From assembly GCA_003136555.1 (NCBI GenBank), contig PLEW01000056.1, positions 25,716 to 89,715 on the forward strand: a DNA stretch of 64,000 nt, read 5' to 3'. The translations under genes and the position numbers were made by a program. The notes beneath the pieces were generated by a model that made no database searches, had not been told where the DNA came from, and saw only the letters and a program-made list of their open reading frames with translations. This DNA is from Planctomycetota bacterium. GTDB lineage: Bacteria > Planctomycetota > UBA11346. How positions within the stretch are numbered: position 1 is the first letter of the stretch; each line of letters starts with the position of its first letter. Below, in pieces: positions 1-64,000 of this stretch.

Positions 1-1084
1 CGCCGGTGAGGGAGCCGCGGACGTCATAGGACCAGCTCTTGCCATCGTCGGCGACCTTGGTGATGGTCAGCGTCCAATCTTCGGTTCTCAGCGGTGCCTC
101 ATGGTCGACCCGGGTGAGGAATAGGGCCGACCAGGGACCGGGCTTGGACCTGGTGATGGCATGGCATTCGGCGAACTCGGACGGCTTCTTGCCGTCGATG
201 AGGAAGGTCGCCTTGACGGCGGCAGGTGCGCTCCCACCGATGACATCGATGCGGTTGCCGTCGACCTCGAGCTTCAGGTGGTGGCCGGTGAAAGACGCCG
301 CCGTGCCCACCGCGATGTCCTTCACCAGATCCTGCCAGGCATCGTGCGGGAGTTCCGGGCGGTAGACGAGGTAGCGGGAGATGATCGAGGACATCACGAA
401 GCAGCCATAATCGTTGAGGTGCACACCGTCCTTCAGCAGCGCCTTCGGCTCGAGCGTGTTCGCCTTCAGGTAATCGACCCAGGCGGTGCGCACATCGCAC
501 AGTCCGCAACCGTAGCGCTTGGCATAATCGGGGAGGAAGACGTGGTTCATCAAGTGGCTCCACCACGCCCCATGATCCTGCTTGTCCAGGCGCTTGAGGT
601 CGTCGTCGGTGGTGATCACGGCCGGCCAGGTGTTGGCATGATCGGTCTGCATCAGGATCTCGGTCGTGGTCCGGCTGCGTGCCGAGCGGATGATGTCCTC
701 GTACTCCTTGTTCGCGCCGTAGACATGGAAGATCAGCAGATCGGGGTAGAAGGGATAGAGATCGTGCTCCGCCGGCTTCACCAGCAGCTGGGCGGCGAAG
801 CCGCCGATAGCGCGATTCTCTATCTCGAGGTCGGCGTCGGGGAAGCGCTTGCGCAGATCGTCGGCGACCATCTTCGACCACGGCTGTTCAGTGATCGATT
901 GCCCGTAGAAGAGCACGCGGACATGGTGGTGCTGTGAGGGGGTGCTGGTTGCCAACAGGGTCATGGTGCGCTGGATGCCCAGGCCCAGGGCGGCCGGATC
1001 GGCAGGTGGTTGGATCGGCGGGTAATCCGCGGCGCTGCAGGCGAGCATGCCGGCCAGGATCAGCGACCAGGAACGGATCAGCAT
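1..1084 (-). CDS. Secreted SGNH/GDSL-family hydrolase (5' portion; gene runs past the window start)
   Basis: The gene is absent from the ORF track because it runs off the window edge. Manual translation of the minus strand from ATG 1084..1082 gives MLIRSWSLILAGMLACSAADYPP (signal peptide). This is followed by VLFYGQSITEQ (block I Ser), NRAIGG (block II Gly) and DGVHLN (block V Asp-x-x-His). Track ORFs 99..881(-) and 161..937(+) are shadow frames of this gene. Confidence 0.6.
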   Translation of the reverse strand, partial: MLIRSWSLILAGMLACSAADYPPIQPPADPAALGLGIQRTMTLLATSTPSQHHHVRVLFYGQSITEQPWSKMVADDLRKRFPDADLEIENRAIGGFAAQLLVKPAEHDLYPFYPDLLIFHVYGANKEYEDIIRSARSRTTTEILMQTDHANTWPAVITTDDDLKRLDKQDHGAWWSHLMNHVFLPDYAKRYGCGLCDVRTAWVDYLKANTLEPKALLKDGVHLNDYGCFVMSSIISRYLVYRPELPHDAWQDLVKDIAVGTAASFTGHHLKLEVDGNRIDVIGGSAPAAVKATFLIDGKKPSEFAECHAITRSKPGPWSALFLTRVDHEAPLRTEDWTLTITKVADDGKSWSYDVRGSLTG

Positions 1085-1158
1085 GGGGAGGCCTTTCACG
1101 CCAGGGGGACGAGAGACAATACCGGCGAGGGTGGCTAATATTGAATCCTTTTGGAGAA

Positions 1159-1176
1159 TTCTAGAGATATCTAGAA
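1159..1176. promoter_or_regulatory. Perfect inverted repeat TTCTAGA-GATA-TCTAGAA in an AT-rich island upstream of the SGNH hydrolase gene; candidate operator
   Basis: Read directly from the sequence. The 7-bp arms are exact reverse complements with a 4-nt spacer. The repeat sits 75-90 nt upstream of ATG 1084 on the minus strand, in the only AT-rich stretch of the 1085..1328 intergenic region. Confidence 0.3.
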
Positions 1177-1328
1177 CAAGATGTTAGGACCTAGCTGCGG
1201 AAAAAAATTTAATGGTTTCAATCGCTCCACGTACATGCGCCAGCAGGGTACCACGGGTTTGCCCTGCGCGGCACGGTTCAGCCAGCGGACAGGGGACCTG
1301 CTGGGAGCGACCGGTCAGCTTCCATACG

Positions 1329-2552
1329 CTAGTGAGCGGCGGGATGCGCCAAGGCGGCGACGGCGGCATCCTGGAAGTCGCGGCGGATATCCGAGCCGTC
1401 GGAATTGGGGAAGTTCGAGCGCTGGACCAGGAGGATATAGGCACGCTTGGCGACCGGGTCGATCCAGGCCTGGGTGCCATAGGCACCCCCATGACCAAAG
1501 GAGCCTGGGGACAGCGCAGCGCTGACGCCCTGCGGTTGGCGGATGACGCACCAGCCGAAGCCCCAGCCGTTGCCGGGGGTGAATCCGGTCGCCAGGTCGC
1601 CGGTCTGGACCTGGGTCATCTGCGCCACCGAGCTGGGTGTGAGGTAGCGGTGCCCATCGAGCATCCCCTGGTGCAGGATCATCTGGCAGAACCGGCCATA
1701 GTCGCGCGCGGTCGAGAACAGCCCGCCATTGGCCAGCGGGACGCGATTGGGGATGGCTGGATCGAAGGGCAGCGGCAATGGGTGCAGACTCAGCTGGCCA
1801 TTGCTGACCTGGTAGGACTTGGCCAGGCGCTGGAGCTGCTCCGGAGTGGGGTAGAAGGTGGTGTCGACCATGCCCAGGGGCGCGAACAGCCGGTCACGCA
1901 GCTCGTCGGGCAGGGAATGGCCCGAGACCACCTCGATGATGCGCCCGAGGGTATTCAGGCCAGTTTGGCAGTACTGCCATTTGCTTCCCGGGACGAACTG
2001 CAGCGGCTTGTGGGCGAACAGCGGGATGAGCTCGGCGAGGGAGTGGGCATTCCGGCCTTCGTCGGCGGAGACCTCGGAGAGTCCGGAGGTGTGCGTCAGC
2101 AGATGCCGGAGGGTGAGGTTGCCGGGGCGGCCATCGGGAGTCTTCACGTCAGCGAACTCGGGGATGTACTTCGCCACTGGCTCGTCGACCGACAACTTGC
2201 CTTCCTCCTGCAGCATCATCACCACGCTGGCGGTGATCGGCTTGGTCATTGAGGCGATCCAGAACAGCGCATCGGAGTGCATCGGTGTGGCGGCCGCAAG
2301 ATCGCTGTCGCCTACGGCGCTCAGATGCAGGATGCGATCCGGATCGACCACCAGGGTCACGGCTCCCGCGACCTCGTGGCGCTGCACCGCCTGCTGCATC
2401 GCGGCGCTGATGCGTGCCTGGTCGACTGAGGGCTCGGGTTGGCGGCGTGCCGTCTCCATGCATCCGAGCATACCGCCGATGAGGGCGCTGAGGAGCAGGG
2501 GGGTGCGCAGGGCGGGGCGCTGGCGGGTGGGACGACGGGCGGGCATGGGCAT
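1329..2552 (-). CDS. Serine hydrolase, class C beta-lactamase/PBP-related, probable lipoprotein
   Basis: Track ORF 1329..2858. It has the Ser-x-x-Lys motif (WIASMTKPITA) and the length of the beta-lactamase family. I trimmed the start to ATG 2552 (MPMPARRP...LLLSALIGGMLGC, lipobox-like). The upstream ~100 codons are Arg/Pro-rich and overlap the divergent regulator's promoter region. Confidence 0.85.
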   Translation of the reverse strand: MPMPARRPTRQRPALRTPLLLSALIGGMLGCMETARRQPEPSVDQARISAAMQQAVQRHEVAGAVTLVVDPDRILHLSAVGDSDLAAATPMHSDALFWIASMTKPITASVVMMLQEEGKLSVDEPVAKYIPEFADVKTPDGRPGNLTLRHLLTHTSGLSEVSADEGRNAHSLAELIPLFAHKPLQFVPGSKWQYCQTGLNTLGRIIEVVSGHSLPDELRDRLFAPLGMVDTTFYPTPEQLQRLAKSYQVSNGQLSLHPLPLPFDPAIPNRVPLANGGLFSTARDYGRFCQMILHQGMLDGHRYLTPSSVAQMTQVQTGDLATGFTPGNGWGFGWCVIRQPQGVSAALSPGSFGHGGAYGTQAWIDPVAKRAYILLVQRSNFPNSDGSDIRRDFQDAAVAALAHPAAH

Positions 2553-2757
2553 CCTGGGTCGGGGAGGTGGCCGAGGTGGCGCAGGGAGCCTAGGCACCAT
2601 GTGCCGCATCCGGCAGCGATCTGGCCACCTGGACAGCACGTACCTGACACGCTGTCGCTCCCGGGCTCGTGAGGCCGATCCACGACGGGGCAGGCAGTGG
2701 AGCCGTGGAAGTGTGCTCGCCATTGCGCTACCTGCGAGCGACCTGTAATTTCGTCGC

Positions 2758-3651
2758 ATGGCCGCACCCTCCTGGTCGCCGATTCCGGCTGGTGAGGCGT
2801 TGGTCGCCAACCGCTTCCATGCGGGTGCGCAGTGGCGCACCTGGCGGCCGCATGGCACCAGTGATTGGGAAATCCTCGTGAGCGATCGCGGTGCCGGCCG
2901 CTTCGGCGGACCGGGCGGCGATCTTGAGGCTGGCCCTGAGCGGGTGGTGCTGCTGCGTCCGGGGGTGGTGCATGATTATGGCCCTGCCCAGGGAGTGCGG
3001 CAGTGGAGCGTCGCCTGGGTGCACTTCCAGCCCCGCGATGAATGGCTCGAACTGCTCGCATGGCCCGAGATGGCGCCCGGGATCATGGTCATCGAGGTGG
3101 CGGATGTCCAGGAGCGCCAGCGGGTGCTGGCGCTCCTGGATGAGATCGCGGCGATCCAGCGCAGTCCGCACCGCAATCGCCGCCGTTTAGCCGCGAACCT
3201 GCTGGAGCAGATCCTGCTGCGCCTCGATGCCTACCATCCGCATGCCGGCCAGCGGCGCGACCGCCGCATCGCCACCGTGGTCGAGCGCATCCTGCGCGGC
3301 GAGGGTCGGCGGGAACTCCTCGCCCGCGCCGTCGGACTGTCGCCATCGCGCCTGTCGCATCTGTTCCAGCGCGAGATGGGGATGTCGCTGCCGGCCTTCC
3401 GGGAAGGACTGCGCATGGAGCGGGCGGCGCTGCTGCTCGACAGCACCGCCGAGAGCATCGCCTCGGTCGCGACCGCCTGCGGGTATGACGACCCCTTCTA
3501 TTTCAGCAATCGCTTCCGCCGCGCCAAAGGCATGTCACCGCGTGCATGGCGGGCCCGCCCCGACAGCCGCTATACCGGCGAGGAACCGCCGTCATCGGGC
3601 TGGAGCGGCACGCGACCGCCGCCGCGGCGAGAGAAAATCACAGGTCGGTAG
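2758..3651 (+). CDS. AraC-family transcriptional regulator (cupin-like sensor + HTH)
   Basis: C-terminal AraC HTH signature: LSPSRLSHLFQREMGMSLPAFREGLRMERAALLL...GYDDPFYFSNRFRRAKGMSPRAWR. It is divergent from 1329..2552. Confidence 0.85.
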   Translation: MAAPSWSPIPAGEALVANRFHAGAQWRTWRPHGTSDWEILVSDRGAGRFGGPGGDLEAGPERVVLLRPGVVHDYGPAQGVRQWSVAWVHFQPRDEWLELLAWPEMAPGIMVIEVADVQERQRVLALLDEIAAIQRSPHRNRRRLAANLLEQILLRLDAYHPHAGQRRDRRIATVVERILRGEGRRELLARAVGLSPSRLSHLFQREMGMSLPAFREGLRMERAALLLDSTAESIASVATACGYDDPFYFSNRFRRAKGMSPRAWRARPDSRYTGEEPPSSGWSGTRPPPRREKITGR

Positions 3652-3722
3652 CACGCGGTCCAATGGCTGACGGCTTCCGGGTTGCATGATGCGGACCAGT
3701 TCACCCGTTCACCGAGAATGCC

Positions 3723-4730
3723 ATGATGATGCATCCACTGCGCCTGTCGCTTCTCGCCGTGTCGATTTCCTGCGCTGACGCAGCAGACAGAGCTGGGCAA
3801 GCTCCGGCAGCGGAGCCGGCGACGCCAGCGCTGCTGGACAATCCGCAGGCGCCGCTCTCGCTGGCGGCCTATCGCGTCTTCGCCGACGAGTTCGATGCCC
3901 CGCCGGATGCAGCTCCCGATGGCCATGATGACCAGGATCGGATCGCGCACTGGCGTACCTCCCTGTGGTTCGGCTCCGGCTACCATCGTCAGGGTGGGGG
4001 GCAGGGCTACTATGCCGACACCTCCACCCGTACGGTGTGGAGTTCCAGCACGGTGTGCTATGACGCCTTCTCGGTCGATAAGGGGGTGCTGTCGATCACC
4101 GCGACGCATCATCCGCAGCCGATCCCGGGATTCGCCAACCTGCACTACGTCACCGGCCTGTTGTCGACCATCGACAGTTTCTGGATCGACTATGGCTATG
4201 TCGAGGTGCGCCTCAAGTGCCCTGCGGCACCCGGGTGCTGGACGGCCTTCTTCATGTACCCGGCAGATGACTACTTCAACCGTCCGTCAGCGCAGTACAC
4301 CAAATGGGAGATGGACTTCCTCGAGATCCTCGGCAGCGGGATCGATCGGCTGCATGTGACCACGCATGAGCGGGCTGAGCCGCACGCCAAGAACAGCGGC
4401 GATGAGAGCGTGATTGCCACCGGGCGCAACGACGACGACTTCCATGTCTTCGGCTTCGACAAGCGGCCTGGAGTGGTGGAGGTGTGGCGCGATGGCGTCC
4501 ATCTGCTCTCGAAGCCGACGACGCCACGCATGACCTCCGCCGGCTATCTGTGCCTGGTGCTGGATGTCGGGACCGATGGCGGCTGGGCCGGTACGCCCGT
4601 CTCCGGCCAATTCCCGCAGGTACTGCAGGTTGATTACGTCCGCGCCTATCGCACCTCGGCCACCAGCGTCGTGGGTGGTCCAGCGTCGAGCATGCAGCTG
4701 GGCCAGGTGCGCACCGACGGTCAGCGGTGA
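3723..4730 (+). CDS. Secreted glycoside hydrolase family 16 (beta-glucanase-like)
   Basis: Signal peptide MMMHPLRLSLLAVSISCADA. GH16 catalytic motif E-x-D-x-x-E (KWEMDFLEILG) and the preceding CWTAFFMYP strand. Confidence 0.75.
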   Translation: MMMHPLRLSLLAVSISCADAADRAGQAPAAEPATPALLDNPQAPLSLAAYRVFADEFDAPPDAAPDGHDDQDRIAHWRTSLWFGSGYHRQGGGQGYYADTSTRTVWSSSTVCYDAFSVDKGVLSITATHHPQPIPGFANLHYVTGLLSTIDSFWIDYGYVEVRLKCPAAPGCWTAFFMYPADDYFNRPSAQYTKWEMDFLEILGSGIDRLHVTTHERAEPHAKNSGDESVIATGRNDDDFHVFGFDKRPGVVEVWRDGVHLLSKPTTPRMTSAGYLCLVLDVGTDGGWAGTPVSGQFPQVLQVDYVRAYRTSATSVVGGPASSMQLGQVRTDGQR

Positions 4731-4800
4731 GTTGAGCGTCCATTTCTTGGCGGATGCCGGTGCTCCGGCCAGTGTTCGCATCGGCACGGCCAGCGGGAGC

Positions 4801-6822
4801 CTATTTCAGGCGGAAATGCTCGACCTGCTCCTGCAGATCGCGTGACATGCGCAGCAGGCTGCTGGCCGTCGACTGGGTCTCGCCTGCGCTCTGGGTTGTA
4901 TTCTTCGCTGCGAGCGCGACGCCGATGATGGTCTTGGCGATGTCGGCGCTGCCGGAGGAAGCGGTGCTGACATTACCGGCGACATCGGTGGCGATATGCG
5001 ACTGCTGCTCGACTGCGGCGGCGATGTTCTGCTGCAGATCGTTGATGCGGGATATCACCCCGGCGATGCGGGTGATCGCGGCGATGGCATCCCGGCTGTT
5101 GGATTGCAGCTCCTGCACGCGCTGGTCGATCTCCTGTGCGGCCTCACCGGAGCCCTTCGCCAACGATTTGACCTCATTGGCGACCACGGCGAATCCCACG
5201 CCAGCGGCTCCTGCCCGAGCAGCCTCGATATGGGCGTTGAGCGCCAGGAGGTTGGTCTGGTCGGCGATCTCGCTGACCAGCTTGACCACGGTGCCGATCT
5301 CATTGCTGGCGACCACCAGCTTGGCGACCGTGTCATTGGTGATTTTGGTGATATTCACCGCATCGATGGCCACCTGGGCGGCATCCATGGCGTTGCGCGC
5401 GATGTCCTTGATGCTGGAATTCAGGGCATCGACTTGCTGGGCAGCATTCTGCACGTGGCTGGAGATTGCCGCCGAGGCGGTCGAGACCGATTCCGAGCGG
5501 GTGCTGGTCTGCTCGGCGTCCCCGCCCATGCGGTTGCTCAGCGCCATGAGCTGGCTCGCCGCAGCGGCCAGCTGGGCGGCATTCGCGCCGAATGACGTCA
5601 TGGTGGTGCGCAGGCTGTCGACCAGCTGATTGCAAGCGTCATTGAGTTTGGCGATCTCATCCCGGCCGGTGATGGTCAGATGTGCGGTGAGATCACCTGT
5701 CGAGATCCGGGTGACCATCGCCATGGTCTGGTGCAGTGGCCGCACGATGGAGCGCGATATCAACAGGGTGGCGATCAGCAGCATGACGCCGGCAATGATC
5801 TCGAGGGTGATCATGAAGGTCCGCAGCTCATGCGCGCTCTTCAGCATCATCTGCGCCTCGACCCGCGCCAGCACCGCCCAGTTGAAACCCGGGAAATTCC
5901 CCGATCCAGTCGAGGTGGCATAGCCGACCACCTGCGAGATGCCGCGTTCATTGGCCTCCTGATCGCTGCCACTGGCGCCCTTGATCGCCGCAATCGCGGC
6001 CTTGAGGCCATTGCGGGCGAGATTGGCATGGAAGATCATCTCGGGGTCGTAGGCATCGATGACCAGCCCATCCTTGTTGATGACCTGGAAATCCGAGGGC
6101 ATCTCGATGGTCGAACGGGTATCGGAGATGATCGCTGAGACGGTGCGCTTGAGCGAGATCCACCCGGCCAGGACGCGTACCAATGCGCCATCGCTGTCGC
6201 ACACCCGAGCCGAGAAGATCACGCTCAGGCCATTGCCGCCGCTGGAAGCGGCGACCAGCGCATCGAGTTTGGCATCGCCGCAGAAGCAAGCATCGTCCTC
6301 GATCTTGCCAGTGGCAGCCTCGCTGAACCATGGCTGATCCTTGACGCTGGTGCCGATGAGCGCCCCGCTCTTCAGGGGCTTTCCGCGATAGTCCGCGGTA
6401 TTGACGGCGAGAACGGTCCCCGCCTTGTCGGCAACCACCAGCAGGTCGAAGGTGCCGAGGGACTTGACTTGGCGGTCCAACAGCGCCGTCAGCGGCGCTG
6501 CGTCGCCCTGGATGGTGGGGATCGCTGCGCTGGCCAGCACCTGGCCATAGGCGCTGGCGAGCTCGCGATCGATAGCGGCCATGGCGTCCTGGGCGCGCGA
6601 TTCGAGCTGCGAACCTGCACCGATGAGGAGCTGCTCACGATTATGGCGGTCGGCCAGCAATCCCATGATCAACAGCGGGAGCAGGCCTAGAGCGAGGAAC
6701 AGCACCACCAGCTTGGTGCGCAGGCTGCGGAAGCGGATGATGAATATCCGGTCGCAGACCAGGTCGAATGCCACCAGCGCGCTGGTGGCAAGTGCGGCGA
6801 TGCGTCTGAAAGTCGTGCGCAT
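4801..6822 (-). CDS. Methyl-accepting chemotaxis protein with dCache-like periplasmic sensor and HAMP
   Basis: Two TM segments flank a ~270-aa Cache-like region. The MCP signalling hairpin is conserved: [33 protein letters not shown]. Confidence 0.9.
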   Translation of the reverse strand: MRTTFRRIAALATSALVAFDLVCDRIFIIRFRSLRTKLVVLFLALGLLPLLIMGLLADRHNREQLLIGAGSQLESRAQDAMAAIDRELASAYGQVLASAAIPTIQGDAAPLTALLDRQVKSLGTFDLLVVADKAGTVLAVNTADYRGKPLKSGALIGTSVKDQPWFSEAATGKIEDDACFCGDAKLDALVAASSGGNGLSVIFSARVCDSDGALVRVLAGWISLKRTVSAIISDTRSTIEMPSDFQVINKDGLVIDAYDPEMIFHANLARNGLKAAIAAIKGASGSDQEANERGISQVVGYATSTGSGNFPGFNWAVLARVEAQMMLKSAHELRTFMITLEIIAGVMLLIATLLISRSIVRPLHQTMAMVTRISTGDLTAHLTITGRDEIAKLNDACNQLVDSLRTTMTSFGANAAQLAAAASQLMALSNRMGGDAEQTSTRSESVSTASAAISSHVQNAAQQVDALNSSIKDIARNAMDAAQVAIDAVNITKITNDTVAKLVVASNEIGTVVKLVSEIADQTNLLALNAHIEAARAGAAGVGFAVVANEVKSLAKGSGEAAQEIDQRVQELQSNSRDAIAAITRIAGVISRINDLQQNIAAAVEQQSHIATDVAGNVSTASSGSADIAKTIIGVALAAKNTTQSAGETQSTASSLLRMSRDLQEQVEHFRLK

Positions 6823-6845
6823 GTCTCATAGGCGGACCGGGCCGC

Positions 6846-7346
6846 TCACTCCTTGAGCAGGTATCCGGCATCTCCCGGCTTCTTGCCGTCGATGGTGATG
6901 ATCTTGACTGCCGGGGTGACATCCTTGGCATTGATGATGGCGACGGCGTTCGGCTTCTCCTCGACCAGTTTGAGCGCTACGCGGTTGGTGGCGTTCTTAG
7001 GCGCGCTGTTCATGTGATTCTGGAATACCTGCGAAGTCCAGTATTTCTTCAGCCCATCCGAATCGGTGCTATAGACCTTGCTGCACAGGATATCCTCTTC
7101 TTTCGAGCCCTCCTTGGGCATTATCAGGAAGACCTTGTCGCCGCCATCCCAGCTCTGCTTCTCGGCCTTGAGGATCTGGATGAGCGCATTCTGGCTCAGA
7201 TCGGTGACGGGTGACGCGGCATTGACGACCACGGCATAGTCGGCGGCGCCAAGAGGCGCGATGCACACCGCGAGCGCGGTCATGCTGACGTGGATGATCT
7301 TACGGGCACGGGTGCGCATGGTCTTCGTCTCCATGGGGAACTCCAT
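6846..7346 (-). CDS. Short periplasmic PstS/PBP_like_2-type substrate-binding-domain protein
   Basis: Signal peptide plus a ~130-aa domain (VVVNAASPVTDLSQNALIQILKAEKQSW, KKYWTSQVF, AVAIINAKDV) typical of short phosphate-binding-protein-like proteins. The ORF begins 2 nt after the porin stop. The true start may be ATG 7334 or 7319, each preceded by GGAG. Confidence 0.6.
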   Translation of the reverse strand: MEFPMETKTMRTRARKIIHVSMTALAVCIAPLGAADYAVVVNAASPVTDLSQNALIQILKAEKQSWDGGDKVFLIMPKEGSKEEDILCSKVYSTDSDGLKKYWTSQVFQNHMNSAPKNATNRVALKLVEEKPNAVAIINAKDVTPAVKIITIDGKKPGDAGYLLKE

Positions 7347-7348
7347 GA

Positions 7349-8656
7349 TCAGAATGCGAAGGAGGTCTGGACGGAGATGGTATTCTCGATCGCATTGCCG
7401 GAGACCAGGCTGTTCTCGATGTTGGTAGGCAGGGTATTGGGTCCTGGCAGGTAGCTCGAATGCCGGATGTGGTTGAACTGCAGCTTGATGGCATTGTACG
7501 AGCTCACATCCCAGCGGACGCCGACCGAATAGGTGCGGGCGCTATCGCGATAAGTCGGGAAGTAGTTGTTATCCTGCGAGATCTGCAGCACGTCGTAACG
7601 GAAGAACGGTGTCCAGTGGCCGATCTTGTAGCCGAACTGCCAGTAGTAGGCGAAGTCCTTGTCCTTCATGCCCTCTTCATTGCCATACAGGTTGTCGGTG
7701 CGTTCGTGGGTGAACTGGTAGATCTCGGCAAAGGTCTCGATCGGACCGTGCTTGTAGACGCCATACGCATTGACGATGGTCTCATGCAGGCCCCCGTGCA
7801 GTGGCGTGGTGCCGGCGATATAGTTGGGATCGGTGCCTTCTTCCGGGCTGATATGGTCGAAGTAGGCGCTCACGCCGATCTTGAGCCCGGGTATCGCCTG
7901 CGGACGCACCCCGAGATTGAAATTGGTCGCCTTGGGCACCTGGCTGCCGTAGTAGATCTCCGGTGGATCGGAGGTCGGACCGCGACCATTGCCGAATTGG
8001 AAGGACCAGTCGACCTCGAAGTCGCCGAAGTTGCGCAATCCGGCGAAGCTTATGCCGACTAGATGGGCTGGTATGATGCCGCCGCTGTCCTCGAAATTGA
8101 CCGCGAACGGCTTGGAAATCGCGGTATTCAGCCACTCGCCATGGTGGTACGTGTCGTTCCAGTAGCCGATGGATGTATGGAAGCGGCCGACTTGGATGTT
8201 GAGATCGTCGCCGAAATCGTACTTGATCAGCAGCCGTTCGACGTCCACTCCGAGTTGGTTGCTGTTATTGGACTCGAAAGCGGTCTCGGACAGGAAAGTG
8301 ATGTTCTGGCCCAGTCGGGCGTTCATGAAGATGTCGAACGCATCCTCCGAGAAGCTGTCGGCGGTATACCGCGGCGCTTGCCCAGGGCTTGTGGTCGGAG
8401 TGATCGATGATCCAACAAACTTGATGTCGCCGAAGCCCCGGATGACCAGGGTCGAGTCGGCATTGCTCGCCTTGGCATCGACGGCAGCGGTGAGGTCGTC
8501 GACGCGCTCCTTCAGTTCGGCGAGGTCCGCCTTGAGCTTGCCGACGTCATCCCCCGGAGCAGGCGCATCCTCGGCAGTGGCGAGTGACGGCACCAGCAGG
8601 GCGAGGACGCCGCCGATCAGGCCGATCCGCCAGGGGGTGATGAGAGAATGGTGCAT
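7349..8656 (-). CDS. Outer-membrane beta-barrel porin with N-terminal coiled coil
   Basis: Signal peptide and coiled coil KLKADLAELKERVDDLTAAVDAKA. The body has a Tyr/Gly/Asn-rich alternating strand pattern. It ends in VQTSFAF, the OMP terminal-Phe signature. Confidence 0.65.
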   Translation of the reverse strand: MHHSLITPWRIGLIGGVLALLVPSLATAEDAPAPGDDVGKLKADLAELKERVDDLTAAVDAKASNADSTLVIRGFGDIKFVGSSITPTTSPGQAPRYTADSFSEDAFDIFMNARLGQNITFLSETAFESNNSNQLGVDVERLLIKYDFGDDLNIQVGRFHTSIGYWNDTYHHGEWLNTAISKPFAVNFEDSGGIIPAHLVGISFAGLRNFGDFEVDWSFQFGNGRGPTSDPPEIYYGSQVPKATNFNLGVRPQAIPGLKIGVSAYFDHISPEEGTDPNYIAGTTPLHGGLHETIVNAYGVYKHGPIETFAEIYQFTHERTDNLYGNEEGMKDKDFAYYWQFGYKIGHWTPFFRYDVLQISQDNNYFPTYRDSARTYSVGVRWDVSSYNAIKLQFNHIRHSSYLPGPNTLPTNIENSLVSGNAIENTISVQTSFAF

Positions 8657-8863
8657 GGGTCGCTCCCGGGAACGATGATGGTAACTATAACCTCATAAAA
8701 TCGATCCTGTCAAATACCTTTCACGGCCATGACCTCAGGATCACGAGATGCGAACCGCCGGCGCTGACCGCAATAACAGCACGCCATGCCCAGACCGGAG
8801 CGTGGGTGGAGTCTTGCCGATTTCTTGAGCACTGTTCTGCGAATGAGGGCGCGGCTGTGCGCT

Positions 8864-11800
8864 TCACTTGACTCCCAGGGACGGTTGCTGGCGCGACATC
8901 CAGAGGGTGAACAGGGCCGGATAGACCGTCAATTCACCGATTACCGAGGTGATGATGCCGCCAAGCATCGGCGCGGCGATGCGCTTCATCACCTCGCCCC
9001 CGCTGTCGTCACCCCACATCGCCGGGAGGAGGCCGCCGATCAGGCATAGGGCGGTCATCGCTTTCGGACGCAGGCGCCGCGCGGCGCCTTCCAGGATGGC
9101 CTCGTCGCGTCCTGAGGGCTGTACCAACCGGCCCTCGGCCTGGGCCTGTCGCCACGAGAGCTGGAGATAGAGCAGCATTACCACCCCGGTCTCGGCATCG
9201 ATGCCGGCCAAGGCGATCAGACCGACGGCGACGGCAACACTCAGCTTCATGTGCAGCAGCCAGAGCAGCCAAAAGGCGCCGATCAGCGAGAACGGGATGG
9301 CGAACAGCACCATGGCCGTCTGCACCAGCGAACCGGTGTTCAGGTAGAGCAGCAGGACGATGATGGCCACGGTGATGGGGATGATCACCTCCAGCCTGGT
9401 CAAGGCGCGGAGGAAATACCGATACTGCCCCACCCATTCAATGTGAACACCGCTCCCGAGGACAACGGCGTCGGCCACCACCCGCCTGGCGAGGTCGACG
9501 TAGTCCGGAATGCCGATGCCCTGGACGTCGGCATCGACCAGGGCCAGCGGTTCGCAGCCGTCGCTGGCGATCTCGATGCTGCCGGTGGTGAAGCTGATGT
9601 CAGCGACCTCTCCGAGCGGCACCTGGGCACCATTCGGGGCGATCACCGGCAGGCGCGCCAACGCCTGCGGGTCTTCGCGGAAGGTGCGTTCGTAGCGCAG
9701 GGCGATGGGGAAGCGTTCACGGCCGTTGATGACCTCGCCCAGCGCGGCACCGCCGATGGCGCTTTCGATCACCAGGTTGAGATCATCGGTGTTGAGCCCA
9801 TAGCGGGATGCCACCGCGCGTTTGATGGCGATCTCGCAGAAGAACCCGCCGTTATGCCGCTCTGCCACCACACTGCGGGTGTAGGGGGAGGTGCGCGGAT
9901 CGCTCGACAGCGCCTGCTCGATGGCGATCGCGGAGGCTTCCAGCCCCTTGGCGTTGCCACCGTGCAGGGCGATGCCCAGGGGGCTGCGGATGCCGGTGGT
10001 GAGCATCTCGGTACGGGTCTGGATCGGCATCCACCACAGATTGGGCATGCCAGGGTAGCGCAGCTTGGCGTCCATCTCGGCCAGGAGACCATCCCAGGTC
10101 AGACCGGGGCGCCAGAGCGAGCGCGGCTTGAGCATCACCACCGTCTCCGCCATGTTCAGCGGTGCGGGATCGGTGGCGGTCGAGGCCGAACCCATCTTGC
10201 CGAAGACCGAGGCCACCTCGGGGAAGCTGCGCAGCTCATGGTCCATGCGCTGCAGGATGCCCAAGGCAGCAGTGGGCGAGATACCCGGGGGGCTGGCTGG
10301 CATGTAGAGGATGGTGCCTTCGTTGAGTGGCGGCATGAATTCGCACTCCAGCACGGAGATCACCGGCAGCGACGCGGCGAGCGCCAGGAGTGCCCCGGCG
10401 ATCACCTGCTTCGGCCGGCGCACCGCCAGGCGCGCCACCGGTAGATAAATCCAGGTAAGCAGATGCATGATCGGATTGTCGCCCTCGCCCCGCAGGCGAC
10501 CACGCAGCAGCAGGACGGTCAAGGCCGGAATCAGGGTCACCGCCAGGATCGCCGACCAGGCCATGCACGAGGTCTTGGTCCAGGCCAGCGGGCGGAACAG
10601 CCGTCCCTCCATGCCTTCGAGGGTGAAGACCGGCAGGAACGACACCGCGATCACCAGCAACGCGAAGACGATCGTCGGCCCGACTTCCTGCAGGGCCGCG
10701 ATCACCAGCGCGGTGCGATCGCTCCCGTTCGCGGATCTCGCGACGCGGTAATGGACATTGTCGATCATGATGATCGAGGCGTCTACCATCACCCCGACCG
10801 CCATCGCGATGCCTGAGAGCGACAGGATGTTTGCACCGAGACCCTGCATGTGCATGGGGATGATGGCGGCAAGCAGGGCGATCGGCATCGCCAAGAGCGG
10901 GATCAGTGCTGATCGGAGGTGGAGTACGAAGAGCAGGATCACCAGCGCCACCATCGTCATCTCTTCGATCAGCACCCGCCGCATCGAGTCCAGTGCCCCG
11001 ATGATCAGCGGCGTGCGATCGTAGGTGGTAACCACCACGACGCCGGTTGGCAGCGTCGCGCGCAGCTCGGCCAGGCGCTGTTTGATGCCTGCGATCACCG
11101 AGAGGGCATTCTGGCCATAGCGCATCACCACCACCCCGCCCACCACCTCGCCATCGCCATCGAGCTCGGCTATGCTTCGGCTGTCATCGCGGCCGACGAC
11201 CACCCTGGCGACGTCCTTGACCAGCACGGGCACCCCGCCGCTGCCGATCGCGAGGGGGATGCGCTCAAGATCAGCGGCGGTGGTGATCCGGCCTCGTCCG
11301 CGGATGATCTGCTCGTGTCCAGCGGTCTCGATGACGCGGCCGCCGACATCGTCGTTGCCATGCCGCACCGCGCCCGCGACCAGGGACAGCGGCAGATGGT
11401 ACTCGGCCAGCCGCAGCGGATCGACGATCACCTGGTACTGCCTCAAAGCCCCGCCGATGGTGGCGACCTCGGCCACCCCCGGTACCGAACCGAGGGCATA
11501 GCGCAGGGTGAACTCCTGGAGTGCGCTGAGGTCGCTGAGGTCATGCCGGCCGCTGCGATCGATCAGGGCATATTGGAACACCCACCCGGCGCTGGTGGCA
11601 TCAGGGCCGAGGGTCGGGGTGACGCCGGCAGGCAGGCGGGCGGCAATCCCGGTCAGTCCTTCCACCACCCGGCTGCGCGCCCAGTAGGGGTCGGTGCCCT
11701 CGGCGAACACCACGGTGATCAGCGACTGATCGGGAAAGCTCTGACCGCGCACCCGGATCACCTGGGGCGCGGAGACCAACGCCGCGCACAGCGGGGTGGT

Positions 11801-12028
11801 GACCTGGTCCTCGATGAGATCGGGGCTGTGCCCGTTCCAGGTGGTGGCAATCAGCACCTGGGTATCGGCAAGTTCGGGAAGGGCGTCGAGCGGCAGGTGC
11901 CGCGCCTGCTGGATCCCGACCGCGGCCAAGCCGAGGGCGCACGCGATGACGAATGCTGGATGGCGTGCGCACCAGGCGATCAGCGGGCCGATGATCCCGG
12001 ATGTCACGTCCCGGGGAGCACTCACCAC
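8864..12028 (-). CDS. cusA: CusA/CzcA-family heavy-metal efflux RND permease
   Basis: 1054 aa. Long colinear similarity to E. coli CusA as I recall it: EGTDPYWARSRV, LGPDATSAGWVFQYALIDRSGRHDLSDL, YQVIVDPLRLAEY. Confidence 0.9.
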   Translation of the reverse strand: MVSAPRDVTSGIIGPLIAWCARHPAFVIACALGLAAVGIQQARHLPLDALPELADTQVLIATTWNGHSPDLIEDQVTTPLCAALVSAPQVIRVRGQSFPDQSLITVVFAEGTDPYWARSRVVEGLTGIAARLPAGVTPTLGPDATSAGWVFQYALIDRSGRHDLSDLSALQEFTLRYALGSVPGVAEVATIGGALRQYQVIVDPLRLAEYHLPLSLVAGAVRHGNDDVGGRVIETAGHEQIIRGRGRITTAADLERIPLAIGSGGVPVLVKDVARVVVGRDDSRSIAELDGDGEVVGGVVVMRYGQNALSVIAGIKQRLAELRATLPTGVVVVTTYDRTPLIIGALDSMRRVLIEEMTMVALVILLFVLHLRSALIPLLAMPIALLAAIIPMHMQGLGANILSLSGIAMAVGVMVDASIIMIDNVHYRVARSANGSDRTALVIAALQEVGPTIVFALLVIAVSFLPVFTLEGMEGRLFRPLAWTKTSCMAWSAILAVTLIPALTVLLLRGRLRGEGDNPIMHLLTWIYLPVARLAVRRPKQVIAGALLALAASLPVISVLECEFMPPLNEGTILYMPASPPGISPTAALGILQRMDHELRSFPEVASVFGKMGSASTATDPAPLNMAETVVMLKPRSLWRPGLTWDGLLAEMDAKLRYPGMPNLWWMPIQTRTEMLTTGIRSPLGIALHGGNAKGLEASAIAIEQALSSDPRTSPYTRSVVAERHNGGFFCEIAIKRAVASRYGLNTDDLNLVIESAIGGAALGEVINGRERFPIALRYERTFREDPQALARLPVIAPNGAQVPLGEVADISFTTGSIEIASDGCEPLALVDADVQGIGIPDYVDLARRVVADAVVLGSGVHIEWVGQYRYFLRALTRLEVIIPITVAIIVLLLYLNTGSLVQTAMVLFAIPFSLIGAFWLLWLLHMKLSVAVAVGLIALAGIDAETGVVMLLYLQLSWRQAQAEGRLVQPSGRDEAILEGAARRLRPKAMTALCLIGGLLPAMWGDDSGGEVMKRIAAPMLGGIITSVIGELTVYPALFTLWMSRQQPSLGVK

Positions 12029-13227
12029 TGCTCTAGCCCCGAAGCGAGGCGGCTTTCCGAGGCGAGCAGGAATACCCCTTTGGACACCACCTGATCGCCC
12101 GCCTGGAGACCCTCGGTGACCTCGATCCAGTCATCGCCCCGGCGGCCCACGGTGACGCGAGTCGGCCGGTAGTGGCCGCCACCGATGGCAACGAAGGCGA
12201 TGCGCTTCTCGCCAGCGTAGATGACTGCACCATCGGGGACGGTGAGCACCTGACCGAGGGGGACGCTGACCGTGCATTCCATGAGCATCCCGATGCGGAG
12301 CCGGCCCTGTGGATTGGGCAGTTGCGCCCGGATGTGTCCGCTACGAGTCGCCGGGTCGAATTCCGGGAGCACGGTGGTGATCGGTGCCTCGAGCACCAGG
12401 GACGGATCATCTCCCGCTCGCACTGAGAGCAGCTGACCGGGCGCCAGTAGGGTGAGGTCCTGGGCGTAGACCGAGGCTTCGAGCCAGACCGTCGACAGGT
12501 CGGCCAGCTGCATCGCCACGCCACCGCTTTCGATGCGTGCTCCGGGCACCACCGTGCGCTCGATGATGGTGCCGTCCGCCGGCGCACGGATGATCAGCTG
12601 GTCGATCAGCTGTGGATGCTGCTCGAAGGCGGCGAGCTGATCTTCGGGCATGCCCAGGCGCATCAGCTTGGTACGAGAGAGCGCGATCAGCGAATCGGCG
12701 CTGCCGATGTCAGCACCAGCGCCTGACCGTGCGCTCCAAGCGCTGAGGTAGTCAGTCTGGGCGGCGACCAATTCCGGACTGTAGATCGAGAACAGCGCAT
12801 CGCCGGCATGCACCGTCGAACCCGGGACATTGCCATAGACCGACTTGACCCATCCGCCGAAACGGGGGGCGATGGTGGTGCGGCGGGTCTCATCATAGGT
12901 GATGAGAGCGGGGGCGCGGATCATCAGCGTCCGCGCTCCACGCTCCACAGCCTGCGTGCACACGCCGATCGTCTGCCGTCGTTTGTCGTCGATATACACC
13001 AGCCCCTTACTCGAGGTGCCGATGGGGCTGAGGGGCATGCCGCAGATAGGGCAGATGCCTGCCGACTGGGCATGGATGCTGGGATGCATGGGGCAGACGA
13101 AGCGTGCCGAGGAGGGATCTGCGTCCGATATGGTCGCCGGAGCAGCAGCCGGAGTCAGCAGGCGGTGCACGCCAAGGGCGGTGCAGCACAGCACCAGCAC
13201 CAGGACCATGTAGGACAGGAATCGCAT
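12022..13227 (-). CDS. cusB: RND periplasmic adaptor (CusB-like) with N-terminal heavy-metal-binding domain
   Basis: Motif FVCPMHPSIHAQSAGICPICGMPL (CPxH...CPxCGM metal-binding domain) is followed by a membrane-fusion-protein barrel/lipoyl region. The gene overlaps cusA by 7 nt. Confidence 0.85.
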   Translation of the reverse strand: MRFLSYMVLVLVLCCTALGVHRLLTPAAAPATISDADPSSARFVCPMHPSIHAQSAGICPICGMPLSPIGTSSKGLVYIDDKRRQTIGVCTQAVERGARTLMIRAPALITYDETRRTTIAPRFGGWVKSVYGNVPGSTVHAGDALFSIYSPELVAAQTDYLSAWSARSGAGADIGSADSLIALSRTKLMRLGMPEDQLAAFEQHPQLIDQLIIRAPADGTIIERTVVPGARIESGGVAMQLADLSTVWLEASVYAQDLTLLAPGQLLSVRAGDDPSLVLEAPITTVLPEFDPATRSGHIRAQLPNPQGRLRIGMLMECTVSVPLGQVLTVPDGAVIYAGEKRIAFVAIGGGHYRPTRVTVGRRGDDWIEVTEGLQAGDQVVSKGVFLLASESRLASGLEQW

Positions 13228-14411
13228 TACGGGCCTCGCTGAACATTCGGGGTAATGATCAACCAGCCACGCCAGACAAAGGCATCACGCTGGGTGGAGG
13301 CTTCGCGCTGCTCGAGAGCGAGCAGCGCGCGCTGAGCCAGTACGACGTTGCTCAGCGGTGTTGAGCCACTAGCGAAGCCGCTGCGGGCGAGGTCGGCCAT
13401 GCGATGCAGGGCCTTACCCTGATGTCCGAGCAATGTCAGGGTGCTGGCGCACTCATCGATATGGACCCATGCAGCAAGCACCTCCCGCTGGCTGCTGAGC
13501 TCGGCGGCTCGCTGCTCCTCGCTGCGCTCCGCCGCCAGGGCACGCCATTGCGCGATCACAGCCGCCCTGTTTTCTGGCGGGATCTCCCGTGGTGGGAAGC
13601 CGGACATCTCCTCGCCCGGAACCATCCCCATATCCTGGGGATAGAAGCTGCGCTCGGCGAGGGTGAGATTGGCCTCGGCCTCGAGGCGATGGGCGCGGGC
13701 GATCTGTACCATCGGCGCTTCGTTGGCCCAGACACTGATGGCGCTTGGAGACGGCAACGGCGCGTCATCCGGCAGCGGATCACGGGCGGGCGGTACGGGA
13801 TCGCCACAGGCGCGTCCAAGCAGGGTGTTCAGGGCCAGGGCATGCACATGCTGCTCCCGCTCAGCCGCGAGGACATCGCGATCAAGTTCGTCGAGCATCA
13901 CCTGGGCGTCGATCACCGCCCGCACATCGCCGCCATTGCTAGCCGCTGCAGTGGTAGTGTCCACTAGGCTGCTTATCAGGGCACGCGCTGCCTGGTCGAT
14001 GGCGAGCGTTCGTTGTGTGAGCCAATAATTGGCAAAGTGGTCGCGCGCTGCGAGCAGTTGCGCTCGCTCGCTCTCGGCACGATGAGCCCGCGCCGCGTAG
14101 ACGCCCGCTTGCGAACTGCCGGTACCGGTCAGGCGATGATAGGCGAGAGCGGCATCGAGCATGGCACGGCTCGCGGCGATGGAGGGATTGCCGGCGATCA
14201 CCGCATCGGCGACCGCTGGCCAATCCAGAAGCACATGGCCGGCCAATGGATCGACGTGGGGCACTGCGACAGCGGTGACCGTGGGGGGTGCCGGGGATGA
14301 GGATGCCGTGGCAGCGGCATCCCGCTCGCCGCACCCGGTCAGCAGTGCCGTGAGGCCCAGTACGGAAGCGGTACAGGCACAGCGTCTGAGCGTGCGATGC
14401 GAGACGAGCAT
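13227..14411 (-). CDS. Outer-membrane efflux factor (TolC/CusC-like lipoprotein)
   Basis: Track ORF 13227..14516. I trimmed the start to ATG 14411 (MLVSHRTLRRCACTASVLGLTALLTGC lipobox). The protein is a helical, Ala/Leu-rich repeat type. TAATG shows a 1-nt overlap with cusB. Confidence 0.7.
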   Translation of the reverse strand: MLVSHRTLRRCACTASVLGLTALLTGCGERDAAATASSSPAPPTVTAVAVPHVDPLAGHVLLDWPAVADAVIAGNPSIAASRAMLDAALAYHRLTGTGSSQAGVYAARAHRAESERAQLLAARDHFANYWLTQRTLAIDQAARALISSLVDTTTAAASNGGDVRAVIDAQVMLDELDRDVLAAEREQHVHALALNTLLGRACGDPVPPARDPLPDDAPLPSPSAISVWANEAPMVQIARAHRLEAEANLTLAERSFYPQDMGMVPGEEMSGFPPREIPPENRAAVIAQWRALAAERSEEQRAAELSSQREVLAAWVHIDECASTLTLLGHQGKALHRMADLARSGFASGSTPLSNVVLAQRALLALEQREASTQRDAFVWRGWLIITPNVQRGP

Positions 14412-14634
14412 GAAACGACGGTCCTCCGCCACCATGACCGGTGAGACCAAGTCTACCACAATTTGTGGGCCTGCAGTGGCGCAATCACCTTTGATGGGGT
14501 CGGCTATGGGCACCATGCCCGTCGGTGTCTCTGGCGTCCCGCCGCGAGGAAGGTGTACAGGCAGGGGTTATGCAGATAGGGGGCTGGCCCCGGCATCGAC
14601 CCGGGGCACGGCGCCGCTGCGCCACCCGATCCGG

Positions 14635-16176
14635 TCAGGCGGTGAGTGCTGGCCTTGCGACCGTGGCTGGTCCCGACCGCAAGCCAGGTGCGGATGAAGC
14701 GCCATTGATGAGGCCGTCGAGGATCGAGACCGCAGTCCGCACCTCGGCTGCCTGCAGGGTGAGCTGAGTACTGGCCTCAAGCGAACGTTGAGCATTGGCG
14801 GCATTGTTCTGGGTGACGCCATCGATGGCGCCGATCGCCTTGGTGATCTGGTCCAGGCCATCGGCTTCTTCACGGCTGGCGGAGGCGATGTCGCGCATCA
14901 GCGCGCTGACCCCGTTAGCGGTCTTGGCCAGGGCGGCGAAGCGGGAGATCAGTTCCGAACCAACGCTGCGGCTGAGGTGGTCCTTGAGCTGGGATGCGGA
15001 CTTGTGGATGCGCTCGGCACTGGCGCGCGAGGAGGTCATCAGCTGGGAGGTGCGCCTGACCTCCTCCGCACTGCGCTGGGCGAGTGCGCGCACCTCGTCT
15101 GCGACCAAGGCGAATCCGGCGCCGTTCTCGCCGGCGCGAGCCGCCTCAACCGCCGCATTCAGCGCCAGCAGATTGGTCTGGAAGGCGATATCATCGATGG
15201 TTTCGACGATCGCGCCGAGTTCATTGGTCGATTGGTTGATCTCGCGGATGGCGGCATCGAGATCGCTGAGATGTTGCGACATCTCGGCAGCCGTGCTGCG
15301 GGATGCCGCCTCGCCGGCGGCCGCTTCGCTGCTGGCCTCTTCGCTGAGCTTGCCGGCCTGCTGCACATGCTCTGAGTTGCTGCGGCTCATGGTTGCGATC
15401 TCGGTCATGCTGGCGCTGGTCTGCTCGACGCTCGCGGCCTGGCTGGCGGAGCCGTTGGAGAGCTCGGAGGCGATATGCTCAAGGCCATCGCTGGCACTAT
15501 GCGTTCCCTGTGCCGCTTCACGCAGGGCGGCAATAACGGGGAGGAAGGGACGCGGAATCAGCCAGGCGATCAGCACGGCCCAGATGATCAGCGCCAGCGC
15601 TGAGAGCGGGGTCGCGACCAGCAGCAGCCGGTGAAAATGCTGGACGGCAGTGCTGTTATCGAGGTAGATGGCCGCGCAGCGCTGCTCGATGATCTCGCGC
15701 GGCTTGGTCAGCAGCGGATTCAGATCGCTGAACATCTTATTGAGCGCCGGCATGCGCTGCTCCGCCTCTTCGAACTTCACCACCGCCAGCTCGACCATGT
15801 GGGTGGCGAACTGGGCATACTCCTTGACCGGCTTCTCTGCCGCCGCCAGCGCTGCATGGGTATCCGGATCGACGTCGAGGGTCATGAGCTTTTCAATGTC
15901 GCCAATCATGGTCTCGGAGTGGCGCTGCGATTCGATCTTCAGTTTAGGCAGGTCATTGTGGTCGCCGAGCTGTCCCTGAAGTACATCCGCATGCAGCGCA
16001 TCATGCATCATGGCCACCTGCATCACCTGGCCCATGGCGGTGGCATAGAGATTGGTGCGGCTGCTGCGCTCAGCTGCCTGCTCGACTTGCGTGAGCCCGA
16101 GCACGCCCAGTGCCGCCAGCAGTGCGACGCCGGCGATGGCGACGGTGAGGACCTTGGTGCGGACAGATAGATTCAT
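14635..16176 (-). CDS. Methyl-accepting chemotaxis protein (four-helix-bundle sensor)
   Basis: Signalling hairpin [33 protein letters not shown]. The start is taken at ATG 16176 ([23 protein letters not shown]), directly before TM1. Confidence 0.9.
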
Positions 16177-16352
16177 GGCCTTCCTTTGCGCGAGTCGCCG
16201 GGTCGACATGACGATCCACGTCACTATACCACACAAATGGCGACTGCAGTGAGGCCTGGTGGAAGCCCCGATGGTCCGTGGTCACGTCGGCATGTAAGTG
16301 CATAAAACAATATCTAAAGGGATCGTAATGTATCTTTCTTTAGATGATTGCA

Positions 16353-16374
16353 CCGGTGCCTGCACATGCACCGG
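16353..16374 (-). terminator. Hairpin 9 nt after the cheB::HPt stop (possible operon terminator, no clear U-tract)
   Basis: CCGGTGC-N8-GCACCGG is an exact 7-bp stem. It is followed on the minus strand by an A/T-rich stretch but not by a canonical T run. Confidence 0.3.
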
Positions 16375-16382
16375 CCAGAGGC

Positions 16383-17810
16383 TCAGGGGGTCGACCGCCA
16401 GGTGGAGCGCAGCGCCGCGCAGGTGGCATCCGCGGTGGACCGCACCGTGGGGAGCAGCCGCTGGGCTTCGGCCCCGTTCCCGCTGCGTGCCAGGCGTTCG
16501 AGGCGATCGAGCTCGCATGAGAGGGCCAAGGCCCCGACCGTGCTTGCTGCTCCTTTCAGAGCATGCGCAATCGAGCGCAGCATCTGCACGTCTCCGCCCG
16601 CGGTGGCCAGCCGTGCCAGCTGATCGGGCAGCGAGCCGAGGAACAAGTCGATGGCTGAGGCGCCGTCGCGCCCCAGGTCGCGCAGATTCCTGGTGGTATC
16701 GGGATCGACGAGGGGCGAGCGGTGTGATTCCGGCGGCAGGACCTCGACGCGCAGGGGGGTACGCGTACGGACGCTGGCGTAGCGGGCCGAAGGGGTGCCG
16801 CGCTGCTCGGCGATGGCGAGCACGCGGGCGGCGATGCGGTCGAGCGGCAGGATCTCATCGACGGCACCGGCCGCCACCGCTTCCCGTGGCATACCGTAAA
16901 CCACGCAGCTGGCCTCATCCTGGGCGATGGTCATAGCGCCAGCGTCATGCATGAGCTTCATCGCCTCGGCACCATCCCGGCCCATGCCGGTGAGCATGAC
17001 ACCGATGGCCTTGCTGCCGACGACCCGTGCGACCGAGCGGAAGAGCACATCGATGGCCGGCTTATGCTGGCCGACCCGTGGACCGTCGGACAGCTGGATG
17101 CGGTAGCCGGTTGCTGCTGGTACGATTTCCATATGGCGGTCGCCCGGTGCGATCAGCACGCGCCCCACTGCGACAGCGTCGCCGTCCTCCGCTTCGCCCA
17201 CATCCATCGCGCAGAGTCCGGCAAGCCGCTCGGCGAACACGCGGGTGAATCCAGCGGGCATATGCTGGACGATGACCATGCCCGGGGCGTTCTGGGGCAT
17301 GGCGGTGAGAACCGTCTCCAACGCCGCCACGCCACCGGTCGATGCGCCGATCGCCACCACCTGGCTGGTGCTGCGAGTCGGGCTCAGGCGCGCAACCGGC
17401 ACACCGGTGCGGACCTCCACCCGGGAACGGGCGGCGCGTTCGACGGCGGCGCACAGATCGACCGCCATGCGGTGGAGTTCATAGCTCGAATCCGGCTTGC
17501 ACAGCACTTCGACGGCACCGGCAGCCAGCGCGGCTATCGCCTGCTCGCTTCCGGCTGGTGCCAACGAACTCACTACTACGGTTGGTATCGGGCGTACGGC
17601 CATGATCTTGCGCAGGAAGGTGACGCCATCCATGCGAGGCATTTCGATGTCGAGGGTCATGACGTCAGGGGATTCCCGCACCAGGATATCGCGGGCGGCG
17701 AACGGATCGGGTGCGCTTCCGATCACGATGATGCCGGGATGGCGCGACAGCTCGGCGGTCAGGACCTGGCGGATCACCGCCGAATCGTCGACCACCAGGA
17801 CACGGATCAT
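16383..17810 (-). CDS. cheB: CheB methylesterase (REC + esterase) with an extra C-terminal HPt domain
   Basis: N-terminal receiver MIRVLVVDDSAVIRQ...DIEMPRMDG, then a CheB catalytic domain (VVAIGASTGG, IVQHMP, GMGRDG). The last ~100 aa carry the HPt signature SIAHALKGAASTVGALAL. Confidence 0.9.
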   Translation of the reverse strand: MIRVLVVDDSAVIRQVLTAELSRHPGIIVIGSAPDPFAARDILVRESPDVMTLDIEMPRMDGVTFLRKIMAVRPIPTVVVSSLAPAGSEQAIAALAAGAVEVLCKPDSSYELHRMAVDLCAAVERAARSRVEVRTGVPVARLSPTRSTSQVVAIGASTGGVAALETVLTAMPQNAPGMVIVQHMPAGFTRVFAERLAGLCAMDVGEAEDGDAVAVGRVLIAPGDRHMEIVPAATGYRIQLSDGPRVGQHKPAIDVLFRSVARVVGSKAIGVMLTGMGRDGAEAMKLMHDAGAMTIAQDEASCVVYGMPREAVAAGAVDEILPLDRIAARVLAIAEQRGTPSARYASVRTRTPLRVEVLPPESHRSPLVDPDTTRNLRDLGRDGASAIDLFLGSLPDQLARLATAGGDVQMLRSIAHALKGAASTVGALALSCELDRLERLARSGNGAEAQRLLPTVRSTADATCAALRSTWRSTP

Positions 17811-18610
17811 CGGCGATACACCGATGGCCGCACGGTGCTCAGCGGATGATCAAGGCCATAGAGGCTTTCGGCCGCACCGATCAGGAACAGGCCGCCGGGT
17901 CGCAGCAGCGCGAGGCAGGCGCTGACCAGGCGCTGCCGAACGGGCAGGTCGAAATAGATCATGACATTGCGGCAGAAGATGGCATCGAACGGACCGCGCA
18001 TCGGATAGGGCGGCTTGACGAGGTTGAGGCGGTTTGCCGTGACCAGCGCGCGCAGCGATGCATGGATGCGCATGCCATCGCCTTCGCGTGCGAACCAGCG
18101 CGCGAGCATCTTCGGGGGTACCGGGGCGAGCGCCTCCGCGGTGTACGTTCCGGCCCGGCAGGCAGCCAGTGCACGCGTGCTGATGTCGGTGGCAAGGATG
18201 GCGCAGTCGCGGGCGGTGGCGCCATTCTCGGCCAGCAGCATGGCGATGGTATAGGCTTCCATACCGGTGGAGGCAGCCGCCGACCAGATGCGGAACTGTC
18301 GCTGGCCTGAGGACAGGCGTGCTCGGACATCCTCGTCAAGGGCGGCGAAGGCAGCTGGCTCGCGGAAGAAGCTGGTGGTATTGGTGGTGATGGCATCGAG
18401 CAGATGCATCAACTCCTCCCCCTGCTTATCGGCCTTGACCAGGTCAAGATAGGCGCGCACCGTGGTGGTCTGGGTGGCACGCAGGCGCTTGGCGATGCGA
18501 CTCGAGACCATCGACTGCCGGGATGGACCCAGGGCGATCCCGATGCGGTCATACACCAGCTCGCTGAGCGAACGGTAATCAGCGGGGTCGATCATCTCCT
18601 GGATAGTCAT
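17807..18610 (-). CDS. cheR: CheR chemotaxis protein methyltransferase
   Basis: CheR N-terminal helical domain plus SAM-binding fold (FRIWSAAASTGMEAYTIAMLL, IFCRNVMIYF). 4-nt overlap with cheB. Confidence 0.9.
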   Translation of the reverse strand: MTIQEMIDPADYRSLSELVYDRIGIALGPSRQSMVSSRIAKRLRATQTTTVRAYLDLVKADKQGEELMHLLDAITTNTTSFFREPAAFAALDEDVRARLSSGQRQFRIWSAAASTGMEAYTIAMLLAENGATARDCAILATDISTRALAACRAGTYTAEALAPVPPKMLARWFAREGDGMRIHASLRALVTANRLNLVKPPYPMRGPFDAIFCRNVMIYFDLPVRQRLVSACLALLRPGGLFLIGAAESLYGLDHPLSTVRPSVYRR

Positions 18611-18616
18611 GGGATA

Positions 18617-20407
18617 TCAGAACCTGCTGAAATCGCCCTGGTGGTCGGCGGCTTCCTCGTCGGTGAGGGGTATCACTTGGGAGGGTTTGAGCTGGCGTTC
18701 CGCCTGCGTGATTGCATGGCCGTTGCGCGAGGGCGTCACCGTCCGCTGGCATGGTGGCAGTGCGAGGATTGGCGATGGCGATGCTGGAGCGCTGTGGTTC
18801 GGGCGCGTCGTCTCGGCCACGCTCACCGCCAGTGGTTTCCGCAGCACAGAGGGAGCGGCCTCCAGGGCAGATTGACCGCCCGAGAGGAGCGCCTGGAGAG
18901 CAGTGACGACGAGGGTCAGTTCCTGCGCATGGGATTGCATCTCTTCGCTGGACGCCGCCGCCTCCTCCGCGCCGGCGGCATTCTCCTGCGTCACTTTGTC
19001 CATCTTCGCCACTGCCTGATTGATCTGGAAAATGCCTTTGGCCTGTTCATCGCTGGCATTGGCGACCTCACCAGCCAGCCGCGAGACCTTGAGCACGACA
19101 CCGACCATCTGCTGGAAACTGCCGACCACCTCGCGGTCGAGGGCATGGACGAGATGCTCCTGAACCGAGGCGCTGACGGTCTGAACACGTTCGGTATTCG
19201 CCCGCGCCTCCTTGATCAGCGCAGCCGTGCTCTTGGCTTCCTCAGTCGAGCGGGCGGCGAGATTGCGCACCTCGTCGGCCACCACCGCAAAGCCTAGGCC
19301 AGCCTCACCGGCGCGGGCGGCCTCGACGGCGGCGTTGAGCGCCAGCAGGTTGATCTGGATGGCGATATCATCGATGGAGGCGACCACCTGGGTGGTTTTG
19401 TCATAGGAGGTGCGAATTGCAGTGATCGCCTCCCCCAGCTCCTTGAGTTTGGCGGCGGCGTCGGCAGCGGCCTTGCGAGCGGTGCGCTCGCCGCTCTGCG
19501 AGGTCTTGCTTGCCTCGGTGGCCAGGACGTTGGCCTGGCGGGCGTTGGCGGCGTTCTGGCTGCAGCTGGAGGACAATTCTTCCAAGGCGGCGGTGGTCTG
19601 TTCCAGGCTTGCCGCCTGCTCGCTCGCCCCCTGGGCGATGCGCTGGGCTCCCGCGCTGACTTCGACTGCCGCTGTGGCGACCTGATCAGTACCACTGCGC
19701 AGGCGTCCAGCTGCGCGACCGATATGGCGGACGATGGAGCTGCCGACCAGCCAGTTGCTCGCAACGATGATCCCGATGCAGATCAGCGACTCGGTCAGCA
19801 GGGAACTCCCGGTCTCCTCGACCTGGCTCCGCATCTGGCTCTCACGCAGGGTTAATAGTGCGTTGGTGGTTGCGCCCACCTGATCGATCAAGGCTCGCTC
19901 GTCGGCGACTGCCTGGTCGATCGCCTGCAATGCGCTGGCAGCCGGTGCCAGGGTGGGTGCGGTCCCAGGAGCCGGGACAGGAGCGGCATTGGCTGGGGCG
20001 GCATCAATGGTGGCCAGGTACGCGGCCACCAGGGAGAAGACCTCACCGCCCTTGTCGAGAGCCAGGCTGCGCTGGTCGCGCTGGTCATGGTTCGGTGCGG
20101 CCTCGATCATGCGATCCCAGCTGGCCTTGAACTCCGCCAGCATGGTGATGCTCCTGTCCTGTAACAGCCGACGCTGATCCGGGGTGGCATCGCGGTATTG
20201 GTGCGCCAGCAGGCAGATCTCGCTGGTCAGAGCCGGCTGCGGCGCCAGCGCAGTGACGAGCCGGAGGTCAGCCTGATGCTCCAGAGCGAGCGGGCTGAGG
20301 ACCGTTATGCGTTGGAATGCACACCAGACGGATCCGGCGAGCAACGCCACGACGGCAGCGGAGATGATGCCGAGGACGGCGATACGGGTGCGGATCCGGA
20401 TGACCAT
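18617..20407 (-). CDS. Methyl-accepting chemotaxis protein with long C-terminal tail
   Basis: Signalling hairpin [34 protein letters not shown] ~90-aa Pro/Ser-rich tail ends in GDFSRF. Confidence 0.9.
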
Positions 20408-20436
20408 GACTGGTTCCTTGCGAGCGGAGGTCGAAG

Positions 20437-20943
20437 TCAGGCCAACGGAGCGTCCTGGGCGACAGGTGGGGAGAGCAGATGCGCCAGATCGAGGACCAGT
20501 GCGACCTTCTGGCCGATGCGTGCGATGCCGGAAAGGTGGCGGCGATCGATGGTACCGCCGAGGTCGGGAGCCGGATCGATGGCATTCTTGGGAATCTCCA
20601 GGACCTCGGTGACCTGATCCACCAGCAAGCCCATCGCCACTGGGCCGTCTGGTCCAGGGACGTTCGAGACGACGATACAGGTGCGCTTGGTATCGGGCAC
20701 CCGCTCGACCCCGAGCCGAATGCGCAGGTCGACCACTGCCAGAACTTTGCCGCGCAGATTGATCACCCCGCGGATGTGCGCGGGCATGCGTGGCACCGGG
20801 GTGATCTCCTGCAGGCCGACTATCTCCTGGACGGCGAGGATGGGGACGACGAGCAGTTCGCGGCCCAGGAGCAGGCCGAGATGCTTATCTGCGCTCGATC
20901 GCTGGCGGGTGGAGCGTACCGGGGACGGGTTGATTGAGCTCAT
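20437..20943 (-). CDS. cheW: CheW coupling protein
   Basis: Single CheW-like domain: [44 protein letters not shown]. Confidence 0.9.
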
Positions 20944-21878
20944 GATCCGTGTCCAGATTGGCGGGAGGAGACGATGGCCCGAGCGGCCTGGCGCAAGGCG
21001 GGGAGCAGAATTCGGCGGGCCATCTCGGGCCCGCGGAAGAGGGTGAGATCCTCCTTGTCGATGGCGGCGACCGCTCCGGCCTCCTTGACCTTGGCGAACA
21101 TGGCGGAGCCGTTCTTGGCGATGGTCGAGACCACCACTGTCGGGATGGGCTTGTACTGCATCAGGCGGCGGAGGAAGGTCAGTCCATCGATCCTGGGCAT
21201 GATCAGATCCAGGGTCAGCACATCGGGGTCGAGTTCGAGGATGCGCTCGCGTGCGACGAAGGGGTCCTCGGCCTCGCCGATGACTTCGAAGTCGTCAGAC
21301 GTTGCGATCACCCCGCGTAGGAGTTGGCGCACTAAGGCCGAATCGTCGATCACCAGCACCCGCGTCTTCCTCGGAGATCCGCTCGCCGCCATAACGCATG
21401 TCTGCTCGGCCGCCGGACCATGCGACAATGATACCACCTCGACCTGCCCGCTGCCGCTGTTCATGGCAATGCGCCTGCCGACGGTGCCCCCGACGCTCTC
21501 GTCGAGGATGCCGATGCCGAGCGCAGCGAGGTGCTCACGCGCGGCGATGATGTTGCGAGCGCCGATATCGCCGACGGATAAGGTGCTCGCATGGACCATC
21601 ACCGAGGCGCCACCGCAGAGCTTGGCCGACAGTGAACCGGTGGTGCTTCCGGCCATCGTCGCCAGCCGCACCAGTCCATCGATCGCCGGGCCGGCGACCT
21701 TGCTGTCGGGCAGGCTGCCGAACTGCTCAGGAACCATGAAGTGGTTCATGCCGCCCCAGCCGCGATGGCGATCATGCAGGCACACCGCTATGCACGAACC
21801 CAGCAGGGTGATCAGGCAGCCCGGCACGCGCAGGTAAGCCATCTCGCCGGGCAGGATGAAGGTCGATTCAATGGGCAT
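20940..21878 (-). CDS. cheD: CheD glutamine deamidase fused to a C-terminal CheB-type receiver domain
   Basis: CheD motifs are [14 protein letters not shown] and GMNHFMVP. The C-terminal REC is [15 protein letters not shown]...DLIMPRIDG...PTVVVS. The start is taken at ATG 21878 (MPIESTF), which overlaps the cheA stop by 11 nt. The longer track ORF extends to 22022. Confidence 0.8.
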   Translation of the reverse strand: [312 protein letters not shown]

Positions 21879-24015
21879 GTGCCACGTCTTGCCGCGCTTC
21901 GATGAGGGCGTCGGGATTGAGGATGAGCGCCACAGTGCCATCCCCCAGGAGGGCGCCACCCGAGAACAGCTCCTCCGACCCTGGCAGCCCCTTGAGCGAG
22001 CGCAGGACCACTTTGCGGACACCCAGGACGGCTTCGACTTCCAATGCTAGGCGTCGGTGCTGGGCGTCGACGGCGACTACGGCTCCCACCTGGGTGTCCT
22101 TGGCCAGGCCCAACGCATTGGCCAGGCAGATCAGCGGCACCGGCATCCCATGGCGGACGATGAAGCGACCAGATGATTCTCCAGGCAGGCTGGTGACCTC
22201 ATCCGGCCGGAGCCTGAAGGTCTCGCGCACGCGATCGAGGGGCAGCACCAGGACCTGGCCACCGGAGCGCACCAGGAAACCGACCATGATCTGGGTCGTC
22301 ACGCCCTTGGGCAGCAGCAGCTGGAAACGCGAGCCGCGTCCAGCCTCGGTCTCGACGTCGATCCGGCCGCCGGCCTGATCGATCATGCGCTTGACCACGT
22401 CCATGCCCACGCCTCGGCCAGAGACATCCGAGACCTGCTCCGCGGTCGATAAGCCCGAGGCGAAGATGAAGTTGACGATGTCGGCCTTCCCCATCTCCAC
22501 TCCCGGCGCGACCAGGCCGAGTGCCTCGGCCTTGGAGCGGATGCGCGCCAGATCGAGGCCGCCACCGTCGTCGGAGATGGCGAGCACGATTGACGCAGCG
22601 GTCTCCTGGACCGAGATGGTGACGGTGCCGCGGCGGGGCTTGCCAGCCAATTCACGCCGCTCCGGAGTCTCGATGCCGTGATCGGCGGCATTGCGAGCCA
22701 GATGGGTCAGGGGGGCATCGAGCAGCTCGACCAGGCTCTTGTCGACCTCGATCTCCTCGCCGCTGATCACCACCTCGATTTCCTTGCCCTTGGCGACCGC
22801 GACATCGCGGACGATGCGGGGGACTTTGCTCAGTTGCGGCCGGATGGGGACCTTGCGGATGGCCATGATCGCCTGCTGGAGCTTGCTCGAGAGCTGGGCG
22901 AAGGTGTCGTTGGCGCGGCGGAATTCTCGTGCCAGCTGCTGTCCTCCCTCGATGCGGCGTGAACGCGTCTGCAGATGCCCATACATGTCCCCGACCACCA
23001 GCAACTCGCCGACATAATGGAGGAAGGTGTCGATGCGCGATTCGGCGACGCGCACCGACTTGCCGGCCTCGTTGCGGTGCAACGCGTCGCTGCGGGGTTC
23101 CTTGGAGGTGGTGTCGTGGTTCGCACTGGCATCGTGCGGGGCGTTCATGGGCGGCGCTTCGGCGGCATGGTATTCGACCGTCGCGGTGTGCAGCGGGGTC
23201 ACCACGAAGCCGGGCAGGGTGATGAGGATCTCCAGCTGGCTGGCGAGATGATCGCGCAGGATGTCGTTGAAGCCGGCGGTGGCGATGCAAGCGGCCCAGC
23301 TGTCGTTGAGCTCGATGGCGAGGGTACGCCCGCGCTCATCAGTGGCGGTGCGGCCGAGGCTGGCGATCAGTTCGGTCATGCGGGTGAGCGCGTTGCTGCT
23401 GGGAGGCTCGGTGAAGGCCTGGGCGATCAGCTGGCGCAGCTCGGCGATGCCCACCTCTGGGGTCGGGGCGCTTGGCGGGATCACGGCGTTTGTCGAGGAC
23501 AGGCCGAGGTCCTTGCGCAGGCGCAGCAGCAGCTGCTCAAGCGCCGGACGGACCGACTGATCCAGCCCGGCGGCACCGCGCGTCAGCCAGGATTCGACCA
23601 CCGTCAGCGACTGGGTGATGCCGCCGCCCACTGTTGATCCGGCAGCACGCTGGCGTTCGACCATCGCATCGAAGGCCTTCTCGTCAGCGACCTCCGGATC
23701 GCCCGCGCGCAGGCGATCGATGCAGGCGCGCAGGACATCGAGGCCTGCCAGCAGGGTCGATATCACGGCCTGGTCGGCCACCAGCTTGCCCTTGCGCACA
23801 TAGTCGAGCACGGTTTCCATCTCGTGCGCCAGGCGCTTGATCGCCATGAAGTTGAAGAAGGCGGAATTGCCCTTAAGCGAGTGGATGGGACGGAAGATGG
23901 CTTCGATCACCTCACGGTCTGCGGGGCGCTGCTCCAGTTCGACGAACAGGCCGGCAACCTGGTTCAAGGTCTCCGCCGACTCGTCGAAGAAGGCGGCGAG
24001 CAGTTCCGGTTCCAT
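21868..24015 (-). CDS. cheA: CheA histidine kinase (HPt-dimerisation-HATPase-CheW-like)
   Basis: HPt (IHSLKGNSAFF), HATPase_c (HLARNAADHGIE, DDGGGLD, GRGVGMDVV) and a C-terminal CheW-like domain. The start is taken at ATG 24015 (MEPELLAAFFDES), just after the upstream cheY stop. Confidence 0.9.
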   Translation of the reverse strand: MEPELLAAFFDESAETLNQVAGLFVELEQRPADREVIEAIFRPIHSLKGNSAFFNFMAIKRLAHEMETVLDYVRKGKLVADQAVISTLLAGLDVLRACIDRLRAGDPEVADEKAFDAMVERQRAAGSTVGGGITQSLTVVESWLTRGAAGLDQSVRPALEQLLLRLRKDLGLSSTNAVIPPSAPTPEVGIAELRQLIAQAFTEPPSSNALTRMTELIASLGRTATDERGRTLAIELNDSWAACIATAGFNDILRDHLASQLEILITLPGFVVTPLHTATVEYHAAEAPPMNAPHDASANHDTTSKEPRSDALHRNEAGKSVRVAESRIDTFLHYVGELLVVGDMYGHLQTRSRRIEGGQQLAREFRRANDTFAQLSSKLQQAIMAIRKVPIRPQLSKVPRIVRDVAVAKGKEIEVVISGEEIEVDKSLVELLDAPLTHLARNAADHGIETPERRELAGKPRRGTVTISVQETAASIVLAISDDGGGLDLARIRSKAEALGLVAPGVEMGKADIVNFIFASGLSTAEQVSDVSGRGVGMDVVKRMIDQAGGRIDVETEAGRGSRFQLLLPKGVTTQIMVGFLVRSGGQVLVLPLDRVRETFRLRPDEVTSLPGESSGRFIVRHGMPVPLICLANALGLAKDTQVGAVVAVDAQHRRLALEVEAVLGVRKVVLRSLKGLPGSEELFSGGALLGDGTVALILNPDALIEARQDVAHAH

Positions 24016-24026
24016 GAACGGTTCGT

Positions 24027-24458
24027 TCACAGCTCCTCCCTGGCCAGCCGCTGCATGCGGGAGAGCTGGGAGCGCCAGGCATCGACCAGCCAGCCAGCCT
24101 GATCGACATGCCTGTCCAGCTCGGAGCAATCGCCGAGCGGCTTGGCGAGGAAGCTGAACGCCCCTTCGCGCAGGCAGGACATCACCACGCTGATCTCGAC
24201 ATGCCCGGTAAGGACGATGACGCGTGCCAGGGGCTGCTCTTGGCGCAGCCGGATCAGCAGGTCGAGACCGCCCATCTCCGGCATCTCGAAGTCGCTGATG
24301 ACGACATCGAAGCGCGTCTTGCCGGTGCGGGCCAGGGCATCGATGCCATTCACCCCGATCTCGACTCGGTGGCCGCGCAGACGCAGGTGCCGCGACACCA
24401 CTTCACGCGTGATCAGGTCGTCATCGACGAAGAGGATGTCGAGGGCCATGGGTGTCAA
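24027..24458 (-). CDS. cheY: Single-domain CheY-like response regulator
   Basis: Receiver signature: ILFVDDD...VVISDFEMPEMGG...LTGH...FLAKP. Confidence 0.85.
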   Translation of the reverse strand: MTPMALDILFVDDDLITREVVSRHLRLRGHRVEIGVNGIDALARTGKTRFDVVISDFEMPEMGGLDLLIRLRQEQPLARVIVLTGHVEISVVMSCLREGAFSFLAKPLGDCSELDRHVDQAGWLVDAWRSQLSRMQRLAREEL

Positions 24459-24871
24459 TCATCCAGCCACGTTGGCTGGGAGAGCGCGCAGGCTTTCGGA
24501 TGCTCGACGCAGCGAACATGTGCCGTAAGCACTGTCCGCCTCCTACGCATATCCGTCCGTCTGCCTCTCTGGGAGCGCCGGGTTCCGATGGGCGAAGCCT
24601 GCCACGCCCAGCGTCGCATCCCATGACCGGACGGAGCCTTATCGCCATTCCGGAGCTGCGTGAAATCGGGCATGGTCGCTCCAGCAACGCCATCGCATAC
24701 GATGACGAGCAAGGCAGTATAGCCTCATAACGGCTGCAAGCGCAATGATGGACCCGCATGCGCGCCATGGCCTCCATCCTGCCACTGCGCATCGGCAGCG
24801 GACAGCAGCTCGATGGCGACTGCATGTGGGAGGCCACTTGGCACCTGTCCTGTCCTGTCCACAGTGCTGGC

Positions 24872-26383
24872 ATGACCTCACCCGTTCCAAGCCTGTGGCT
24901 GATCAGTGGCAGTCAGCAGCTCTACGGCCCCGAGACCTTGCAGCAGGTCGCCGAGAACACGCGTGCCATCGCGGCCGGCCTCAATGGCTCAGGGCGGCTC
25001 CCACTGCCGGTGGTGGCGCAAGCGGTGATGACCACCGGCGAGGACATCCGCTCGCTGTGCCATGCCGCCTCGGCCGACGCCACCTGCATCGGCTTGGTGC
25101 TGTGGATGCACACCTTCTCGCCAGCCAAGATGTGGATCGGAGGATTGTCGTGCCTGCGCAAGCCCTTCGTCCATCTGCATACGCAGATGTACCGGGATCT
25201 CCCCTGGGGCAGCATCGATATGGCGTTCATGAACCTGCATCAGGCAGCGCACGGCGATCGTGAAGGCGCGTTCATCCACACCCGCATGCGCCTCGAGCGC
25301 AAGGTCGTGGTCGGGCATTGGCAGGATGCCGAGGTCCATGATCGTCTCGGGGCCTGGGTCCGTGCTGCCATGGGCTGGCACGACCTGCAAGGAGCGCGCT
25401 TCGTACGCTTCGGCGACAATATGCGCCATGTGGCGGTCACGGATGGCGACAAGGTGGCGGCGGAGCTGCGCTTCGGCTGCTCGGTGATGGCGCACGGCAG
25501 CAGTGAGTTGGCTGACCGCGCGGCAGCGGTGACTCCAGCCGAAGCCGAGACGCTGGTCGAGGAATACCTCGCATCCTATGACTGCGCCGCCGACATCCTC
25601 CCGGGGCGACCAGCACACCAGTCGCTGCATACGGAGGCACGCACCGAGATCGCCCTGCGGCGCTTCCTGAGCGAAGGGCGTTTCAAGGGCTTCACCACCA
25701 ATTTCGAGGATCTCGCCCACCTCGCGCAAGTGCCCGGGCTGGCGGTCCAGCGACTGATGGCGGATGGCTATGGCTTCGGCGCGGAAGGCGACTGGAAGAC
25801 CTGCTTCCTGCTGCGGGCGATGAAGACCATGGCACGTGGCCTGGCCGGAGGGACCTCCTGGATGGAGGACTACACCTATCACCTGGAGCCTGGGCGTGAA
25901 CTGGTGCTCGGCGCGCACATGCTGGAAGTCTGCCCATCCATCGCTGCCGGACGGCCGAGCTTGCGCGTCTCTCCGCTCTCCATCGGCGGCAAGGCCGATC
26001 CGGCGCGGCTGGTCTTCGATGCGCGAGCGGGCGCGGCGGTGAATGCATCGTTGATCGACCTGGGCAATCGCTTCCGGCTCCTGGTCGCCGACATCCACAC
26101 CGTACCCCCGCCGCAGCCGCTGCCGCAGCTGCCGGTGGCCCGTGCGGTCTGGCGCTGCCTGCCTGATTTCAAGACCGCCTGTGCGGCCTGGCTGTATGCC
26201 GGGGGTGCCCACCACGCCGTCTATTCCCAGGCGCTCGCCAGCGAGCATCTCGCGGATTTCGCCTCCATCGCCCAGATCGACCTGGTGCGGATTGATGCGC
26301 ATACCCGCCTGGAGGCCCTGCGCGACCACCTGCGCACCCAGGATGTGGTCTGGAGTTTCGGCCAAGGTCTCGGACGCGTCTGA
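24872..26383 (+). CDS. araA: L-arabinose isomerase
   Basis: N-terminus [19 protein letters not shown] and the ~500-aa length are typical of AraA. The start is trimmed from track ORF 24758 to ATG 24872. Confidence 0.9.
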
Positions 26384-26440
26384 GGGGAGGGCGACACGCG
26401 TCCAGTGCCTGACTGCCATGCTGTCAGGCGCATCCACCAT

Positions 26441-27292
26441 TCACGAGGGCCGGCGCTGGCCATCGCGAGCCAGTGCCCGCCACGCAGCCGGACTGGCATG
26501 GAAGCGGCGGGTGAACTCGCGGCTGAAGTGGAAGGGGTTGGCGAAGCCGACTCGTGCGGCGACGTCGCTCAGCGGGAGGTCGCCCTCGGCGAGCAGGCGG
26601 CAGGAGGCGTCGAGCCGCAGCCCCTTGAGGTAGCGCAGTGGCGTACAGCGGGTGTGGGCGAGGAAATGGCGGTGGAGCGTCGCCGACGAGACGCCAGCGA
26701 CGCGTGCCAGTTCGCTGACATCATGCGGCTCGGCAAGGCGCTGATGGAGGTGGGCGATCACCGTGCCAAGCACGCTGCGCCGCGACAGCAGCTCCGCGGC
26801 CCCGGGACGCGGCCGCGACCTAGCCGCCAGCAGGCGCAGGGTACGGTAGGCCAGCTCACGGCGCCGGGCATGCGCGGCGAGGTCCTGGACTGAGGTGCCG
26901 AGGAGCTCATCCATGATCTCGCCGAAGGGTGCGGTCGCCTGGGCATCAAGATGGATCGGCAGTTCGATCAGGTCGGCGATATCGAGCACTTCGTTGGCCG
27001 CTACCGAGAGGTGGATCCAGCTGCGTTCCATGCGGCCGAGGTGCGGGTCGATGTGGTGGGTGATGGCCAGGGGCGTGTGGGGCGGGGCGACATAGGCCTC
27101 GCCCGCCGCGACCTGGACCATATGACCGCCCCAGCGGGTGGTATAGGCGCCACAGCGGACGCGGGAGATGATGATATGCGGATCCGTCTTGTTGTGGGTC
27201 CAGCCATCATCGCGCGTCGGTGCCTGTCCGACCTTGATGTAGCGCACGCGCAGGAAATCCTCGGAGCCATCGAAGGGCAGTGCGTCAGCCAT
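26441..27292 (-). CDS. AraC-family transcriptional regulator
   Basis: HTH region: VSELARVAGVSSATLHRHFLAHTRCTPLRYLKGLRL...VGFANPFHFSREFTRRFHASPAAWR. It is divergent from the PQQ dehydrogenase gene. Confidence 0.85.
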   Translation of the reverse strand: MADALPFDGSEDFLRVRYIKVGQAPTRDDGWTHNKTDPHIIISRVRCGAYTTRWGGHMVQVAAGEAYVAPPHTPLAITHHIDPHLGRMERSWIHLSVAANEVLDIADLIELPIHLDAQATAPFGEIMDELLGTSVQDLAAHARRRELAYRTLRLLAARSRPRPGAAELLSRRSVLGTVIAHLHQRLAEPHDVSELARVAGVSSATLHRHFLAHTRCTPLRYLKGLRLDASCRLLAEGDLPLSDVAARVGFANPFHFSREFTRRFHASPAAWRALARDGQRRPS

Positions 27293-27393
27293 GGATGAGA
27301 GCCAGGGATATGCGGCTGCGAGGCGCGGAGATGGACGACAACGCGGGACGATGCCATGACGTAGTTCGTATGCTCATGCTCTGGAAGGGTACT

Positions 27394-29547
27394 ATGCTGA
27401 GAGTCTGCTACAATGCGGCCCTGCTCCTGGCTGGCCTGGTGGCTGGCCTCGCCGGGGCTGAACTGGCCCATGACGATCCCGCCCAACGTGCGGCGCTGCC
27501 GGAGTTTCGGACCATCCCCGCGGCCACACCGGACGAGCTGACCTCGGCCAATGGCTGGCCAGCGACCGATGCCCTGCGCGGCTGGTCGCGCTCGCTGGGT
27601 GGTCCGACCTCTGACCGCTATTCGGCCCTCACCCAGATCACCCGGGCCAATGTCACGCACCTGCAGGTCGCCTGGACATGGAAGGCGGGTGATGGTGGTG
27701 GGGATATGCAGTGCAATCCCATCGTCGTCGATGGCGTGCTCTACACCCCGACGCCCGGCCGGAGCCTGGCGGCAATCGATGCCGCAACCGGCAAGGAGCT
27801 GTGGCGTACCGACCTCGGGCTGGCCAAGGTCGGCGGATACGAGGTTCCCGCCAGGCGTGGGCTGCTCTACTGGCCCGGCGAGGGCGCGGTGGCACCGCGG
27901 CTCTATTTCCCCGGGGGTCGGCGGCTGATGGCCCTCGATGCCAAGACCGGTATGCGCGTCGAGAGCTTCGGCGATCATGGCAGCGTGGTGATGCCCGCGG
28001 GCAGCACCGCTGGTGGAGCGGTCTACCAGCATGTGCTGGTAATCCCTGGGTTCGATCGGGATGTGTACGGTTTCGATCTGATCAGCGGCACGCTGCTGTG
28101 GACGTTCAATACCACGCCCAAGGCCGGCTCACCGGGCGGAGATACATGGACCACCAACCCACCCTATAATGCCGCCAACTGCTGGGGCGGCATGGCCCTC
28201 GATGAGTCGCGTGGCATTGCCTATATCGCCACCGGCTCCCCCAAACCCAACTTCGACGGCACCGATCACCTCGGGGACAACCTCTACTGCAACTGCGTGG
28301 TGGCGATCAAGGCGGACACGGGAGCGTACCTTTGGCATTTCCAAGAGATCCGCCACGACATTTGGGATCTCGATATGCCGGCGCCGCCCAACCTGGTCAC
28401 CGTCATGCACGATGGCAAGCGGGTCGATGCCGTGGCTGCGGTCAGCAAGCTCGGCAATACGCTGCTGCTCGATCGCGTGACCGGCAAGCCGCTCTTCCCG
28501 GTGCGCATGCGTCGCGCTCCGGTCTCACGCCTGCCCGGCGAGCAGACCTCACCCTATCAGCCCGACATCGAGCTGCCGGAGCCCTTCCTGCGCATCCCCA
28601 TCCGGCGCGAGGATCTCACGGACCGCACCCCGGCGGCGAAGCTGTTCATCGAGCAATTGACCTCACGGGCGAACTTCGGCTGGTTCGAGCCGTTCGAGGA
28701 GTCAAAACCGACGGTCTTCTCCGGCACCCATGGGGGTGCGGAATGGACCGGGGCGGCGGTCGATGTGCCGACGGGCCGGCTCTACGTCAGCGTCAATCAT
28801 CAACCGCACATCATCACCGTCTTCCGTGATGACGATCCGCCTCCGGCGAAGCCGGCGAGCGCCGGCGAGCAGCTCTTCCTGCAGTTCTGCGCCGCCTGCC
28901 ATGGACCGGATCGTACGGGTCTCGGTGTCGCCCCGCCGCTGCGCGGACTGCGCCATCGCCTCGATGATGCGGCGGTGCGCGCCTTGTGGAAGACCGGCCG
29001 CAACCTCATGCCGCCGGCTCCCCCGATGACACCGGAGCAGAGCCAGGCACTGCTCGATTTCCTCATGGCCCGCGACCGCGGCACGGCCACTGCGAAGCCT
29101 GATCCGCAGGCGTTGCCGCGCTATTCGTTCAGCGGCTATCGGCGCCTGCTCGACCCCGATGGCTATCCGGGCATCAAGCCGCCATGGGGGACCCTGGCCT
29201 GCATCGATCTCAGCTCGGGCCACAAGCTGTGGCAGGTGCCGCTGGGCGAATACCCGGAGCTGACCAAGGTCGGGATGCCCAAGACCGGGACGGAGAACTT
29301 CGGCGGCCCATCGGTCACCGCCGGAGGGCTGGTGTTCTGCTCCGGCACCAAGGACAACCGCATCCGCGCATTCGACAGCGATACCGGGACGGAGCTGTGG
29401 TCGGCAGACCTGCCCTTCCACGGAAGCACCATGCCGACCATCTATGAGGCCGGGGGGAGGGAGTTCGTCGTCATTCCAGCCACCGGAGGCGGGAAAATCG
29501 GTGGTCCCATAGGGGACGTGTGGGTCGCCTTCGCCCTGCCTCAGTGA
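27394..29547 (+). CDS. PQQ-dependent (quinoprotein) dehydrogenase with embedded c-type cytochrome domain
   Basis: Beta-propeller motifs of the glucose/quinate dehydrogenase family (NPIVVDGVLY, LAAIDAATGKELW, GDNLYCNCVVAIKADTGAYLWHFQEIRHDIWDLD). Haem motif CAACH at 28888..28902. The start is taken at ATG 27394, before the signal peptide. Confidence 0.8.
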   Translation: MLRVCYNAALLLAGLVAGLAGAELAHDDPAQRAALPEFRTIPAATPDELTSANGWPATDALRGWSRSLGGPTSDRYSALTQITRANVTHLQVAWTWKAGDGGGDMQCNPIVVDGVLYTPTPGRSLAAIDAATGKELWRTDLGLAKVGGYEVPARRGLLYWPGEGAVAPRLYFPGGRRLMALDAKTGMRVESFGDHGSVVMPAGSTAGGAVYQHVLVIPGFDRDVYGFDLISGTLLWTFNTTPKAGSPGGDTWTTNPPYNAANCWGGMALDESRGIAYIATGSPKPNFDGTDHLGDNLYCNCVVAIKADTGAYLWHFQEIRHDIWDLDMPAPPNLVTVMHDGKRVDAVAAVSKLGNTLLLDRVTGKPLFPVRMRRAPVSRLPGEQTSPYQPDIELPEPFLRIPIRREDLTDRTPAAKLFIEQLTSRANFGWFEPFEESKPTVFSGTHGGAEWTGAAVDVPTGRLYVSVNHQPHIITVFRDDDPPPAKPASAGEQLFLQFCAACHGPDRTGLGVAPPLRGLRHRLDDAAVRALWKTGRNLMPPAPPMTPEQSQALLDFLMARDRGTATAKPDPQALPRYSFSGYRRLLDPDGYPGIKPPWGTLACIDLSSGHKLWQVPLGEYPELTKVGMPKTGTENFGGPSVTAGGLVFCSGTKDNRIRAFDSDTGTELWSADLPFHGSTMPTIYEAGGREFVVIPATGGGKIGGPIGDVWVAFALPQ

Positions 29548-29953
29548 CGGGAATCCGCTGCGCTGGTCTGTCGACCAGGGAGAAAGCCTGAGGCCGAATG
29601 ATCACCGTCATCCTGGAGCCGAAGCGGCTCGCACCGGCAGTGGGATGCCTGCGGTTCTGTGCGAAGCCACCACCCCCGGGGTGCTCACCGCGGCAAACGG
29701 TTGTCTGCCATGACCGCCAGCATGGCGGTGCGGCCTCGTGATTCGCGCAGGAACAGGCATGTCGCTGTTCAAAGGCCACTGGAGAAGGCGTTCCCGTCTC
29801 ACGGCGATGTGGTCGCATGGCCCGGTCGCAGGGCTCGCAATCCGCGCTTCCGGCAACTTCCCTTTTCCCGGGACTGCCGGGCCCGTACCGTCGCCACCGT
29901 CCGGAGGATGCAATGCCATGGACGTCGACTCTCCGCAGGACAACGTTTCGGCG

Positions 29954-32536
29954 ATGACGCACCTCTGCCTGCGCCTGGTGGCAGCCGCGATCCTGCTGCG
30001 GCTGGCCTTGCCAAGCTGCTACGCCGGTGAGAGCCTCCCGCCGCGCATCCTGCCGGGCCAGCGTGCGGATAGCTCGATGCTGCTGCCCAACCAATGGTCG
30101 CTCACCCCAGCCGGACATCAGATCGCGGTCGCGGACTTCCCGGTCAACATTGCCATCCAGCCGCAAGGCCGCTATGCCGCGGTCCTGCACTGCGGCTTCA
30201 GCCGCCACGAGATCGTGGTGGTCGATGTCGAGGCGGAGCAGGTGGTGTCGCGGACGCCAGTGGAGGAGGCCTTTTACGGGCTGGTCTTTTCGCATACGGG
30301 CGAGCATCTCTACTGCAGCGGTGCATCGAGCGAGGGCATCCGCGCGTTCTCCTTCAAGGACGGCAAACTCGCGGACGGCGACCTGATGCCGCTTCGCGAT
30401 GCCAAGGAGAAGGGCATCCCCTGTGGGCTGGCGATCAGCGAGGACAATAACCGGCTATTCGTCGCCAACGTCTGGGGCCAGTCGGTGAGCGAACTGGACC
30501 TCCAGCAGAAGAAGCTGGTGTTCGACCTCAAGCTCACCACCGCGGTGCCGACTATCGTCGTACCGCCCTCCCAGCCGCTCGACGTTGACACCGCAGCTGC
30601 GACCAAGCGGGCCGAAGCGGCGCGGATCAAGGCCATGCCCGATGCGCCGTTCCCCTACGCCTGCGCGCTCGACCAGGCCCGCGATCGGCTCTACGTCAGC
30701 CTGTGGGCGCAGGCGGCGATTGCAGTGGTCGACCTGAAGTCCCATTCCGTGACCTCGACCATCACCGTGGACGATCACCCCAATGAACTGCTGCTCGATG
30801 CTTCGGGCCGCTCGCTCTATGTCGCCAACGCCAACCGCAATACCGTTTCGGTCATCGACACCAAGAACGGAAAGGTGCGGGAGACCCTGCTTGCATCGCT
30901 CTATCCCGACCTGCCCCCGGGAGCCACTCCCGACGGGCTGGCGCTGTCGCCCGACGGGACCCTGCTGTTCGTGGCCAATGCGACCATCGATGCGGTAGCG
31001 GTCTACGACGTGTCGGAGCCCGGCAAGAGCCGCTCGCTCGGCCTGATCCCGACCGGCTGGTACCCGACCTCGGTGCGCGTCACCCCCGATGGGAAGCGCC
31101 TGCTGATCGCCAATGGCAAGGGGGGCGAGGCGAAGGCGAACCCCGATGGGCCGCATCCGGGGGTCAAGGCCAAGGGCAAGGTGCAGTACATCGGCGATCT
31201 CCTGACCGGAACGCTGAGCATCGTCGCCTTGCCAAAGCGCGAGCAGCTGGAGGAGCAGCTCAAGACCTGGACCGTGCAGGTGCTGCGCAATTCGCCTCTG
31301 CATCCCGACCTGACCGTCACCGCGGCCCACCCAGCGGGTAATCCCATCCCGGAGAAGCCGGGCGATGCCTGTCCGATCACCTATTGCATCTACGTGATCA
31401 AGGAGAATCGCAGCTACGATCAGATCCTCGGCGACATCCATGAAGGCAACGGCAGTCCGGCGCTGTGCCTCTTCCCTGAAGCAGTGACGCCCAATCATCA
31501 TCGCCTCGCGCATGAGTTCGTGCTGCTTGACAACTTCTACGTCGATGCCGAGGTCAGCGCCGATGGCCATGAATGGTCGATGGCGGCCATGGCCAGCGAC
31601 TTCGTCGAGAAATCCTGGCCGCTCAGCTACGGGCACAACAAGAGCGGAAAATTCGCCTATCCGAGCGAAGGCCACTTCGCCATCGCCCGCCCCTCGAGCG
31701 GCTATCTGTGGGAGCGCGCTCAGGACGCCGGGGTGAGCTACCGCAGCTACGGGGAGTTCGTCGACAACGCCAAGTCGGTCAACGACCCCGGAACATCCCG
31801 GGTGAAGAGCCTCGAGGGCCATTTCGACCCGCGCTACCGCAGCTTCGATCTGGACTACCCGGACGCGCATCGTGTTGACGAGTACCTCCGCGAACTGAAG
31901 GGGTTCGAGGCGGCGGGGGACATGCCCCGTCTGCAGATCGTCCGTCTGCCCAGCGACCACACCAGCGGGACGCTCGCGGGCAAGCCCACGCCGACGGCTT
32001 ATATCGCCGAGAACGACCAGGCTCTGGGGCGTTTTGTCGAGGCGGTGAGCCATTCGAGCTTCTGGCCCAAGACCGCGATCTTCGTGCTCGAGGACGATGC
32101 GCAGAACGGCCCCGACCATGTCGATGCGCATCGCAGTCCGGCCTTCGTGATCAGCCCGTTCACCAGGCGCCACGTGGTCGACTCGACGATGTATTCGACC
32201 AGCAGCATGCTGCGCACCATCGAACTGGTGCTCGGCCTGAAGCCGATGACCCAGTACGATGCCGCCGCCGCGCCGATGTACGGCGCCTTCACTGCCGCCG
32301 CTGATCTTGCGCCCTATAACGCCTTGCCCGCCCGCGTCGATCTCGAACAGAAGAACGCCAAGACCGCCTGGGGCGCGAAGGCGTCATCGTCGATGGATTT
32401 CTCCAAGGAAGACGCTGTTGACGATCAGCAGCTGAATGAGGTGATCTGGCATTCGGTGCGCGGAGCGTCCAGCATCATGCCGGCGCCGGTGCGCGCCGCC
32501 TTCATCCGCATCCAGCCCGAACGCGACGACGACTGA
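29954..32536 (+). CDS. Secreted beta-propeller (YncE/YVTN-like) + phosphoesterase (PLC/AcpA-family) fusion protein
   Basis: N-terminal half has repeated LYVANxxxNTVSVID-type propeller blades. C-terminal half has the phosphoesterase signature YVIKENRSYDQILGD and DHVDAHRSP. The start is ATG 29954 (MTHLCLRLVAAAILL) or 29918. Confidence 0.75.
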   Translation: MTHLCLRLVAAAILLRLALPSCYAGESLPPRILPGQRADSSMLLPNQWSLTPAGHQIAVADFPVNIAIQPQGRYAAVLHCGFSRHEIVVVDVEAEQVVSRTPVEEAFYGLVFSHTGEHLYCSGASSEGIRAFSFKDGKLADGDLMPLRDAKEKGIPCGLAISEDNNRLFVANVWGQSVSELDLQQKKLVFDLKLTTAVPTIVVPPSQPLDVDTAAATKRAEAARIKAMPDAPFPYACALDQARDRLYVSLWAQAAIAVVDLKSHSVTSTITVDDHPNELLLDASGRSLYVANANRNTVSVIDTKNGKVRETLLASLYPDLPPGATPDGLALSPDGTLLFVANATIDAVAVYDVSEPGKSRSLGLIPTGWYPTSVRVTPDGKRLLIANGKGGEAKANPDGPHPGVKAKGKVQYIGDLLTGTLSIVALPKREQLEEQLKTWTVQVLRNSPLHPDLTVTAAHPAGNPIPEKPGDACPITYCIYVIKENRSYDQILGDIHEGNGSPALCLFPEAVTPNHHRLAHEFVLLDNFYVDAEVSADGHEWSMAAMASDFVEKSWPLSYGHNKSGKFAYPSEGHFAIARPSSGYLWERAQDAGVSYRSYGEFVDNAKSVNDPGTSRVKSLEGHFDPRYRSFDLDYPDAHRVDEYLRELKGFEAAGDMPRLQIVRLPSDHTSGTLAGKPTPTAYIAENDQALGRFVEAVSHSSFWPKTAIFVLEDDAQNGPDHVDAHRSPAFVISPFTRRHVVDSTMYSTSSMLRTIELVLGLKPMTQYDAAAAPMYGAFTAAADLAPYNALPARVDLEQKNAKTAWGAKASSSMDFSKEDAVDDQQLNEVIWHSVRGASSIMPAPVRAAFIRIQPERDDD

Positions 32537-32576
32537 CCAGGTCGGTTGCAGCGTCGGTCGGGCCCAGGTGCCGCGC

Positions 32577-33395
32577 TCAGCGGTCCGCCGTTGGCGGCCG
32601 ACCGGCCCAGCGACGATAGGCACCGCTGAAGGTGAAGGCATCGGCATACCCGACCCGCTCGGCGATCACCGCCACCGAGTAGGACGTGCGGGCCAGGAGT
32701 TCCCGGGCATGGGACAGGCGCAGCTCGACCAGGGCCTGGTGCGGGGAGGTGCCGAGATGCGTCCGCGCGAGACGTTGCGCCGTCGAGACCGAGACATCCA
32801 GACGGCGAGCGAGGCCGGTGAGCGACCACGGCTCACCTGGATGCCGTTCCACCTCGCGCCACAATTCGGCGAAGCGATCGGTCGGTGGTGCGGGCGCCGC
32901 CAGCGCGGTGAGATGCCGTAGCAGCAGCCCGGCGGTATCCTCCGCCAAGGCGCCCTGGCGGTCGAGCAGGTCGGTGAAGAGATCGGCCAGCAATGCCGCA
33001 GGTGCGGTGCTCTGCCAGATGGCCCAGCGCGATGACGGCCGCAGGTACCACCAGGCGATGCGCCAGCGCTCGCCGGCGATGCCCCAGCCCACCGCTGCGG
33101 GTGGCTGGGAGGCATAGAGCGATCCGGGTCCCAGGATGGTCTCCTGACGCGTCGTCACTGCCCAGCCTGAGCCCGCTGCGGTGGCGATGATCATCACCTC
33201 GCTCGGATTGGGTGTGGCGATGCGGTAGCCCGCCATGAGCTCGCTGACCCCGGCGAAGATGATGCCCGCCCGGCGCCAGGAGGCGAACTCGGGACGCTCC
33301 AAGGGGGCATAGCGCTCGCGGCAGGCAGCCGGGATCGTGACCGATTTTCGCAGGCAGAAGCGCAGATCGACCATGGTAATGCCGGATGATTTCAT
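32577..33395 (-). CDS. AraC-family transcriptional regulator
   Basis: HTH region: LTGLARRLDVSVSTAQRLARTHLGTSPHQALVELRLSHARELL...VGYADAFTFSGAYRRWAG. It is divergent from the PhyH gene. Confidence 0.8.
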   Translation of the reverse strand: MKSSGITMVDLRFCLRKSVTIPAACRERYAPLERPEFASWRRAGIIFAGVSELMAGYRIATPNPSEVMIIATAAGSGWAVTTRQETILGPGSLYASQPPAAVGWGIAGERWRIAWWYLRPSSRWAIWQSTAPAALLADLFTDLLDRQGALAEDTAGLLLRHLTALAAPAPPTDRFAELWREVERHPGEPWSLTGLARRLDVSVSTAQRLARTHLGTSPHQALVELRLSHARELLARTSYSVAVIAERVGYADAFTFSGAYRRWAGRPPTADR

Positions 33396-33428
33396 GGTAG
33401 ATTCCGAGAATCAACCGGAAAGGACATC

Positions 33429-34256
33429 ATGAGCACCACACCCCGCCTGCAGCGCTGCGCCCATCCCGGGACCCTGCCCCAAGGAGACGGCCACGACGAG
33501 CGCAGCCAGTACCGGGACGACGGCCTGGCGATCATGCGCGAGGGCCTGCCCGCCGCGCTCATCGGGGACGTACGCCGCCACCTCGATGGTCTGCTCGCGA
33601 CGCTTACCCCGGGACAGCGGCCGGAAGAGCTGATCGAGCCGCATGCGCGCGCCGCTGATTGGCGCTTTTGGCTCGAGCTCTGCCGGCATCCGGTGGTGCT
33701 CGCGGCGGTGGCGCGGGCGATGGGCACAAGCGAGCTCCTGCTGATCATGTCGCACCTGATCGTCAAGCCAGCGCAGGACGGCAAGGCGGTGGCCTGGCAC
33801 CAGGACATCACCTACTGGCCGTCGGTCCATGGCACCGAGGTGGGCACTGTATGGCTGGCCATCGATGATGTCGATCCCGGCAATGGCTGCATGCAGGTCA
33901 TCCCCCGCTCCCATGCCGAACGCGAGCGCATGCAGAAGATCGAGACGGATGGACGAGATCTGCTCAAGGTACGCGTGGCGGTGACACCGGAGCAGGAGCG
34001 CCTCGCGGTGCCCTGCACGTTGACGGCCGGCCATTTCACCATTCACGATGCCTTCGCCATCCATGGTAGCGCGGCAAACCGGAGTGCCCGCCGCCGGGCC
34101 GGCTATACGATGCGCTATGCCGATGCCTCGGCGGTGCAGGTCGATCTCGACCAGCACTGGGTGCCGGTCTACTACATCCTCGGCGACGGCAGCCGCTTCC
34201 GGCCCGGGATGCGTGATCTACGCGCTGGGCAGGCGCTCCCGGCCTCCCCGACCTGA
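33429..34256 (+). CDS. Phytanoyl-CoA dioxygenase (PhyH)-family Fe(II)/2-oxoglutarate oxygenase
   Basis: Motifs WHQDITYWP, VWLAIDDVDPGNGCMQVIPRSH and FAIHGSAANRS. Confidence 0.8.
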   Translation: MSTTPRLQRCAHPGTLPQGDGHDERSQYRDDGLAIMREGLPAALIGDVRRHLDGLLATLTPGQRPEELIEPHARAADWRFWLELCRHPVVLAAVARAMGTSELLLIMSHLIVKPAQDGKAVAWHQDITYWPSVHGTEVGTVWLAIDDVDPGNGCMQVIPRSHAERERMQKIETDGRDLLKVRVAVTPEQERLAVPCTLTAGHFTIHDAFAIHGSAANRSARRRAGYTMRYADASAVQVDLDQHWVPVYYILGDGSRFRPGMRDLRAGQALPASPT

Positions 34257-34347
34257 AGGCGCCCGCTGAGCCGTGGACCAGCACGCCTGGTCGCGGGCGC
34301 ATCAGCGTCAGGCCATGACGATGCGCCCTGCTGGCGGGATGCGCTGG

Positions 34348-35310
34348 TCAGCGGACCTTGGCCAGGGCGCTTTCGATGGCCAGCGCCAGATTCGGACCAC
34401 GCAGGTCGGTGGTGATGAGCACGCCATTGCCGTCAATCAGGAAGGCGGTCGGGATCGCGGAAACCATCAGGGTCTTCGCCAGAGGTCCGGTCCAGGAGTG
34501 GCCATCGAAGATCTGCGGCCAGGCGATGGCATTGGTGGAAATGAAGGTCTGCAGTTTTGGCAATTCGGTGTCCAGGCTGACGCCGATGATCTCGAGACCG
34601 CGATCATGGTAGGCTCTGTAGGCAGCCAGCACATTAGGCATCTCCTTCCTGCATGGTCCGCACCAGGTCGCCCACACGTCGACGAGCACGACTTTGTGCG
34701 CCCACTGGCTCAATGCCCACTCCTCACCCTTGGAGGTCTTGCTGCTGAGGGCCGGGAACGGCTGGCCGACGGCGAGGCCTTTGCCCGCATGTGGTGGCGC
34801 GGGCGCCGATGCTTTCGCCACCGGCTTTGTCAGGCTGGCCGGTAGGGGCTGTTGAGCAGTGTGGGGATGGGAATCGGCATCTGCCTGGGCCGCAGCCTGG
34901 TCCTTGGCGACAGCCTCGTTCTCCTGATCGGCGAGGTCCGAGATCAAAGCGGCGATCTCATCCGCCTGGGCGCCGATGGGGGGATTGCGTCCGAAGCGGC
35001 GGTAGAGCTCGGCGGAGAGATCGGCCCGTTCGCGCTCAGCGTTCGTCACTGAGCTGTCAACCTGGATGGGATGGGCGATGGCGAGGTAGGCATGGCGCAG
35101 CGCCGGGAGATTGGTGGGATCAGCGACCGGGATATGGCGATCCGAGAGCCAGACGACCAGGGCGAGGCGCTCGCCCAGGCCGATATCATCCGGGACATCG
35201 ACGGGTGTGTCGGCGTCTGCGGCGCTCAGTTGGCTCATCAGCGCCCCGTTGAGCACGCAGGCGAGCAGGAGCGCATGCCACGATGGTCTGGGGCAGGTGA
35301 ATGGGAGCAT
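34348..35310 (-). CDS. TlpA/redoxin-family thiol:disulfide oxidoreductase with unknown N-terminal module
   Basis: C-terminal thioredoxin fold with VLVDVWATWCGPCRKEMP. The N-terminal ~150 aa (signal peptide, GLGERLAL module, acidic/Pro-rich linker) are unrecognised. Confidence 0.8.
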   Translation of the reverse strand: MLPFTCPRPSWHALLLACVLNGALMSQLSAADADTPVDVPDDIGLGERLALVVWLSDRHIPVADPTNLPALRHAYLAIAHPIQVDSSVTNAERERADLSAELYRRFGRNPPIGAQADEIAALISDLADQENEAVAKDQAAAQADADSHPHTAQQPLPASLTKPVAKASAPAPPHAGKGLAVGQPFPALSSKTSKGEEWALSQWAHKVVLVDVWATWCGPCRKEMPNVLAAYRAYHDRGLEIIGVSLDTELPKLQTFISTNAIAWPQIFDGHSWTGPLAKTLMVSAIPTAFLIDGNGVLITTDLRGPNLALAIESALAKVR

Positions 35311-35556
35311 GGCAAGTCCCTTCTGAGTGGCATGAATGAGAGGTGCAGGTTCTGCTACAGAATGCTGAGGCGCTGTGGACTGTGCGATGGGTGGATCGAC
35401 ACCCTTCCCGCATCAGCGCGCCTGATAATAATACCCGCACAACCCGCCATATGCTACTGGGACTGCTCCATCCAGCCGTCGACTTCCTGGGGGTGTGTCT
35501 GCACGGCGAGCCCGGAGCAAGGGCGATGGCGGATGGACCGCGACATCGATGCGCCG

Positions 35557-36810
35557 TCACAGCCGCATGAAGATCTGCTTCCGGTGCAGGAACCAGGCGC
35601 ACAGCAGGATCAGCCCGATCGTTGCCGAGATGCTGACCACATTCCCAAGCCCTTGCGCCACATGGGCATCGAGGATCGCCCGCAGCGGACCGCCGACCAG
35701 GCGATCGGCGATGCCGCGGAGATGGACGAGATTCTCGCCCATGTAGACCACGATGGCATTCATACCAATCCACACGAAAGGGATGGTCCACGAGCGCCAG
35801 CCCTTGAGGTCGATGGACCAGTGGAACGCGGCCAGCAATAACAGGCTCCAGCCCCCCGCCACCAAGACGAATGAGGAAGTCCAGAGCTTCTTCACCACCG
35901 GGAATTCCAGGCCCCACAGCTCGCCGATGATGAGCAGGCCGAGCCCGCCACCAATCAGCAGGGCGAGGCGTGTGCGATCGCCGATGGTACGGTTCTGCAG
36001 CAGCAGCCCGGCGAAGACGCCGAGCAGGCAGGTGGCGATGGCAGGCAGCGTGCTCAACAGGCCTTCGGGGTCATAGTAGCGATCCCATTTGCGCCCCGGC
36101 AGATACTGGAAATCGAGGTGGTTCGCCAGGTTGTAGCCGGGCTCGAAGTGACCGCTCACCCGTGCCGTGGTGCGCGCGAAGAGCACCTGGGGATCATGGA
36201 TGCCGGTCTGTTCACCGAGCTGCTGGAAGGTGGTCGCATCGAGGCGGATATCGCGGATCGGTACCCACGCCATCAGCCCCCAGTAGCCGAGCAGCACGGT
36301 GAGGCAGGCGATCACCAAGCCCCGTGTCGAGAGCACGCAGAAGAGCAGGCCGGCGAACAGATAGGCCAGGCCGATGCGCTGGAGCACGCCCAGCAGCCGC
36401 ACATCGTCCCAGCCATGGCTGATGCCGCCATAGTAGACGATGCCAAAGGCAACCAGCAGCAACCCTCGGCGGATGATGCGCCTGATCGCCACGGAGCGGC
36501 CATCCCGGGCGATGGTCTTGCTGAGGGAGAACACCAGCGAGACCCCGGCGATGAAGACGAAGAGGGGGAAGATCAAATCCTCGATATGGAAACCCGCCCA
36601 ATCGCAGTGATCGAACTGGTGGGCGAGGCAGCCAGTGACCGGATCGCCGCAGAGCGCATGGATGGCCTGCACCAGCTCGTCGCCCCCCAGTATCCAGAAC
36701 ATGTCGAAGCCACGCAGGGCGTCGACAGATACCAGCCGGGTAGCGGTCGGTGCGCCGGCACCATGAGGAGCATCCGTGGGTGCCGGCGCAGGTGGGGTCG
36801 AGAGGGCCAT
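35557..36810 (-). CDS. Integral-membrane acyltransferase-like protein (DUF5009/HGSNAT-like)
   Basis: N-terminal signature RLVSVDALRGFDMFWILGGDE and about 11 predicted TM segments. Confidence 0.7.
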   Translation of the reverse strand: MALSTPPAPAPTDAPHGAGAPTATRLVSVDALRGFDMFWILGGDELVQAIHALCGDPVTGCLAHQFDHCDWAGFHIEDLIFPLFVFIAGVSLVFSLSKTIARDGRSVAIRRIIRRGLLLVAFGIVYYGGISHGWDDVRLLGVLQRIGLAYLFAGLLFCVLSTRGLVIACLTVLLGYWGLMAWVPIRDIRLDATTFQQLGEQTGIHDPQVLFARTTARVSGHFEPGYNLANHLDFQYLPGRKWDRYYDPEGLLSTLPAIATCLLGVFAGLLLQNRTIGDRTRLALLIGGGLGLLIIGELWGLEFPVVKKLWTSSFVLVAGGWSLLLLAAFHWSIDLKGWRSWTIPFVWIGMNAIVVYMGENLVHLRGIADRLVGGPLRAILDAHVAQGLGNVVSISATIGLILLCAWFLHRKQIFMRL

Positions 36811-36963
36811 GTCGTCCCTTGACGCCGTCAGCGGCTCACGACCGCGCCCGGCAGCTGGAGCGTAGGCGGTGGCAAGCCGGGCCTAGCGCAGGACGGCGAT
36901 CCGGCCGACTGGGCGTCTCACGGGCATGATACGCCCAGGCCGATCAGCCGCCGCCCGGTCGCA

Positions 36964-38115
36964 TCAGCCACCGGGCGTGCTGCCCCGGTGCGGCGGGCTG
37001 GGCGTGACGTCCCGCGCTTCCCGCGCCAGCAGGATGCGCTTGCGCGGCAGCCCCCAGCGGTAGCCGGCGAGCGCGCCGCTGCTGCGGACGACGCGGTGGC
37101 AGGGGATGACCACCGCCAGATCATTGGCCGCGCAGGCGCGTGCGACCGCCCGCGCGCCCTGCGGCATGCCGATCTGCCGGGCGATCTCGGCGTAGCTGGC
37201 GGTTGCTCCGCAAGGGATGCGGCGCAGGGCCTGCCAGACGCGCTGCTGGAAGATCGTTCCCTGGAGATCGAGCGGGAGCTCGGGTGAGGCGCTGGCATCC
37301 TCGATCAGGGCGATCACCTGGGCGACGAGACGGCCGAAATCGGCATCGCCAGCGATCAGGGTGGCGCGCGGGAAGCGCAGCTGCAGTGCGGTGACCAGCC
37401 CCCGCGACCGCGCGGCCAGGTTCACCGCGCACAGGCCGCGGGCGCTGGCGGCGACCAGCAGGGCGCCCAGGGAACAGCGGGCCAGGCAATAGCGGATGGT
37501 CTCTTCCTCACCACCAGAGCGGTAGGCGGATGGCGTCATGCCGAGACGCGCGGCGGCCGCGCGATAGAACACGGCGCTGGAGGCGAAACCGGCCCCATAG
37601 ATGGCTGTGGTGATCGTTCCGGGACGGCCCAGCTCGTCCTCCAAGCGCCTGCCCCGCGCCAAGGCCGCATAGCGCCTGGGCGTCAGTCCGGTGGCGGTGG
37701 AGAAGAGCTGGTGGAGGCGCGACGGACTGAGGCCGGCCGAGCGCGCCAACGTGCGCAGGGACGGGATCGGACCATCGGCGTCCAAGCGGCGGCAGGTCTC
37801 CGCCACCAGGTCGGCCTGGGCCTGGGCGGGGGATATGGTGTGCGGCCGGCAGCGCTTGCAGGGACGGAATCCCGCCTGCTCGGCATCCATGCAGGAGTCG
37901 TGGAAGGAGACGTGCTCGGGCCGGGCGCGGCGCGCCGCACAGGACGGTCGGCAGTACACGCCGGTGGTGCTGACGGAATAGACGAAGCGGCTATCTGCGC
38001 TGCGATCGCGGTTCACCACCGCGGACCAGCGCGGATCGCGGCTGGTGACCTGAGCACGGTGCTTTCGTGTGGTGGCAGCGGTGGATGTGGCCGGTGGGGG
38101 TGCGGGGGGGGTCAT
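36964..38115 (-). CDS. ada: Ada: methylphosphotriester Zn-domain + AraC HTH + O6-methylguanine-DNA methyltransferase
   Basis: Ada Zn domain (FVYSVSTTGVYCRPSCAARRA...GFRPCKRCRP), an AraC-type HTH, and a C-terminal MGMT active site IPCHRVV. Confidence 0.85.
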   Translation of the reverse strand: MTPPAPPPATSTAATTRKHRAQVTSRDPRWSAVVNRDRSADSRFVYSVSTTGVYCRPSCAARRARPEHVSFHDSCMDAEQAGFRPCKRCRPHTISPAQAQADLVAETCRRLDADGPIPSLRTLARSAGLSPSRLHQLFSTATGLTPRRYAALARGRRLEDELGRPGTITTAIYGAGFASSAVFYRAAAARLGMTPSAYRSGGEEETIRYCLARCSLGALLVAASARGLCAVNLAARSRGLVTALQLRFPRATLIAGDADFGRLVAQVIALIEDASASPELPLDLQGTIFQQRVWQALRRIPCGATASYAEIARQIGMPQGARAVARACAANDLAVVIPCHRVVRSSGALAGYRWGLPRKRILLAREARDVTPSPPHRGSTPGG

Positions 38116-38307
38116 GCTGGCATCCTACGCGCTGGCCCTGCCGTCTGCATCCCGATTCGTCCTGGCGAATTCCAGCACGCGGCGGGCCGGGGCCGCTCGG
38201 GGCGGGCCTGCGCGACGGCGCTCATCGGATGCGCAGGCAACGGGAGCCGCTGATGGCCGGTCAGGATGTGCATTGAAGTAGATGCCGCATCGGGTATGAA
38301 CGACCAT

Positions 38308-39489
38308 ATGATGCCCGTCAGCAGCTGTGCAAGTCCCATACGCCGGTTCCTGGAGCTGGGAATCATTGCCATCGCGCTCCTGGCGCTGGGCCGAGGCGAG
38401 GCGGCTGATCCACCGCCTGTTCCGGATCCCCTCGGCCTGGGCGAGCGGCTGGCGCTGATCGACTACCTCCAGGCCACCTATGGCATCCACCCCCCGCCGG
38501 GCGAGACGGTGGAGGATCTGCGTCAACGCTACGTGACGGCATGGAGCAAGGCGCAGGCGCCTGTGCCAGACGACGTGGCGGACCAGAATGAGCGCATCCG
38601 GCGCCTGCGCCAGCGCATCAGCGATCGTTTCCATCAGGATGCGGAGCCCACCCTGGATGAGTCGGCACTGGTCGACCTGCTCCACCGGCTGGAGAGCGAG
38701 CAGCAGGACAAGGACGATGCCGCCATCGCTGCCCGGGCAGCCAAGGATGCGGTCCGGCCGGCAACCCCAACGCCAACCCCGGCCAGCGGCAGCCCAATTG
38801 CCCACCTTGCTGCCGCCACGCCCAGCCCGCTGACCAACACGGCGTCCACTGGTCAGCTGATGAGACCTCAGACGGCCCAGATGCGAATTTCCTTCCCCGC
38901 CGATGGGGTCTCGGACTGCACCTACTGGCATGATGCCAAGCACGACCTGCTGATCGTCACTTTCGGCACCGACCACAACGGCGCCTTCACCAATCTCGAC
39001 ACCATGACCTGGCAGAGCTTCTGCCAGGCCACCGAGGTCCATCGCGCCGTGGCCCTGTTCGGGCATGGCAACGGGACGGGCATCGCCAGCCAATCCATCG
39101 ACGCTCACTTGAAGAAATACAAGGATTTCTATGAGTCGCTCGGCGGCCAGCTGCCTCCGCATCAGCTGGAATGCCTGCTCTTCGCCTCCTGCAGCGAGCA
39201 GAATGCCAACCAGATGACGGCCATGCGCGATGGCTTGGGCTATTATCCGACCTGGAAGGTGGCGGCAGGCGCTCGCACCTACATGAATGGCCCGGTCTTC
39301 CTGGCGGCGGTCCAGGCGGTGATCAACCGGCCGGCAGCCTCCACGTTCCGCGGCATATTCCGCTATGGACAGACCGGTGACGACGTCGCCTCGATCGGGG
39401 AGGTCGGCGAGGACGGGGAACGCGGCCAGCTGACCTACTGGCGTGTGCTCAAGTCCGCGAGCGGATTCACCACCACCGAGCAGCCCTAG
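38308..39489 (+). CDS. Secreted hypothetical protein (GLGERLAL N-module + unknown C-terminal domain)
   Basis: Track ORF 38266..39489. The likely start is ATG 38308/38311, before the signal peptide RRFLELGIIAIALLALGRGEA. I recognise no family. Coding is supported by its length, its codon-like composition, and the N-module it shares with 34348..35310. Confidence 0.5.
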   Translation: MMPVSSCASPIRRFLELGIIAIALLALGRGEAADPPPVPDPLGLGERLALIDYLQATYGIHPPPGETVEDLRQRYVTAWSKAQAPVPDDVADQNERIRRLRQRISDRFHQDAEPTLDESALVDLLHRLESEQQDKDDAAIAARAAKDAVRPATPTPTPASGSPIAHLAAATPSPLTNTASTGQLMRPQTAQMRISFPADGVSDCTYWHDAKHDLLIVTFGTDHNGAFTNLDTMTWQSFCQATEVHRAVALFGHGNGTGIASQSIDAHLKKYKDFYESLGGQLPPHQLECLLFASCSEQNANQMTAMRDGLGYYPTWKVAAGARTYMNGPVFLAAVQAVINRPAASTFRGIFRYGQTGDDVASIGEVGEDGERGQLTYWRVLKSASGFTTTEQP

Positions 39490-39509
39490 CCCGCGACGGC
39501 TGGGCCGGC

Positions 39510-40445
39510 TCACTTGCCGATGCCCATCGCCACGCCGGCGGCCATGGTGAGCGCGATCCCCAGCCCATTGACCGGGGTCAGCGCCTCGCCGAGTAGCAGC
39601 CAGCCGAGCAGCACGGTGCCGAGGGGTCCGATGGTGCTGATGATGGCAAAGCGTTGCGCGCCGACACGCTTCAGGCCATCGCCCATCAGCAGCGCAGGCG
39701 CCACCGTGCAGAGCAGCGCCAGGGCCGCACCATAGGCATAGACCACGGGCGGCAGGCAAAACAGCGGCGATCCGCCCTGGATGAGGGCGGCAATCGCCGC
39801 ATGCAGGAGCATCGCCAGGCAGGCGCCGACCATGGCTACGGACATGAAGGCGCGCGCGCCCAGCCGGGCGATCATCGTGCTGCTGCCCAGGACGAAGAGG
39901 GCGTAGGTGACGGCACTGCCAGCGACCAAGGCGCACCCGAGCGCGCGCTGGGCGCCATCATGGCTGCGCCCGGCATAGGTCAGGCCAATGCCCGCATAGG
40001 TCGCCACCAGCGCACCAGCTACCAGCGGGCTGATACGCTGTCGGCCGGCGATTGCGCCCACGAGGACCACGATCGTCGGGTAGATGTAGAGCACCATGCG
40101 CTCGAGGCCGACGCCGATGAAGCGCAGGCCTTCGAAATCGAGATAGCTGGCGAGATAATAGCCCAGTATCCCGAGACCCAGGCAGCGGCTGAGGTCTCCA
40201 GCCGGGAGGGTGTGCGCTCTGCGGCGCTGCTCGAACCAGGCGATGATGGCAAACAACGGCAGCGATATGCCCATGCGCAGGGTCAGCAGGGTCAGCGCAT
40301 CGACGCCATACGGATAGACGCATTTGACCAGCACCGCTTTAACGGAGAACAGCAGCGCACTCCCGGCAACCAGCATCGCGCCGAGCAGCAGGTACAGGCG
40401 CTGACCAGGGATCAGGCCCGGATCGGGAGGTGCTGAGTGGGTCAT
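39510..40445 (-). CDS. DMT-superfamily (EamA-type) transporter
   Basis: Ten hydrophobic segments in two EamA-like halves. The start is trimmed to ATG 40445. Confidence 0.8.
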   Translation of the reverse strand: MTHSAPPDPGLIPGQRLYLLLGAMLVAGSALLFSVKAVLVKCVYPYGVDALTLLTLRMGISLPLFAIIAWFEQRRRAHTLPAGDLSRCLGLGILGYYLASYLDFEGLRFIGVGLERMVLYIYPTIVVLVGAIAGRQRISPLVAGALVATYAGIGLTYAGRSHDGAQRALGCALVAGSAVTYALFVLGSSTMIARLGARAFMSVAMVGACLAMLLHAAIAALIQGGSPLFCLPPVVYAYGAALALLCTVAPALLMGDGLKRVGAQRFAIISTIGPLGTVLLGWLLLGEALTPVNGLGIALTMAAGVAMGIGK

Positions 40446-40675
40446 ATGGTGCCCTTTCGGCGTCTGGGAAGCACCCAGGCGCCCGGTGGACACCCGGGCT
40501 ACATGCAGCGGCCCGCTCGAGTGAGCGGGCCGCAGGTGATGTCTGGACAATCAGCCGGCGCCGCTCATGGATCACGCGTCTTAATCGGGGCACGCCAGCG
40601 GCGGTCGCAGCAGGCGCCCGTCTGGGTGTCGACGGTGAGAGCGGTCATGGTGAACATGGTGAAAACGCTAAACGG

Positions 40676-42790
40676 TCAGCGATGGCGCGCAAGCGGTGGT
40701 CGACCATCCTGCTGAGCAGAGCGAGACGGCGCGGTCAGGCGGCGGGACATGGCGCTGAGCATCACCAGCACCAGCCCTGTGAGCGCGCCCAGGCCACAGC
40801 TGTGACCGCTTCCGGATGCGCTCGAGGAGGGCGTAGCCGTGCCGCCGGGCGGAAGCGCGCTGGTGGTCAGGCTCGCATCGCCCGAGAGCCCGATCAGACC
40901 CACCGGATCGGCGGCGCTGATCTGGAAGTGGTAGGTCGTGCTCGGGCTCAGGCCGGTGAGGGTGACGGTTTGGCTCGTGGCATAGGTGCTGACCAGCGTA
41001 CTGCGTGTCCCGTAGGCGGTGGTCAATCCATAGGCGACCTGGCCGTTCGCCGGTTTATCGGTGGTCCAACTGATCGTCGCCGCGGTCGCGCTCACTGCGC
41101 TCACCGTCACGTTGCTGATCACTGGCGGCGTGATGTCGGCGGTGATGACGAAGGGCAGGGACGTCGACGTGCCGCCGCCGGGTGCGGGCGAATAGACGGC
41201 AACCGACGGCATCCCGATGGCCAGCAGGTAGGCGGCGGGCACCGTGACGGTGAGCTGGGTCGCGCTGGCGGTGATGGCCGGCAGGTTGGCCTGGCCGCTC
41301 CACACCACCTGGGAGGCTGGGACGATGCCGGTGCCGGTCAGGGTCAGGGTGAGGTCGCCGCTATCCTGGGCGGCGGTGGTCGGACTGATGAGACTGAGGG
41401 TGGGTGACGGATTGGCGCCCACCTGCACCGTCACATCGATGGAGGAATAGGCAGGCGTATGGATGCCATCGCTGGCTTCCAGCATCAGGATGTAGGTGCC
41501 CACGGCGCTGAAGCTCGCCGTGGTGTTCGCCGAGGATGGGGCGGTGAAGATCACCGTGCCGGGAGGTGCGGGTGTGGGGTAGACGTACCACTGAATGGTC
41601 AGTCCGGTGCCGGTCACATTTCCCGTCAGCGCAGCACCACTGGCGAGGGTCACCGTCTGGTTCGGTCCGGCATCGGCGGTGGGGGCGCCGGGGGAACGCG
41701 GTCCACCGGTCGGCCCGGTGCTCTGGACGACCTCGAAGTTCGAGATGTCCAGGAAGTCGGCAGTCGCGCCGGTGCTCAGGTGGTCGAAGCAACCGGCCGG
41801 CCAGCGGTCATCGGGGCAGATCGAGATCGAGAAGAAGGAGCCGTTATCCGCCACCAGGCCGCCATACTTCTGCAGGCCCTTGGCGATGGCGGTCTCCTCC
41901 ATGGTCCAGGAGGCGGGGATGACGAAGGACGATTTGAGGCGCAGGCGCTGGCCCATCGCCGGCTCGGTGGTGCTGGTCGTCGACCCGGCGGAATGCGTCG
42001 CTGGATAGAGGTACGCCTGCTGCGACTTCGCTACGACGATGCGCATGGCATGCTCGACCATGCCGCGTTCGGCCTCGTCGTAGCGCACCAGGGCCGGGAA
42101 CATCGACAGCCCTGCGGCATCGCCCGAGGTCCAGCCTGCCGGCCGCAAGGCATCGCTGTTGAGGTTGAAGATCGCGCCATTGGAGGCCTGCCAGGCCGGG
42201 GTGCTGCTGGTCAGCAGCGCCTGCCAGGTCTCGAAGGTCTGGCCGATGCCGGGCTGGACCACGATCGAGTGGCGATCGCCCCCGGTCTGGTCGACATCCT
42301 CCTGGTACTGCAGCAGTGTCAGCGTTCCGGTCTGCGAAGGCCACCCTTCGATGGGCATGGTCGAGGGGATGGGCCAGGTGCCGATCGGACTGGTGCCGCC
42401 GTTGTAGTCGGATTCGTCCGGGTAGAGGTTGAAGAGGATGTCGATGTTCGGCTGGCTGTCCGGGACCAGGATGTAGTTCATCTCCTGGAAGGCCACCAGG
42501 CGTTGCCGATTCGCGACGCTGACATCGCTGCGGATCTGCGCGATCATGGCATTGGAGAGCGTCGGGTCGGCGGTCCCCCCCAGCAGCGGCAGGAGCGAGA
42601 CATTCTCGTTCCAGGCATTGTCGAGCGGGAAGATCTGCATCGCCGACACGATCGCGTCGGCGGCGGAGGTATTGAATTCGGTGGGCGTGGTCACGGTGGG
42701 CAGGGGCCCGAGGATGCGCCCATCCTGGTTGATGCGATCGGCAGCCGTGATGATGGCGGGCAGCAGGATCAAGACGAGCAGGTAGCGCAT
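40676..42790 (-). CDS. Secreted multidomain protein: unknown enzyme-like N-domain + Ig-like/TIG + FN3 + C-terminal sorting-signal-like anchor
   Basis: The start is taken at ATG 42790 (MRYLLVLILLPAIITA). The N-domain is paralogous to 42802..43818 (LRPAGWTSGDAAGL, ATHSAGS, YGGLVADNGS). The FN3 segment is ISWTTDKPANGQVAYG...LSPSTTYHFQI. The tail is GHSCGLGALTGLVLVMLSAMSRR. Confidence 0.6.
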   Translation of the reverse strand: MRYLLVLILLPAIITAADRINQDGRILGPLPTVTTPTEFNTSAADAIVSAMQIFPLDNAWNENVSLLPLLGGTADPTLSNAMIAQIRSDVSVANRQRLVAFQEMNYILVPDSQPNIDILFNLYPDESDYNGGTSPIGTWPIPSTMPIEGWPSQTGTLTLLQYQEDVDQTGGDRHSIVVQPGIGQTFETWQALLTSSTPAWQASNGAIFNLNSDALRPAGWTSGDAAGLSMFPALVRYDEAERGMVEHAMRIVVAKSQQAYLYPATHSAGSTTSTTEPAMGQRLRLKSSFVIPASWTMEETAIAKGLQKYGGLVADNGSFFSISICPDDRWPAGCFDHLSTGATADFLDISNFEVVQSTGPTGGPRSPGAPTADAGPNQTVTLASGAALTGNVTGTGLTIQWYVYPTPAPPGTVIFTAPSSANTTASFSAVGTYILMLEASDGIHTPAYSSIDVTVQVGANPSPTLSLISPTTAAQDSGDLTLTLTGTGIVPASQVVWSGQANLPAITASATQLTVTVPAAYLLAIGMPSVAVYSPAPGGGTSTSLPFVITADITPPVISNVTVSAVSATAATISWTTDKPANGQVAYGLTTAYGTRSTLVSTYATSQTVTLTGLSPSTTYHFQISAADPVGLIGLSGDASLTTSALPPGGTATPSSSASGSGHSCGLGALTGLVLVMLSAMSRRLTAPSRSAQQDGRPPLARHR

Positions 42791-42801
42791 GGGTGCTTCT
42801 C

Positions 42802-43818
42802 TCATGGCTGGACCGCACGCTGCGGGGCATTGCTGGCTGGAGTCGGCAGGACGACCTCGAAATCGCGTCCATGGAGCTGGCCGAGCGCCTCCAAGCCATG
42901 GATGCGGCTGTCGGGCGCGACGGAGATGCGCCAATCGCTGCCGTTGTCGGCGACCAGCATGCCGTAGGTCTTGAGGGCCTGGGCGATGGCGCGGGCATGC
43001 GGGGGGAAGCCATCGATGCGCACGTCAGCCTTGAGGCGGAATCGTTCACCCATGCGTGGCACGGTGGGGTCGTCGGTACTGCCCGCGCTATGCGTGGCCG
43101 GAGGGACGTAGGCCTTGCGCGAGCGGGCGATGGTGAAGCGCAGTGCATGGTCTATCAGACCGTGCTCGCACTCCTCGAAACGCACGGTGAGCGGCAGGAT
43201 GGGCAGTCCGGCGGCATCGGATGAGGTCCAGCCGGCCGGCCGCAGCCGGTTGGAGGTGAGATCGAAGGTGGCTTCCCCCGCTGCCGTCCATCCGCGCTCG
43301 GTGCGGCGGGCATGGTAGAACTCATACAGCCGACCGGCGATGGGATCCAGCACGATCATATGCCGGTCGCCATCCCCATCACGCTGAATGTGCTCGAGCG
43401 AGCCGCCGCTCAGCGGCCAGCCTTCGATCGGTGCCGCATCCGGGACCGGATAGGGACCGGGATCCGACTCGGAGGCATAGTCGCCAAGGGCGACCGCGAC
43501 CTTGGGCTGGGAGGGCGGGACGATGACGAAGCCCATGTCCTGATTGCACGCCAGATGCCCATTGGCGCCGACATGGGCGATCAGCGCGTCCGAATCGGGG
43601 TGCCGCGGGCGCTTGCTGATGTCCTGATGCCAGGGGCTGTCCACCGGGCCGAGGCGCATGGTGGCGAGCAGCCGATCGGCGGCGGGCGTATTGAAGAGCA
43701 CCACCGCGGTCAGTGTCGGATGGCCTGGACCCGCATCGGCGGCCGCGGCTTTCGCTGGTGCGGCGAGGCAGGCGATGACGGCACACAGCACCGGCAGGAC
43801 GTGCGCAGGTCGCTTCAT
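42802..43818 (-). CDS. Secreted protein of unknown function (stand-alone copy of the N-domain of 40676..42790)
   Basis: Signal peptide MKRPAHVLPVLCAVIACLAAPAKA. Conserved blocks are DRHMIVLD, LRPAGWTSSDAAGLPI, ALRFT, ATHSAGS, PRMGERFRLK and YGMLVADNGS. Confidence 0.6.
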   Translation of the reverse strand: MKRPAHVLPVLCAVIACLAAPAKAAAADAGPGHPTLTAVVLFNTPAADRLLATMRLGPVDSPWHQDISKRPRHPDSDALIAHVGANGHLACNQDMGFVIVPPSQPKVAVALGDYASESDPGPYPVPDAAPIEGWPLSGGSLEHIQRDGDGDRHMIVLDPIAGRLYEFYHARRTERGWTAAGEATFDLTSNRLRPAGWTSSDAAGLPILPLTVRFEECEHGLIDHALRFTIARSRKAYVPPATHSAGSTDDPTVPRMGERFRLKADVRIDGFPPHARAIAQALKTYGMLVADNGSDWRISVAPDSRIHGLEALGQLHGRDFEVVLPTPASNAPQRAVQP

Positions 43819-45218
43819 GGCGCCCCTTGGATGCGGGCCTGCCCGATCTCCAGCGCCCCCGTCATGACGTAGAATGCCAGCGGACCCGGCCGGGCCGGCT
43901 TGCCCGCGCCCGGCTCAGCCTGCAGTGCGACGCCATCGGCTTGGCAACGCAGATCGCCCCCCCGCTGCTCCAGCCGTACATCGACCCACTCCTGCTGATT
44001 GGCAGGGATGGTGAAGAACCAGTTGTAATCGCCCACCTGGACCTCCGCATGCGTAGTGCCGAGGATGCGCAGGCGGCAGGTGAGGATGAGGTCGGTGAAC
44101 GCCCGCTGACTGATCAGCCGCGACGGTCCATCGCTGCTGCGGCTGCGGACGATGCCGTCCACCAGGCTCCAGGAGCCGTGCTGCTGCGTCCATCCCTCCA
44201 GTCCGTCGGTCGGGAATACGGGCTGACCGGCACTCTCAGCCGGAGGTGTCGCCGGTGCTGGGGCGTGCTGGGGGCGCGCGGCGAACGGGGTATCGGCTGC
44301 GACATCCGCTGTCTCCCCCGCCTGCACGGCGATGGTCTGGCCGTCCAGCGAGCGGGTCAGGCGGACGGTACCATGCTGCAGCTCCAGGCGGGTGCGTTCG
44401 TTGGTGGCGGCTAGGAGGAAGTGCGTGCCCACCACCTCGACCCGGGCCTGGGGAGTCGACAACAAGAACGGTCGTCCGGCTGGCTGGGGTGTGACCTCGG
44501 CCTCGACCGCCCCGGCGACCAGATGCACCCGTTTGCCCGGGGCGCTCGGGTCGATGCCGAGGCGTGAGCCGGCTGACAGGATCAGCCCTGTCCCGTCATC
44601 GTAGCGGAGGGTGATGGGGCTCGACGCATGCACCAGGTCGCCGGCTTGGAGCGTGGCGGCTTGTCGTGCCGGCAGGAGAGCGCCAGCGCGCTCGATGACG
44701 GACCCGGGCGCAGCAGCGACTACCTGGCAGATGAGGATCTGCTCGCGCTTGTGGTCCAGAGCCAGCCACCAGTAAGCACCGGTGGCAAGCACCAGCAGGG
44801 CCGCTGCGGCCAGGGGCATGATGGAGGGATGCTGACGTCGGCGGTGCTGCCGGGCCGGCAGCAAGCGCTGAACGCGTCTCGCAAATGCCCCACGGTCGCT
44901 GGTGGCATCGAGACGTTCCAGGACCGCTCGCGCCACCGCGGTCGCATCCGCCGTATCCAGGGCCTGACCGATGAGTCCGGCAAAGCCGACACGCTCGCGG
45001 ATGGCCGTCGCATCATGCCCACCCGCACGCAGCAAGCTCACCAGGCGATCGGCATCAGCAGCGCTGAGCGATCCGTCGAGATAGGCCTCGATGGCGAGAT
45101 CGCGCTGGCGGCGTCCGCTCGCCTCGGCGTGGCTGCCAGTGCTGTCCCCCGCCAGAGGCGGCACGGGCAGCACGGGTTCGGCGCCATCCGGCGCACGGCA
45201 TGGGTCGCTGCTGGTCAT
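43815..45218 (-). CDS. Anti-sigma factor: cytoplasmic anti-sigma region, TM, FecR domain, C-terminal DUF1080-like (LamG-fold) domain
   Basis: ATGA start/stop overlap with the sigma gene at 45215..45218. TM segment IMPLAAAALLVLATGAYWWLAL. FecR-like region LQAGDLVHASSPITLRYDDGTGLILSAGSRL. The C-terminus FPTDGLEGWTQQHGSWSLVDGIV resembles DUF1080. Confidence 0.7.
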   Translation of the reverse strand: MTSSDPCRAPDGAEPVLPVPPLAGDSTGSHAEASGRRQRDLAIEAYLDGSLSAADADRLVSLLRAGGHDATAIRERVGFAGLIGQALDTADATAVARAVLERLDATSDRGAFARRVQRLLPARQHRRRQHPSIMPLAAAALLVLATGAYWWLALDHKREQILICQVVAAAPGSVIERAGALLPARQAATLQAGDLVHASSPITLRYDDGTGLILSAGSRLGIDPSAPGKRVHLVAGAVEAEVTPQPAGRPFLLSTPQARVEVVGTHFLLAATNERTRLELQHGTVRLTRSLDGQTIAVQAGETADVAADTPFAARPQHAPAPATPPAESAGQPVFPTDGLEGWTQQHGSWSLVDGIVRSRSSDGPSRLISQRAFTDLILTCRLRILGTTHAEVQVGDYNWFFTIPANQQEWVDVRLEQRGGDLRCQADGVALQAEPGAGKPARPGPLAFYVMTGALEIGQARIQGAP

Positions 45219-45766
45219 GGAGCCACACGCAGGCGTCCGTCGACGCATTTCATCAGGGCAGCCTTCAGCCGCAGCAGGATCATCGAGATGCTGTTGGGAT
45301 GCTTGCCGAGACGGTCGGCGATATCCTGGACCGGCTGGTCATCCTGGTAGCGCCAGCTCAGCACCTGCCGCTGCGCCTCATCAAGGCTCCCCAGGCAGGT
45401 TCGCAGTGCGTTCAGGCGCTCCTCGCTCGCGGTCTCGTCTGGCGGTCCTGGATCCGCGAGCAGGGCGGCGTCGACCAGTGCCAGTTCGCGACGGCGCTGT
45501 GGCAGGCGGTCGCGTAGGAATTTGTAGGAGCGATTGCGGCAGATGGTCCGCAGCCAGGGTCCGAAGGCACGGCTGGGGTCGAAGCCGGGCAGCCCGCGCC
45601 AGGCATCGATGAACGCCTCCTGGACGATGTCATGGACATCATCACGTCCTGGGACGAGCAAGGCGGCCAGGGCACGCAGCCGGGCCTGATGGAGGACGAC
45701 CAGCTGGGTGAAGGCCTCGCGATCGCCCGCCATGGCACGCGGTATCAGGATCTCCTCCTCACCCAT
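45215..45766 (-). CDS. ECF-type RNA polymerase sigma factor
   Basis: Sigma-70 regions 2 and 4: DIVQEAFIDAWRGLPGFD...FGPWLRTICRNR; QRQVLSWRYQDDQPVQDIADRLGKHPNSISMILLRLK. AGGAGG lies 4 nt upstream of the ATG. Confidence 0.85.
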   Translation of the reverse strand: MGEEEILIPRAMAGDREAFTQLVVLHQARLRALAALLVPGRDDVHDIVQEAFIDAWRGLPGFDPSRAFGPWLRTICRNRSYKFLRDRLPQRRRELALVDAALLADPGPPDETASEERLNALRTCLGSLDEAQRQVLSWRYQDDQPVQDIADRLGKHPNSISMILLRLKAALMKCVDGRLRVAP

Positions 45767-46079
45767 GATGCCTCCTGGTGGAGCCTATCCGGGGCCAGTG
45801 CCAATCTCACTGGCAATCCGTCCGCGCTCCGCTGGGCGATGCACGGAGTTGCCGCCCGCGTCGGCGGGTAGGCGCGGCACGCTCATGCCTCCCACTCGGC
45901 TGGTGGCGATATCGGCGCTATCTGCCCAACGGACTGCACGTCAACGGCTTATCGTCGGCACCACGACATTTTGAGATGCCATGTGGGAGCATCCATGCAT
46001 CCATGGATGAGTGTGGATCGCCAGACAGCAGACGAGGACTGCTGCGAAGGTTTCGAGACGGCAGGCACCGCTGGCGGGC

Positions 46080-46781
46080 TCAGCCGATGGTCAACGGTTT
46101 GCCAGTTGCCATCTGCCAGCGGAACCCGCTGGCGATGGCGGTGACGAGCACGGAGGTGAGCAGGTGGAGGGAAGCCGGCAGATGGCCTCGGCGCACATCC
46201 AGGAGCAGGGCCACGCGCAGGTGTGAGGTCCTGTTCCAGACCTCATGGGGAAAGGTGTCATCCCACAGCAGCATGTCGCCATCGGCGAGGCGATGATCGA
46301 CACCATCGATGCGCAGGATGGCGCCTGGCCGTCCATGGTCATCCACGGCGACGCTCAGGCCGAGGTGGAAGCGGATGATGCCGCGGAAGGGACCGCGGTG
46401 CTCAGGGATGTGCTTGCCTGGTGCCAGGAAGGAGAAGGCGGCGGAGAGGATGGACGGGTCCTCGGCCAGCAGCTGGGCAAGGACCGGGCAGCGGCGCAGA
46501 TGGCTGGCAATGGGGATGCCGTAGGCCTTGAGGACATACATCCGCCAATCGCGATCATCGGCAGCCGCGATCGAGGCCTGGTTGGGCAGCAGCTCATGGA
46601 AGCGGGGCACCTCCAGCAGGTGCTCGCCGATCGCCTCGGCCTCGCGGCGCAGATCCAGCCAGCGGGATTGCAACGCCGTGGCGCCGGGGAAGAACGTGGG
46701 CGTATCGAGGAGTGCAGGAGTCGCGATGCCGCGGGCATAGAGGTGCCGCACGCTATCGGCCAGGCGATCGTAGAGCGTCAT
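46080..46781 (-). CDS. Aspartyl/asparaginyl beta-hydroxylase-family (LpxO-like) oxygenase
   Basis: Motif: PGKHIPEHRGPFRGIIRFHLGLSV...DGDMLLWDDTFPHEVWN..RVALLLD. The start is trimmed to ATG 46781. Confidence 0.75.
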   Translation of the reverse strand: MTLYDRLADSVRHLYARGIATPALLDTPTFFPGATALQSRWLDLRREAEAIGEHLLEVPRFHELLPNQASIAAADDRDWRMYVLKAYGIPIASHLRRCPVLAQLLAEDPSILSAAFSFLAPGKHIPEHRGPFRGIIRFHLGLSVAVDDHGRPGAILRIDGVDHRLADGDMLLWDDTFPHEVWNRTSHLRVALLLDVRRGHLPASLHLLTSVLVTAIASGFRWQMATGKPLTIG

Positions 46782-46989
46782 GGGATCGAGATCTTCGGCG
46801 CACGAGGTCGAGGAGGTCCAGGCGGGAAGCATGCTGGCCGGTGCCGTCCCACCGGGGTCTGTGCACAGGTACCTCTACCGAGTTAGTAACCGTTCGCTAG
46901 TGATTGTGCAGCCGGCGCTCATCACGGGTGAGGTCGGTAGTAGTTGTGAACACCGCGTCGACAGGCGTACCGATCGGTCTGCAAGGTAG

Positions 46990-47394
46990 CTAGGGTACGT
47001 CCAGGCCGAGGGTCTTGCGCGCAGTGGCGATGCCGCCCAGGTTCTCAACGTTGGCATAGCCCTTGTCCTTCAGCGTCGCGAGTGCTAGCGCCGCGCGACC
47101 GCCACTACGGCAATAGAGGCCGATGTGCGCTGTCTTATCGCTCGTGATCTCGGCGATGTGCACGGCGATCTGATCGTAGGGGATGTGCACTGCACCCTCG
47201 ATGTGCCCGCTATCCCACTCCTCCTGCGAGCGCACATCGATGACATAGCGGCCGGCAATCTGGATGACGCTGGGAGCTGGTGCCACGTCATCGGCCGCCT
47301 GAAGAGCCATGCCGCTCAGCAGCAGGACGACGATGACAACTATTGGCATGATGGATTGCGAGTGTTTGCGCTTCAGGCGCGTGGCAATCGGCAT
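46990..47394 (-). CDS. Periplasmic single-domain rhodanese (sulfurtransferase)
   Basis: Signal peptide, then IDVRSQEEWDSGHIEGAVHIP and the active-site loop LYCRSGGRA. It starts 29 nt after the C1 stop and is probably co-transcribed. Confidence 0.85.
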   Translation of the reverse strand: MPIATRLKRKHSQSIMPIVVIVVLLLSGMALQAADDVAPAPSVIQIAGRYVIDVRSQEEWDSGHIEGAVHIPYDQIAVHIAEITSDKTAHIGLYCRSGGRAALALATLKDKGYANVENLGGIATARKTLGLDVP

Positions 47395-47423
47395 TCGGCC
47401 TTAGCGACCACTCGCAGCGGAGG

Positions 47424-48650
47424 TCAGTAATAGGTTGGCTGTGTCACCAGGCGCTCGACCCAACGAATGGTGCCGACCGGGTTTTTGGTCCAGGTCTGGG
47501 TGCGATTCCCGACGCTCCAGGTGTGGCTGGCGTTGGCTGGCCACATCAGGTTATGCTCAACGCCGACGTCACCATGCTGAAGGTTGTGATAGGTCTGCTC
47601 CATGACCGACGGGGACCATTCGATGCGATACCAGATACGCAGTTCATTTGCCGCCAGGGAATTGAAGAAGCCGGGATCGTTGTTGAACATGGCGGCGGCA
47701 CTTGGACCGCCGACGCTGGCTGCTTCGGCATAGCTCGTATAGCCCATCGTCGCTCCGGAACCGCAGGTGATGACGAAGGTCGCAGGGCCATCGCGGTAGA
47801 CGCGGAACCATGATTTCCCCGTCGTCTGCTGGCGTGGCGTCGGATCACCATGGACGAAATCGGTGAGTGTCGCGCCATTCTGCCCATCATCGTAGAGCGC
47901 GCCCGTGACCGTCCCGGAAGTGGCTTGCTGAGGCCAACCATTGCTGACCACGGGCATCGGATCCGGATATTGGATATAGGGCAGGCCGAAGAGCGCATTG
48001 CCAGGAGTCGTATTGATGGGATTGTAGACGGCAGTGAGCTGGGTGGCATAGGGCGGGCGCTGCATGACGTACATCGGGCAGATCGCGACACTGCCAATGG
48101 CTGGCCAAGCGGGGCGATTCCAGCCGCTCCCATTGCTCTCCACCAGGGCGGTGCTCCAGACGGCATAGGTGCTATAGGGGAGCGTGGCTGGAGAAGGTGC
48201 ACGCACGTTCGGTCCGATCGAGCCATCGCGCACGTCGATCCAGCCATAGGTCTCCTGATGCGCCGGCATCGTGGCTGGACTCGGGGAGGATAGGATGGTG
48301 CCTGAGAGCGAGAGGACACCTGATCCGTTCGGCAGTGTCTGGGGAGGCGGTATGATCGCACTCGGGTGGGCTGGAGCGCCTTGATAGTAGGGGAAGTTGG
48401 CATCCCAACCCAGGCGCGAGGTCTCCTGCACATAATTGCACGCAGCGGCAAGCATAATTTTGGCCTGCGCCAATTGCATGACGACCTGGGTCTCCTCGGA
48501 GTCCGAGCGCATGCGAGCCAGGAACACCAGGCTCATGCTGGCAAGCAGTGCAGACAGCCCCGCGACGATTATCAGGATGGTCCCGCGCTGATGGCGCGAC
48601 CTGCGAGGAACAGACGGAGCGATGGTAATCACCTGCATGGTAGCATTCAC
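47424..48650 (-). CDS. Giant GspK/PilX-like pseudopilin-type protein C1 (pilin-type N-helix without Glu+5)
   Basis: GTG start. N-terminus ...RRSRHQRG|TILIIVAGLSALLASMSLVFLARM. The ~370-aa Trp/Tyr/Pro/Asn-rich body has no domain I recognise. By eye it is roughly 70% identical to 54108..55343. Confidence 0.6.
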   Translation of the reverse strand: MNATMQVITIAPSVPRRSRHQRGTILIIVAGLSALLASMSLVFLARMRSDSEETQVVMQLAQAKIMLAAACNYVQETSRLGWDANFPYYQGAPAHPSAIIPPPQTLPNGSGVLSLSGTILSSPSPATMPAHQETYGWIDVRDGSIGPNVRAPSPATLPYSTYAVWSTALVESNGSGWNRPAWPAIGSVAICPMYVMQRPPYATQLTAVYNPINTTPGNALFGLPYIQYPDPMPVVSNGWPQQATSGTVTGALYDDGQNGATLTDFVHGDPTPRQQTTGKSWFRVYRDGPATFVITCGSGATMGYTSYAEAASVGGPSAAAMFNNDPGFFNSLAANELRIWYRIEWSPSVMEQTYHNLQHGDVGVEHNLMWPANASHTWSVGNRTQTWTKNPVGTIRWVERLVTQPTYY

Positions 48651-48658
48651 GATTTCAT

Positions 48659-50086
48659 TTAGGGGGTCGGCGAGTCGAGGTTCGGTTGGTTGCCTTGGCC
48701 CGGATTGGGACCCGGAGTCGTGGTCATAGCTGCTGGATCATCATCCCAATGAGCCCAGCCAGAGCCGCCCGAAGTGTCGTTCGGGTCTTTGCGTTGCATA
48801 CGCGCACCGCGCAACGTTGTTCCCAGGCCGAGGAAGGAGATCTGGGTAACGGAACCCGTGATGGAGCTGCGCCGATTGATTTTCGCCACGGCAACGAAAT
48901 GATCGCATTTCACCAATCGCCCCACGGTCGTGTAGACGCCTGGCCAGTTGGTCGGCTCGAGAGGCAGCAAGTTCTGCGGGAAGGCGGTATGCGCGAGGAG
49001 GTCCTGCAGACCGACAGCCCCCCACTGGACGCCACTGCCGCCGTTGAACGCAGTGTAGTCGCTGTCGAAATGCATGTAATGCCGCCAGAAGATGCCCGGC
49101 TCGCCTGTCGGATCGGCGGGAGCCCAGGGGTTGAAGTAGCCGAAGGACGTCGAGTAGGTCTCGCGGTAGATGCCGCACGCCGTGACTTGCCCGCCATCTG
49201 AATTACGAAACCCGCCCCAGGACCCCCATTGGGGCATGGTGGCCAGGAGACTCAGGCCGCCGGCGCTGGTCGAACCGGATGCCCCCATGTAATAGGCATA
49301 GAGGGCATTCGGGGGGAGATACTCGCACATGGCCTGGTAGCCAAGGGCGCCGAGGAAGAATTGAATCTGGTTCGGATACCAGAGATGGGGAATGACCATT
49401 GGAGGAGAGTATCCGACAGAGTAGCTGGTCGACGTTGTCGGATTCGTGACAGTCCACGAGTTGAGTGCCGGTGTCGCGGAAACATTCGAGAAGATGGCAT
49501 AGCGTCCGAAGAGGACCGACGGTATCGACGGAGTAACACCCCCCCAGCCAGAGCCGGAGGATTTTTCTGCCGGATTGACCTGGCACCAGGTGCGCGGGTC
49601 GCTCGGGGTCCAGGAGACCGTCGGATCGAATCCAGTATCCTTCTCCCAAGGATCAAGCGGATCGGTATCTTTCGCCGATGGATAGGGGCCAGGACGCGGC
49701 TTGATCTCCCCATAGGTCAACGGCGATCCCGCTTTAATGGCGCTGGGGGGATTCTCCTGATTGGCTCCGTTGCAGATGAGGGACATCGGCGTGAACGGCA
49801 TGCCGCTTGGAGAGTTGGTCGGTCCGGTATTCGGGTACCCACGGAGCTTCTGGTTGCTGGGATTGTTCGGATCATCGAGAGACGTCCAGAAATCGAGGTC
49901 ATTCTGCACCTGGAAGTAGCCAGCTCGCAGCATGGCGTTCTCGAGCGACAGCTGGTTCGAGACCGTGATGGCCTGGGATGCCGTGCGAACGCCGGCAAAA
50001 GCGGTATAAAGGATGAGAGAGCCAAGACCGATCGACAACATCAGCTCGATCAATGTGAAGGCACTCGTGGGACGATGCAGGGTCAT
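48659..50086 (-). CDS. Giant prepilin-type protein B1 (GspJ/PilW position)
   Basis: N-terminus MTLHRPTSA|FTLIELMLSIGLGSLILYTAFAG is a class III signal with Glu+5. The 475-aa body is unknown. It is a paralog of 55340..57040. Confidence 0.65.
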   Translation of the reverse strand: MTLHRPTSAFTLIELMLSIGLGSLILYTAFAGVRTASQAITVSNQLSLENAMLRAGYFQVQNDLDFWTSLDDPNNPSNQKLRGYPNTGPTNSPSGMPFTPMSLICNGANQENPPSAIKAGSPLTYGEIKPRPGPYPSAKDTDPLDPWEKDTGFDPTVSWTPSDPRTWCQVNPAEKSSGSGWGGVTPSIPSVLFGRYAIFSNVSATPALNSWTVTNPTTSTSYSVGYSPPMVIPHLWYPNQIQFFLGALGYQAMCEYLPPNALYAYYMGASGSTSAGGLSLLATMPQWGSWGGFRNSDGGQVTACGIYRETYSTSFGYFNPWAPADPTGEPGIFWRHYMHFDSDYTAFNGGSGVQWGAVGLQDLLAHTAFPQNLLPLEPTNWPGVYTTVGRLVKCDHFVAVAKINRRSSITGSVTQISFLGLGTTLRGARMQRKDPNDTSGGSGWAHWDDDPAAMTTTPGPNPGQGNQPNLDSPTP

Positions 50087-50095
50087 GGCAAGCCT

Positions 50096-52264
50096 TTACC
50101 GCAGGATCGCCTGGACGCGGGGATCGTAGAAGTTGAATCGTGCGACCAGCTGCGCCCGCAGGCGGACCGATCGTGGGACCGGGCCGCGATCGAGCACCTG
50201 ATTGTAATTCCGATCGGCACCGTACAGGCCGCTGAAGACTGATTCCTGCGTGGTGCCCGATCCCTGATCGGGTGCACTGTTCCAGGGATTATTGAGGATT
50301 TCCCAGCCTGTTGTCACGGTTCCGGTTGCCACATTTGCGGTCGGCTGCATGAAGAGTTCGCACTTCTCGGGATTGCGGAACGCCCACATCTGCTCGTCAC
50401 GGAACTGCATGTCTCCCATGCGCAGGTACATGTTCCGCTGATTGTACCAGGGTGGCCAAGAGCTGCCTGAGCCGTTGTTCGCGCCCCAGGAGGTGCAGCG
50501 GGGGGAACTCAGCGCATACTTGCTGGCATCGACGGGTGCGCTGGGCAGGGTCTCGAAATCCTCGTAGGACTGCCAGTCGACCGCCCAGAAGACGATTTCG
50601 CGGCAACGCTCAGCGGCTTTGAAGGGAGCCGCCAGCGTATAATGGTCGATGTTCCCGAAAATCGATCCATTGACCTGGGCGCTTGCGGAGCTGCCTTGCT
50701 GCATGGTCGCATCGAGTCCGATGATGCCTGCCGGGATCGTCCAGCTGGGGGACTGGGAAGAGGTGGCGTTCATCACCGGATACGTCTGGCTGACGCCGAT
50801 ATGCTGAATCGGCTCTGCCGACACCGGGCGCCATCCCACCGCCGGGGCATTTGGTTGCGAGCCAAAGACGGTGCCCACCAGCGGCGGAGACCACATGTCG
50901 CTCATGATCAGGGGGTAATCCATCATGATGGTACGGTTGGTCGGCCTGGGAATGGCCCAATCGTAGGGATACATGGCGCAGAATTGCATGATCAGATACA
51001 TCGCCCGTTCGTGGTAGTAGCGAATGCCCTGATCAAAGATGGTGATGGAGGATTGGCCGGCGGGAGGCATGCTGGTGAAACCATTCGCGGTCATAGGAGG
51101 GATGGTGACGCCCGAGTTGGAAAGATCCATGTGGCCGGAGGCCGTATCGCTGTAGGCGAACCAGGAGGTCAAGGTCGTGGCGGCATGGCTGAGGAAGCGG
51201 AAGGCCTGCACTTCCTTCCAGCGATCGGTTTCGGTGTTGGTCAAGAAGGGCGCATGGGCGTCCAGGGTCTGGACGTTGCCGGGCGAGAAGTAATCGGTTC
51301 CCGTGCCGAGCTTCTTCTGGAAATACCAGACCGCCGCCTGGGCATAGCCAATGGCGCCTGTCATGCTGGGAGCGACGCCCACATATCCGTCCGGGAAGGT
51401 GGTCGGACCATTATGATTCTGCAGTTGCAATCCGCAGGCATAGGGGAAATACCCGACGTGGACCATGCCGGGAACAAGCGGCCAATCGTAGACCACATGC
51501 ATGTCGGGATCGAGATTGCTGGGGATGGATTCCCAGGGAATGTCCCAATCCTCACCATAGTAACTGGTCGGGCCCATGGAGAGCGGGCTTGGCCATGGGT
51601 GATAGGACCAGTAGGCACCACCGGCTTGATTGCCATTCGGGGGGATCCACATGTCCGGCATGTGTGACGCGTTCAAGGGAGGCGACGGCATGGGGCAGAA
51701 ATAGGGCCAATCCTTCATCGCCATCATATGCAGGCAATTTTGCTGCGCATACCCAGAGACGGCAAAAATGAGCTTCTGGATGTCATTCGGCGGACTCGCC
51801 GGGTTGCCCTGCTCTTCCGTCTCGGTTGTAGCCATGGCCTGCGAGTAATAGATGTACCCGCCTTGGCTGAGCACCTGCTGGATCTCGTCGTTGTCGGAAT
51901 CCAGGCGCCCAGCCAGGGCGAGGGGAAGCGGCATGATGCCATAACGAGGCGACGACAAGCGCGCCTCCAGGTCCCAGGCTTGTGCCCGATAGCCACCCGA
52001 CGTATCCCATGGCATCAAACCTTCCGTATCAATCGAGGGATTGGCATTCGTGGTGGAAGTAAACGACTCGACCATTTCCTCGGCCTTGGCGGACGCATAG
52101 ATCTGGAATCGGGCCATTTCCTGAGCTTTGATGCCAACTGGGAAGAGCATGAGGACACTGACCACGCCGAAGGTCACCAGAACCAGGGAGATGGCGACCT
52201 CGAAAAGGGTGAATCCGCCCCGACTGGGGCTTGGAATACGTTTGGAGGGTCTGCACAGAGGCAT
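50096..52264 (-). CDS. Giant prepilin-type protein A1 (GspI/PilV position)
   Basis: N-terminus MPLCRPSKRIPSPSRG|GFTLFEVAISLVLVTFGVVSVLMLF is a textbook prepilin cleavage/methylation motif. The 722-aa body is unknown. It is a paralog of 57050..59308. Confidence 0.65.
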   Translation of the reverse strand: MPLCRPSKRIPSPSRGGFTLFEVAISLVLVTFGVVSVLMLFPVGIKAQEMARFQIYASAKAEEMVESFTSTTNANPSIDTEGLMPWDTSGGYRAQAWDLEARLSSPRYGIMPLPLALAGRLDSDNDEIQQVLSQGGYIYYSQAMATTETEEQGNPASPPNDIQKLIFAVSGYAQQNCLHMMAMKDWPYFCPMPSPPLNASHMPDMWIPPNGNQAGGAYWSYHPWPSPLSMGPTSYYGEDWDIPWESIPSNLDPDMHVVYDWPLVPGMVHVGYFPYACGLQLQNHNGPTTFPDGYVGVAPSMTGAIGYAQAAVWYFQKKLGTGTDYFSPGNVQTLDAHAPFLTNTETDRWKEVQAFRFLSHAATTLTSWFAYSDTASGHMDLSNSGVTIPPMTANGFTSMPPAGQSSITIFDQGIRYYHERAMYLIMQFCAMYPYDWAIPRPTNRTIMMDYPLIMSDMWSPPLVGTVFGSQPNAPAVGWRPVSAEPIQHIGVSQTYPVMNATSSQSPSWTIPAGIIGLDATMQQGSSASAQVNGSIFGNIDHYTLAAPFKAAERCREIVFWAVDWQSYEDFETLPSAPVDASKYALSSPRCTSWGANNGSGSSWPPWYNQRNMYLRMGDMQFRDEQMWAFRNPEKCELFMQPTANVATGTVTTGWEILNNPWNSAPDQGSGTTQESVFSGLYGADRNYNQVLDRGPVPRSVRLRAQLVARFNFYDPRVQAILR

Positions 52265-53257
52265 GGTCGGATCCGATGGGGAACGAAGGGCGTCGCTTAG
52301 TGGACGCCGTGAACAAGCAGAGCCGGACTCGGATAACGAACCGCTATGGCAGGTTCATGTTGATGCCGGCAGGACAGGTGTGCAATTGATGCAGGGGCCC
52401 ATGCAACCAAGAAGAACCAGCTCAATGAGATCCCTGGTCGCTGAAGTGTGGGAAGCACGGCAATGCGCATACGTAACGTTTCCTATACTCCGACATTGCA
52501 AAAGCTGACACGCAATCTGCCGTGATGCCTGGGTCGTGTGGCGCCGCCCCCCCGATGGCATGGGACTCACTCGACAGGGAGGACGAGCGGCTGGATGCTT
52601 GTGGAGCGTTGGGCGCCACGATGCCCTGATGAGTGGGTCAGCAGCCAGAATGGCCTTGGGAGTGTAACAGACCCGTGTCGCGGTAAGGGGTACAGTCCTG
52701 CCGGGGCAGGACAGGCTACACCCAGCGGGACCCCGCCCACAACAAGGGCAGCCCTTGTCGTGATGTGGCATGCCGCTGAACGGGGACAGGACGCAACGGG
52801 CAAGCGCAATGATTCGAGGTCTTGGCAGCAAGATCGCAGGAGATCAGTATGCCCACCAAGAACGGAGTACGCATTGCAAGCGACGGTATAGCGCTATTGG
52901 TATATTGCCAACCATACCAAGGATCAAGCACAGGTATCCGCTTAAGGACAGCCAGCTCGGTCGACCCGGTGCAGGTCGGTCCATGCCACGCCAGGCCTGC
53001 GGACAAAGGGAACTGCGCGCGAATGGGTTCCCAGGCGTAGCCGCAAGGCCCAGTTTACCACAGGCCACGTGGACGGTGCGCCCCCGGGTCGACAGTTCCG
53101 ACAGCTGTGACGCTGGGGGGTTCGGGTTGGGAACGGTCATCCTCGTTTATTTTTTAAGGCGCGCGAGACTTCCTCCAGTGCCCCTTCTGGTGCAGCCCAA
53201 TACGTTCGGCGGGGCGATGTAGCCACTCTCCCCATCAATTCGGGAGCACAGTGCTTC

Positions 53258-53738
53258 AATGCACGTCGAAGGATGGCACCTTGATCAACAAGGACCCGCG
53301 CGAACGACGGCCGAGACGTATGCCATGCCCACCGCACCCAGCGAGTGCCACTGCCGCCGGCGCAGCGGCGCGGAGCCGGAAGTTGATGGCTGGTCCTGGT
53401 GTAGTGGCTCCTCGGCAGGCTGTTGGGGGGGCATGACCTGTATACCCGGCAGGCCAAGAGATCGGGATCAGCGGGACAGGGGGCTGGTCCATGCTCGGTT
53501 CCGGCTGCTGCACGCGCCAATCCGGTGCTCACCGGGCGTGCCAAGCGCGGTGATCTGCCGCTCTCTCTGATCGGACCGTCCTCCAGCCCATTACCGTGAT
53601 CTTCACCATCGGGTAGGATGACATCCCGACCGTCCTCATCCACCTGATTAGCAATCCCAGCTTGGAGGTCGATGCCTCGAGCCACAATCTGCATATGCCC
53701 GGCAGCGGTACAGAGCCGCCTGCGTGCATGCTTTGCCT
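53258..53738 (+). pseudogene. mdtA' : decayed, internally deleted 5' fragment of the RND adaptor gene (duplication-junction relic)
   Basis: This stretch aligns to mdtA 60150..60447, then jumps to ~60913..61112. That implies an internal deletion of roughly 0.45 kb, plus a second smaller one. ATGATCAAC has become CTTGATCAAC. CAG has become TAG at 53614..53616 (GQDD -> G*DD). Track ORF 53137..53694(-) is its antisense shadow. Confidence 0.7.
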
Positions 53739-54078
53739 GGTCCTACAGCGTCGTGAGCGCCAGGGCAGCCCGCCCTCCAGGCGGTCTATAGAGGCCGATG
53801 TGCGCGGCATAAGCCATCGTGATCTCGACGATAGGAGCGGCGTTCAGATCGTGGGGGATGTGTGCCGTACCGGCGATATGACCGCTTTGCCACTCCTCCT
53901 ACGAGCGCACATCGATGACGTAGCGGTCGGTGATCTGGATGGCGCTAGGAGCTGGTACCCTGGCATCAGCAGTCTGGAATGCCTTGGCGCTGAGCAGCAG
54001 GACGACGATGACCAGCGCCTGCAGCGACGGGCTCGAAGCATCAAAGTGCTCGTGCCACAGTCAAGCTGCAGACGGCAT
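53738..54078 (-). pseudogene. Rhodanese pseudogene (copy of 46990..47394 lacking its 3' end)
   Basis: Colinear nucleotide similarity to the intact rhodanese gene. There is an in-frame TGA at codon 6 (54061..54063) and a TAG at 53899..53901 (RSQEEW -> RS*EEW). The active-site codons LYCRSGGR have become LYRPPGGR. The last ~20 codons are absent at the junction with mdtA'. Confidence 0.75.
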
Positions 54079-54107
54079 TCCTCTTCGGTCGCCGTACGTG
54101 AAGGCGG

Positions 54108-55343
54108 TCAGTAATAGGTCGGCTGCGTCTGCAGGCGCTCGATCCAGCGAATGGTACCGACCGGATTCTTCGCCCAGGTCTGAGTGCGTTGGGCCACGCT
54201 CCAGGTATGGCTGGCATTGGTTGGCAGGAGCAGGTAATGCTCCTGTATTGAGGTGGCTCCGGTCTGGACGTTCTGATAGGTCAATTCCATGGTCGCGGCC
54301 GACCATTCGATGCGATACCAGATTCGTATTTCGTCCTGGGCGATGGCCATGAAGGTGTTGGGGTCATTGTTGAACTGAGCCTGGGCGACGGCGCCCCCGA
54401 TAGAGCTGAGTTCGGACCAATCCTTCCAGCCCAGGGTACCGCCGGCGCCGCAAGTGATGACAAAGGTCTGCGGCCCATCGCGGTAGACACGGAACCAGGA
54501 CTTGCCCGCGGTCTGCTGCCGCGGCGTCGGATTGCCATGGACGAAATCGTTGAGTGTCGCGCCTTGCTGCCCGTCGTCATACAGAGCGGTCGAGATGGTT
54601 CCTGATGTCGATGACTGCGGCCAGCCATTGGACACCACGGGCATCGGATCGGGATACTGGGTGTATGGATAGCCGAAAGTCGCATCAGTAGGATTGACGT
54701 CGATCGGATTGTAGACGGCGGTGAGCTGGGTGGCGTAAGGAGGCCGTTGCATCACAAACATCTGGCAGATCGCGACGCTGCCCATTGCCGGCCAGTAGGG
54801 CCGTGTCCAGCCGTGTCCATCGCTGAGTACGGGCGTGTTGCTGTACGCAGCATAGGTGGAATAGAGGGTTCCGACCGGATTGGCGGTCTGCGGGCGGTAA
54901 TTGGGGCCGATCGATCCATCGCGCACATCGACCCACCCGTAGGTCTCCTGGTGCCCGGGCAGCGTGGCGGGGGATGGGGGCGTTATAGAGCCGCTGGTTG
55001 GCGAGATGACGCCGGTGCCATTGGGCAAGGTGACCGGCGTGGCATTGGGGACAGGGGAGTTTGGCGAAGGATTGCCGTAGTACGGATAATTGACATCCCA
55101 GCCGAGCCGCGAGGTCTCCTGGACATAGTTGCAGGCGGCAGCCAGCATGATCTTCGCCTGCGCCAATTGCATCACCACCCCTGTCTCCTCGGTGTCGCTG
55201 CGCATGCGCGCGAGGAACACGAGGCACAGGGTGGCGAGCAGGGCTGAGATGGCTGCGACCAGGATGAGAATGGTGCCGTGGCGTTGGTGTGACCTGCTGC
55301 GGATGAGAGGTGCGATGGGAGTCATGGGCATGTCAGCATTCAC
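54108..55343 (-). CDS. Giant GspK/PilX-like pseudopilin-type protein C2
   Basis: The GTG start overlaps the B2 stop (GTGA). N-terminus ...SRSHQRHG|TILILVAAISALLATLCLVFLARM has no Glu+5. It ends in QTQPTYY, like C1. Confidence 0.6.
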   Translation of the reverse strand: MNADMPMTPIAPLIRSRSHQRHGTILILVAAISALLATLCLVFLARMRSDTEETGVVMQLAQAKIMLAAACNYVQETSRLGWDVNYPYYGNPSPNSPVPNATPVTLPNGTGVISPTSGSITPPSPATLPGHQETYGWVDVRDGSIGPNYRPQTANPVGTLYSTYAAYSNTPVLSDGHGWTRPYWPAMGSVAICQMFVMQRPPYATQLTAVYNPIDVNPTDATFGYPYTQYPDPMPVVSNGWPQSSTSGTISTALYDDGQQGATLNDFVHGNPTPRQQTAGKSWFRVYRDGPQTFVITCGAGGTLGWKDWSELSSIGGAVAQAQFNNDPNTFMAIAQDEIRIWYRIEWSAATMELTYQNVQTGATSIQEHYLLLPTNASHTWSVAQRTQTWAKNPVGTIRWIERLQTQPTYY

Positions 55344-57040
55344 GGTTGCGTTTGGGGTGTCGGCGAGTCGAGATTCGGTTCGTTGCCTTGGCCCGGATTG
55401 GGTCCAGGAGCCGACGTCATGACTGCTGGATCATCATCCCAATGTGCCCATCCTGTTCCGTAGGTTGGGTCTTTGCGCTGCATTCGTGCTCCGCGCAGGG
55501 TGGTGCCCAGGCCGAGAAAGGAGAGTTCGACCGTGGCGCCCGTCAGTGGGTTGAGACGGCGGATCTTCGCTACCGAGACGAAGTGACCGGTCTTCACCAG
55601 GCGTCCAACGGCGGTCATGACAGTCGGCCAGTTCGTCGGCTCGAGCGGAAGCATCGATTGCTCAAAGGCGGTATGGGCGAGCAGATCCTGCAGGCCGAGC
55701 TCTCCTCCATTCGGTCCACTCCCTCCGCTGAAGGCGGTATAGTCGCTATCGAAATGCATGTAATGCCTGGGAAAGATGCCGGGTTCGCCATTCGGATCGG
55801 GCGGAGCCCAGGGATTGAAGTACCCGAAGGAGGTCGAATAGGTCTGCCGGTACATGCCGATGGAGGTGATCTGGTTGCCGTCCCAATTGCGAAAGCCCCA
55901 GTAGGGACCCCAGCCCGGTTGGGTGCACTGCCGGGACATGCCGCCAGCAGTACACGGAGTGCCCCAGTCCCATTCGTTGGAAGGTTCGTGCCCACCTGTC
56001 GGAGTGTAGTTATAGTTGGGCGCCCCTGCATACTGGAGACCGGTCATGCCCGACGGCTGACTCATATAGAAGTTATAGATGGCATTGGGCGGCAGGTACT
56101 CGCACATCGCCTGGAAGCCGAACAGGGTCAAGAACAGCTGGATCTGGTTAGGATACCAGGTGTGCGCTATCAGATTCGGAGTTTTGTAGGTCACCATGTA
56201 CGGGATGTCTTGCGGCGGGGACGGTGGTGGGGGGTTGGAGCCGGAGTTGGGCAGCGAGTAAGCTTGCCCGATGAAATTGAGGTTCCAGCCGATCTGCCAG
56301 GAACCGAACGTGACGGGTTGGCTAGACGTATTCGGGAGCAGGTTCGAGAACAGGCCGTATCGGCCAAAGGTCACCGGTGGGACGAACGACCCATAGGGCA
56401 GCGGGGTGGTGCCCCAGTAATCCTGCTTGCCGTAATTGGCATCCAACGGATTGGTGTCCCAGCCTGGGCCATTATAGGCGAGATCCTTCTCCGCCATGTT
56501 CACTCGGACCCAGGTGCGAGGGTCGGAGGGTGAATACGAGACCGTCGGGTCGAAGAAGGTATCGGCCTCCCAGGGATCGCTGTAGCTAGGGATCGGACCA
56601 AAGAGATACCCTGGTGGGCGCGGCTTGATCTCGCCGTAGGTCGTCGGGGAACCGGCGGTGATGGCCGGCTGTATGGTCGGGCCGCGCAGCGTTATGTTCT
56701 TGACGCCATTAGCCAGATTGAGCATGGACATGGGCGTGAACGGATTGCCGGGGATGGTATTCGAGGCGGATACGGACCAGGTGCCCCCAGTGGGGCGCAG
56801 CTTCTGATTGGAGGTGTTGTTGGGATCATCCAGTGAGGTCCAGAAATCGAGATCATTTTGCACCTGAAAGTAGCCGGCGCGCAGCAGACTATTCTCCAAG
56901 GAAAGGCTGTTGGCGATGGTGATCGCCTGCGATGCCGTGCGGAAGCCAGCGAAGGCGGTATAGAGAATCAGCGTTCCGAGCAGAATCGAGATCATCAACT
57001 CGATCAGCGTGAATGCGTTCGTGGTGCGATGGTAAGCCAT
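55340..57040 (-). CDS. Giant prepilin-type protein B2
   Basis: N-terminus MAYHRTTNA|FTLIELMISILLGTLILYTAFAG. GAGG lies 6 nt upstream of the ATG. At 566 aa it is longer than B1 through internal insertions. Confidence 0.65.
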   Translation of the reverse strand: MAYHRTTNAFTLIELMISILLGTLILYTAFAGFRTASQAITIANSLSLENSLLRAGYFQVQNDLDFWTSLDDPNNTSNQKLRPTGGTWSVSASNTIPGNPFTPMSMLNLANGVKNITLRGPTIQPAITAGSPTTYGEIKPRPPGYLFGPIPSYSDPWEADTFFDPTVSYSPSDPRTWVRVNMAEKDLAYNGPGWDTNPLDANYGKQDYWGTTPLPYGSFVPPVTFGRYGLFSNLLPNTSSQPVTFGSWQIGWNLNFIGQAYSLPNSGSNPPPPSPPQDIPYMVTYKTPNLIAHTWYPNQIQLFLTLFGFQAMCEYLPPNAIYNFYMSQPSGMTGLQYAGAPNYNYTPTGGHEPSNEWDWGTPCTAGGMSRQCTQPGWGPYWGFRNWDGNQITSIGMYRQTYSTSFGYFNPWAPPDPNGEPGIFPRHYMHFDSDYTAFSGGSGPNGGELGLQDLLAHTAFEQSMLPLEPTNWPTVMTAVGRLVKTGHFVSVAKIRRLNPLTGATVELSFLGLGTTLRGARMQRKDPTYGTGWAHWDDDPAVMTSAPGPNPGQGNEPNLDSPTPQTQP

Positions 57041-57049
57041 GCAGACCTC

Positions 57050-59308
57050 TTAGCGCAGGATCGCGGGGACGCGCGGATCGTAGAAATTGAAACGCCCCAC
57101 CAGCTGGGCGCGAATGCGGACAGATCTCGGCAGGGGACCGCGGTCGAGGACCTGATTGAAATTCCGGTCGGCGCCGTAGAGGCCGTTGAAGACATGGTCG
57201 GCGGTGTTGTCCAGCTTGCCGACCCAGGACTGGTTGGCACCCTGGTCGGGGGGTGGATAGCCCCACTGATTGGGAACATTAAGCATCTCCCATTGATAGG
57301 CTCCATTCAGCCCGACCAAAGGCGTGCCGGTCGGATATTGCGACATGTCCTGAAGGAAAAGCATGCTCTTCTCGGGGCTGCGGAACGCCCACAGCTGCTC
57401 GTCTCGGAATGCCATGTCGCCCATGCGCTGATAGAACGTGCGCTGCTGGCTCCACAGGCTGAAGGTCGGGGGGTTGACATTGCCGCTGCCTGTGGTCGTG
57501 CGGGGCCCAGACAGCGGGTATTTGCTGGCGTCAACCGGCGCGCTGGGCAGGGTCTCGAAATCCTCATATGACTGCCAATCAGCGGCCCAAAACACGATTT
57601 CGCGGCAGCGTTCGGCCGGTTGGAAGGGTGCCGCCAGAGTATAATGGTCGATGTTGCCGAAGATAGACGTCGGGGCCGGCGACGTGTTTGCCCCTCCCAT
57701 CATGGAGGCATCCAGCGCGACGATCCCCGACGGGATGGTCCAGCTCGGACTCTGATTCGATTGCGCAGCCATGATCGGGTAGGTCTGGCTGACGCCGATG
57801 TGCTGAATGGGCTCGCTGGAGATGGGCCGCCAACCTGCTGCCGGGACGGTCGGCTGCGAACCGAACACGGAGCCTACGAGCGGCGGCGAGTACAGGTCGC
57901 TCATGAGCAGTGGGTAGTCAGTCATGATTGTACGGTTGGTCGACCTGGGTACAGCCCAGTCGTAGGGATACATGGCGTAGAACTGCATGAGCAGGTACAT
58001 CGCCCGCTCGTGGAAGTAGCGGATATCGCCATCATAGATGTAAATATTGGAGCTCCCGCCAGCGCCATGGCTGGTGAATCCATAGATGGTGGCCGGTGGG
58101 ATGAGTGCGCCTCGCGCGCTGAGGTCCATGTTCGCCGGATTCGAATCGCTATAGCTGATCCACGATGTCAGCACCGTGGATGCATGGGCGAGGAAGCGGA
58201 AGGCCTGAACTTCCTGCCAGCGGTCGGTTTCGACCGTGCTGACAAAATCGGCATGCGGGTCGAGCGTAGCGGAGCCGCCAGGATTACCGCTCGAGAAGAG
58301 CATGGAATATTTCCCCGTCGGATCCATCTTCTTCTCGAAATACCACACTGCCGCCTGTACGTAGCCGAGGGCGGTCTGCAGACAGGGGGCTATCCCCAAC
58401 GTGCCATCGGCAAAGGTAGTGGGTGAGACCTGCGCAGGATAAGGTATCGAAGTGGTCGTCTGGCCCCAGTAGATCGTTCCGCACGCATAGGGAAAATAGC
58501 CGATATGAGGATAATGGGAACCAGCCGGCAACGGAGGAGCCGAGGGATTCACATAAGGGTAGTCATAGACGACTCCCATGTCGGGATCGAGGTTGAAGGG
58601 AATGGATTCCCAGGGAATATCCCAGTCCTCGCCGCAATAAGGCCAACTGTGGAAGCTCCAATAGGAACCGCCGGCTTGAGTGCCAGGTTTGGGCAGCCAC
58701 ATGTCGGGCATGTGCGACATATGCATCGGTGGGGAGGGCATGGGTGTGGAATAGGGCCAGTTCTTCATTGCGAACATGGTCAGAGAGTTTTGCTGGGCGT
58801 AGCCGCTGATTGTGAAGATGAGCTTCTGGGCATCGTTGGGTGGCGCCTTTGGATTGCCTTGCTCTTCTGTCTCCGTGGTGGCTAAGGGCTGAGAATAGTA
58901 GATGTAGCCGCCTTGGCTGATGATCTGCTGGATCTCATCGCTATCGGAGTCGATGCGCTGGGCGAGAGCGACCGGAAGCGGCATGATGCCATAGCGATGC
59001 GAGGAGAGGCGAGCCTCCATGTCCCAGGCCTGGGCGCGATAAGCGCCGGCGGTATCCCAGGGCATCAGACCTTCAGTATCAATTGCTGGGTTGGCGTTGG
59101 TCGTCGCGTTGAAGGTCTCGACCATCTCTTCGGCTTTACAGGCGGCATAGACGCGGAAACGTGCCATCTCCTGCGCCTTGATGCCGACTGGGAACAACAT
59201 GAGCACGCTGACCACGCCGAAGGAGACCAGGACCAGCGATATGGCGACTTCGAAGAGCGTGAAGCCACGTCGTAAGGGACGAGGGTGAAGCTGAATGAGT
59301 CTGCTCAC
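57050..59308 (-). CDS. Giant prepilin-type protein A2
   Basis: Track ORF 57050..59518. The prepilin motif ...PLRRG|FTLFEVAISLVLVSFGVVSVLMLF lies 85 codons into that ORF. I place the start at in-frame GTG 59308 (MSRLIQLHPRPLRRG|F), giving a 15-aa leader like that of A1. The alternative is ATG 59518. Confidence 0.6.
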   Translation of the reverse strand: MSRLIQLHPRPLRRGFTLFEVAISLVLVSFGVVSVLMLFPVGIKAQEMARFRVYAACKAEEMVETFNATTNANPAIDTEGLMPWDTAGAYRAQAWDMEARLSSHRYGIMPLPVALAQRIDSDSDEIQQIISQGGYIYYSQPLATTETEEQGNPKAPPNDAQKLIFTISGYAQQNSLTMFAMKNWPYSTPMPSPPMHMSHMPDMWLPKPGTQAGGSYWSFHSWPYCGEDWDIPWESIPFNLDPDMGVVYDYPYVNPSAPPLPAGSHYPHIGYFPYACGTIYWGQTTTSIPYPAQVSPTTFADGTLGIAPCLQTALGYVQAAVWYFEKKMDPTGKYSMLFSSGNPGGSATLDPHADFVSTVETDRWQEVQAFRFLAHASTVLTSWISYSDSNPANMDLSARGALIPPATIYGFTSHGAGGSSNIYIYDGDIRYFHERAMYLLMQFYAMYPYDWAVPRSTNRTIMTDYPLLMSDLYSPPLVGSVFGSQPTVPAAGWRPISSEPIQHIGVSQTYPIMAAQSNQSPSWTIPSGIVALDASMMGGANTSPAPTSIFGNIDHYTLAAPFQPAERCREIVFWAADWQSYEDFETLPSAPVDASKYPLSGPRTTTGSGNVNPPTFSLWSQQRTFYQRMGDMAFRDEQLWAFRSPEKSMLFLQDMSQYPTGTPLVGLNGAYQWEMLNVPNQWGYPPPDQGANQSWVGKLDNTADHVFNGLYGADRNFNQVLDRGPLPRSVRIRAQLVGRFNFYDPRVPAILR

Positions 59309-60135
59309 GAGTATGTCGGATCCGATGGGTGAAGAAGGTTGACGTTCAGTGGCGGCCGCGAGGCGGTCGAAGTGGACTCGAAAGTCGCACTGCCATGGGA
59401 GGCTAACGTCAATTGCGCATATGTGCAAATGATGAAGAGGTCCCGGTGACTGCGTTGAAGAACCTCTGCGAGAGCCGCGGCCGCGGCAGAATCTAAGGAA
59501 GGCTGCAATTTGATGCATACGGCCTGCCTCCTATGCTCCGAGATCGGTAAAAATAACGAGTGATCATGCCTCATGGCCTGGGGGTCCGCTCGTTGGATTA
59601 TGGCATTGAGTGCAGTGATAGGAACGATGCACCAGGATGGGTTGCAGTCGGCTTGGCGTGTCGAGTGCAAACGAACCCCTTCCGATGAGTTGATCACGTC
59701 TGCATTGGATCGTCGCTGGTCCCTCCGGCCGAGTTCCCTGTTCGCCCAGTGGCACAAAACGACTTCCGGCAAAGCAGAGACGAAGAGACGCGAAGTGACA
59801 GCGCAACGATTCGTGGTCTCGGCGGCAAGAAGGCCGCCATGTACATCATAGAGGGCATAGTACTCGTAGGCAGAGACGGCCTGACTGCGTTAGGGTATCT
59901 CACGGTCGCGATGATCAAGCTCAGGTTTAAGCCTACCTACAGCAGACCCTGAGAGCGACGCGGTCCTCCGCTCGACGGCATAAGACGCTGCGGAGTCAGT
60001 ACTGGAATCGGTCATCCTCGTGTCATGTAGGCACGTTAGACTCCCCCCGGTGCCGCGTCTGGTGCAGCCCCCAGCGTTCAGTGGGACGACGTAGCCGCTC
60101 TCCCCTATCCACTGGAGAGGACGGCGCTTCAGCGT

Positions 60136-61497
60136 GTGTCGGAGATAATCATAATGATCAACCAAGCCCCCCCGAGACCGACTGCCGAGGCGCATGCCAT
60201 GCCCACAGACCCCATTGATCGCCCCCAGCGAGTACCACTGCCGCCGCCGCAGCGCAGTGGAGGGGGAGGGTGGTGGCTAGTGGTGGTGGTGCTGCTCCTC
60301 GGCGTGCTGGTGGGGGGATATGTCCTGTACACCCGGCAGGCCAAGCCGCCGGGACCAGCGGGTCAGGGGGGGGGTCCACGCTCGGGTCCAGCTGCGGCGC
60401 GCGCCATTCCGGTGCTCACCGGGCGTGCCAAGCGCGGTGATCTGCCTATCTACCTGACCGGCCTGGGCACGGTCACACCGCTTGCCAACGTCGTTGTCCG
60501 CAGCCGCGTCGATGGCCAGCTCATGCATATCGGCTTCGTGGAGGGTCAGATGGTCAAGGCGGGGGATGTCATCGCCGAGATCGACCCGCGGCCGTTTGCC
60601 GCCGCGCTCAAGCAGGTCGAAGGGCAATTGCTCAAGGATCAGGCGGTGCTGGATAATGCGCGCATCGATCTCAAGCGGTACCAGGACGGCGGTGACATCT
60701 TCTCCGATCAGCAGACGGCGACGCAGCAGGCTTTCGTCAAGCAGAACCAGGGCATCGTCGAATCCGATCAGGGGCTGGTGGACAATGCGCGTCTCCAGCT
60801 CGACTACTGCAGGATTGTCGCGCCGACGAATGGCCGCATCGGCCTGCGCACGGTCGATGAGGGCAACATGGTGCATGCCAGCGATACCACGGGATTGGCG
60901 GTCATCACCGTTCTCCAGCCCATTACCGTGATCTTCACCATCGGGCAGGATGACATCCCGTCCGTCCTCACCCACATGGCCAGCGATCCCCATCTGGAAG
61001 TCGATGCCTATAGCCGCGATCTGAGCAAACGCCTGGCCATGGGCACGCTCAGCGCCATCGACAACCAGGTCGATCCAGGCAGCGGTACGGTGCGCTTGCG
61101 TGCACGCTTCGATAACGCGGATCATCAGCTGTTCCCCAACCAATTCGTCAATGTCCGCCTGCTGATCGATACCCAGCACGGCGTGATCCTGGTACCCACC
61201 GCCGCCGTGCAGCTGGCACCTGATGGCAATTTCGTCTATGTGGTCGGTCAGGATTCCACGGTCTCGGTGCGCAAGGTGACCACCGGGGCGAGCGAAGAGG
61301 GCCTGACCATCGTCGACGGCATCGCCATGGATGATGTGGTGGTGACCGATGGTGTCGACAAGCTGCAAGCCGGCACCAAGGTGCAGACCCGCGCTCCGGC
61401 AAATGGTGGTGCGCATGATGCCGCAGTTACCGGTAAGTCTGCACCGGCAACCGGTACGGCAGCTCCTGCTGCTGGAACGCCGGACCATCAGCGATGA
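60136..61497 (+). CDS. mdtA: RND multidrug efflux periplasmic adaptor, MdtA family
   Basis: Long colinear similarity to E. coli MdtA as I recall it: YLTGLGTVTPLANVVVRSRVDGQLMHIGFVEGQMVKAGDVIAEIDP, QLDYCRIVAPTNGRIGLR, LFPNQFVNVRLL. The start may be ATG 60154 or 60199. Confidence 0.85.
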   Translation: MSEIIIMINQAPPRPTAEAHAMPTDPIDRPQRVPLPPPQRSGGGGWWLVVVVLLLGVLVGGYVLYTRQAKPPGPAGQGGGPRSGPAAARAIPVLTGRAKRGDLPIYLTGLGTVTPLANVVVRSRVDGQLMHIGFVEGQMVKAGDVIAEIDPRPFAAALKQVEGQLLKDQAVLDNARIDLKRYQDGGDIFSDQQTATQQAFVKQNQGIVESDQGLVDNARLQLDYCRIVAPTNGRIGLRTVDEGNMVHASDTTGLAVITVLQPITVIFTIGQDDIPSVLTHMASDPHLEVDAYSRDLSKRLAMGTLSAIDNQVDPGSGTVRLRARFDNADHQLFPNQFVNVRLLIDTQHGVILVPTAAVQLAPDGNFVYVVGQDSTVSVRKVTTGASEEGLTIVDGIAMDDVVVTDGVDKLQAGTKVQTRAPANGGAHDAAVTGKSAPATGTAAPAAGTPDHQR

Positions 61498-64000
61498 ACC
61501 TGTCTGAGCCATTCATCCGTCGGCCAGTCGCCACGGCGCTGCTGATGGTCGGTCTGATCCTGGTGGGCGCCGTCGCCTATCGGCAGCTCCCGGTCGCGGC
61601 ACTGCCGCAGGTCGACTATCCGACCATCCAGGTGATCACGTTCTATCCAGGCGCCAGTCCTGAGGTTATGACGTCATCGGTGACCGCTCCGCTAGAGCGT
61701 CAGTTCGGCCAGCTCCCCGGCCTCAACCAGATGACCTCGACGAGTTCCGGCGGAGCCTCGGTCATCACCCTGCAGTTCTCCCTGGCGATCAATATCGATA
61801 TCGCTGAGCAGGAGGTCCAGGCCTCCATCAATGCCGCGACCACCTACCTGCCCACCGATCTCCCGACCCCGCCCATCTACAGCAAGGTCAATCCGGCTGA
61901 TGCACCGATTCTGACCCTGGGATTGACATCGACCACCTTGCCGCTGTCGAAGGTCGAGGATCTCGCCGACACGCGCCTGGCGGAGAAGATCTCACAGCTG
62001 CCCGGTGTCGGCCTGGTCAGCGTCAGCGGCGGGCAGAAGCCGGCCATTCGCGTGCAGATCAATCCCACCGCGATCGCGGCCCTCGGCCTGACCATGGAGG
62101 ATTGCCGCACCCTGCTGGCGCAATCCAATATCAACCAGGCCAAGGGCAGCTTCGATGGGCCACGGCTGTCATACTCCATCGGCGCCAATGACCAGATGCT
62201 CACCAGCGAGCTGTATCGCGCTCTGGTGGTCGCCTATAAGAACGGCAACCCCATCCATCTGAGCGATATCGCCACGGTGGTCGATGGGATCGAGAATGTG
62301 CAGCAATCGGCCTGGATGAATCGCATCCCGGCCGTCATCCTCAATATCCAGCGGCAGCCGGGGGCGAACATCATCGAGGTGGTCGATCGCGTCGGGGCGC
62401 TCCTGCCCAAGCTCCAGCGGACCATGCCGGCGGCGGTGACGATCAGCCGTCTGACCGATCGTACGGTGACCATCCGTGCCTCGGTAAGCGATGTGCAATG
62501 GGAATTGATGATGACCATCGGCCTGGTGGTGATGGTGATCTTCATCTTCCTGCGCAATGTCCGCGCCACCGTCATCCCCGGCGTGGCGGTGCCGCTGTCC
62601 CTGATCGGCACCTTCGCCGGCATGTACGCGCTGGGCTACAGCCTGAACAACCTCACCCTGATGGCGCTGGTCATCTCCACCGGCTTCGTCGTCGACGATG
62701 CGATCGTGATGATCGAGAATGTCGCGCGCTACATCGAGGCGGGCGACCCGCCCCTGACTGCGGCGCTCAAGGGATCCAAGCAGATCGGCTTCACCATCCT
62801 GTCGCTGAGCGTGTCGCTGATCGCCGTGCTCATCCCCCTGCTCTTCATGGGCGATATCGTCGGCCGCCTGTTCCGCGAGTTCGCCATGACCCTGAGCATC
62901 ACCATCGTGGTGTCCGCGTTCGTGTCGCTGACGCTCACGCCGATGATGTGCGGCCACCTGCTCAAGCAGCACCATGACGGGGGCCAGAGCGCGCTGTTCC
63001 GCTGGTCGGAGCGCGCCTTCCAGGCGGTGATCAATTTCTACGGCTCGACGCTCGCGGTCGTGCTGCGCCACCAGTTCCTGACCCTGCTGGTGGCGGTCGG
63101 GACGCTGGCGGCGACGATCTGGCTCTACTTGGTGATCCCCAAGGGCTTCTTCCCGGTGCAGGATACCGGGGTGATCCTCGGCATCTCGGAATCGCCGCAG
63201 AGCACCTCCTTCGCCGCCATGGCCGAGAAGCAGCAGGCGCTCGCCGATGTCATCCTCAAGGATCCGGCGGTCGAGAGCCTGTCGAGCTTCATCGGCATCG
63301 ACGGCACCAACACCACCCTCAACAGCGGCCGCATCCAGATCAACCTCACTCCCATCGAGCAGCGCCACCTCGACGCCAGCGAGGTCATCCGCCGGCTCCA
63401 GGATGAGCTCGCCGGAGTGAGCGGGATCAGCCTCTACATGCAGCCGGTGCAGGACATCACGGTCGAGGACCGGGTCAGCCGCACCCAGTTCCAGTACAGC
63501 CTCGAGGACCCCGATGCCAAGGAGCTGGCGGTGTGGGTGCCCCGCTTCCTCGACAAGATGCGTGAGCGCAGCGAATTGCGCGACGTCGCCAGCGATCAGT
63601 ACCAGCAGGGCCTGCTCGCACGACTGGTCATCGACCGCGATACGGCATCGCGTCTGGGCATCACCCCGCAGGCGATCGATGACACGCTCTACGATTCCTT
63701 CGGCCAGCGGCAGATCAGCACGATGTTCACCCAGCTGAACCAGTACCATGTGGTGCTCGAGGTCGACCCCCGTCTGCAACGCGGTCCGGACGATCTCAAG
63801 GATGTCTATGTCCGCTCGGCGAGCGGTGGCCAGGTGCCGCTCTCGGCATTCACCCACCTCGAGAAGCAGCTCTCGCCGCTGGCGATCAACCATCAGGGCC
63901 AATTCCCGGTGGTCACGGTCTCCTTCAACCTCGCTCCCGGTGAATCGCTCGGCAGTGCCGTCGCGGCGATCGACCAGGTCAAGGAGGAGCTCGCCATGCC
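61494..64000 (+). CDS. mdtB: RND multidrug efflux permease, MdtB family (5' portion; continues past window end)
   Basis: Not in the ORF track because it has no stop inside the window. There is an ATGA overlap with mdtA. Manual translation gives MNLSEPFIRRPVATALLMVGLILVGAVAYRQLPVAALPQVDYPTIQVITFYPGASPEVMTSSVTAPLERQFGQ, closely matching MdtB. Track ORF 62169..63902(-) is an antisense shadow. Confidence 0.85.
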   Translation, partial: MNLSEPFIRRPVATALLMVGLILVGAVAYRQLPVAALPQVDYPTIQVITFYPGASPEVMTSSVTAPLERQFGQLPGLNQMTSTSSGGASVITLQFSLAINIDIAEQEVQASINAATTYLPTDLPTPPIYSKVNPADAPILTLGLTSTTLPLSKVEDLADTRLAEKISQLPGVGLVSVSGGQKPAIRVQINPTAIAALGLTMEDCRTLLAQSNINQAKGSFDGPRLSYSIGANDQMLTSELYRALVVAYKNGNPIHLSDIATVVDGIENVQQSAWMNRIPAVILNIQRQPGANIIEVVDRVGALLPKLQRTMPAAVTISRLTDRTVTIRASVSDVQWELMMTIGLVVMVIFIFLRNVRATVIPGVAVPLSLIGTFAGMYALGYSLNNLTLMALVISTGFVVDDAIVMIENVARYIEAGDPPLTAALKGSKQIGFTILSLSVSLIAVLIPLLFMGDIVGRLFREFAMTLSITIVVSAFVSLTLTPMMCGHLLKQHHDGGQSALFRWSERAFQAVINFYGSTLAVVLRHQFLTLLVAVGTLAATIWLYLVIPKGFFPVQDTGVILGISESPQSTSFAAMAEKQQALADVILKDPAVESLSSFIGIDGTNTTLNSGRIQINLTPIEQRHLDASEVIRRLQDELAGVSGISLYMQPVQDITVEDRVSRTQFQYSLEDPDAKELAVWVPRFLDKMRERSELRDVASDQYQQGLLARLVIDRDTASRLGITPQAIDDTLYDSFGQRQISTMFTQLNQYHVVLEVDPRLQRGPDDLKDVYVRSASGGQVPLSAFTHLEKQLSPLAINHQGQFPVVTVSFNLAPGESLGSAVAAIDQVKEELAM

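What the first reader, a model, noticed from the sequence alone, without database searches (positions are those of the whole stretch)
47058..61112. Classical tandem segmental duplication whose junction preserves two decaying gene fragments
Manual alignment shows unit 1 (about 47058..53738) and unit 2 (about 53738..61112) are colinear. Each runs rhodanese - C - B - A - long non-coding leader - 5' part of mdtA. As expected for an A-[BC]-[BC]-D duplication, the leftmost rhodanese (46990..47394) and the rightmost mdtA (60136..61497) are intact. The junction near 53738 joins a truncated mdtA' (53258..53738) head-to-tail with a 3'-truncated rhodanese' (53738..54078). mdtA' carries internal deletions and a CAG->TAG change at 53614. 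Rhodanese' carries TGA at 54061, TAG at 53899 and a lost active-site Cys. All six pseudopilin-like ORFs have stayed open, although the paralogs have diverged by about a quarter to a third of residues by eye. That argues for selection on both copies.
Basis: seen in the sequence. Interest (0 to 1): 0.6.

Follow-up and report, generated by a model that had tools for sequence, protein, structure and literature searches.

The report
Tandem pilin-like operon duplication, mosaic ages
A roughly 7-kb block carrying three giant pilin-like genes sits twice in a row in a peat planctomycete, with broken pieces of the two neighbouring genes at the joint; both copies are kept working, but the broken pieces look much younger than the genes they flank.

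Summary
Unit 1 (47061-53735) and unit 2 (53736-61112) are colinear direct repeats at 69-85% nucleotide identity. The outer rhodanese and mdtA genes are intact. The joint holds a decayed mdtA' and a decayed rhodanese'. Contigs from two other DNA runs bridge the joint with no differences.

All six A/B/C genes are open. Pairwise dN/dS is 0.16-0.20. Amino-acid change is symmetric between the two copies. Contigs from RNA libraries lie on both cassettes. Both copies are therefore maintained.

The "classical" single-event reading does not hold fully. Silent sites of A/B/C are near saturation, with fourfold p of 0.56-0.59. The two scars differ from their intact parents by only 17% and 23% (Fisher p of 5e-14 and 4e-4). 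Rhodanese and rhodanese' split after the nearest species did; A1 and A2 did not. Recombination has therefore reshaped the unit. Either the scars were gene-converted, or one cassette arrived already diverged.

A/B/C is an uncharacterised trio specific to Planctomycetota, with about 8 loci in this genome and tandem arrays in relatives. The scan already holds a note on this same stretch.

The parts
46990..47394 (-). Intact rhodanese gene (134 aa). The left duplication breakpoint lies 71 nt before its 3' end, at 47061.
   Evidence: Pfam PF00581 E=1.1e-15; open ORF; active-site motif YCRSGGR present.
47061..53735 (.). Repeat unit 1 (6675 nt): rhodanese 5' part, C1, B1, A1, leader 1, copy of the mdtA upstream region, mdtA'.
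   Evidence: Colinear blastn HSPs and piecewise alignment.
47424..48650 (-). C1 (408 aa). It has an N-terminal hydrophobic helix preceded by R-G-T but no Glu5. No significant family match.
   Evidence: Alignment invariants G19, L22, I23, V25. Atlas leads only: PilX_N 0.84, T2SSK_1st 0.82.
48659..50086 (-). B1 (475 aa). Class-III signal-peptide motif A|FTLIE.
   Evidence: PF07963 N_methyl E=0.0022, below the cut-off. F10, T11, I13 and E14 are invariant in 12 homologs. Modelled N-terminal helix 12-64 at pLDDT 72-78.
50096..52264 (-). A1 (722 aa). Class-III signal-peptide motif G|FTLFE.
   Evidence: TIGR02523 PilV, N-terminal 55 residues, E=8.8e-6, below the cut-off. The motif is shared by P0002-P0007.
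52265..53108 (-). Leader 1 (844 nt, non-coding). Homologous to leader 2 but rich in indels.
   Evidence: Global alignment score 170.5 against shuffled 9.4 +/- 15.3, with 439/628 aligned columns identical. No conserved ORF, no Pfam match, no Rfam match.
53109..53257 (+). Duplicated copy of the region just upstream of mdtA.
   Evidence: 43/159 differences from 59984-60135.
53258..53735 (+). mdtA' pseudogene. It corresponds to the first 977 nt of mdtA, now 478 nt long. It has frameshifting indels, a 445-nt internal deletion and a TAG at 53614.
   Evidence: 80/462 differences, split 33/155, 19/155 and 28/152 over codon positions 1, 2 and 3.
53735..53736 (.). Duplication joint (mdtA' | rhodanese'). 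No long repeat is visible at the breakpoints.
   Evidence: Bridged by independent contigs.
53736..54078 (-). Rhodanese' pseudogene. It lacks the last 71 nt of the gene, has 3 in-frame stops and has lost the catalytic Cys.
   Evidence: 74/316 differences, split 20/106, 21/105 and 33/105 by codon position; 1 TGA and 2 TAG.
53736..61112 (.). Repeat unit 2 (7377 nt): rhodanese', C2, B2, A2, leader 2, and the first 977 nt of intact mdtA.
54108..55343 (-). C2 (411 aa), paralog of C1.
   Evidence: 69.0% amino-acid identity, dN/dS 0.20.
55340..57040 (-). B2 (566 aa), paralog of B1 with about 90 extra residues in insertions.
   Evidence: 68.7% amino-acid identity over 467 aligned codons, dN/dS 0.16.
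57050..59308 (-). A2 (752 aa from the GTG at 59308; the ORF is open up to 59518), paralog of A1.
   Evidence: 71.4% amino-acid identity, dN/dS 0.16. The start is inferred from the shared upstream motif. The database protein P0005 begins at the same place.
59309..59983 (-). Leader 2 (675 nt, non-coding).
60136..61497 (+). Intact mdtA-like RND adaptor gene. The right breakpoint is at 61112. It is followed by mdtB (61494 to the window end).
   Evidence: NCBIfam NF008589 E=7.6e-117. mdtB matches NF007798, 1215.9 bits.

Best explanation
This is a genuine, old tandem duplication. The copied segment ran from inside the rhodanese gene to inside mdtA and carried a three-gene operon (A-B-C) for giant pilin-like proteins plus its upstream leader. 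Illegitimate recombination between position 47061 and the equivalent of 61112 produced rhod-CBA-leader-mdtA'|rhod'-CBA-leader-mdtA. Both cassettes have since been kept by purifying selection as distinct, expressed paralogs. Most likely they are alternative minor-pilin-like sets for type IV filament or type II secretion machinery encoded elsewhere in the genome. The two gene stumps at the joint decayed into pseudogenes. The unit does not have one age. The cassettes split at least as long ago as the nearest sampled species diverged, but the stumps are 2-3 times less diverged from their parents. My preferred account is that the stumps were re-copied (gene-converted) from the intact flanking genes after the duplication, separately for each stump, and then decayed again. 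Shown here: the architecture, the pseudogenisation, the selection on both copies and the age mismatch. Inferred: gene conversion as the cause, and the pilus-related function.
For: Architecture and reality of the joint. Both copies under selection: NG86 gives omega of 0.204 (C, 406 codons), 0.158 (B, 467) and 0.156 (A, 707). Polarised amino-acid changes on copy 1 versus copy 2 are 62/65 (A, G001 as outgroup), 27/23 (B) and 16/27 to 21/24 (C); all 10 tests are non-significant. Contigs from RNA libraries of two studies lie on A1 and B1 and on C2, B2 and A2 at 99% identity or more. Stumps decay neutrally: with the G001 rhodanese as outgroup, the pseudogene branch has 10/9/12 changes by codon position and the intact branch 2/2/6. 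In mdtA block 2 the counts are 8 (pseudogene) against 3 (intact). Age mismatch: fourfold-site p is 91/158, 103/175 and 139/249 for C, B and A, with F81 d of about 1.4. The stumps show 80/462 and 74/316 differences. Third positions are 28/152 and 33/105 against 779/1580 in A/B/C (Fisher p of 5.5e-14 and 3.9e-4). Same clock, different split times: third-position p is 0.44 for rhodanese between G000 and G001 and 0.43-0.45 for A1 or A2 against the G001 A gene, yet 0.48 for A1 against A2. Polarised counts (outgroup branch versus within-pair branches) are 23:18 for rhodanese and 25:85 for A (Fisher p=1.6e-4). The two stumps appear to differ in age (0.17 against 0.23 overall; 0.18 against 0.31 at third positions), which suits two separate conversion events. 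A+B+C modules also occur as tight tandem pairs in G007:C2 and G002:C784 at 67-77% nucleotide identity, so in-situ tandem copying appears to be a usual way for this family to grow. Function: the G|FTLFE and A|FTLIE motifs with Glu5 are invariant. The genome has a Peptidase_A24 match above the family cut-off and 9 T2SSE ATPase matches above the cut-off.
Against: Gene conversion is inferred, not observed. No conversion tract with near-zero divergence is visible. Two separate events are needed. If conversion was active in the stumps, it is unclear why it spared the silent sites of the cassettes. The G001 rhodanese used as outgroup is the best hit (E=2.8e-43) but is not syntenic, since no A/B/C lies beside it, so orthology is assumed. 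dS is saturated, so omega values and ages are rough. An RNA library can contain DNA, so expression is only suggested. The pilin reading lacks fold support: both AlphaFold models are poor (pLDDT 49.5 and 41.7), and no Pfam or NCBIfam match reaches its cut-off.
Confidence: 0.4

Rival explanations
1. Captured or replaced cassette. The two cassettes were already about 25-30% diverged when the joint formed. One route is that a DNA fragment from a related strain, carrying rhod'-C-B-A-leader-mdtA, integrated beside the resident allele through homologous recombination at one end and illegitimate joining at the other, or through Campbell-type integration of a circularised fragment. The other route is a younger in-situ duplication followed by replacement of one cassette with a diverged homolog. 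The stumps then date the event, while the cassettes carry older allelic divergence.
For: One event explains both the architecture and the age mismatch. In the A tree, A1 and A2 are no closer to each other than to copies from three other organisms: there is a 5-member clade with 100/100 support whose inside is a polytomy, with A2+P0003 at only 54/31. At fourfold sites, A1 and A2 agree against G001 at 25 sites, compared with 39 for A1=G001 and 46 for A2=G001. Cassette and flanks are uncoupled in relatives: in G001 the A gene (C697) and the rhodanese (C228) lie in different, non-syntenic contexts. From general knowledge rather than from any call, long identical tandem repeats are unstable, whereas pre-diverged units would be stable from the start. 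Homology-facilitated illegitimate recombination is a described mechanism (PMC3240628; only the start of its abstract was seen, in the listing).
Against: No donor-like genome or alternative allele at this locus was found. A1+A2 as sisters is not rejected (p-AU 0.459). The family is not obviously hypervariable between close relatives: G003 and G010 have A copies with terminal branches of 0.009-0.029. Base composition is alike in the two units. The two stumps seem to differ in age, which one event does not predict unless allelic divergence before the event differed between rhodanese and mdtA.
Confidence: 0.3
2. Simple classical duplication: one in-situ event in which all parts have the same age, and the lower divergence of the stumps reflects local rate differences or chance.
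For: This is the most parsimonious architecture. A1+A2 as sisters is not rejected. The leaders are still alignable, with 439/628 aligned columns identical, which is less divergence than saturated fourfold sites would suggest.
Against: A stump with one neutral branch should differ from its parent by at least about half the silent-site distance of the cassettes (d of about 0.7, p of about 0.4). The observed values are 0.17 and 0.23, in ungapped blocks of 242, 117 and 277 nt at 82%, 85% and 78% identity. The Fisher tests give p of 5.5e-14 and 3.9e-4. The silent-site clock for rhodanese and for A against G001 is the same (0.44 against 0.43-0.45), so A is not simply fast.
Confidence: 0.12
3. A two-cassette ancestor (rhod-CBA-CBA-mdtA, like the tight arrays in G007 and G002) was duplicated as a whole, and each unit then lost a different cassette.
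For: Tight tandem arrays without scars exist in relatives. This would make the cassettes older than the joint.
Against: It needs three events, two of them precise reciprocal deletions that each keep a leader. No remnant of the lost cassettes is seen in 52265-54107.
Confidence: 0.05
4. Assembly artefact: alleles from two strains were concatenated by the metagenome assembler.
For: The genome is a MAG of 253 contigs, 86% complete.
Against: Independent runs give contigs across the joint with 0 differences, and DNA depth is even over both units and the flanks in X12. The stumps carry stops, frameshifts and a 445-nt deletion, which a strain allele of a functional gene would not have.
Confidence: 0.02

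Closest known systems
Tandem segmental duplication by illegitimate recombination, with truncated flanking genes at the joint (general model of bacterial duplication and amplification; recalled, no paper read for it here)
   Same: Head-to-tail units, intact outer genes, and a single novel joint made of the 5' part of the right-hand gene and the 3'-truncated left-hand gene.
   Different: It is old and stabilised, with units about 30% diverged. Both copies are under purifying selection. The divergence is mosaic: the joint scars are younger than the cargo.
Multiple minor-pilin sets that prime distinct type IV filaments on shared machinery (Synechocystis, PMC13759059, abstract read; Myxococcus xanthus PilY1/minor-pilin priming and tip complex, PMC7541494, abstract read; 'multiple minor pilins/PilY1 sets' in M. 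xanthus, bioRxiv 10.1101/2021.07.28.454143, only the start of the abstract seen in the listing)
   Same: Several paralogous operons of proteins with class-III signal peptides exist in each genome, encoded away from the machinery. About 8 loci are present here, together with a prepilin peptidase and T2SSE ATPases elsewhere in the genome.
   Different: The proteins are 408-822 aa, several times the size of canonical minor pilins (sizes recalled). There are three genes per set and no PilY1-like gene was seen. No Pfam domain lies beyond the N-terminus. The pilin fold was not demonstrated.
Type II secretion GspI-GspJ-GspK pseudopilin tip complex, or PilV-PilW-PilX (order and the absence of Glu5 in GspK are recalled, not tested)
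   Same: The trio order is conserved. The first two proteins have G/A|FTLxE with Glu5, and the third has the hydrophobic helix without Glu5. There are weak N-terminal hits to PilV (E about 1e-5) and ComGG (E=0.008), and Atlas leads to PilX_N and T2SSK_1st.
   Different: All hits are below the family cut-offs and cover only the N-terminal 55 residues or so. There is no neighbouring gspG/H or other machinery genes in the window.
Homology-facilitated illegitimate recombination (PMC3240628, only the start of the abstract seen in the listing)
   Same: It would give exactly one illegitimate joint plus one invisible homologous crossover, adding foreign DNA next to a resident homolog.
   Different: Nothing here shows a foreign origin. 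This is a candidate mechanism for the rival explanation only.

Membership tests
Tandem segmental duplication | Two adjacent, same-orientation, colinear copies of a multi-gene segment | tested here: met
   8 colinear blastn HSPs with offsets of 6675-7332 nt; 17 large repeat families.
Tandem segmental duplication | One novel joint that combines truncated copies of the two genes hit by the breakpoints, with the outer copies intact | tested here: met
   mdtA' (53258-53735) abuts rhod' (53736-54078); the outer rhodanese and mdtA are intact.
Tandem segmental duplication | Physical continuity across the joint in independent data | tested here: met
   X12 contig 53581-56544 and X13 contig 53584-57511, each with 0 other letters.
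Tandem segmental duplication | Uniform age of all parts of the unit, as a single event without later exchange would give | tested here: not met
   Stumps are 0.17 and 0.23 diverged against cassette third positions of 0.49 and fourfold sites of 0.56-0.59; Fisher p of 5.5e-14 and 3.9e-4.
Tandem segmental duplication | A single-copy ancestral state in relatives | tested here: inconclusive
   No syntenic rhod-CBA-mdtA locus was found in 10 other genomes of the genus, in 47 other genomes of the family searched with P0003, or in 21 metagenome loci. All of these are incomplete MAGs or short contigs.
Type IV pilin-like proteins (class-III signal peptide) | N-terminal G/A|F-T-L-x-E motif followed by a hydrophobic helix | tested here: met
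   Met for A and B: GFTLFEV and AFTLIEL; invariants F10, T11, I13, E14 in B; A homologs. The Pfam N_methyl hits are below the cut-off (17.9-20.2 bits against 21.2). C has the helix but no Glu5.
Type IV pilin-like proteins (class-III signal peptide) | Pilin fold (long alpha-1 helix packed on a beta-sheet) | tested here: inconclusive
   The AlphaFold models have pLDDT 49.5 (C1) and 41.7 (B1). Only the N-terminal helix is confident. Profile searches against PDB sequences gave nothing below E=0.5. No fold search was run on such models.
Type IV pilin-like proteins (class-III signal peptide) | Prepilin peptidase and assembly ATPase present in the genome | tested here: met
   PF01478 match at 39.1 bits, above the cut-off. 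9 PF00437 matches above the cut-off. None lies in the window.
Type IV pilin-like proteins (class-III signal peptide) | Incorporation into a filament, or the A-B-C proteins forming a complex | not testable with these tools
This needs biochemistry.
MdtA/MuxA RND adaptor (right flank) | Full-length match to the family model | tested here: met
   NF008589 at 390.5 bits against a cut-off of 391 (marginally below). TIGR01730 RND_mfp at 212 against 94.9 (above). Followed by an MdtB-like permease.
Rhodanese (left flank) | Rhodanese domain with the catalytic Cys | tested here: met
   PF00581 at 58.3 bits against 22.2. YCRSGGR is present in the intact copy and has become YRPPGGR in the fragment.

The most novel reading that the evidence does not exclude
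The second cassette was never an identical copy. A diverged allelic A-B-C cassette from a related planctomycete was captured next to the resident one, by one homologous and one illegitimate crossover. This produced a 'born-diverged' tandem pair whose truncated flank scars record the event. It would be a concrete mechanistic example of family expansion by acquiring a homolog that mimics a duplication, and it would avoid the instability of identical tandem repeats. It would also imply that these giant pilin-like trios are exchanged as cassettes.
Probability: 0.3. Interest if true: 0.6.

Novelty: new member of a known kind. Interest (0 to 1): 0.4.

Why it matters
The locus is a well-preserved natural record of how a multi-copy surface-filament gene family grows in Planctomycetota, because the breakpoints, the scars and both retained cassettes are all still readable. 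It also works as a caution. The scars that seem to prove a simple duplication are 2-3 times younger than the cargo, so dating duplications from paralog divergence alone, or assuming that a tandem pair began as identical copies, can be wrong. The cargo is an uncharacterised trio of giant pilin-like proteins. It is confined to one planctomycete family among the genomes sampled, has many loci per genome, and appears in peat metatranscriptome libraries. If the sets are alternative priming or tip complexes, they would extend the idea of one machine with several specialised minor-pilin sets to a phylum where it has not been studied.

Tried and rejected
**Structure**
- AlphaFold2 was run on C1 and B1 with 12-sequence alignments and gave pLDDT 49.5 and 41.7. 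These models are too poor for a fold search, so none was run.
- Profile searches against PDB sequences gave nothing below E=0.5.
- The ESM Atlas search for C1 returned only unnamed Planctomycetota/Verrucomicrobiota clusters, with PilX_N and T2SSK_1st below the lead threshold.

**RNA and regulatory signals**
- Rfam found 0 matches at E up to 1 over 46000-62000.
- The promoter/terminator scan of 52000-54300 found 0 and 0 sites.

**Leader**
- The leader ORFs 52355-52831 and 59305-59772 are not similar as proteins (E=0.70). The five ORFs in the leader and joint have no Pfam match.
- The short leader motifs shared by the two units do not recur upstream of the 5 other A-family genes in this genome that were inspected.

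**Ancestral state**
- G001:C697 carries a clade member but with unrelated upstream DNA.
- G001:C228 has rhodanese without A/B/C. G004:C24 has mdtAB without A/B/C.
- The metagenome scan gave only a 1.4-kb fragment 100% identical to the window plus paralogs at 61% identity or less.
- P0003's genome is not among the 48 family genomes searched.

**Read laying**
- The joints 48081->55100 and 48249->55487 have sides of only 22-24 letters, so I treat them as cross-matches between C1 and C2, not as deletion variants.
- RNA-library contigs give no cover over about 52548-53555. This is not used as evidence of silence.

**Polarisation**
- mdtA block 1 (60220-61461 region, N-terminal low-complexity part) aligns poorly to the G004 outgroup, so those counts are not used.

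Full report

Yes. The repeat finder reports 17 large two-copy direct-repeat families within 46000-62500. Their start-to-start spacings are 6675-7332 nt and their identities 71-85%. blastn of 46000-53900 against 53501-62500 gives eight colinear HSPs, from 47061<->53736 to 53691<->61023. The two largest cover 2195 nt at 71.7% (1100 bits) and 2060 nt at 69.0% (803 bits). Piecewise alignment extends the homology to 53735<->61112. Unit 1 is therefore 47061-53735 (6675 nt) and unit 2 is 53736-61112 (7377 nt).

Two public peat-metagenome runs not flagged as a possible source give contigs that cross the joint at 53735/53736 with no differences: X12 at 53581-56544 and X13 at 53584-57511. In X12, DNA depth is even over the flanks and both units. 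Contigs break near 53550-53584, where mdtA' shares a 39-nt perfect run with mdtA. That is the behaviour expected of a k-mer assembler at a true repeat.

**2. Anatomy**

All cargo genes are on the minus strand.
- The intact rhodanese is at 46990-47394 (Pfam, 58.3 bits against a cut-off of 22.2).
- Unit 1 carries C1 (47424-48650), B1 (48659-50086), A1 (50096-52264) and an 844-nt leader.
- Next comes a copy of the 150 nt upstream of mdtA (53109-53257), followed by mdtA' (53258-53735, plus strand).
- After the joint come rhodanese' (53736-54078), C2 (54108-55343), B2 (55340-57040), A2 (57050-59308) and a 675-nt leader.
- The intact mdtA (60136-61497) and mdtB follow.

A2 most likely starts at the GTG at 59308. 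The string CCCATCGGATCCGAC precedes both A starts, and the database protein P0005 starts at that point.

mdtA' corresponds to the first 977 nt of mdtA. It carries indels of 1, 13, 445, 14 and 31 nt and an in-frame CAG->TAG at 53614. Rhodanese' lacks the last 71 nt of the gene, has one TGA and two TAG in frame, and has lost the catalytic Cys, with YCRSGGR changed to YRPPGGR.

The leaders are homologous but rich in indels. The global alignment score is 170.5, against 9.4 +/- 15.3 for 100 shuffles, with 439 of 628 aligned columns identical. They contain no conserved ORF, no Pfam match and no Rfam match.

**3. Are both cassettes maintained?**

Nei-Gojobori estimates (my script) are:

| Pair | Aligned codons | Amino-acid identity | dN | dS | omega |
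|---|---|---|---|---|---|
| C1/C2 | 406 | 69.0% | 0.234 | 1.15 | 0.20 |
| B1/B2 | 467 | 68.7% | 0.267 | 1.69 | 0.16 |
| A1/A2 | 707 | 71.4% | 0.233 | 1.50 | 0.16 |

dS is saturated, so omega is, if anything, overestimated.

A pairwise omega cannot show on its own that both copies are constrained. I therefore polarised the amino-acid changes with outgroups. Changes on the copy-1 and copy-2 branches are 62/65, 40/35, 36/40 and 31/32 for A; 27/23, 22/18 and 22/21 for B; and 16/27, 21/24 and 19/25 for C. None of the 10 tests is significant. One decaying copy would give strong asymmetry and a pairwise omega near 0.5. Neither is seen.

Contigs from metatranscriptome libraries of two studies (X15, X16) lie on B1 and A1 and on C2, B2 and A2. 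58 of the 59 laid contigs are at 99% identity or more. This suggests both cassettes are expressed. It does not prove it, because RNA libraries can contain DNA.

**4. The unit does not have one age**

| Region compared | All sites (p) | Third positions (p) | Fourfold sites (p) |
|---|---|---|---|
| C1/C2 | 0.30 | 0.46 | 91/158 = 0.58 |
| B1/B2 | 0.33 | 0.53 | 103/175 = 0.59 |
| A1/A2 | 0.30 | 0.49 | 139/249 = 0.56 |
| mdtA' vs mdtA | 80/462 = 0.17 | 28/152 = 0.18 | - |
| rhod' vs rhodanese | 74/316 = 0.23 | 33/105 = 0.31 | - |

The fourfold values sit against a compositional ceiling of about 0.65, which gives an F81 distance of about 1.4. By codon position, mdtA' differs at 0.21/0.12/0.18 and rhodanese' at 0.19/0.20/0.31.

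A stump with one fully neutral branch should be at least as diverged as half the cassettes' silent-site distance, that is p of about 0.4. Third positions of the stumps against the cassettes (779/1580) give Fisher p of 5.5e-14 for mdtA' and 3.9e-4 for rhodanese'. All sites together (154/778 against 1471/4740) give p of 5.4e-11. The stump blocks are long ungapped stretches of 242, 117 and 277 nt at 82%, 85% and 78% identity, so this is not an alignment artefact.

**5. Calibration against speciation**

The closest genome, G001, has a rhodanese homolog (63% identity, E=2.8e-43) and one A homolog (about 70% identity). Third-position p is 0.44 for rhodanese between G000 and G001 (32/72). It is 0.43 and 0.45 for A1 and A2 against the G001 A gene. 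The silent clock is therefore the same in the flank and the cargo.

A1 against A2 gives 0.48 at third positions and 0.55 at fourfold sites. That is no smaller than the distance from either copy to the G001 gene (fourfold 0.47 and 0.46). In contrast, rhod and rhod' are clearly sisters. With G001 as third sequence, third-position changes are 23 on the outgroup branch, 12 on the pseudogene branch and 6 on the intact branch. At fourfold sites of A the corresponding counts are 25 on the G001 branch, 39 on the A2 branch and 46 on the A1 branch. Comparing 23:18 with 25:85 gives Fisher p of 1.6e-4.

The pseudogene branch of rhodanese' has 10/9/12 changes by codon position, which looks neutral. The intact branch has 2/2/6, which looks constrained. 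For mdtA block 2, with G004 as outgroup, the counts are 8 and 3.

One caveat applies. The G001 rhodanese is not syntenic with any A/B/C module, so its orthology is assumed.

**6. Trees**

With 18 A-family proteins, A1, A2 and the G001 copy form a clade with 100% support that is unresolved inside. Adding two further database homologs (P0003 at 69% and P0004 at 67%) gives a five-member clade with 100/100 support. Within it, G001 and P0004 pair (100/99), while A1, A2 and P0003 form a polytomy, with A2+P0003 at only 54/31. Holding A1+A2 together costs 0.42 log-likelihood units, with p-AU of 0.459. A lineage-specific duplication is therefore not rejected. If it happened, it was about as early as the split from the copies found in three other organisms.

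**7. How the mismatch could arise**

Three accounts remain.

(a) An old in-situ duplication, followed by gene conversion of each stump by its intact parent. The slightly different apparent ages of the two stumps suit two separate events. Tight tandem A-B-C|A-B-C pairs in G007:C2 (period about 5.2 kb, 67-77% nucleotide identity, spacer of about 335 nt) and in G002:C784 show that tandem growth is usual in this family.

(b) The cassettes were already diverged when the joint formed. Either a related strain's cassette was captured by one homologous and one illegitimate crossover, or one cassette was later replaced. Homology-facilitated illegitimate recombination is a described mechanism (PMC3240628; only the start of its abstract was seen, in the listing). 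A single event then explains everything. It also avoids the instability of identical 6.7-kb repeats, which is a point from general knowledge and not from a call. Against this, no donor-like allele was found, and A copies in G003 and G010 are nearly identical, so the family is not generally hypervariable.

(c) A simple duplication with unexplained rate differences. This is strained.

I rank them (a) 0.40, (b) 0.30 and (c) 0.12. A two-cassette ancestor with reciprocal losses gets 0.05 and an assembly artefact 0.02.

**8. What the cargo is**

A and B carry canonical class-III (prepilin) signal-peptide motifs with Glu5: G|FTLFEV in A and A|FTLIEL in B. F10, T11, I13 and E14 are invariant in 12 B homologs, and all A homologs printed share the motif. 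C has the hydrophobic helix after R-G-T but no Glu5. From memory, that is the pattern of GspK/PilX-type subunits.

All family hits are below their cut-offs and cover only the N-terminus:
- N_methyl at 17.9-20.2 bits against a cut-off of 21.2;
- PilV with E of about 1e-5;
- ComGG with E=0.008.

The AlphaFold models are poor (pLDDT 49.5 and 41.7). Only the long N-terminal helix is confident.

The A->B->C order is kept at all 17 loci where the contig extends far enough to show all three genes. The genome has about 8 such loci (13 matches). Homologs at E of 1e-20 or better occur in:
- 10 of the 10 other genomes of the genus;
- 16 of the 24 other genomes of the family;
- 0 of 16 genomes from other families of the phylum.

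In the large protein database, 175 proteins match at E of 1e-10 or better. None of the 120 listed has a Pfam domain. Where they are named, the names are 'hypothetical protein [Planctomycetota bacterium]' or, in 4 cases, 'type II secretory pathway pseudopilin PulG'.

A prepilin peptidase match and 9 T2SSE ATPase matches above the family cut-offs lie elsewhere in the genome. None lies in the window, whose other genes include a chemotaxis cluster, RND pumps and an ECF sigma/anti-sigma pair.

The best functional analogy is alternative minor-pilin priming or tip sets on shared machinery, as described for Synechocystis (PMC13759059, abstract) and M. xanthus (PMC7541494, abstract). An earlier first-reader note of this scan (e1-2886589) reads the same stretch as a GspI/J/K-like trio. 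I reached the same reading but could verify only the N-terminal motifs.

**9. Verdict**

The tandem duplication, its decayed junction fragments and the selective retention of both cassettes are real. As a phenomenon this is a new member of a known kind. The added value is twofold. First, there is a statistically clear age mosaic inside the repeat unit, which means the locus is not a clean single-event duplication. Second, the cargo is an uncharacterised, expanding family of giant pilin-like trios in Planctomycetota.

The ancestral single-copy state, the cause of the age mismatch and the function of the trio all remain open. The supplements of the cited papers were not consulted.

Noticed in passing
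L044 (G007:C2:10000-29999) 7220-17317; L045 (G002:C784) 3692-9304: Other genomes of the genus carry tight head-to-tail A-B-C|A-B-C arrays. The period is about 5.2 kb, nucleotide identity 67-77%, and the spacers about 335 nt with no flanking-gene scars. They belong to a different clade of the family from the window pair.
   Followed up: partly
window 48616-48767 vs 55309-55460: The B-end/C-start boundary is the best-conserved part of the cassettes, at 82% nucleotide identity. Fourfold p is only 0.27 in the last bin of B, which has about 15 sites. This could reflect local conversion or a constraint on translational coupling. C2 overlaps B2 by 4 nt, whereas C1 and B1 are 8 nt apart.
   Followed up: no
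window 53987-54375 and 52014-52421: One RNA-library contig (X16) runs from the 3' end of C2 into the rhodanese' remnant. Another covers the start of A1 plus 157 nt of leader 1. If these are RNA, the scar is co-transcribed with cassette 2 and A1 has a long 5' UTR.
   Followed up: no
window 14635-24129: A complete chemotaxis cluster on the minus strand: 2 MCPs in the cluster (a third at 4801-6822), CheB-Hpt, CheR, CheW, CheD-receiver and CheA.
   Followed up: no
window 43815-45766: A pair made of an ECF sigma factor (TIGR02989, Rhodopirellula/Verrucomicrobium type, 131 bits against a cut-off of 124.6) and a FecR-like anti-sigma factor. It lies just upstream of an Asp/Arg beta-hydroxylase-like gene (46080-46832) and the rhodanese.
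   Followed up: no
window 8864-13227: A second RND system in the window. It has an adaptor carrying a heavy-metal-binding domain and looks like a CusAB/CzcAB-type pump.
   Followed up: no
L012 (1432-nt metagenome contig): This contig is 100% identical to the start of A1 plus about 870 nt of leader 1. It ends about where the similarity to the mdtA upstream region begins, which is another assembly break at the repeat.
   Followed up: no
window 47061-61112, runs X1-X14: 14 peat-metagenome DNA runs hold at least 96% of the sampled words of 50000-58000 (11 of them are flagged as possible sources). The two runs laid show no variant positions, so the same strain with the same duplication is widespread in these peat samples.
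   Followed up: partly

What the first reader, a model, noticed from the sequence alone, without database searches (positions are those of the whole stretch)
47424..59308. Two tandem copies of a three-gene operon for giant pseudopilin-like proteins in GspI/J/K (PilV/W/X)-like order, with no filament machinery nearby
Each copy is a tight minus-strand operon with gaps of -4 to +9 nt. Copy 1 is A1 50096..52264, B1 48659..50086, C1 47424..48650. Copy 2 is A2 57050..59308, B2 55340..57040, C2 54108..55343. A (722/752 aa) starts with a textbook class III signal ...RG|GFTLFEVAISLVLV (Phe+1, Glu+5). B (475/566 aa) starts with ...(S/N)A|FTLIELM(L/I)SI, with Ala at -1 and Glu+5. C (408/411 aa) has HQRG|TILI(I/L)VA. 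That is a pilin-type hydrophobic N-helix that lacks Glu+5, the hallmark of GspK/PilX-type subunits. The pattern 'E5 pilin, E5 pilin, E5-less pilin' is the order of minor-pilin tip/priming complexes. Canonical subunits are about 120-330 aa. Here the post-helix regions are several-fold larger and are Trp/Tyr/Pro/Asn/Gly-rich and poor in charged residues. I recognise no known domain in them. No major pilin, secretion ATPase, platform protein, secretin or prepilin peptidase is present in the 64 kb. My inference is a tip complex whose subunits have expanded into a large adhesin- or enzyme-like head, displayed by a T2SS/T4P-type filament encoded elsewhere.
Basis: partly seen in the sequence, partly recalled or inferred. 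Interest (0 to 1): 0.85.

Follow-up and report, generated by a model that had tools for sequence, protein, structure and literature searches.

The report
Multi-copy giant pilin-like gene cassettes
Two adjacent copies of a three-gene cassette encode very large proteins that start like pilus subunits but otherwise have unknown folds; a few uncultured Planctomycetota carry up to 20 or more such cassettes each, which suggests a set of exchangeable filament tips.

Summary
Two intact minus-strand trios, A-B-C, lie at the stated coordinates and are 56-68% identical between copies.

**What the families show**
- A and B always have Gly/Ala at -1, Phe at +1 and Glu at +5.
- C always has Arg-x-Gly then Thr and never Glu at +5, as in GspK.
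- AlphaFold models of A (pLDDT 81.5) and C (74.2) start with a 50-56-residue helix. Their bodies match nothing in the PDB by sequence or fold.

- The cassette is a closed family: 346 clusters among 1.84 billion proteins.
- In the genome scan it occurs in 15 uncultured Planctomycetota MAGs, with up to 20 or more copies per genome. The order is always A-B-C and the genomic contexts are unrelated.
- None of 87 cassette loci or the window (1.42 Mb in all) carries an assembly ATPase, platform protein or prepilin peptidase. One locus has a secretin and a PilM-like gene. About seven have extra pilin-like genes.
- The window's duplication also copied flanking gene pieces. These decayed to pseudogenes while both trios stayed intact.

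**Reading**
The best reading is a lineage-specific set of modular minor-pilin tip complexes. They are not GspIJK/PilVWX members, and filament incorporation is inferred, not shown. This is a new variant of a known kind, of moderate to high interest.

The parts
50096..52264 (-). A1, 722 aa. Leader of 17 residues, then G|FTLFE (Phe+1, Glu+5) and a body of unknown fold.
   Evidence: ORF. Motif statistics. AF2 model has pLDDT 81.5 with a helix at residues 20-70. No PDB or viral fold match. 175 homologues.
48659..50086 (-). B1, 475 aa. Leader of 9 residues, then A|FTLIE (Ala-1, Phe+1, Glu+5).
   Evidence: The family profile hits only the N-termini of PilA, geopilin and MshA in the PDB. Relatives carry Pfam N_methyl.
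47424..48650 (-). C1, 408 aa. ...HQRG|TILIIVA, with no Glu+5 (GspK-type N-terminus).
   Evidence: AF2 model has pLDDT 74.2 with a helix at residues 22-77. No PDB fold match. The family is closed at 346 clusters.
57050..59308 (-). A2, 752 aa, GTG start. Paralogue of A1 (65% identity).
   Evidence: (P0005).
55340..57040 (-). B2, 566 aa. Paralogue of B1 (56% identity, with about 90 extra residues in loops).
54108..55343 (-). C2, 411 aa. Paralogue of C1 (68% identity). Overlaps the B2 stop by 4 nt.
52055..52264 (-). A1 class III signal peptide plus predicted alpha-1 helix (residues 1-70). The equivalent segments are A2 59105-59308, B1 49907-50086, B2 56861-57040, C1 48420-48650 and C2 55113-55343.
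47061..53691 (.). Duplication unit 1. It aligns with unit 2 (53736-61023) at about 72% nucleotide identity.
   Evidence: blastn of the two halves.
53736..61023 (.). Duplication unit 2. It contains trio 2 and the intact HlyD-type gene 60136-61497.
53737..54078 (-). Rhodanese pseudogene: a copy of 46990-47394, 59% identical, with three in-frame stops.
   Evidence: tblastn.
53286..53691 (+). Fragments of a duplicated HlyD-type gene, with stops, a frameshift and residues about 110-257 deleted.
   Evidence: tblastn.

Best explanation
Each trio is a three-gene operon for a heterotrimeric cap of a type IV filament (a pilus or pseudopilus), built from three modular minor pilins.

**Shown**
- A, B and C have family-wide conserved class III signal sequences and long N-terminal helices.
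- A and B always carry Glu+5, and C never does.
- The three genes are always together and in the same order.
- The bodies are large, aromatic-rich, poor in charged residues and of unknown fold. Segments are conserved next to the helix and, in all three proteins, at the C-terminal end. Between them lie indel-rich variable blocks.
- Genomes of the lineage carry many diverged copies.

**Inferred**
- A prepilin peptidase encoded elsewhere cleaves after Gly/Ala(-1).
- C is the topmost subunit and needs no Glu+5. A and B dock beneath it through their helices.
- The complex primes a filament of a major subunit encoded elsewhere.
- The bulky bodies form the exposed tip, and their variable loops set ligand specificity.
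- The many cassettes would then be alternative tips for one machine, expressed under different conditions.
For: - **Motif conservation.** A: -1 is G47/A18, +1 is F60, +5 is E in 67/67. B: -1 is A39/G25, +1 is F62, +5 is E in 64/64. C: -3 is R65, -1 is G67, +1 is T60/A7, and +5 is I/L/V/M/F with E in 0/67.
- **GspK comparison.** E. coli GspK begins ...QRG|VALLIVL, the same E5-less type as C.
- **Predicted helices.** Residues 20-70 in A and 22-77 in C, which is pilin alpha-1 length.
- **Best family hits.** They are weak but follow the I/V, J/W, K/X order. The B profile finds only pilin N-termini in the PDB. Many B relatives pass Pfam N_methyl and are named as prepilin-type proteins.
- **Synteny.** A-B-C order holds in every locus with enough contig.
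- **Extra pilin genes.** Divergent loci add 1-5 E5-type pilin genes next to the trio: L001, L019, L074, L078, L079, L086 and L089.
- **Machinery link.** L079 also has a secretin (PF00263, E = 1.9e-20) and a PilM-like gene a few kb away.
- **Selection.** Both trios stayed intact while co-duplicated flanking gene pieces became pseudogenes.
- **Scaffold and variable blocks.** Conserved ends with variable, indel-rich blocks between.
- **Established knowledge.** Type IV filament tip complexes are capped by a subunit lacking Glu5, and assembly starts at the tip. Prepilin peptidases cleave after Gly or Ala (PMC10191384). Bulky modular pilins are tip-located (PMC8179133).
Against: - No pilin fold or GspI/J/K fold was recovered by Foldseek for A or C (best E = 1.4 and 2.1).
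- HMM hits stop at the N-terminal helix and lie below all curated cut-offs.
- No ATPase, platform protein or prepilin peptidase is linked to any of 87 cassette loci or to the window (1.42 Mb). Their presence in these genomes could not be checked.
- Twenty or more priming complexes per genome has no precedent.
- B was not modelled.
- There are no expression or protein data.
Confidence: 0.55

Rival explanations
1. A bindosome-like envelope complex. The class III signal sequence serves to export, anchor and oligomerise large binding proteins in the cell envelope, perhaps as a very short stub. It would capture substrates or polymers, not cap a long filament.
For: - Large archaeal sugar-binding proteins use class III signal peptides in this way (PMC3047682).
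- The bodies are aromatic-rich and charge-poor.
- There are many paralogues per genome.
- Regulators often sit nearby: AraC, LacI, and ECF sigma with FecR-PA14.
- Some loci lie beside glycoside hydrolases.
- No machinery is linked to the cassettes.
Against: - The strict E5/E5/no-E5 trio is the signature of a filament cap, and bindosome proteins are not reported to show it.
- No solute-binding-protein domain is detected.
- Neighbour censuses are heterogeneous and no transporter or CAZyme family dominates.
- A bindosome also needs an assembly ATPase and platform protein.
Confidence: 0.2
2. Alternative pseudopilus tips of a type II secretion system. Each cassette would adapt the piston head to a different set of secreted proteins.
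For: - The GspI-J-K order and the E5 pattern fit.
- The HIJK complex of T2SS contacts secreted effectors (PMC10191384).
- The cassettes are multi-copy and separately regulated.
Against: - The three mature bodies add up to about 1,550-1,700 residues, several times the size of GspIJK. This is hard to fit under a secretin (inference).
- No conserved cargo gene accompanies the cassettes.
- There is no sequence or fold membership in GspI/J/K.
Confidence: 0.12
3. Not pilin-related. The N-termini are ordinary signal-anchor helices that resemble prepilins by convergence, and the trio is a membrane-anchored enzyme or receptor complex.
For: - No pilin fold was recognised.
- Sequence similarity to pilins is confined to about 25-55 N-terminal residues and is below family thresholds.
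- Many acidic, His and Arg residues are invariant in A.
Against: - Invariance of exactly the positions that define prepilins (-1, +1 and +5) across about 65 diverged sequences per family is hard to explain by anchoring alone. So is the complementary, invariant absence of E5 in C.
- Bona fide pilin genes, and in one locus a secretin with PilM, co-locate with the trio.
Confidence: 0.08
4. Decaying or non-functional duplicated DNA, or gene-calling artefacts.
For: Tandem duplication with pseudogenised passengers. The GC content is somewhat lower (about 60%) than in the flanks (about 65%).
Against: - Six long intact ORFs have full-length homologues down to about 30% identity.
- Motifs, synteny and the coding GC3 bias are conserved.
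- Only the passengers decayed.
Confidence: 0.02

Closest known systems
Core minor-pilin tip complex: GspI-GspJ-GspK of type II secretion, and PilV-PilW-PilX (PilI/J/K) of type IVa pili
   Same: Three adjacent genes have class III signal sequences. The first two carry Glu+5 and the third lacks it, with an R-x-G|hydrophobic N-terminus like GspK. The weak best HMM hits follow the same order. The inferred role is cap and primer.
   Different: - No homology is detectable beyond the alpha-1 helix, and there is no GspK fold.
- Each subunit is about 1.3- to 6-fold larger than its E. coli Gsp counterpart: C 408 aa against GspK 327, B 475 aa against GspJ 195, and A 722 aa against GspI 125.
- Most loci have no H-type fourth subunit or major pilin.
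- The cassettes are never in a machinery operon.
- There are up to 20 or more copies per genome, not one.
Streptococcus sanguinis PilA-PilB-PilC tip complex and modular pilins in general (PMC8179133, PMC9934059, PMC10191384)
   Same: A three-pilin tip complex replaces HIJK. Large subunits carry bulky modules grafted onto a pilin module for ligand binding. Modular pilins reach about 860 aa and often contain modules with no database signature.
   Different: - In S. sanguinis the modules are recognisable (vWA, lectin), one subunit is small, and the genes lie in the pil locus in single copy.
- Here all three subunits are giant, their folds are unknown, and the cassettes are multi-copy and unlinked to machinery.
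Large minor pilins CofB/TcpB (type IVb pili) and ComZ (Thermus), as summarised in PMC8179133
   Same: Pilin N-terminus plus extra structural domains with no sequence signature. Tip location and ligand or effector binding.
   Different: These are single proteins (CofB forms a homotrimer) inside pilus operons. Foldseek against the PDB did not match them.
Verru_Chthon cassette proteins A-D (TIGR02596, TIGR02598-TIGR02600) of Verrucomicrobia. The family description is from my own knowledge of TIGRFAMs.
   Same: Multi-copy cassettes of proteins with prepilin-type N-termini and unknown function, in a phylum of the same PVC superphylum.
   Different: Only N-terminal, far sub-threshold hits: A against protein B scores 12 bits with a cut-off of 51.4, and an L086 accessory pilin against protein D scores 27 bits with a cut-off of 70. 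That cassette has four genes, and the family models differ.
DUF1559 pseudopilin-like paralogue family of Planctomycetes
   Same: A Planctomycete-restricted paralogous expansion of unknown function (68 copies in P. limnophila; PMC10632474). That these proteins also carry a prepilin-type N-terminus is from my own knowledge.
   Different: No DUF1559 hit in A, B or C. DUF1559 proteins are single genes of about 300 aa, not obligate trios (own knowledge).
Sulfolobus bindosome sugar-binding proteins (PMC3047682)
   Same: Large substrate-binding proteins with class III signal peptides, in several paralogues.
   Different: Archaeal. They have recognisable solute-binding domains tied to ABC transporters, and no E5/E5/no-E5 trio.

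Membership tests
Type IV pilin-like proteins (class III signal peptide; PF07963 / TIGR02532) | Short, basic leader ending in Gly or Ala at -1 | tested here: met
   A: G47/A18. B: A39/G25. C: G67 of 68, with Arg at -3 in 65. Cleavage after Gly or Ala is accepted (PMC10191384).
Type IV pilin-like proteins (class III signal peptide; PF07963 / TIGR02532) | Phe (or Met) at +1 and Glu at +5, followed by about 20 hydrophobic residues | tested here: met
   A: F60/M4/L3 at +1 and E in 67/67. B: F62 at +1 and E in 64/64. C deliberately lacks E5, as cap subunits do.
Type IV pilin-like proteins (class III signal peptide; PF07963 / TIGR02532) | Score above the curated HMM cut-off | tested here: inconclusive
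   The window proteins score 15-20.2 bits against the 21.2 cut-off for PF07963, and 12.5-14.6 bits against 16.3 for TIGR02532. Many B-family relatives do carry precomputed PF07963.
Type IV pilin-like proteins (class III signal peptide; PF07963 / TIGR02532) | Alpha-1 helix of about 50 residues packed on an antiparallel beta-sheet (the pilin fold) | tested here: inconclusive
   Helices at residues 20-70 (A) and 22-77 (C), followed by beta-rich bodies. Foldseek finds no pilin. Model coordinates could not be inspected, and B was not modelled.
Type IV pilin-like proteins (class III signal peptide; PF07963 / TIGR02532) | Processing by a prepilin peptidase and polymerisation by a type IV filament machine | not testable with these tools
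   No peptidase, ATPase or platform gene occurs in the window or in 87 cassette loci. Whole genomes could not be searched.
GspI/GspJ/GspK or PilV/PilW/PilX minor pilins | Three adjacent genes, with the last subunit lacking Glu+5 | tested here: met
GspI/GspJ/GspK or PilV/PilW/PilX minor pilins | Membership by the curated family models (TIGR01707 gspI, PRK08808 GspJ, NF037980 GspK, TIGR02523 PilV) | tested here: not met
   Scores are 9.7-26.9 bits against cut-offs of 44-295, and all are confined to the first 50-57 residues of the profiles. The C profile finds only 346 clusters and does not merge with GspK/PilX.
GspI/GspJ/GspK or PilV/PilW/PilX minor pilins | GspK-type fold (pilin module with an inserted alpha-domain) | tested here: not met
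   Foldseek of the C model against the PDB: best E = 2.1, with no pilin or GspK chain listed.
GspI/GspJ/GspK or PilV/PilW/PilX minor pilins | Encoded with the H-type minor pilin, the major pilin and the assembly machinery | tested here: not met
   Absent in the window. Extra pilins occur only in about 7 divergent loci, and a secretin with PilM in one.
Modular pilins (sensu Raynaud et al. 2021, PMC8179133) | Class III signal peptide and pilin N-terminus, plus additional bulky module(s) | tested here: met
   N-termini as above. Mature sizes are about 385-740 aa, against 125-327 aa for E. coli GspI/J/K. The extra mass has no database signature, as those authors anticipated for many such proteins.
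Verru_Chthon cassette (TIGR02596/98/99/600) | Score above the family cut-offs | tested here: not met
   A against TIGR02598: 12 bits with a cut-off of 51.4. Accessory pilins against TIGR02596/02599: 14-27 bits with cut-offs of 70 and 256.
DUF1559 Planctomycete pseudopilin-like family | DUF1559 domain | tested here: not met
   No such Pfam hit at E <= 1.

The most novel reading that the evidence does not exclude
One type IV filament machine in these Planctomycetota is served by a library of up to 20 or more interchangeable, individually regulated giant tip complexes. Each is built on a previously unseen protein architecture, with variable loops that recognise a different ligand such as a polymer, a surface or prey. 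This would be a cassette-based specificity system for pili, comparable in logic to the many SusC/SusD pairs of Bacteroidota or to phage receptor-binding-protein swapping.
Probability: 0.3. Interest if true: 0.8.

Novelty: new variant of a known kind. Interest (0 to 1): 0.6.

Why it matters
- **Versatility of filaments.** Type IV filaments owe their versatility largely to what sits at the tip. Here a whole lineage appears to have multiplied a three-subunit tip module up to 20 or more times per genome. All three subunits are expanded into large bodies, and the two that were modelled (A and C) gave confident structures that match nothing solved.
- **If the tip reading is right.** It would be the most extensive natural repertoire of pilus tips known. 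It would also give a concrete handle on how poorly understood, uncultured Planctomycetota attach to or capture substrates.
- **New protein families.** It would add three new protein families, of which at least two have new folds, to the modular-pilin concept.
- **If the filament reading is wrong.** The strictly conserved prepilin signature on a non-filament complex would itself be unusual in bacteria.

Tried and rejected
1. **Polysaccharide-utilisation-type linkage.** The first three contexts showed rhamnosidase, melibiase, GH2, beta-helix and PA14 neighbours. Pooled Pfam censuses of 102 neighbours and of 59 large neighbours were heterogeneous: topoisomerase, nitrate-reductase-type enzymes, kinases, TonB receptors and PSCyt/PSD proteins. 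No CAZyme or transporter family dominated. I rejected this as a general rule.
2. **Regulator enrichment.** AraC (13 loci), ECF sigma (10), FecR-PA14 (8), LacI (7) and Ser/Thr kinase (7) recur. Several of these loci are orthologous, and the frequency is not clearly above what regulator-rich genomes would give by chance. I treat it as suggestive only.
3. **Remote homology.**
   - Profiles of A, B and C against PDB sequences gave nothing, or only pilin N-termini.
   - hhalign of A against C aligned only the leader and helix start.
   - BLASTP against E. coli GspG-K gave only marginal hits (E >= 0.006), the best of them on the N-terminal helix and none with support beyond it.
4. **Fold searches.** A and C against the PDB, and A against the viral library, gave no match at E < 1.
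5. **Promoter and terminator scan.** The counts equal chance. There are no Rfam families or tRNAs.
6. **Extending the window.** Exact look-up of the end proteins failed, probably because the called start codons differ.
7. **Literature.** No paper in the library describes this trio or the Verru_Chthon cassette.

Full report
**1. The observation**

| Gene | Coordinates | Length |
|---|---|---|
| A1 | 50096-52264 | 722 aa |
| B1 | 48659-50086 | 475 aa |
| C1 | 47424-48650 | 408 aa |
| A2 | 57050-59308 | 752 aa |
| B2 | 55340-57040 | 566 aa |
| C2 | 54108-55343 | 411 aa |

- The gaps within each trio are +9, +8, +9 and -4 nt.
- The copies are clear paralogues: 65%, 56% and 68% identity over their full length.
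- Third-position GC (0.74-0.76) marks them as coding.
- Pfam and NCBIfam give nothing except sub-threshold hits on the first 25-57 residues.
- The composition claim is right. W+Y+F is 10-13% against 6.1% in 22 other proteins of the window, and D+E+K+R is 11-14.5% against 18.7%.
- The other ORFs that give a Pfam match encode two RND efflux systems, a full chemotaxis cluster, sugar enzymes, an ECF sigma/FecR pair and other unrelated genes; a few ORFs have no match. No pilus or type II secretion component is present. No further E5-type prepilin occurs in the 64 kb.

**2. The N-termini are prepilin-like, family-wide**

I aligned 66-68 diverse homologues of each protein and counted residues around the predicted cleavage site.

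| Family | -1 | +1 | +5 |
|---|---|---|---|
| A | Gly 47 / Ala 18 | Phe 60 | Glu 67/67 (Thr+2 and Leu+3 also invariant) |
| B | Ala 39 / Gly 25 | Phe 62 | Glu 64/64 |
| C | Gly 67 (Arg at -3 in 65) | Thr 60 / Ala 7 | Ile/Leu/Val/Met/Phe, never Glu |

- E. coli GspK starts ...EQRG|VALLIVL, the same E5-less type as C.
- The literature states that prepilin peptidases cut after Gly or Ala. It also states that filament tip complexes are capped by a subunit lacking Glu5, with assembly proceeding from tip to base (PMC10191384).
- The best-scoring NCBIfam models are weak but consistent with the order. A matches PilV (26-27 bits, residues 14-71) and GspI. B matches a prepilin-peptidase-dependent protein and GspJ. 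C matches ComGG and GspK.
- The B profile finds only the N-termini of PilA, geopilin and MshA among PDB sequences.
- Many B relatives carry Pfam N_methyl and are named prepilin-type proteins by NCBI.

**3. The bodies are new**

- AlphaFold2 models built on these alignments are usable: A has pLDDT 81.5 and pTM 0.78, and C has pLDDT 74.2 and pTM 0.66.
- Each begins with one long helix (A residues 20-70, C residues 22-77), followed by a mixed or beta-rich body.
- Foldseek finds no match in the PDB (best E = 1.4 for A and 2.1 for C) or in the viral library.
- Profile searches against PDB sequences find nothing for A or C.
- A and C share nothing beyond the leader and the start of the helix.
- Conservation is patchy in an informative way. 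In A, residues 21-200, 541-580 and 681-722 are well conserved. Blocks 201-240, 281-300, 501-540 and 581-620 are variable and rich in indels. C has hypervariable blocks at 81-120 and 241-260. B is conserved at both ends and variable at 101-140.
- This pattern fits a common scaffold with variable surface loops.

**4. Distribution: a closed, lineage-specific, multi-copy cassette**

- A has 175 detectable homologues, C has at least 386 and B has 72. All are unnamed, or called 'hypothetical' or 'PulG'. All organism names but one are Planctomycetota MAGs; the exception is a Minicystis MAG.
- An exhaustive profile search with C against 1.84 billion representative proteins finds only 346 clusters, 310 of them below 1e-10. 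The family therefore has a sharp edge and does not grade into GspK/PilX.
- A scan of one genome per GTDB species found 126 A-encoding stretches, of which 80 were kept (78 distinct loci). These lie in 15 MAGs, all labelled Planctomycetota. Counts per MAG are lower bounds: 20, 10, 9, 7, 5, 5, 4, 3, 3, 3, 2, 2, 2, 2 and 1.
- The A-B-C order holds in every locus where the contig is long enough.
- Tandem cassettes (L015, L017, L018) and head-to-head cassettes (L072) recur.
- The window's own proteins occur on more than 50 contigs from NCBI, JGI, ENA and Logan assemblies. Its organism is not among the species representatives: the best A hit there is 69% identical.

**5. Genomic context**

- tblastn with E. 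coli GspD, E, F and O against 87 cassette loci plus the window (1.42 Mb) gave no ATPase, platform protein or peptidase. It gave one secretin fragment.
- That locus, L079, carries a secretin (PF00263, E = 1.9e-20) and an 840-aa PilM-like protein. Both are convergent with a divergent A-B-C plus one extra pilin gene.
- About seven divergent loci add 1-5 E5-type pilin genes. In L086 the order is sigma, FecR, 285 aa, pilin, A, B, C, pilin, pilin, pilin, Wzy_C. In L001 five such genes lie divergently next to the trio.
- Otherwise the neighbours differ from locus to locus. The recurring ones are regulators: AraC, ECF sigma, FecR-PA14, LacI and Ser/Thr kinases.
- Pooled censuses of 102 neighbours and of 59 large neighbours show no dominant enzyme or transporter family.
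- The first contexts I saw were rich in glycoside hydrolases. This did not generalise, so I dropped the idea of polysaccharide-utilisation-type loci as a rule.

**6. The duplication in the window**

- blastn aligns 47061-53691 with 53736-61023 at about 72% identity.
- The unit included part of the rhodanese gene downstream and the 5' part of the HlyD-type gene upstream.
- In the inter-copy region these passengers are now a rhodanese pseudogene (54078-53737, three stops) and broken HlyD fragments (53286-53691).
- Both trios kept six long open frames at the same age. This is an internal control for purifying selection on both copies.
- Relatives from other populations are closer to one copy or to the other. 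P0123 is 78.5% identical to C2 and 69.8% to C1. P0388 is 59% identical to B1 and 50% to B2. The duplication is therefore old.

**7. How it most likely works**

*Shown:* prepilin-type N-termini with the E5/E5/no-E5 pattern, obligate three-gene synteny, large bodies of unknown fold with a conserved scaffold and variable loops, many diverged copies per genome, and occasional physical linkage to other pilin genes and to a secretin/PilM pair.

*Inferred:*
- The three proteins insert into the cytoplasmic membrane and are cleaved by a prepilin peptidase encoded elsewhere.
- They associate through their alpha-1 helices, with C on top.
- The complex primes and then caps a filament made of a major subunit encoded elsewhere.
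- The bulky bodies form the exposed head that binds a ligand.
- The cassettes are alternative heads.

I put this at 0.55. Rivals:
- A bindosome-like envelope complex that uses the pilin signal for anchoring (0.2).
- Cargo-specific type II secretion tips (0.12).
- Convergent signal anchors on an unrelated complex (0.08).
- Artefact or decaying DNA (0.02).

**8. Comparison with what is known**

- In logic and gene order this works like GspI-J-K / PilV-W-X. It fails membership on the curated models and on fold, on operon context and on copy number.
- The best-fitting known kind is the modular pilin. Raynaud et al. found more than 1,200 such proteins in 264 architectures, up to 860 residues. They noted that many more must exist whose extra modules have no database signature (PMC8179133).
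- S. sanguinis replaces HIJK by a PilA-PilB-PilC tip complex with two bulky pilins, one of them glycan-binding (PMC9934059, PMC10191384).
- Multi-copy pilin-like families are also known in the PVC superphylum: DUF1559, with 68 paralogues in P. limnophila (PMC10632474), and the Verru_Chthon cassette (TIGRFAMs, from my own knowledge). A, B and C are members of neither.

**9. Verdict**

- The finding is a new variant of a known kind: three new protein families, at least two of them (A and C) with apparently new folds, forming an obligate cassette with the signature of a filament cap.
- The cassette is amplified to an unprecedented number per genome in a narrow uncultured lineage and is unlinked from any machinery.
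- Main limits: no whole-genome check for machinery, no model of B or of the complex, no access to model coordinates, and no expression data.
- Interest is 0.6.

Noticed in passing
window 52265-54107: The spacer between the two trios consists of decayed passengers of the segmental duplication. One is a rhodanese pseudogene (54078-53737, minus strand, three in-frame stops). The others are fragments of the HlyD-type gene (53286-53691, plus strand) with stops, a frameshift and an internal deletion.
   Followed up: yes
L079 15859-21673: In MAG GH22 a secretin gene (cut by the contig end) and an 840-aa PilM/FtsA-like gene, followed by two unknown genes and a pseudouridine synthase gene (15859-16869), lie convergent with a divergent A-B-C plus one extra pilin gene. 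This is the only machinery linkage found in about 87 loci.
   Followed up: partly
L086 6295-19293: A long same-strand cluster runs ECF sigma, FecR, a 285-aa protein with an internal GspG-like N-terminal motif, a 199-aa pilin, A, B, C, three more pilin-like genes (391, 277 and 193 aa) and a 765-aa Wzy_C (O-antigen-ligase-type) protein. The last could be a pilin glycosylase.
   Followed up: partly
window 43815-46832: Directly downstream of trio 1 on the same strand lie a rhodanese gene (46990-47394), an Asp/Asn beta-hydroxylase-family gene (46080-46832), an ECF sigma gene (45215-45766) and a FecR anti-sigma gene (43815-45248). They are followed by a 338-aa unknown and a 752-aa fn3/PKD protein. 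2OG-oxygenase genes (PhyH) also recur near cassettes elsewhere (four loci, plus L001 and L089). A role in modifying the pilin-like proteins is speculation.
   Followed up: partly
L089 (JASGJQ010000004.1, 'Minicystis sp.' MAG): A cassette-like cluster occurs on a 5.9 Mb contig of a MAG labelled Myxococcota. It comprises an AraC regulator, a 538-aa protein in the position of A (not compared), a B homologue, two short ORFs in the position of C and extra pilin genes, with PhyH nearby. This is either horizontal transfer or mislabelling.
   Followed up: no
L015, L017, L018 (tandem); L072 (head-to-head): Other MAGs also carry two cassettes side by side. Local duplication therefore seems to be the usual way the family expands.
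   Followed up: partly
L087 19893-22025: IS66-family transposase genes lie about 8 kb downstream of a cassette.
   Followed up: no
window 14635-24458: A complete chemotaxis cluster lies on the minus strand: CheA, two CheW-type genes, CheB fused to Hpt, CheR, CheD fused to a receiver domain, a single-domain response regulator and two MCP genes. A third MCP gene lies at 4801-6822.
   Followed up: no
window 47000-60000: GC content falls to about 58-61% across the cassettes, against about 63-70% elsewhere. At least part of this reflects the unusual amino-acid composition (rich in Asn, Tyr, Thr and Trp).
   Followed up: partly
L027 7525-9774: A TonB-dependent receptor gene lies directly upstream of a cassette. 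Plug or TonB-receptor domains appear in three of 59 large neighbours.
   Followed up: no
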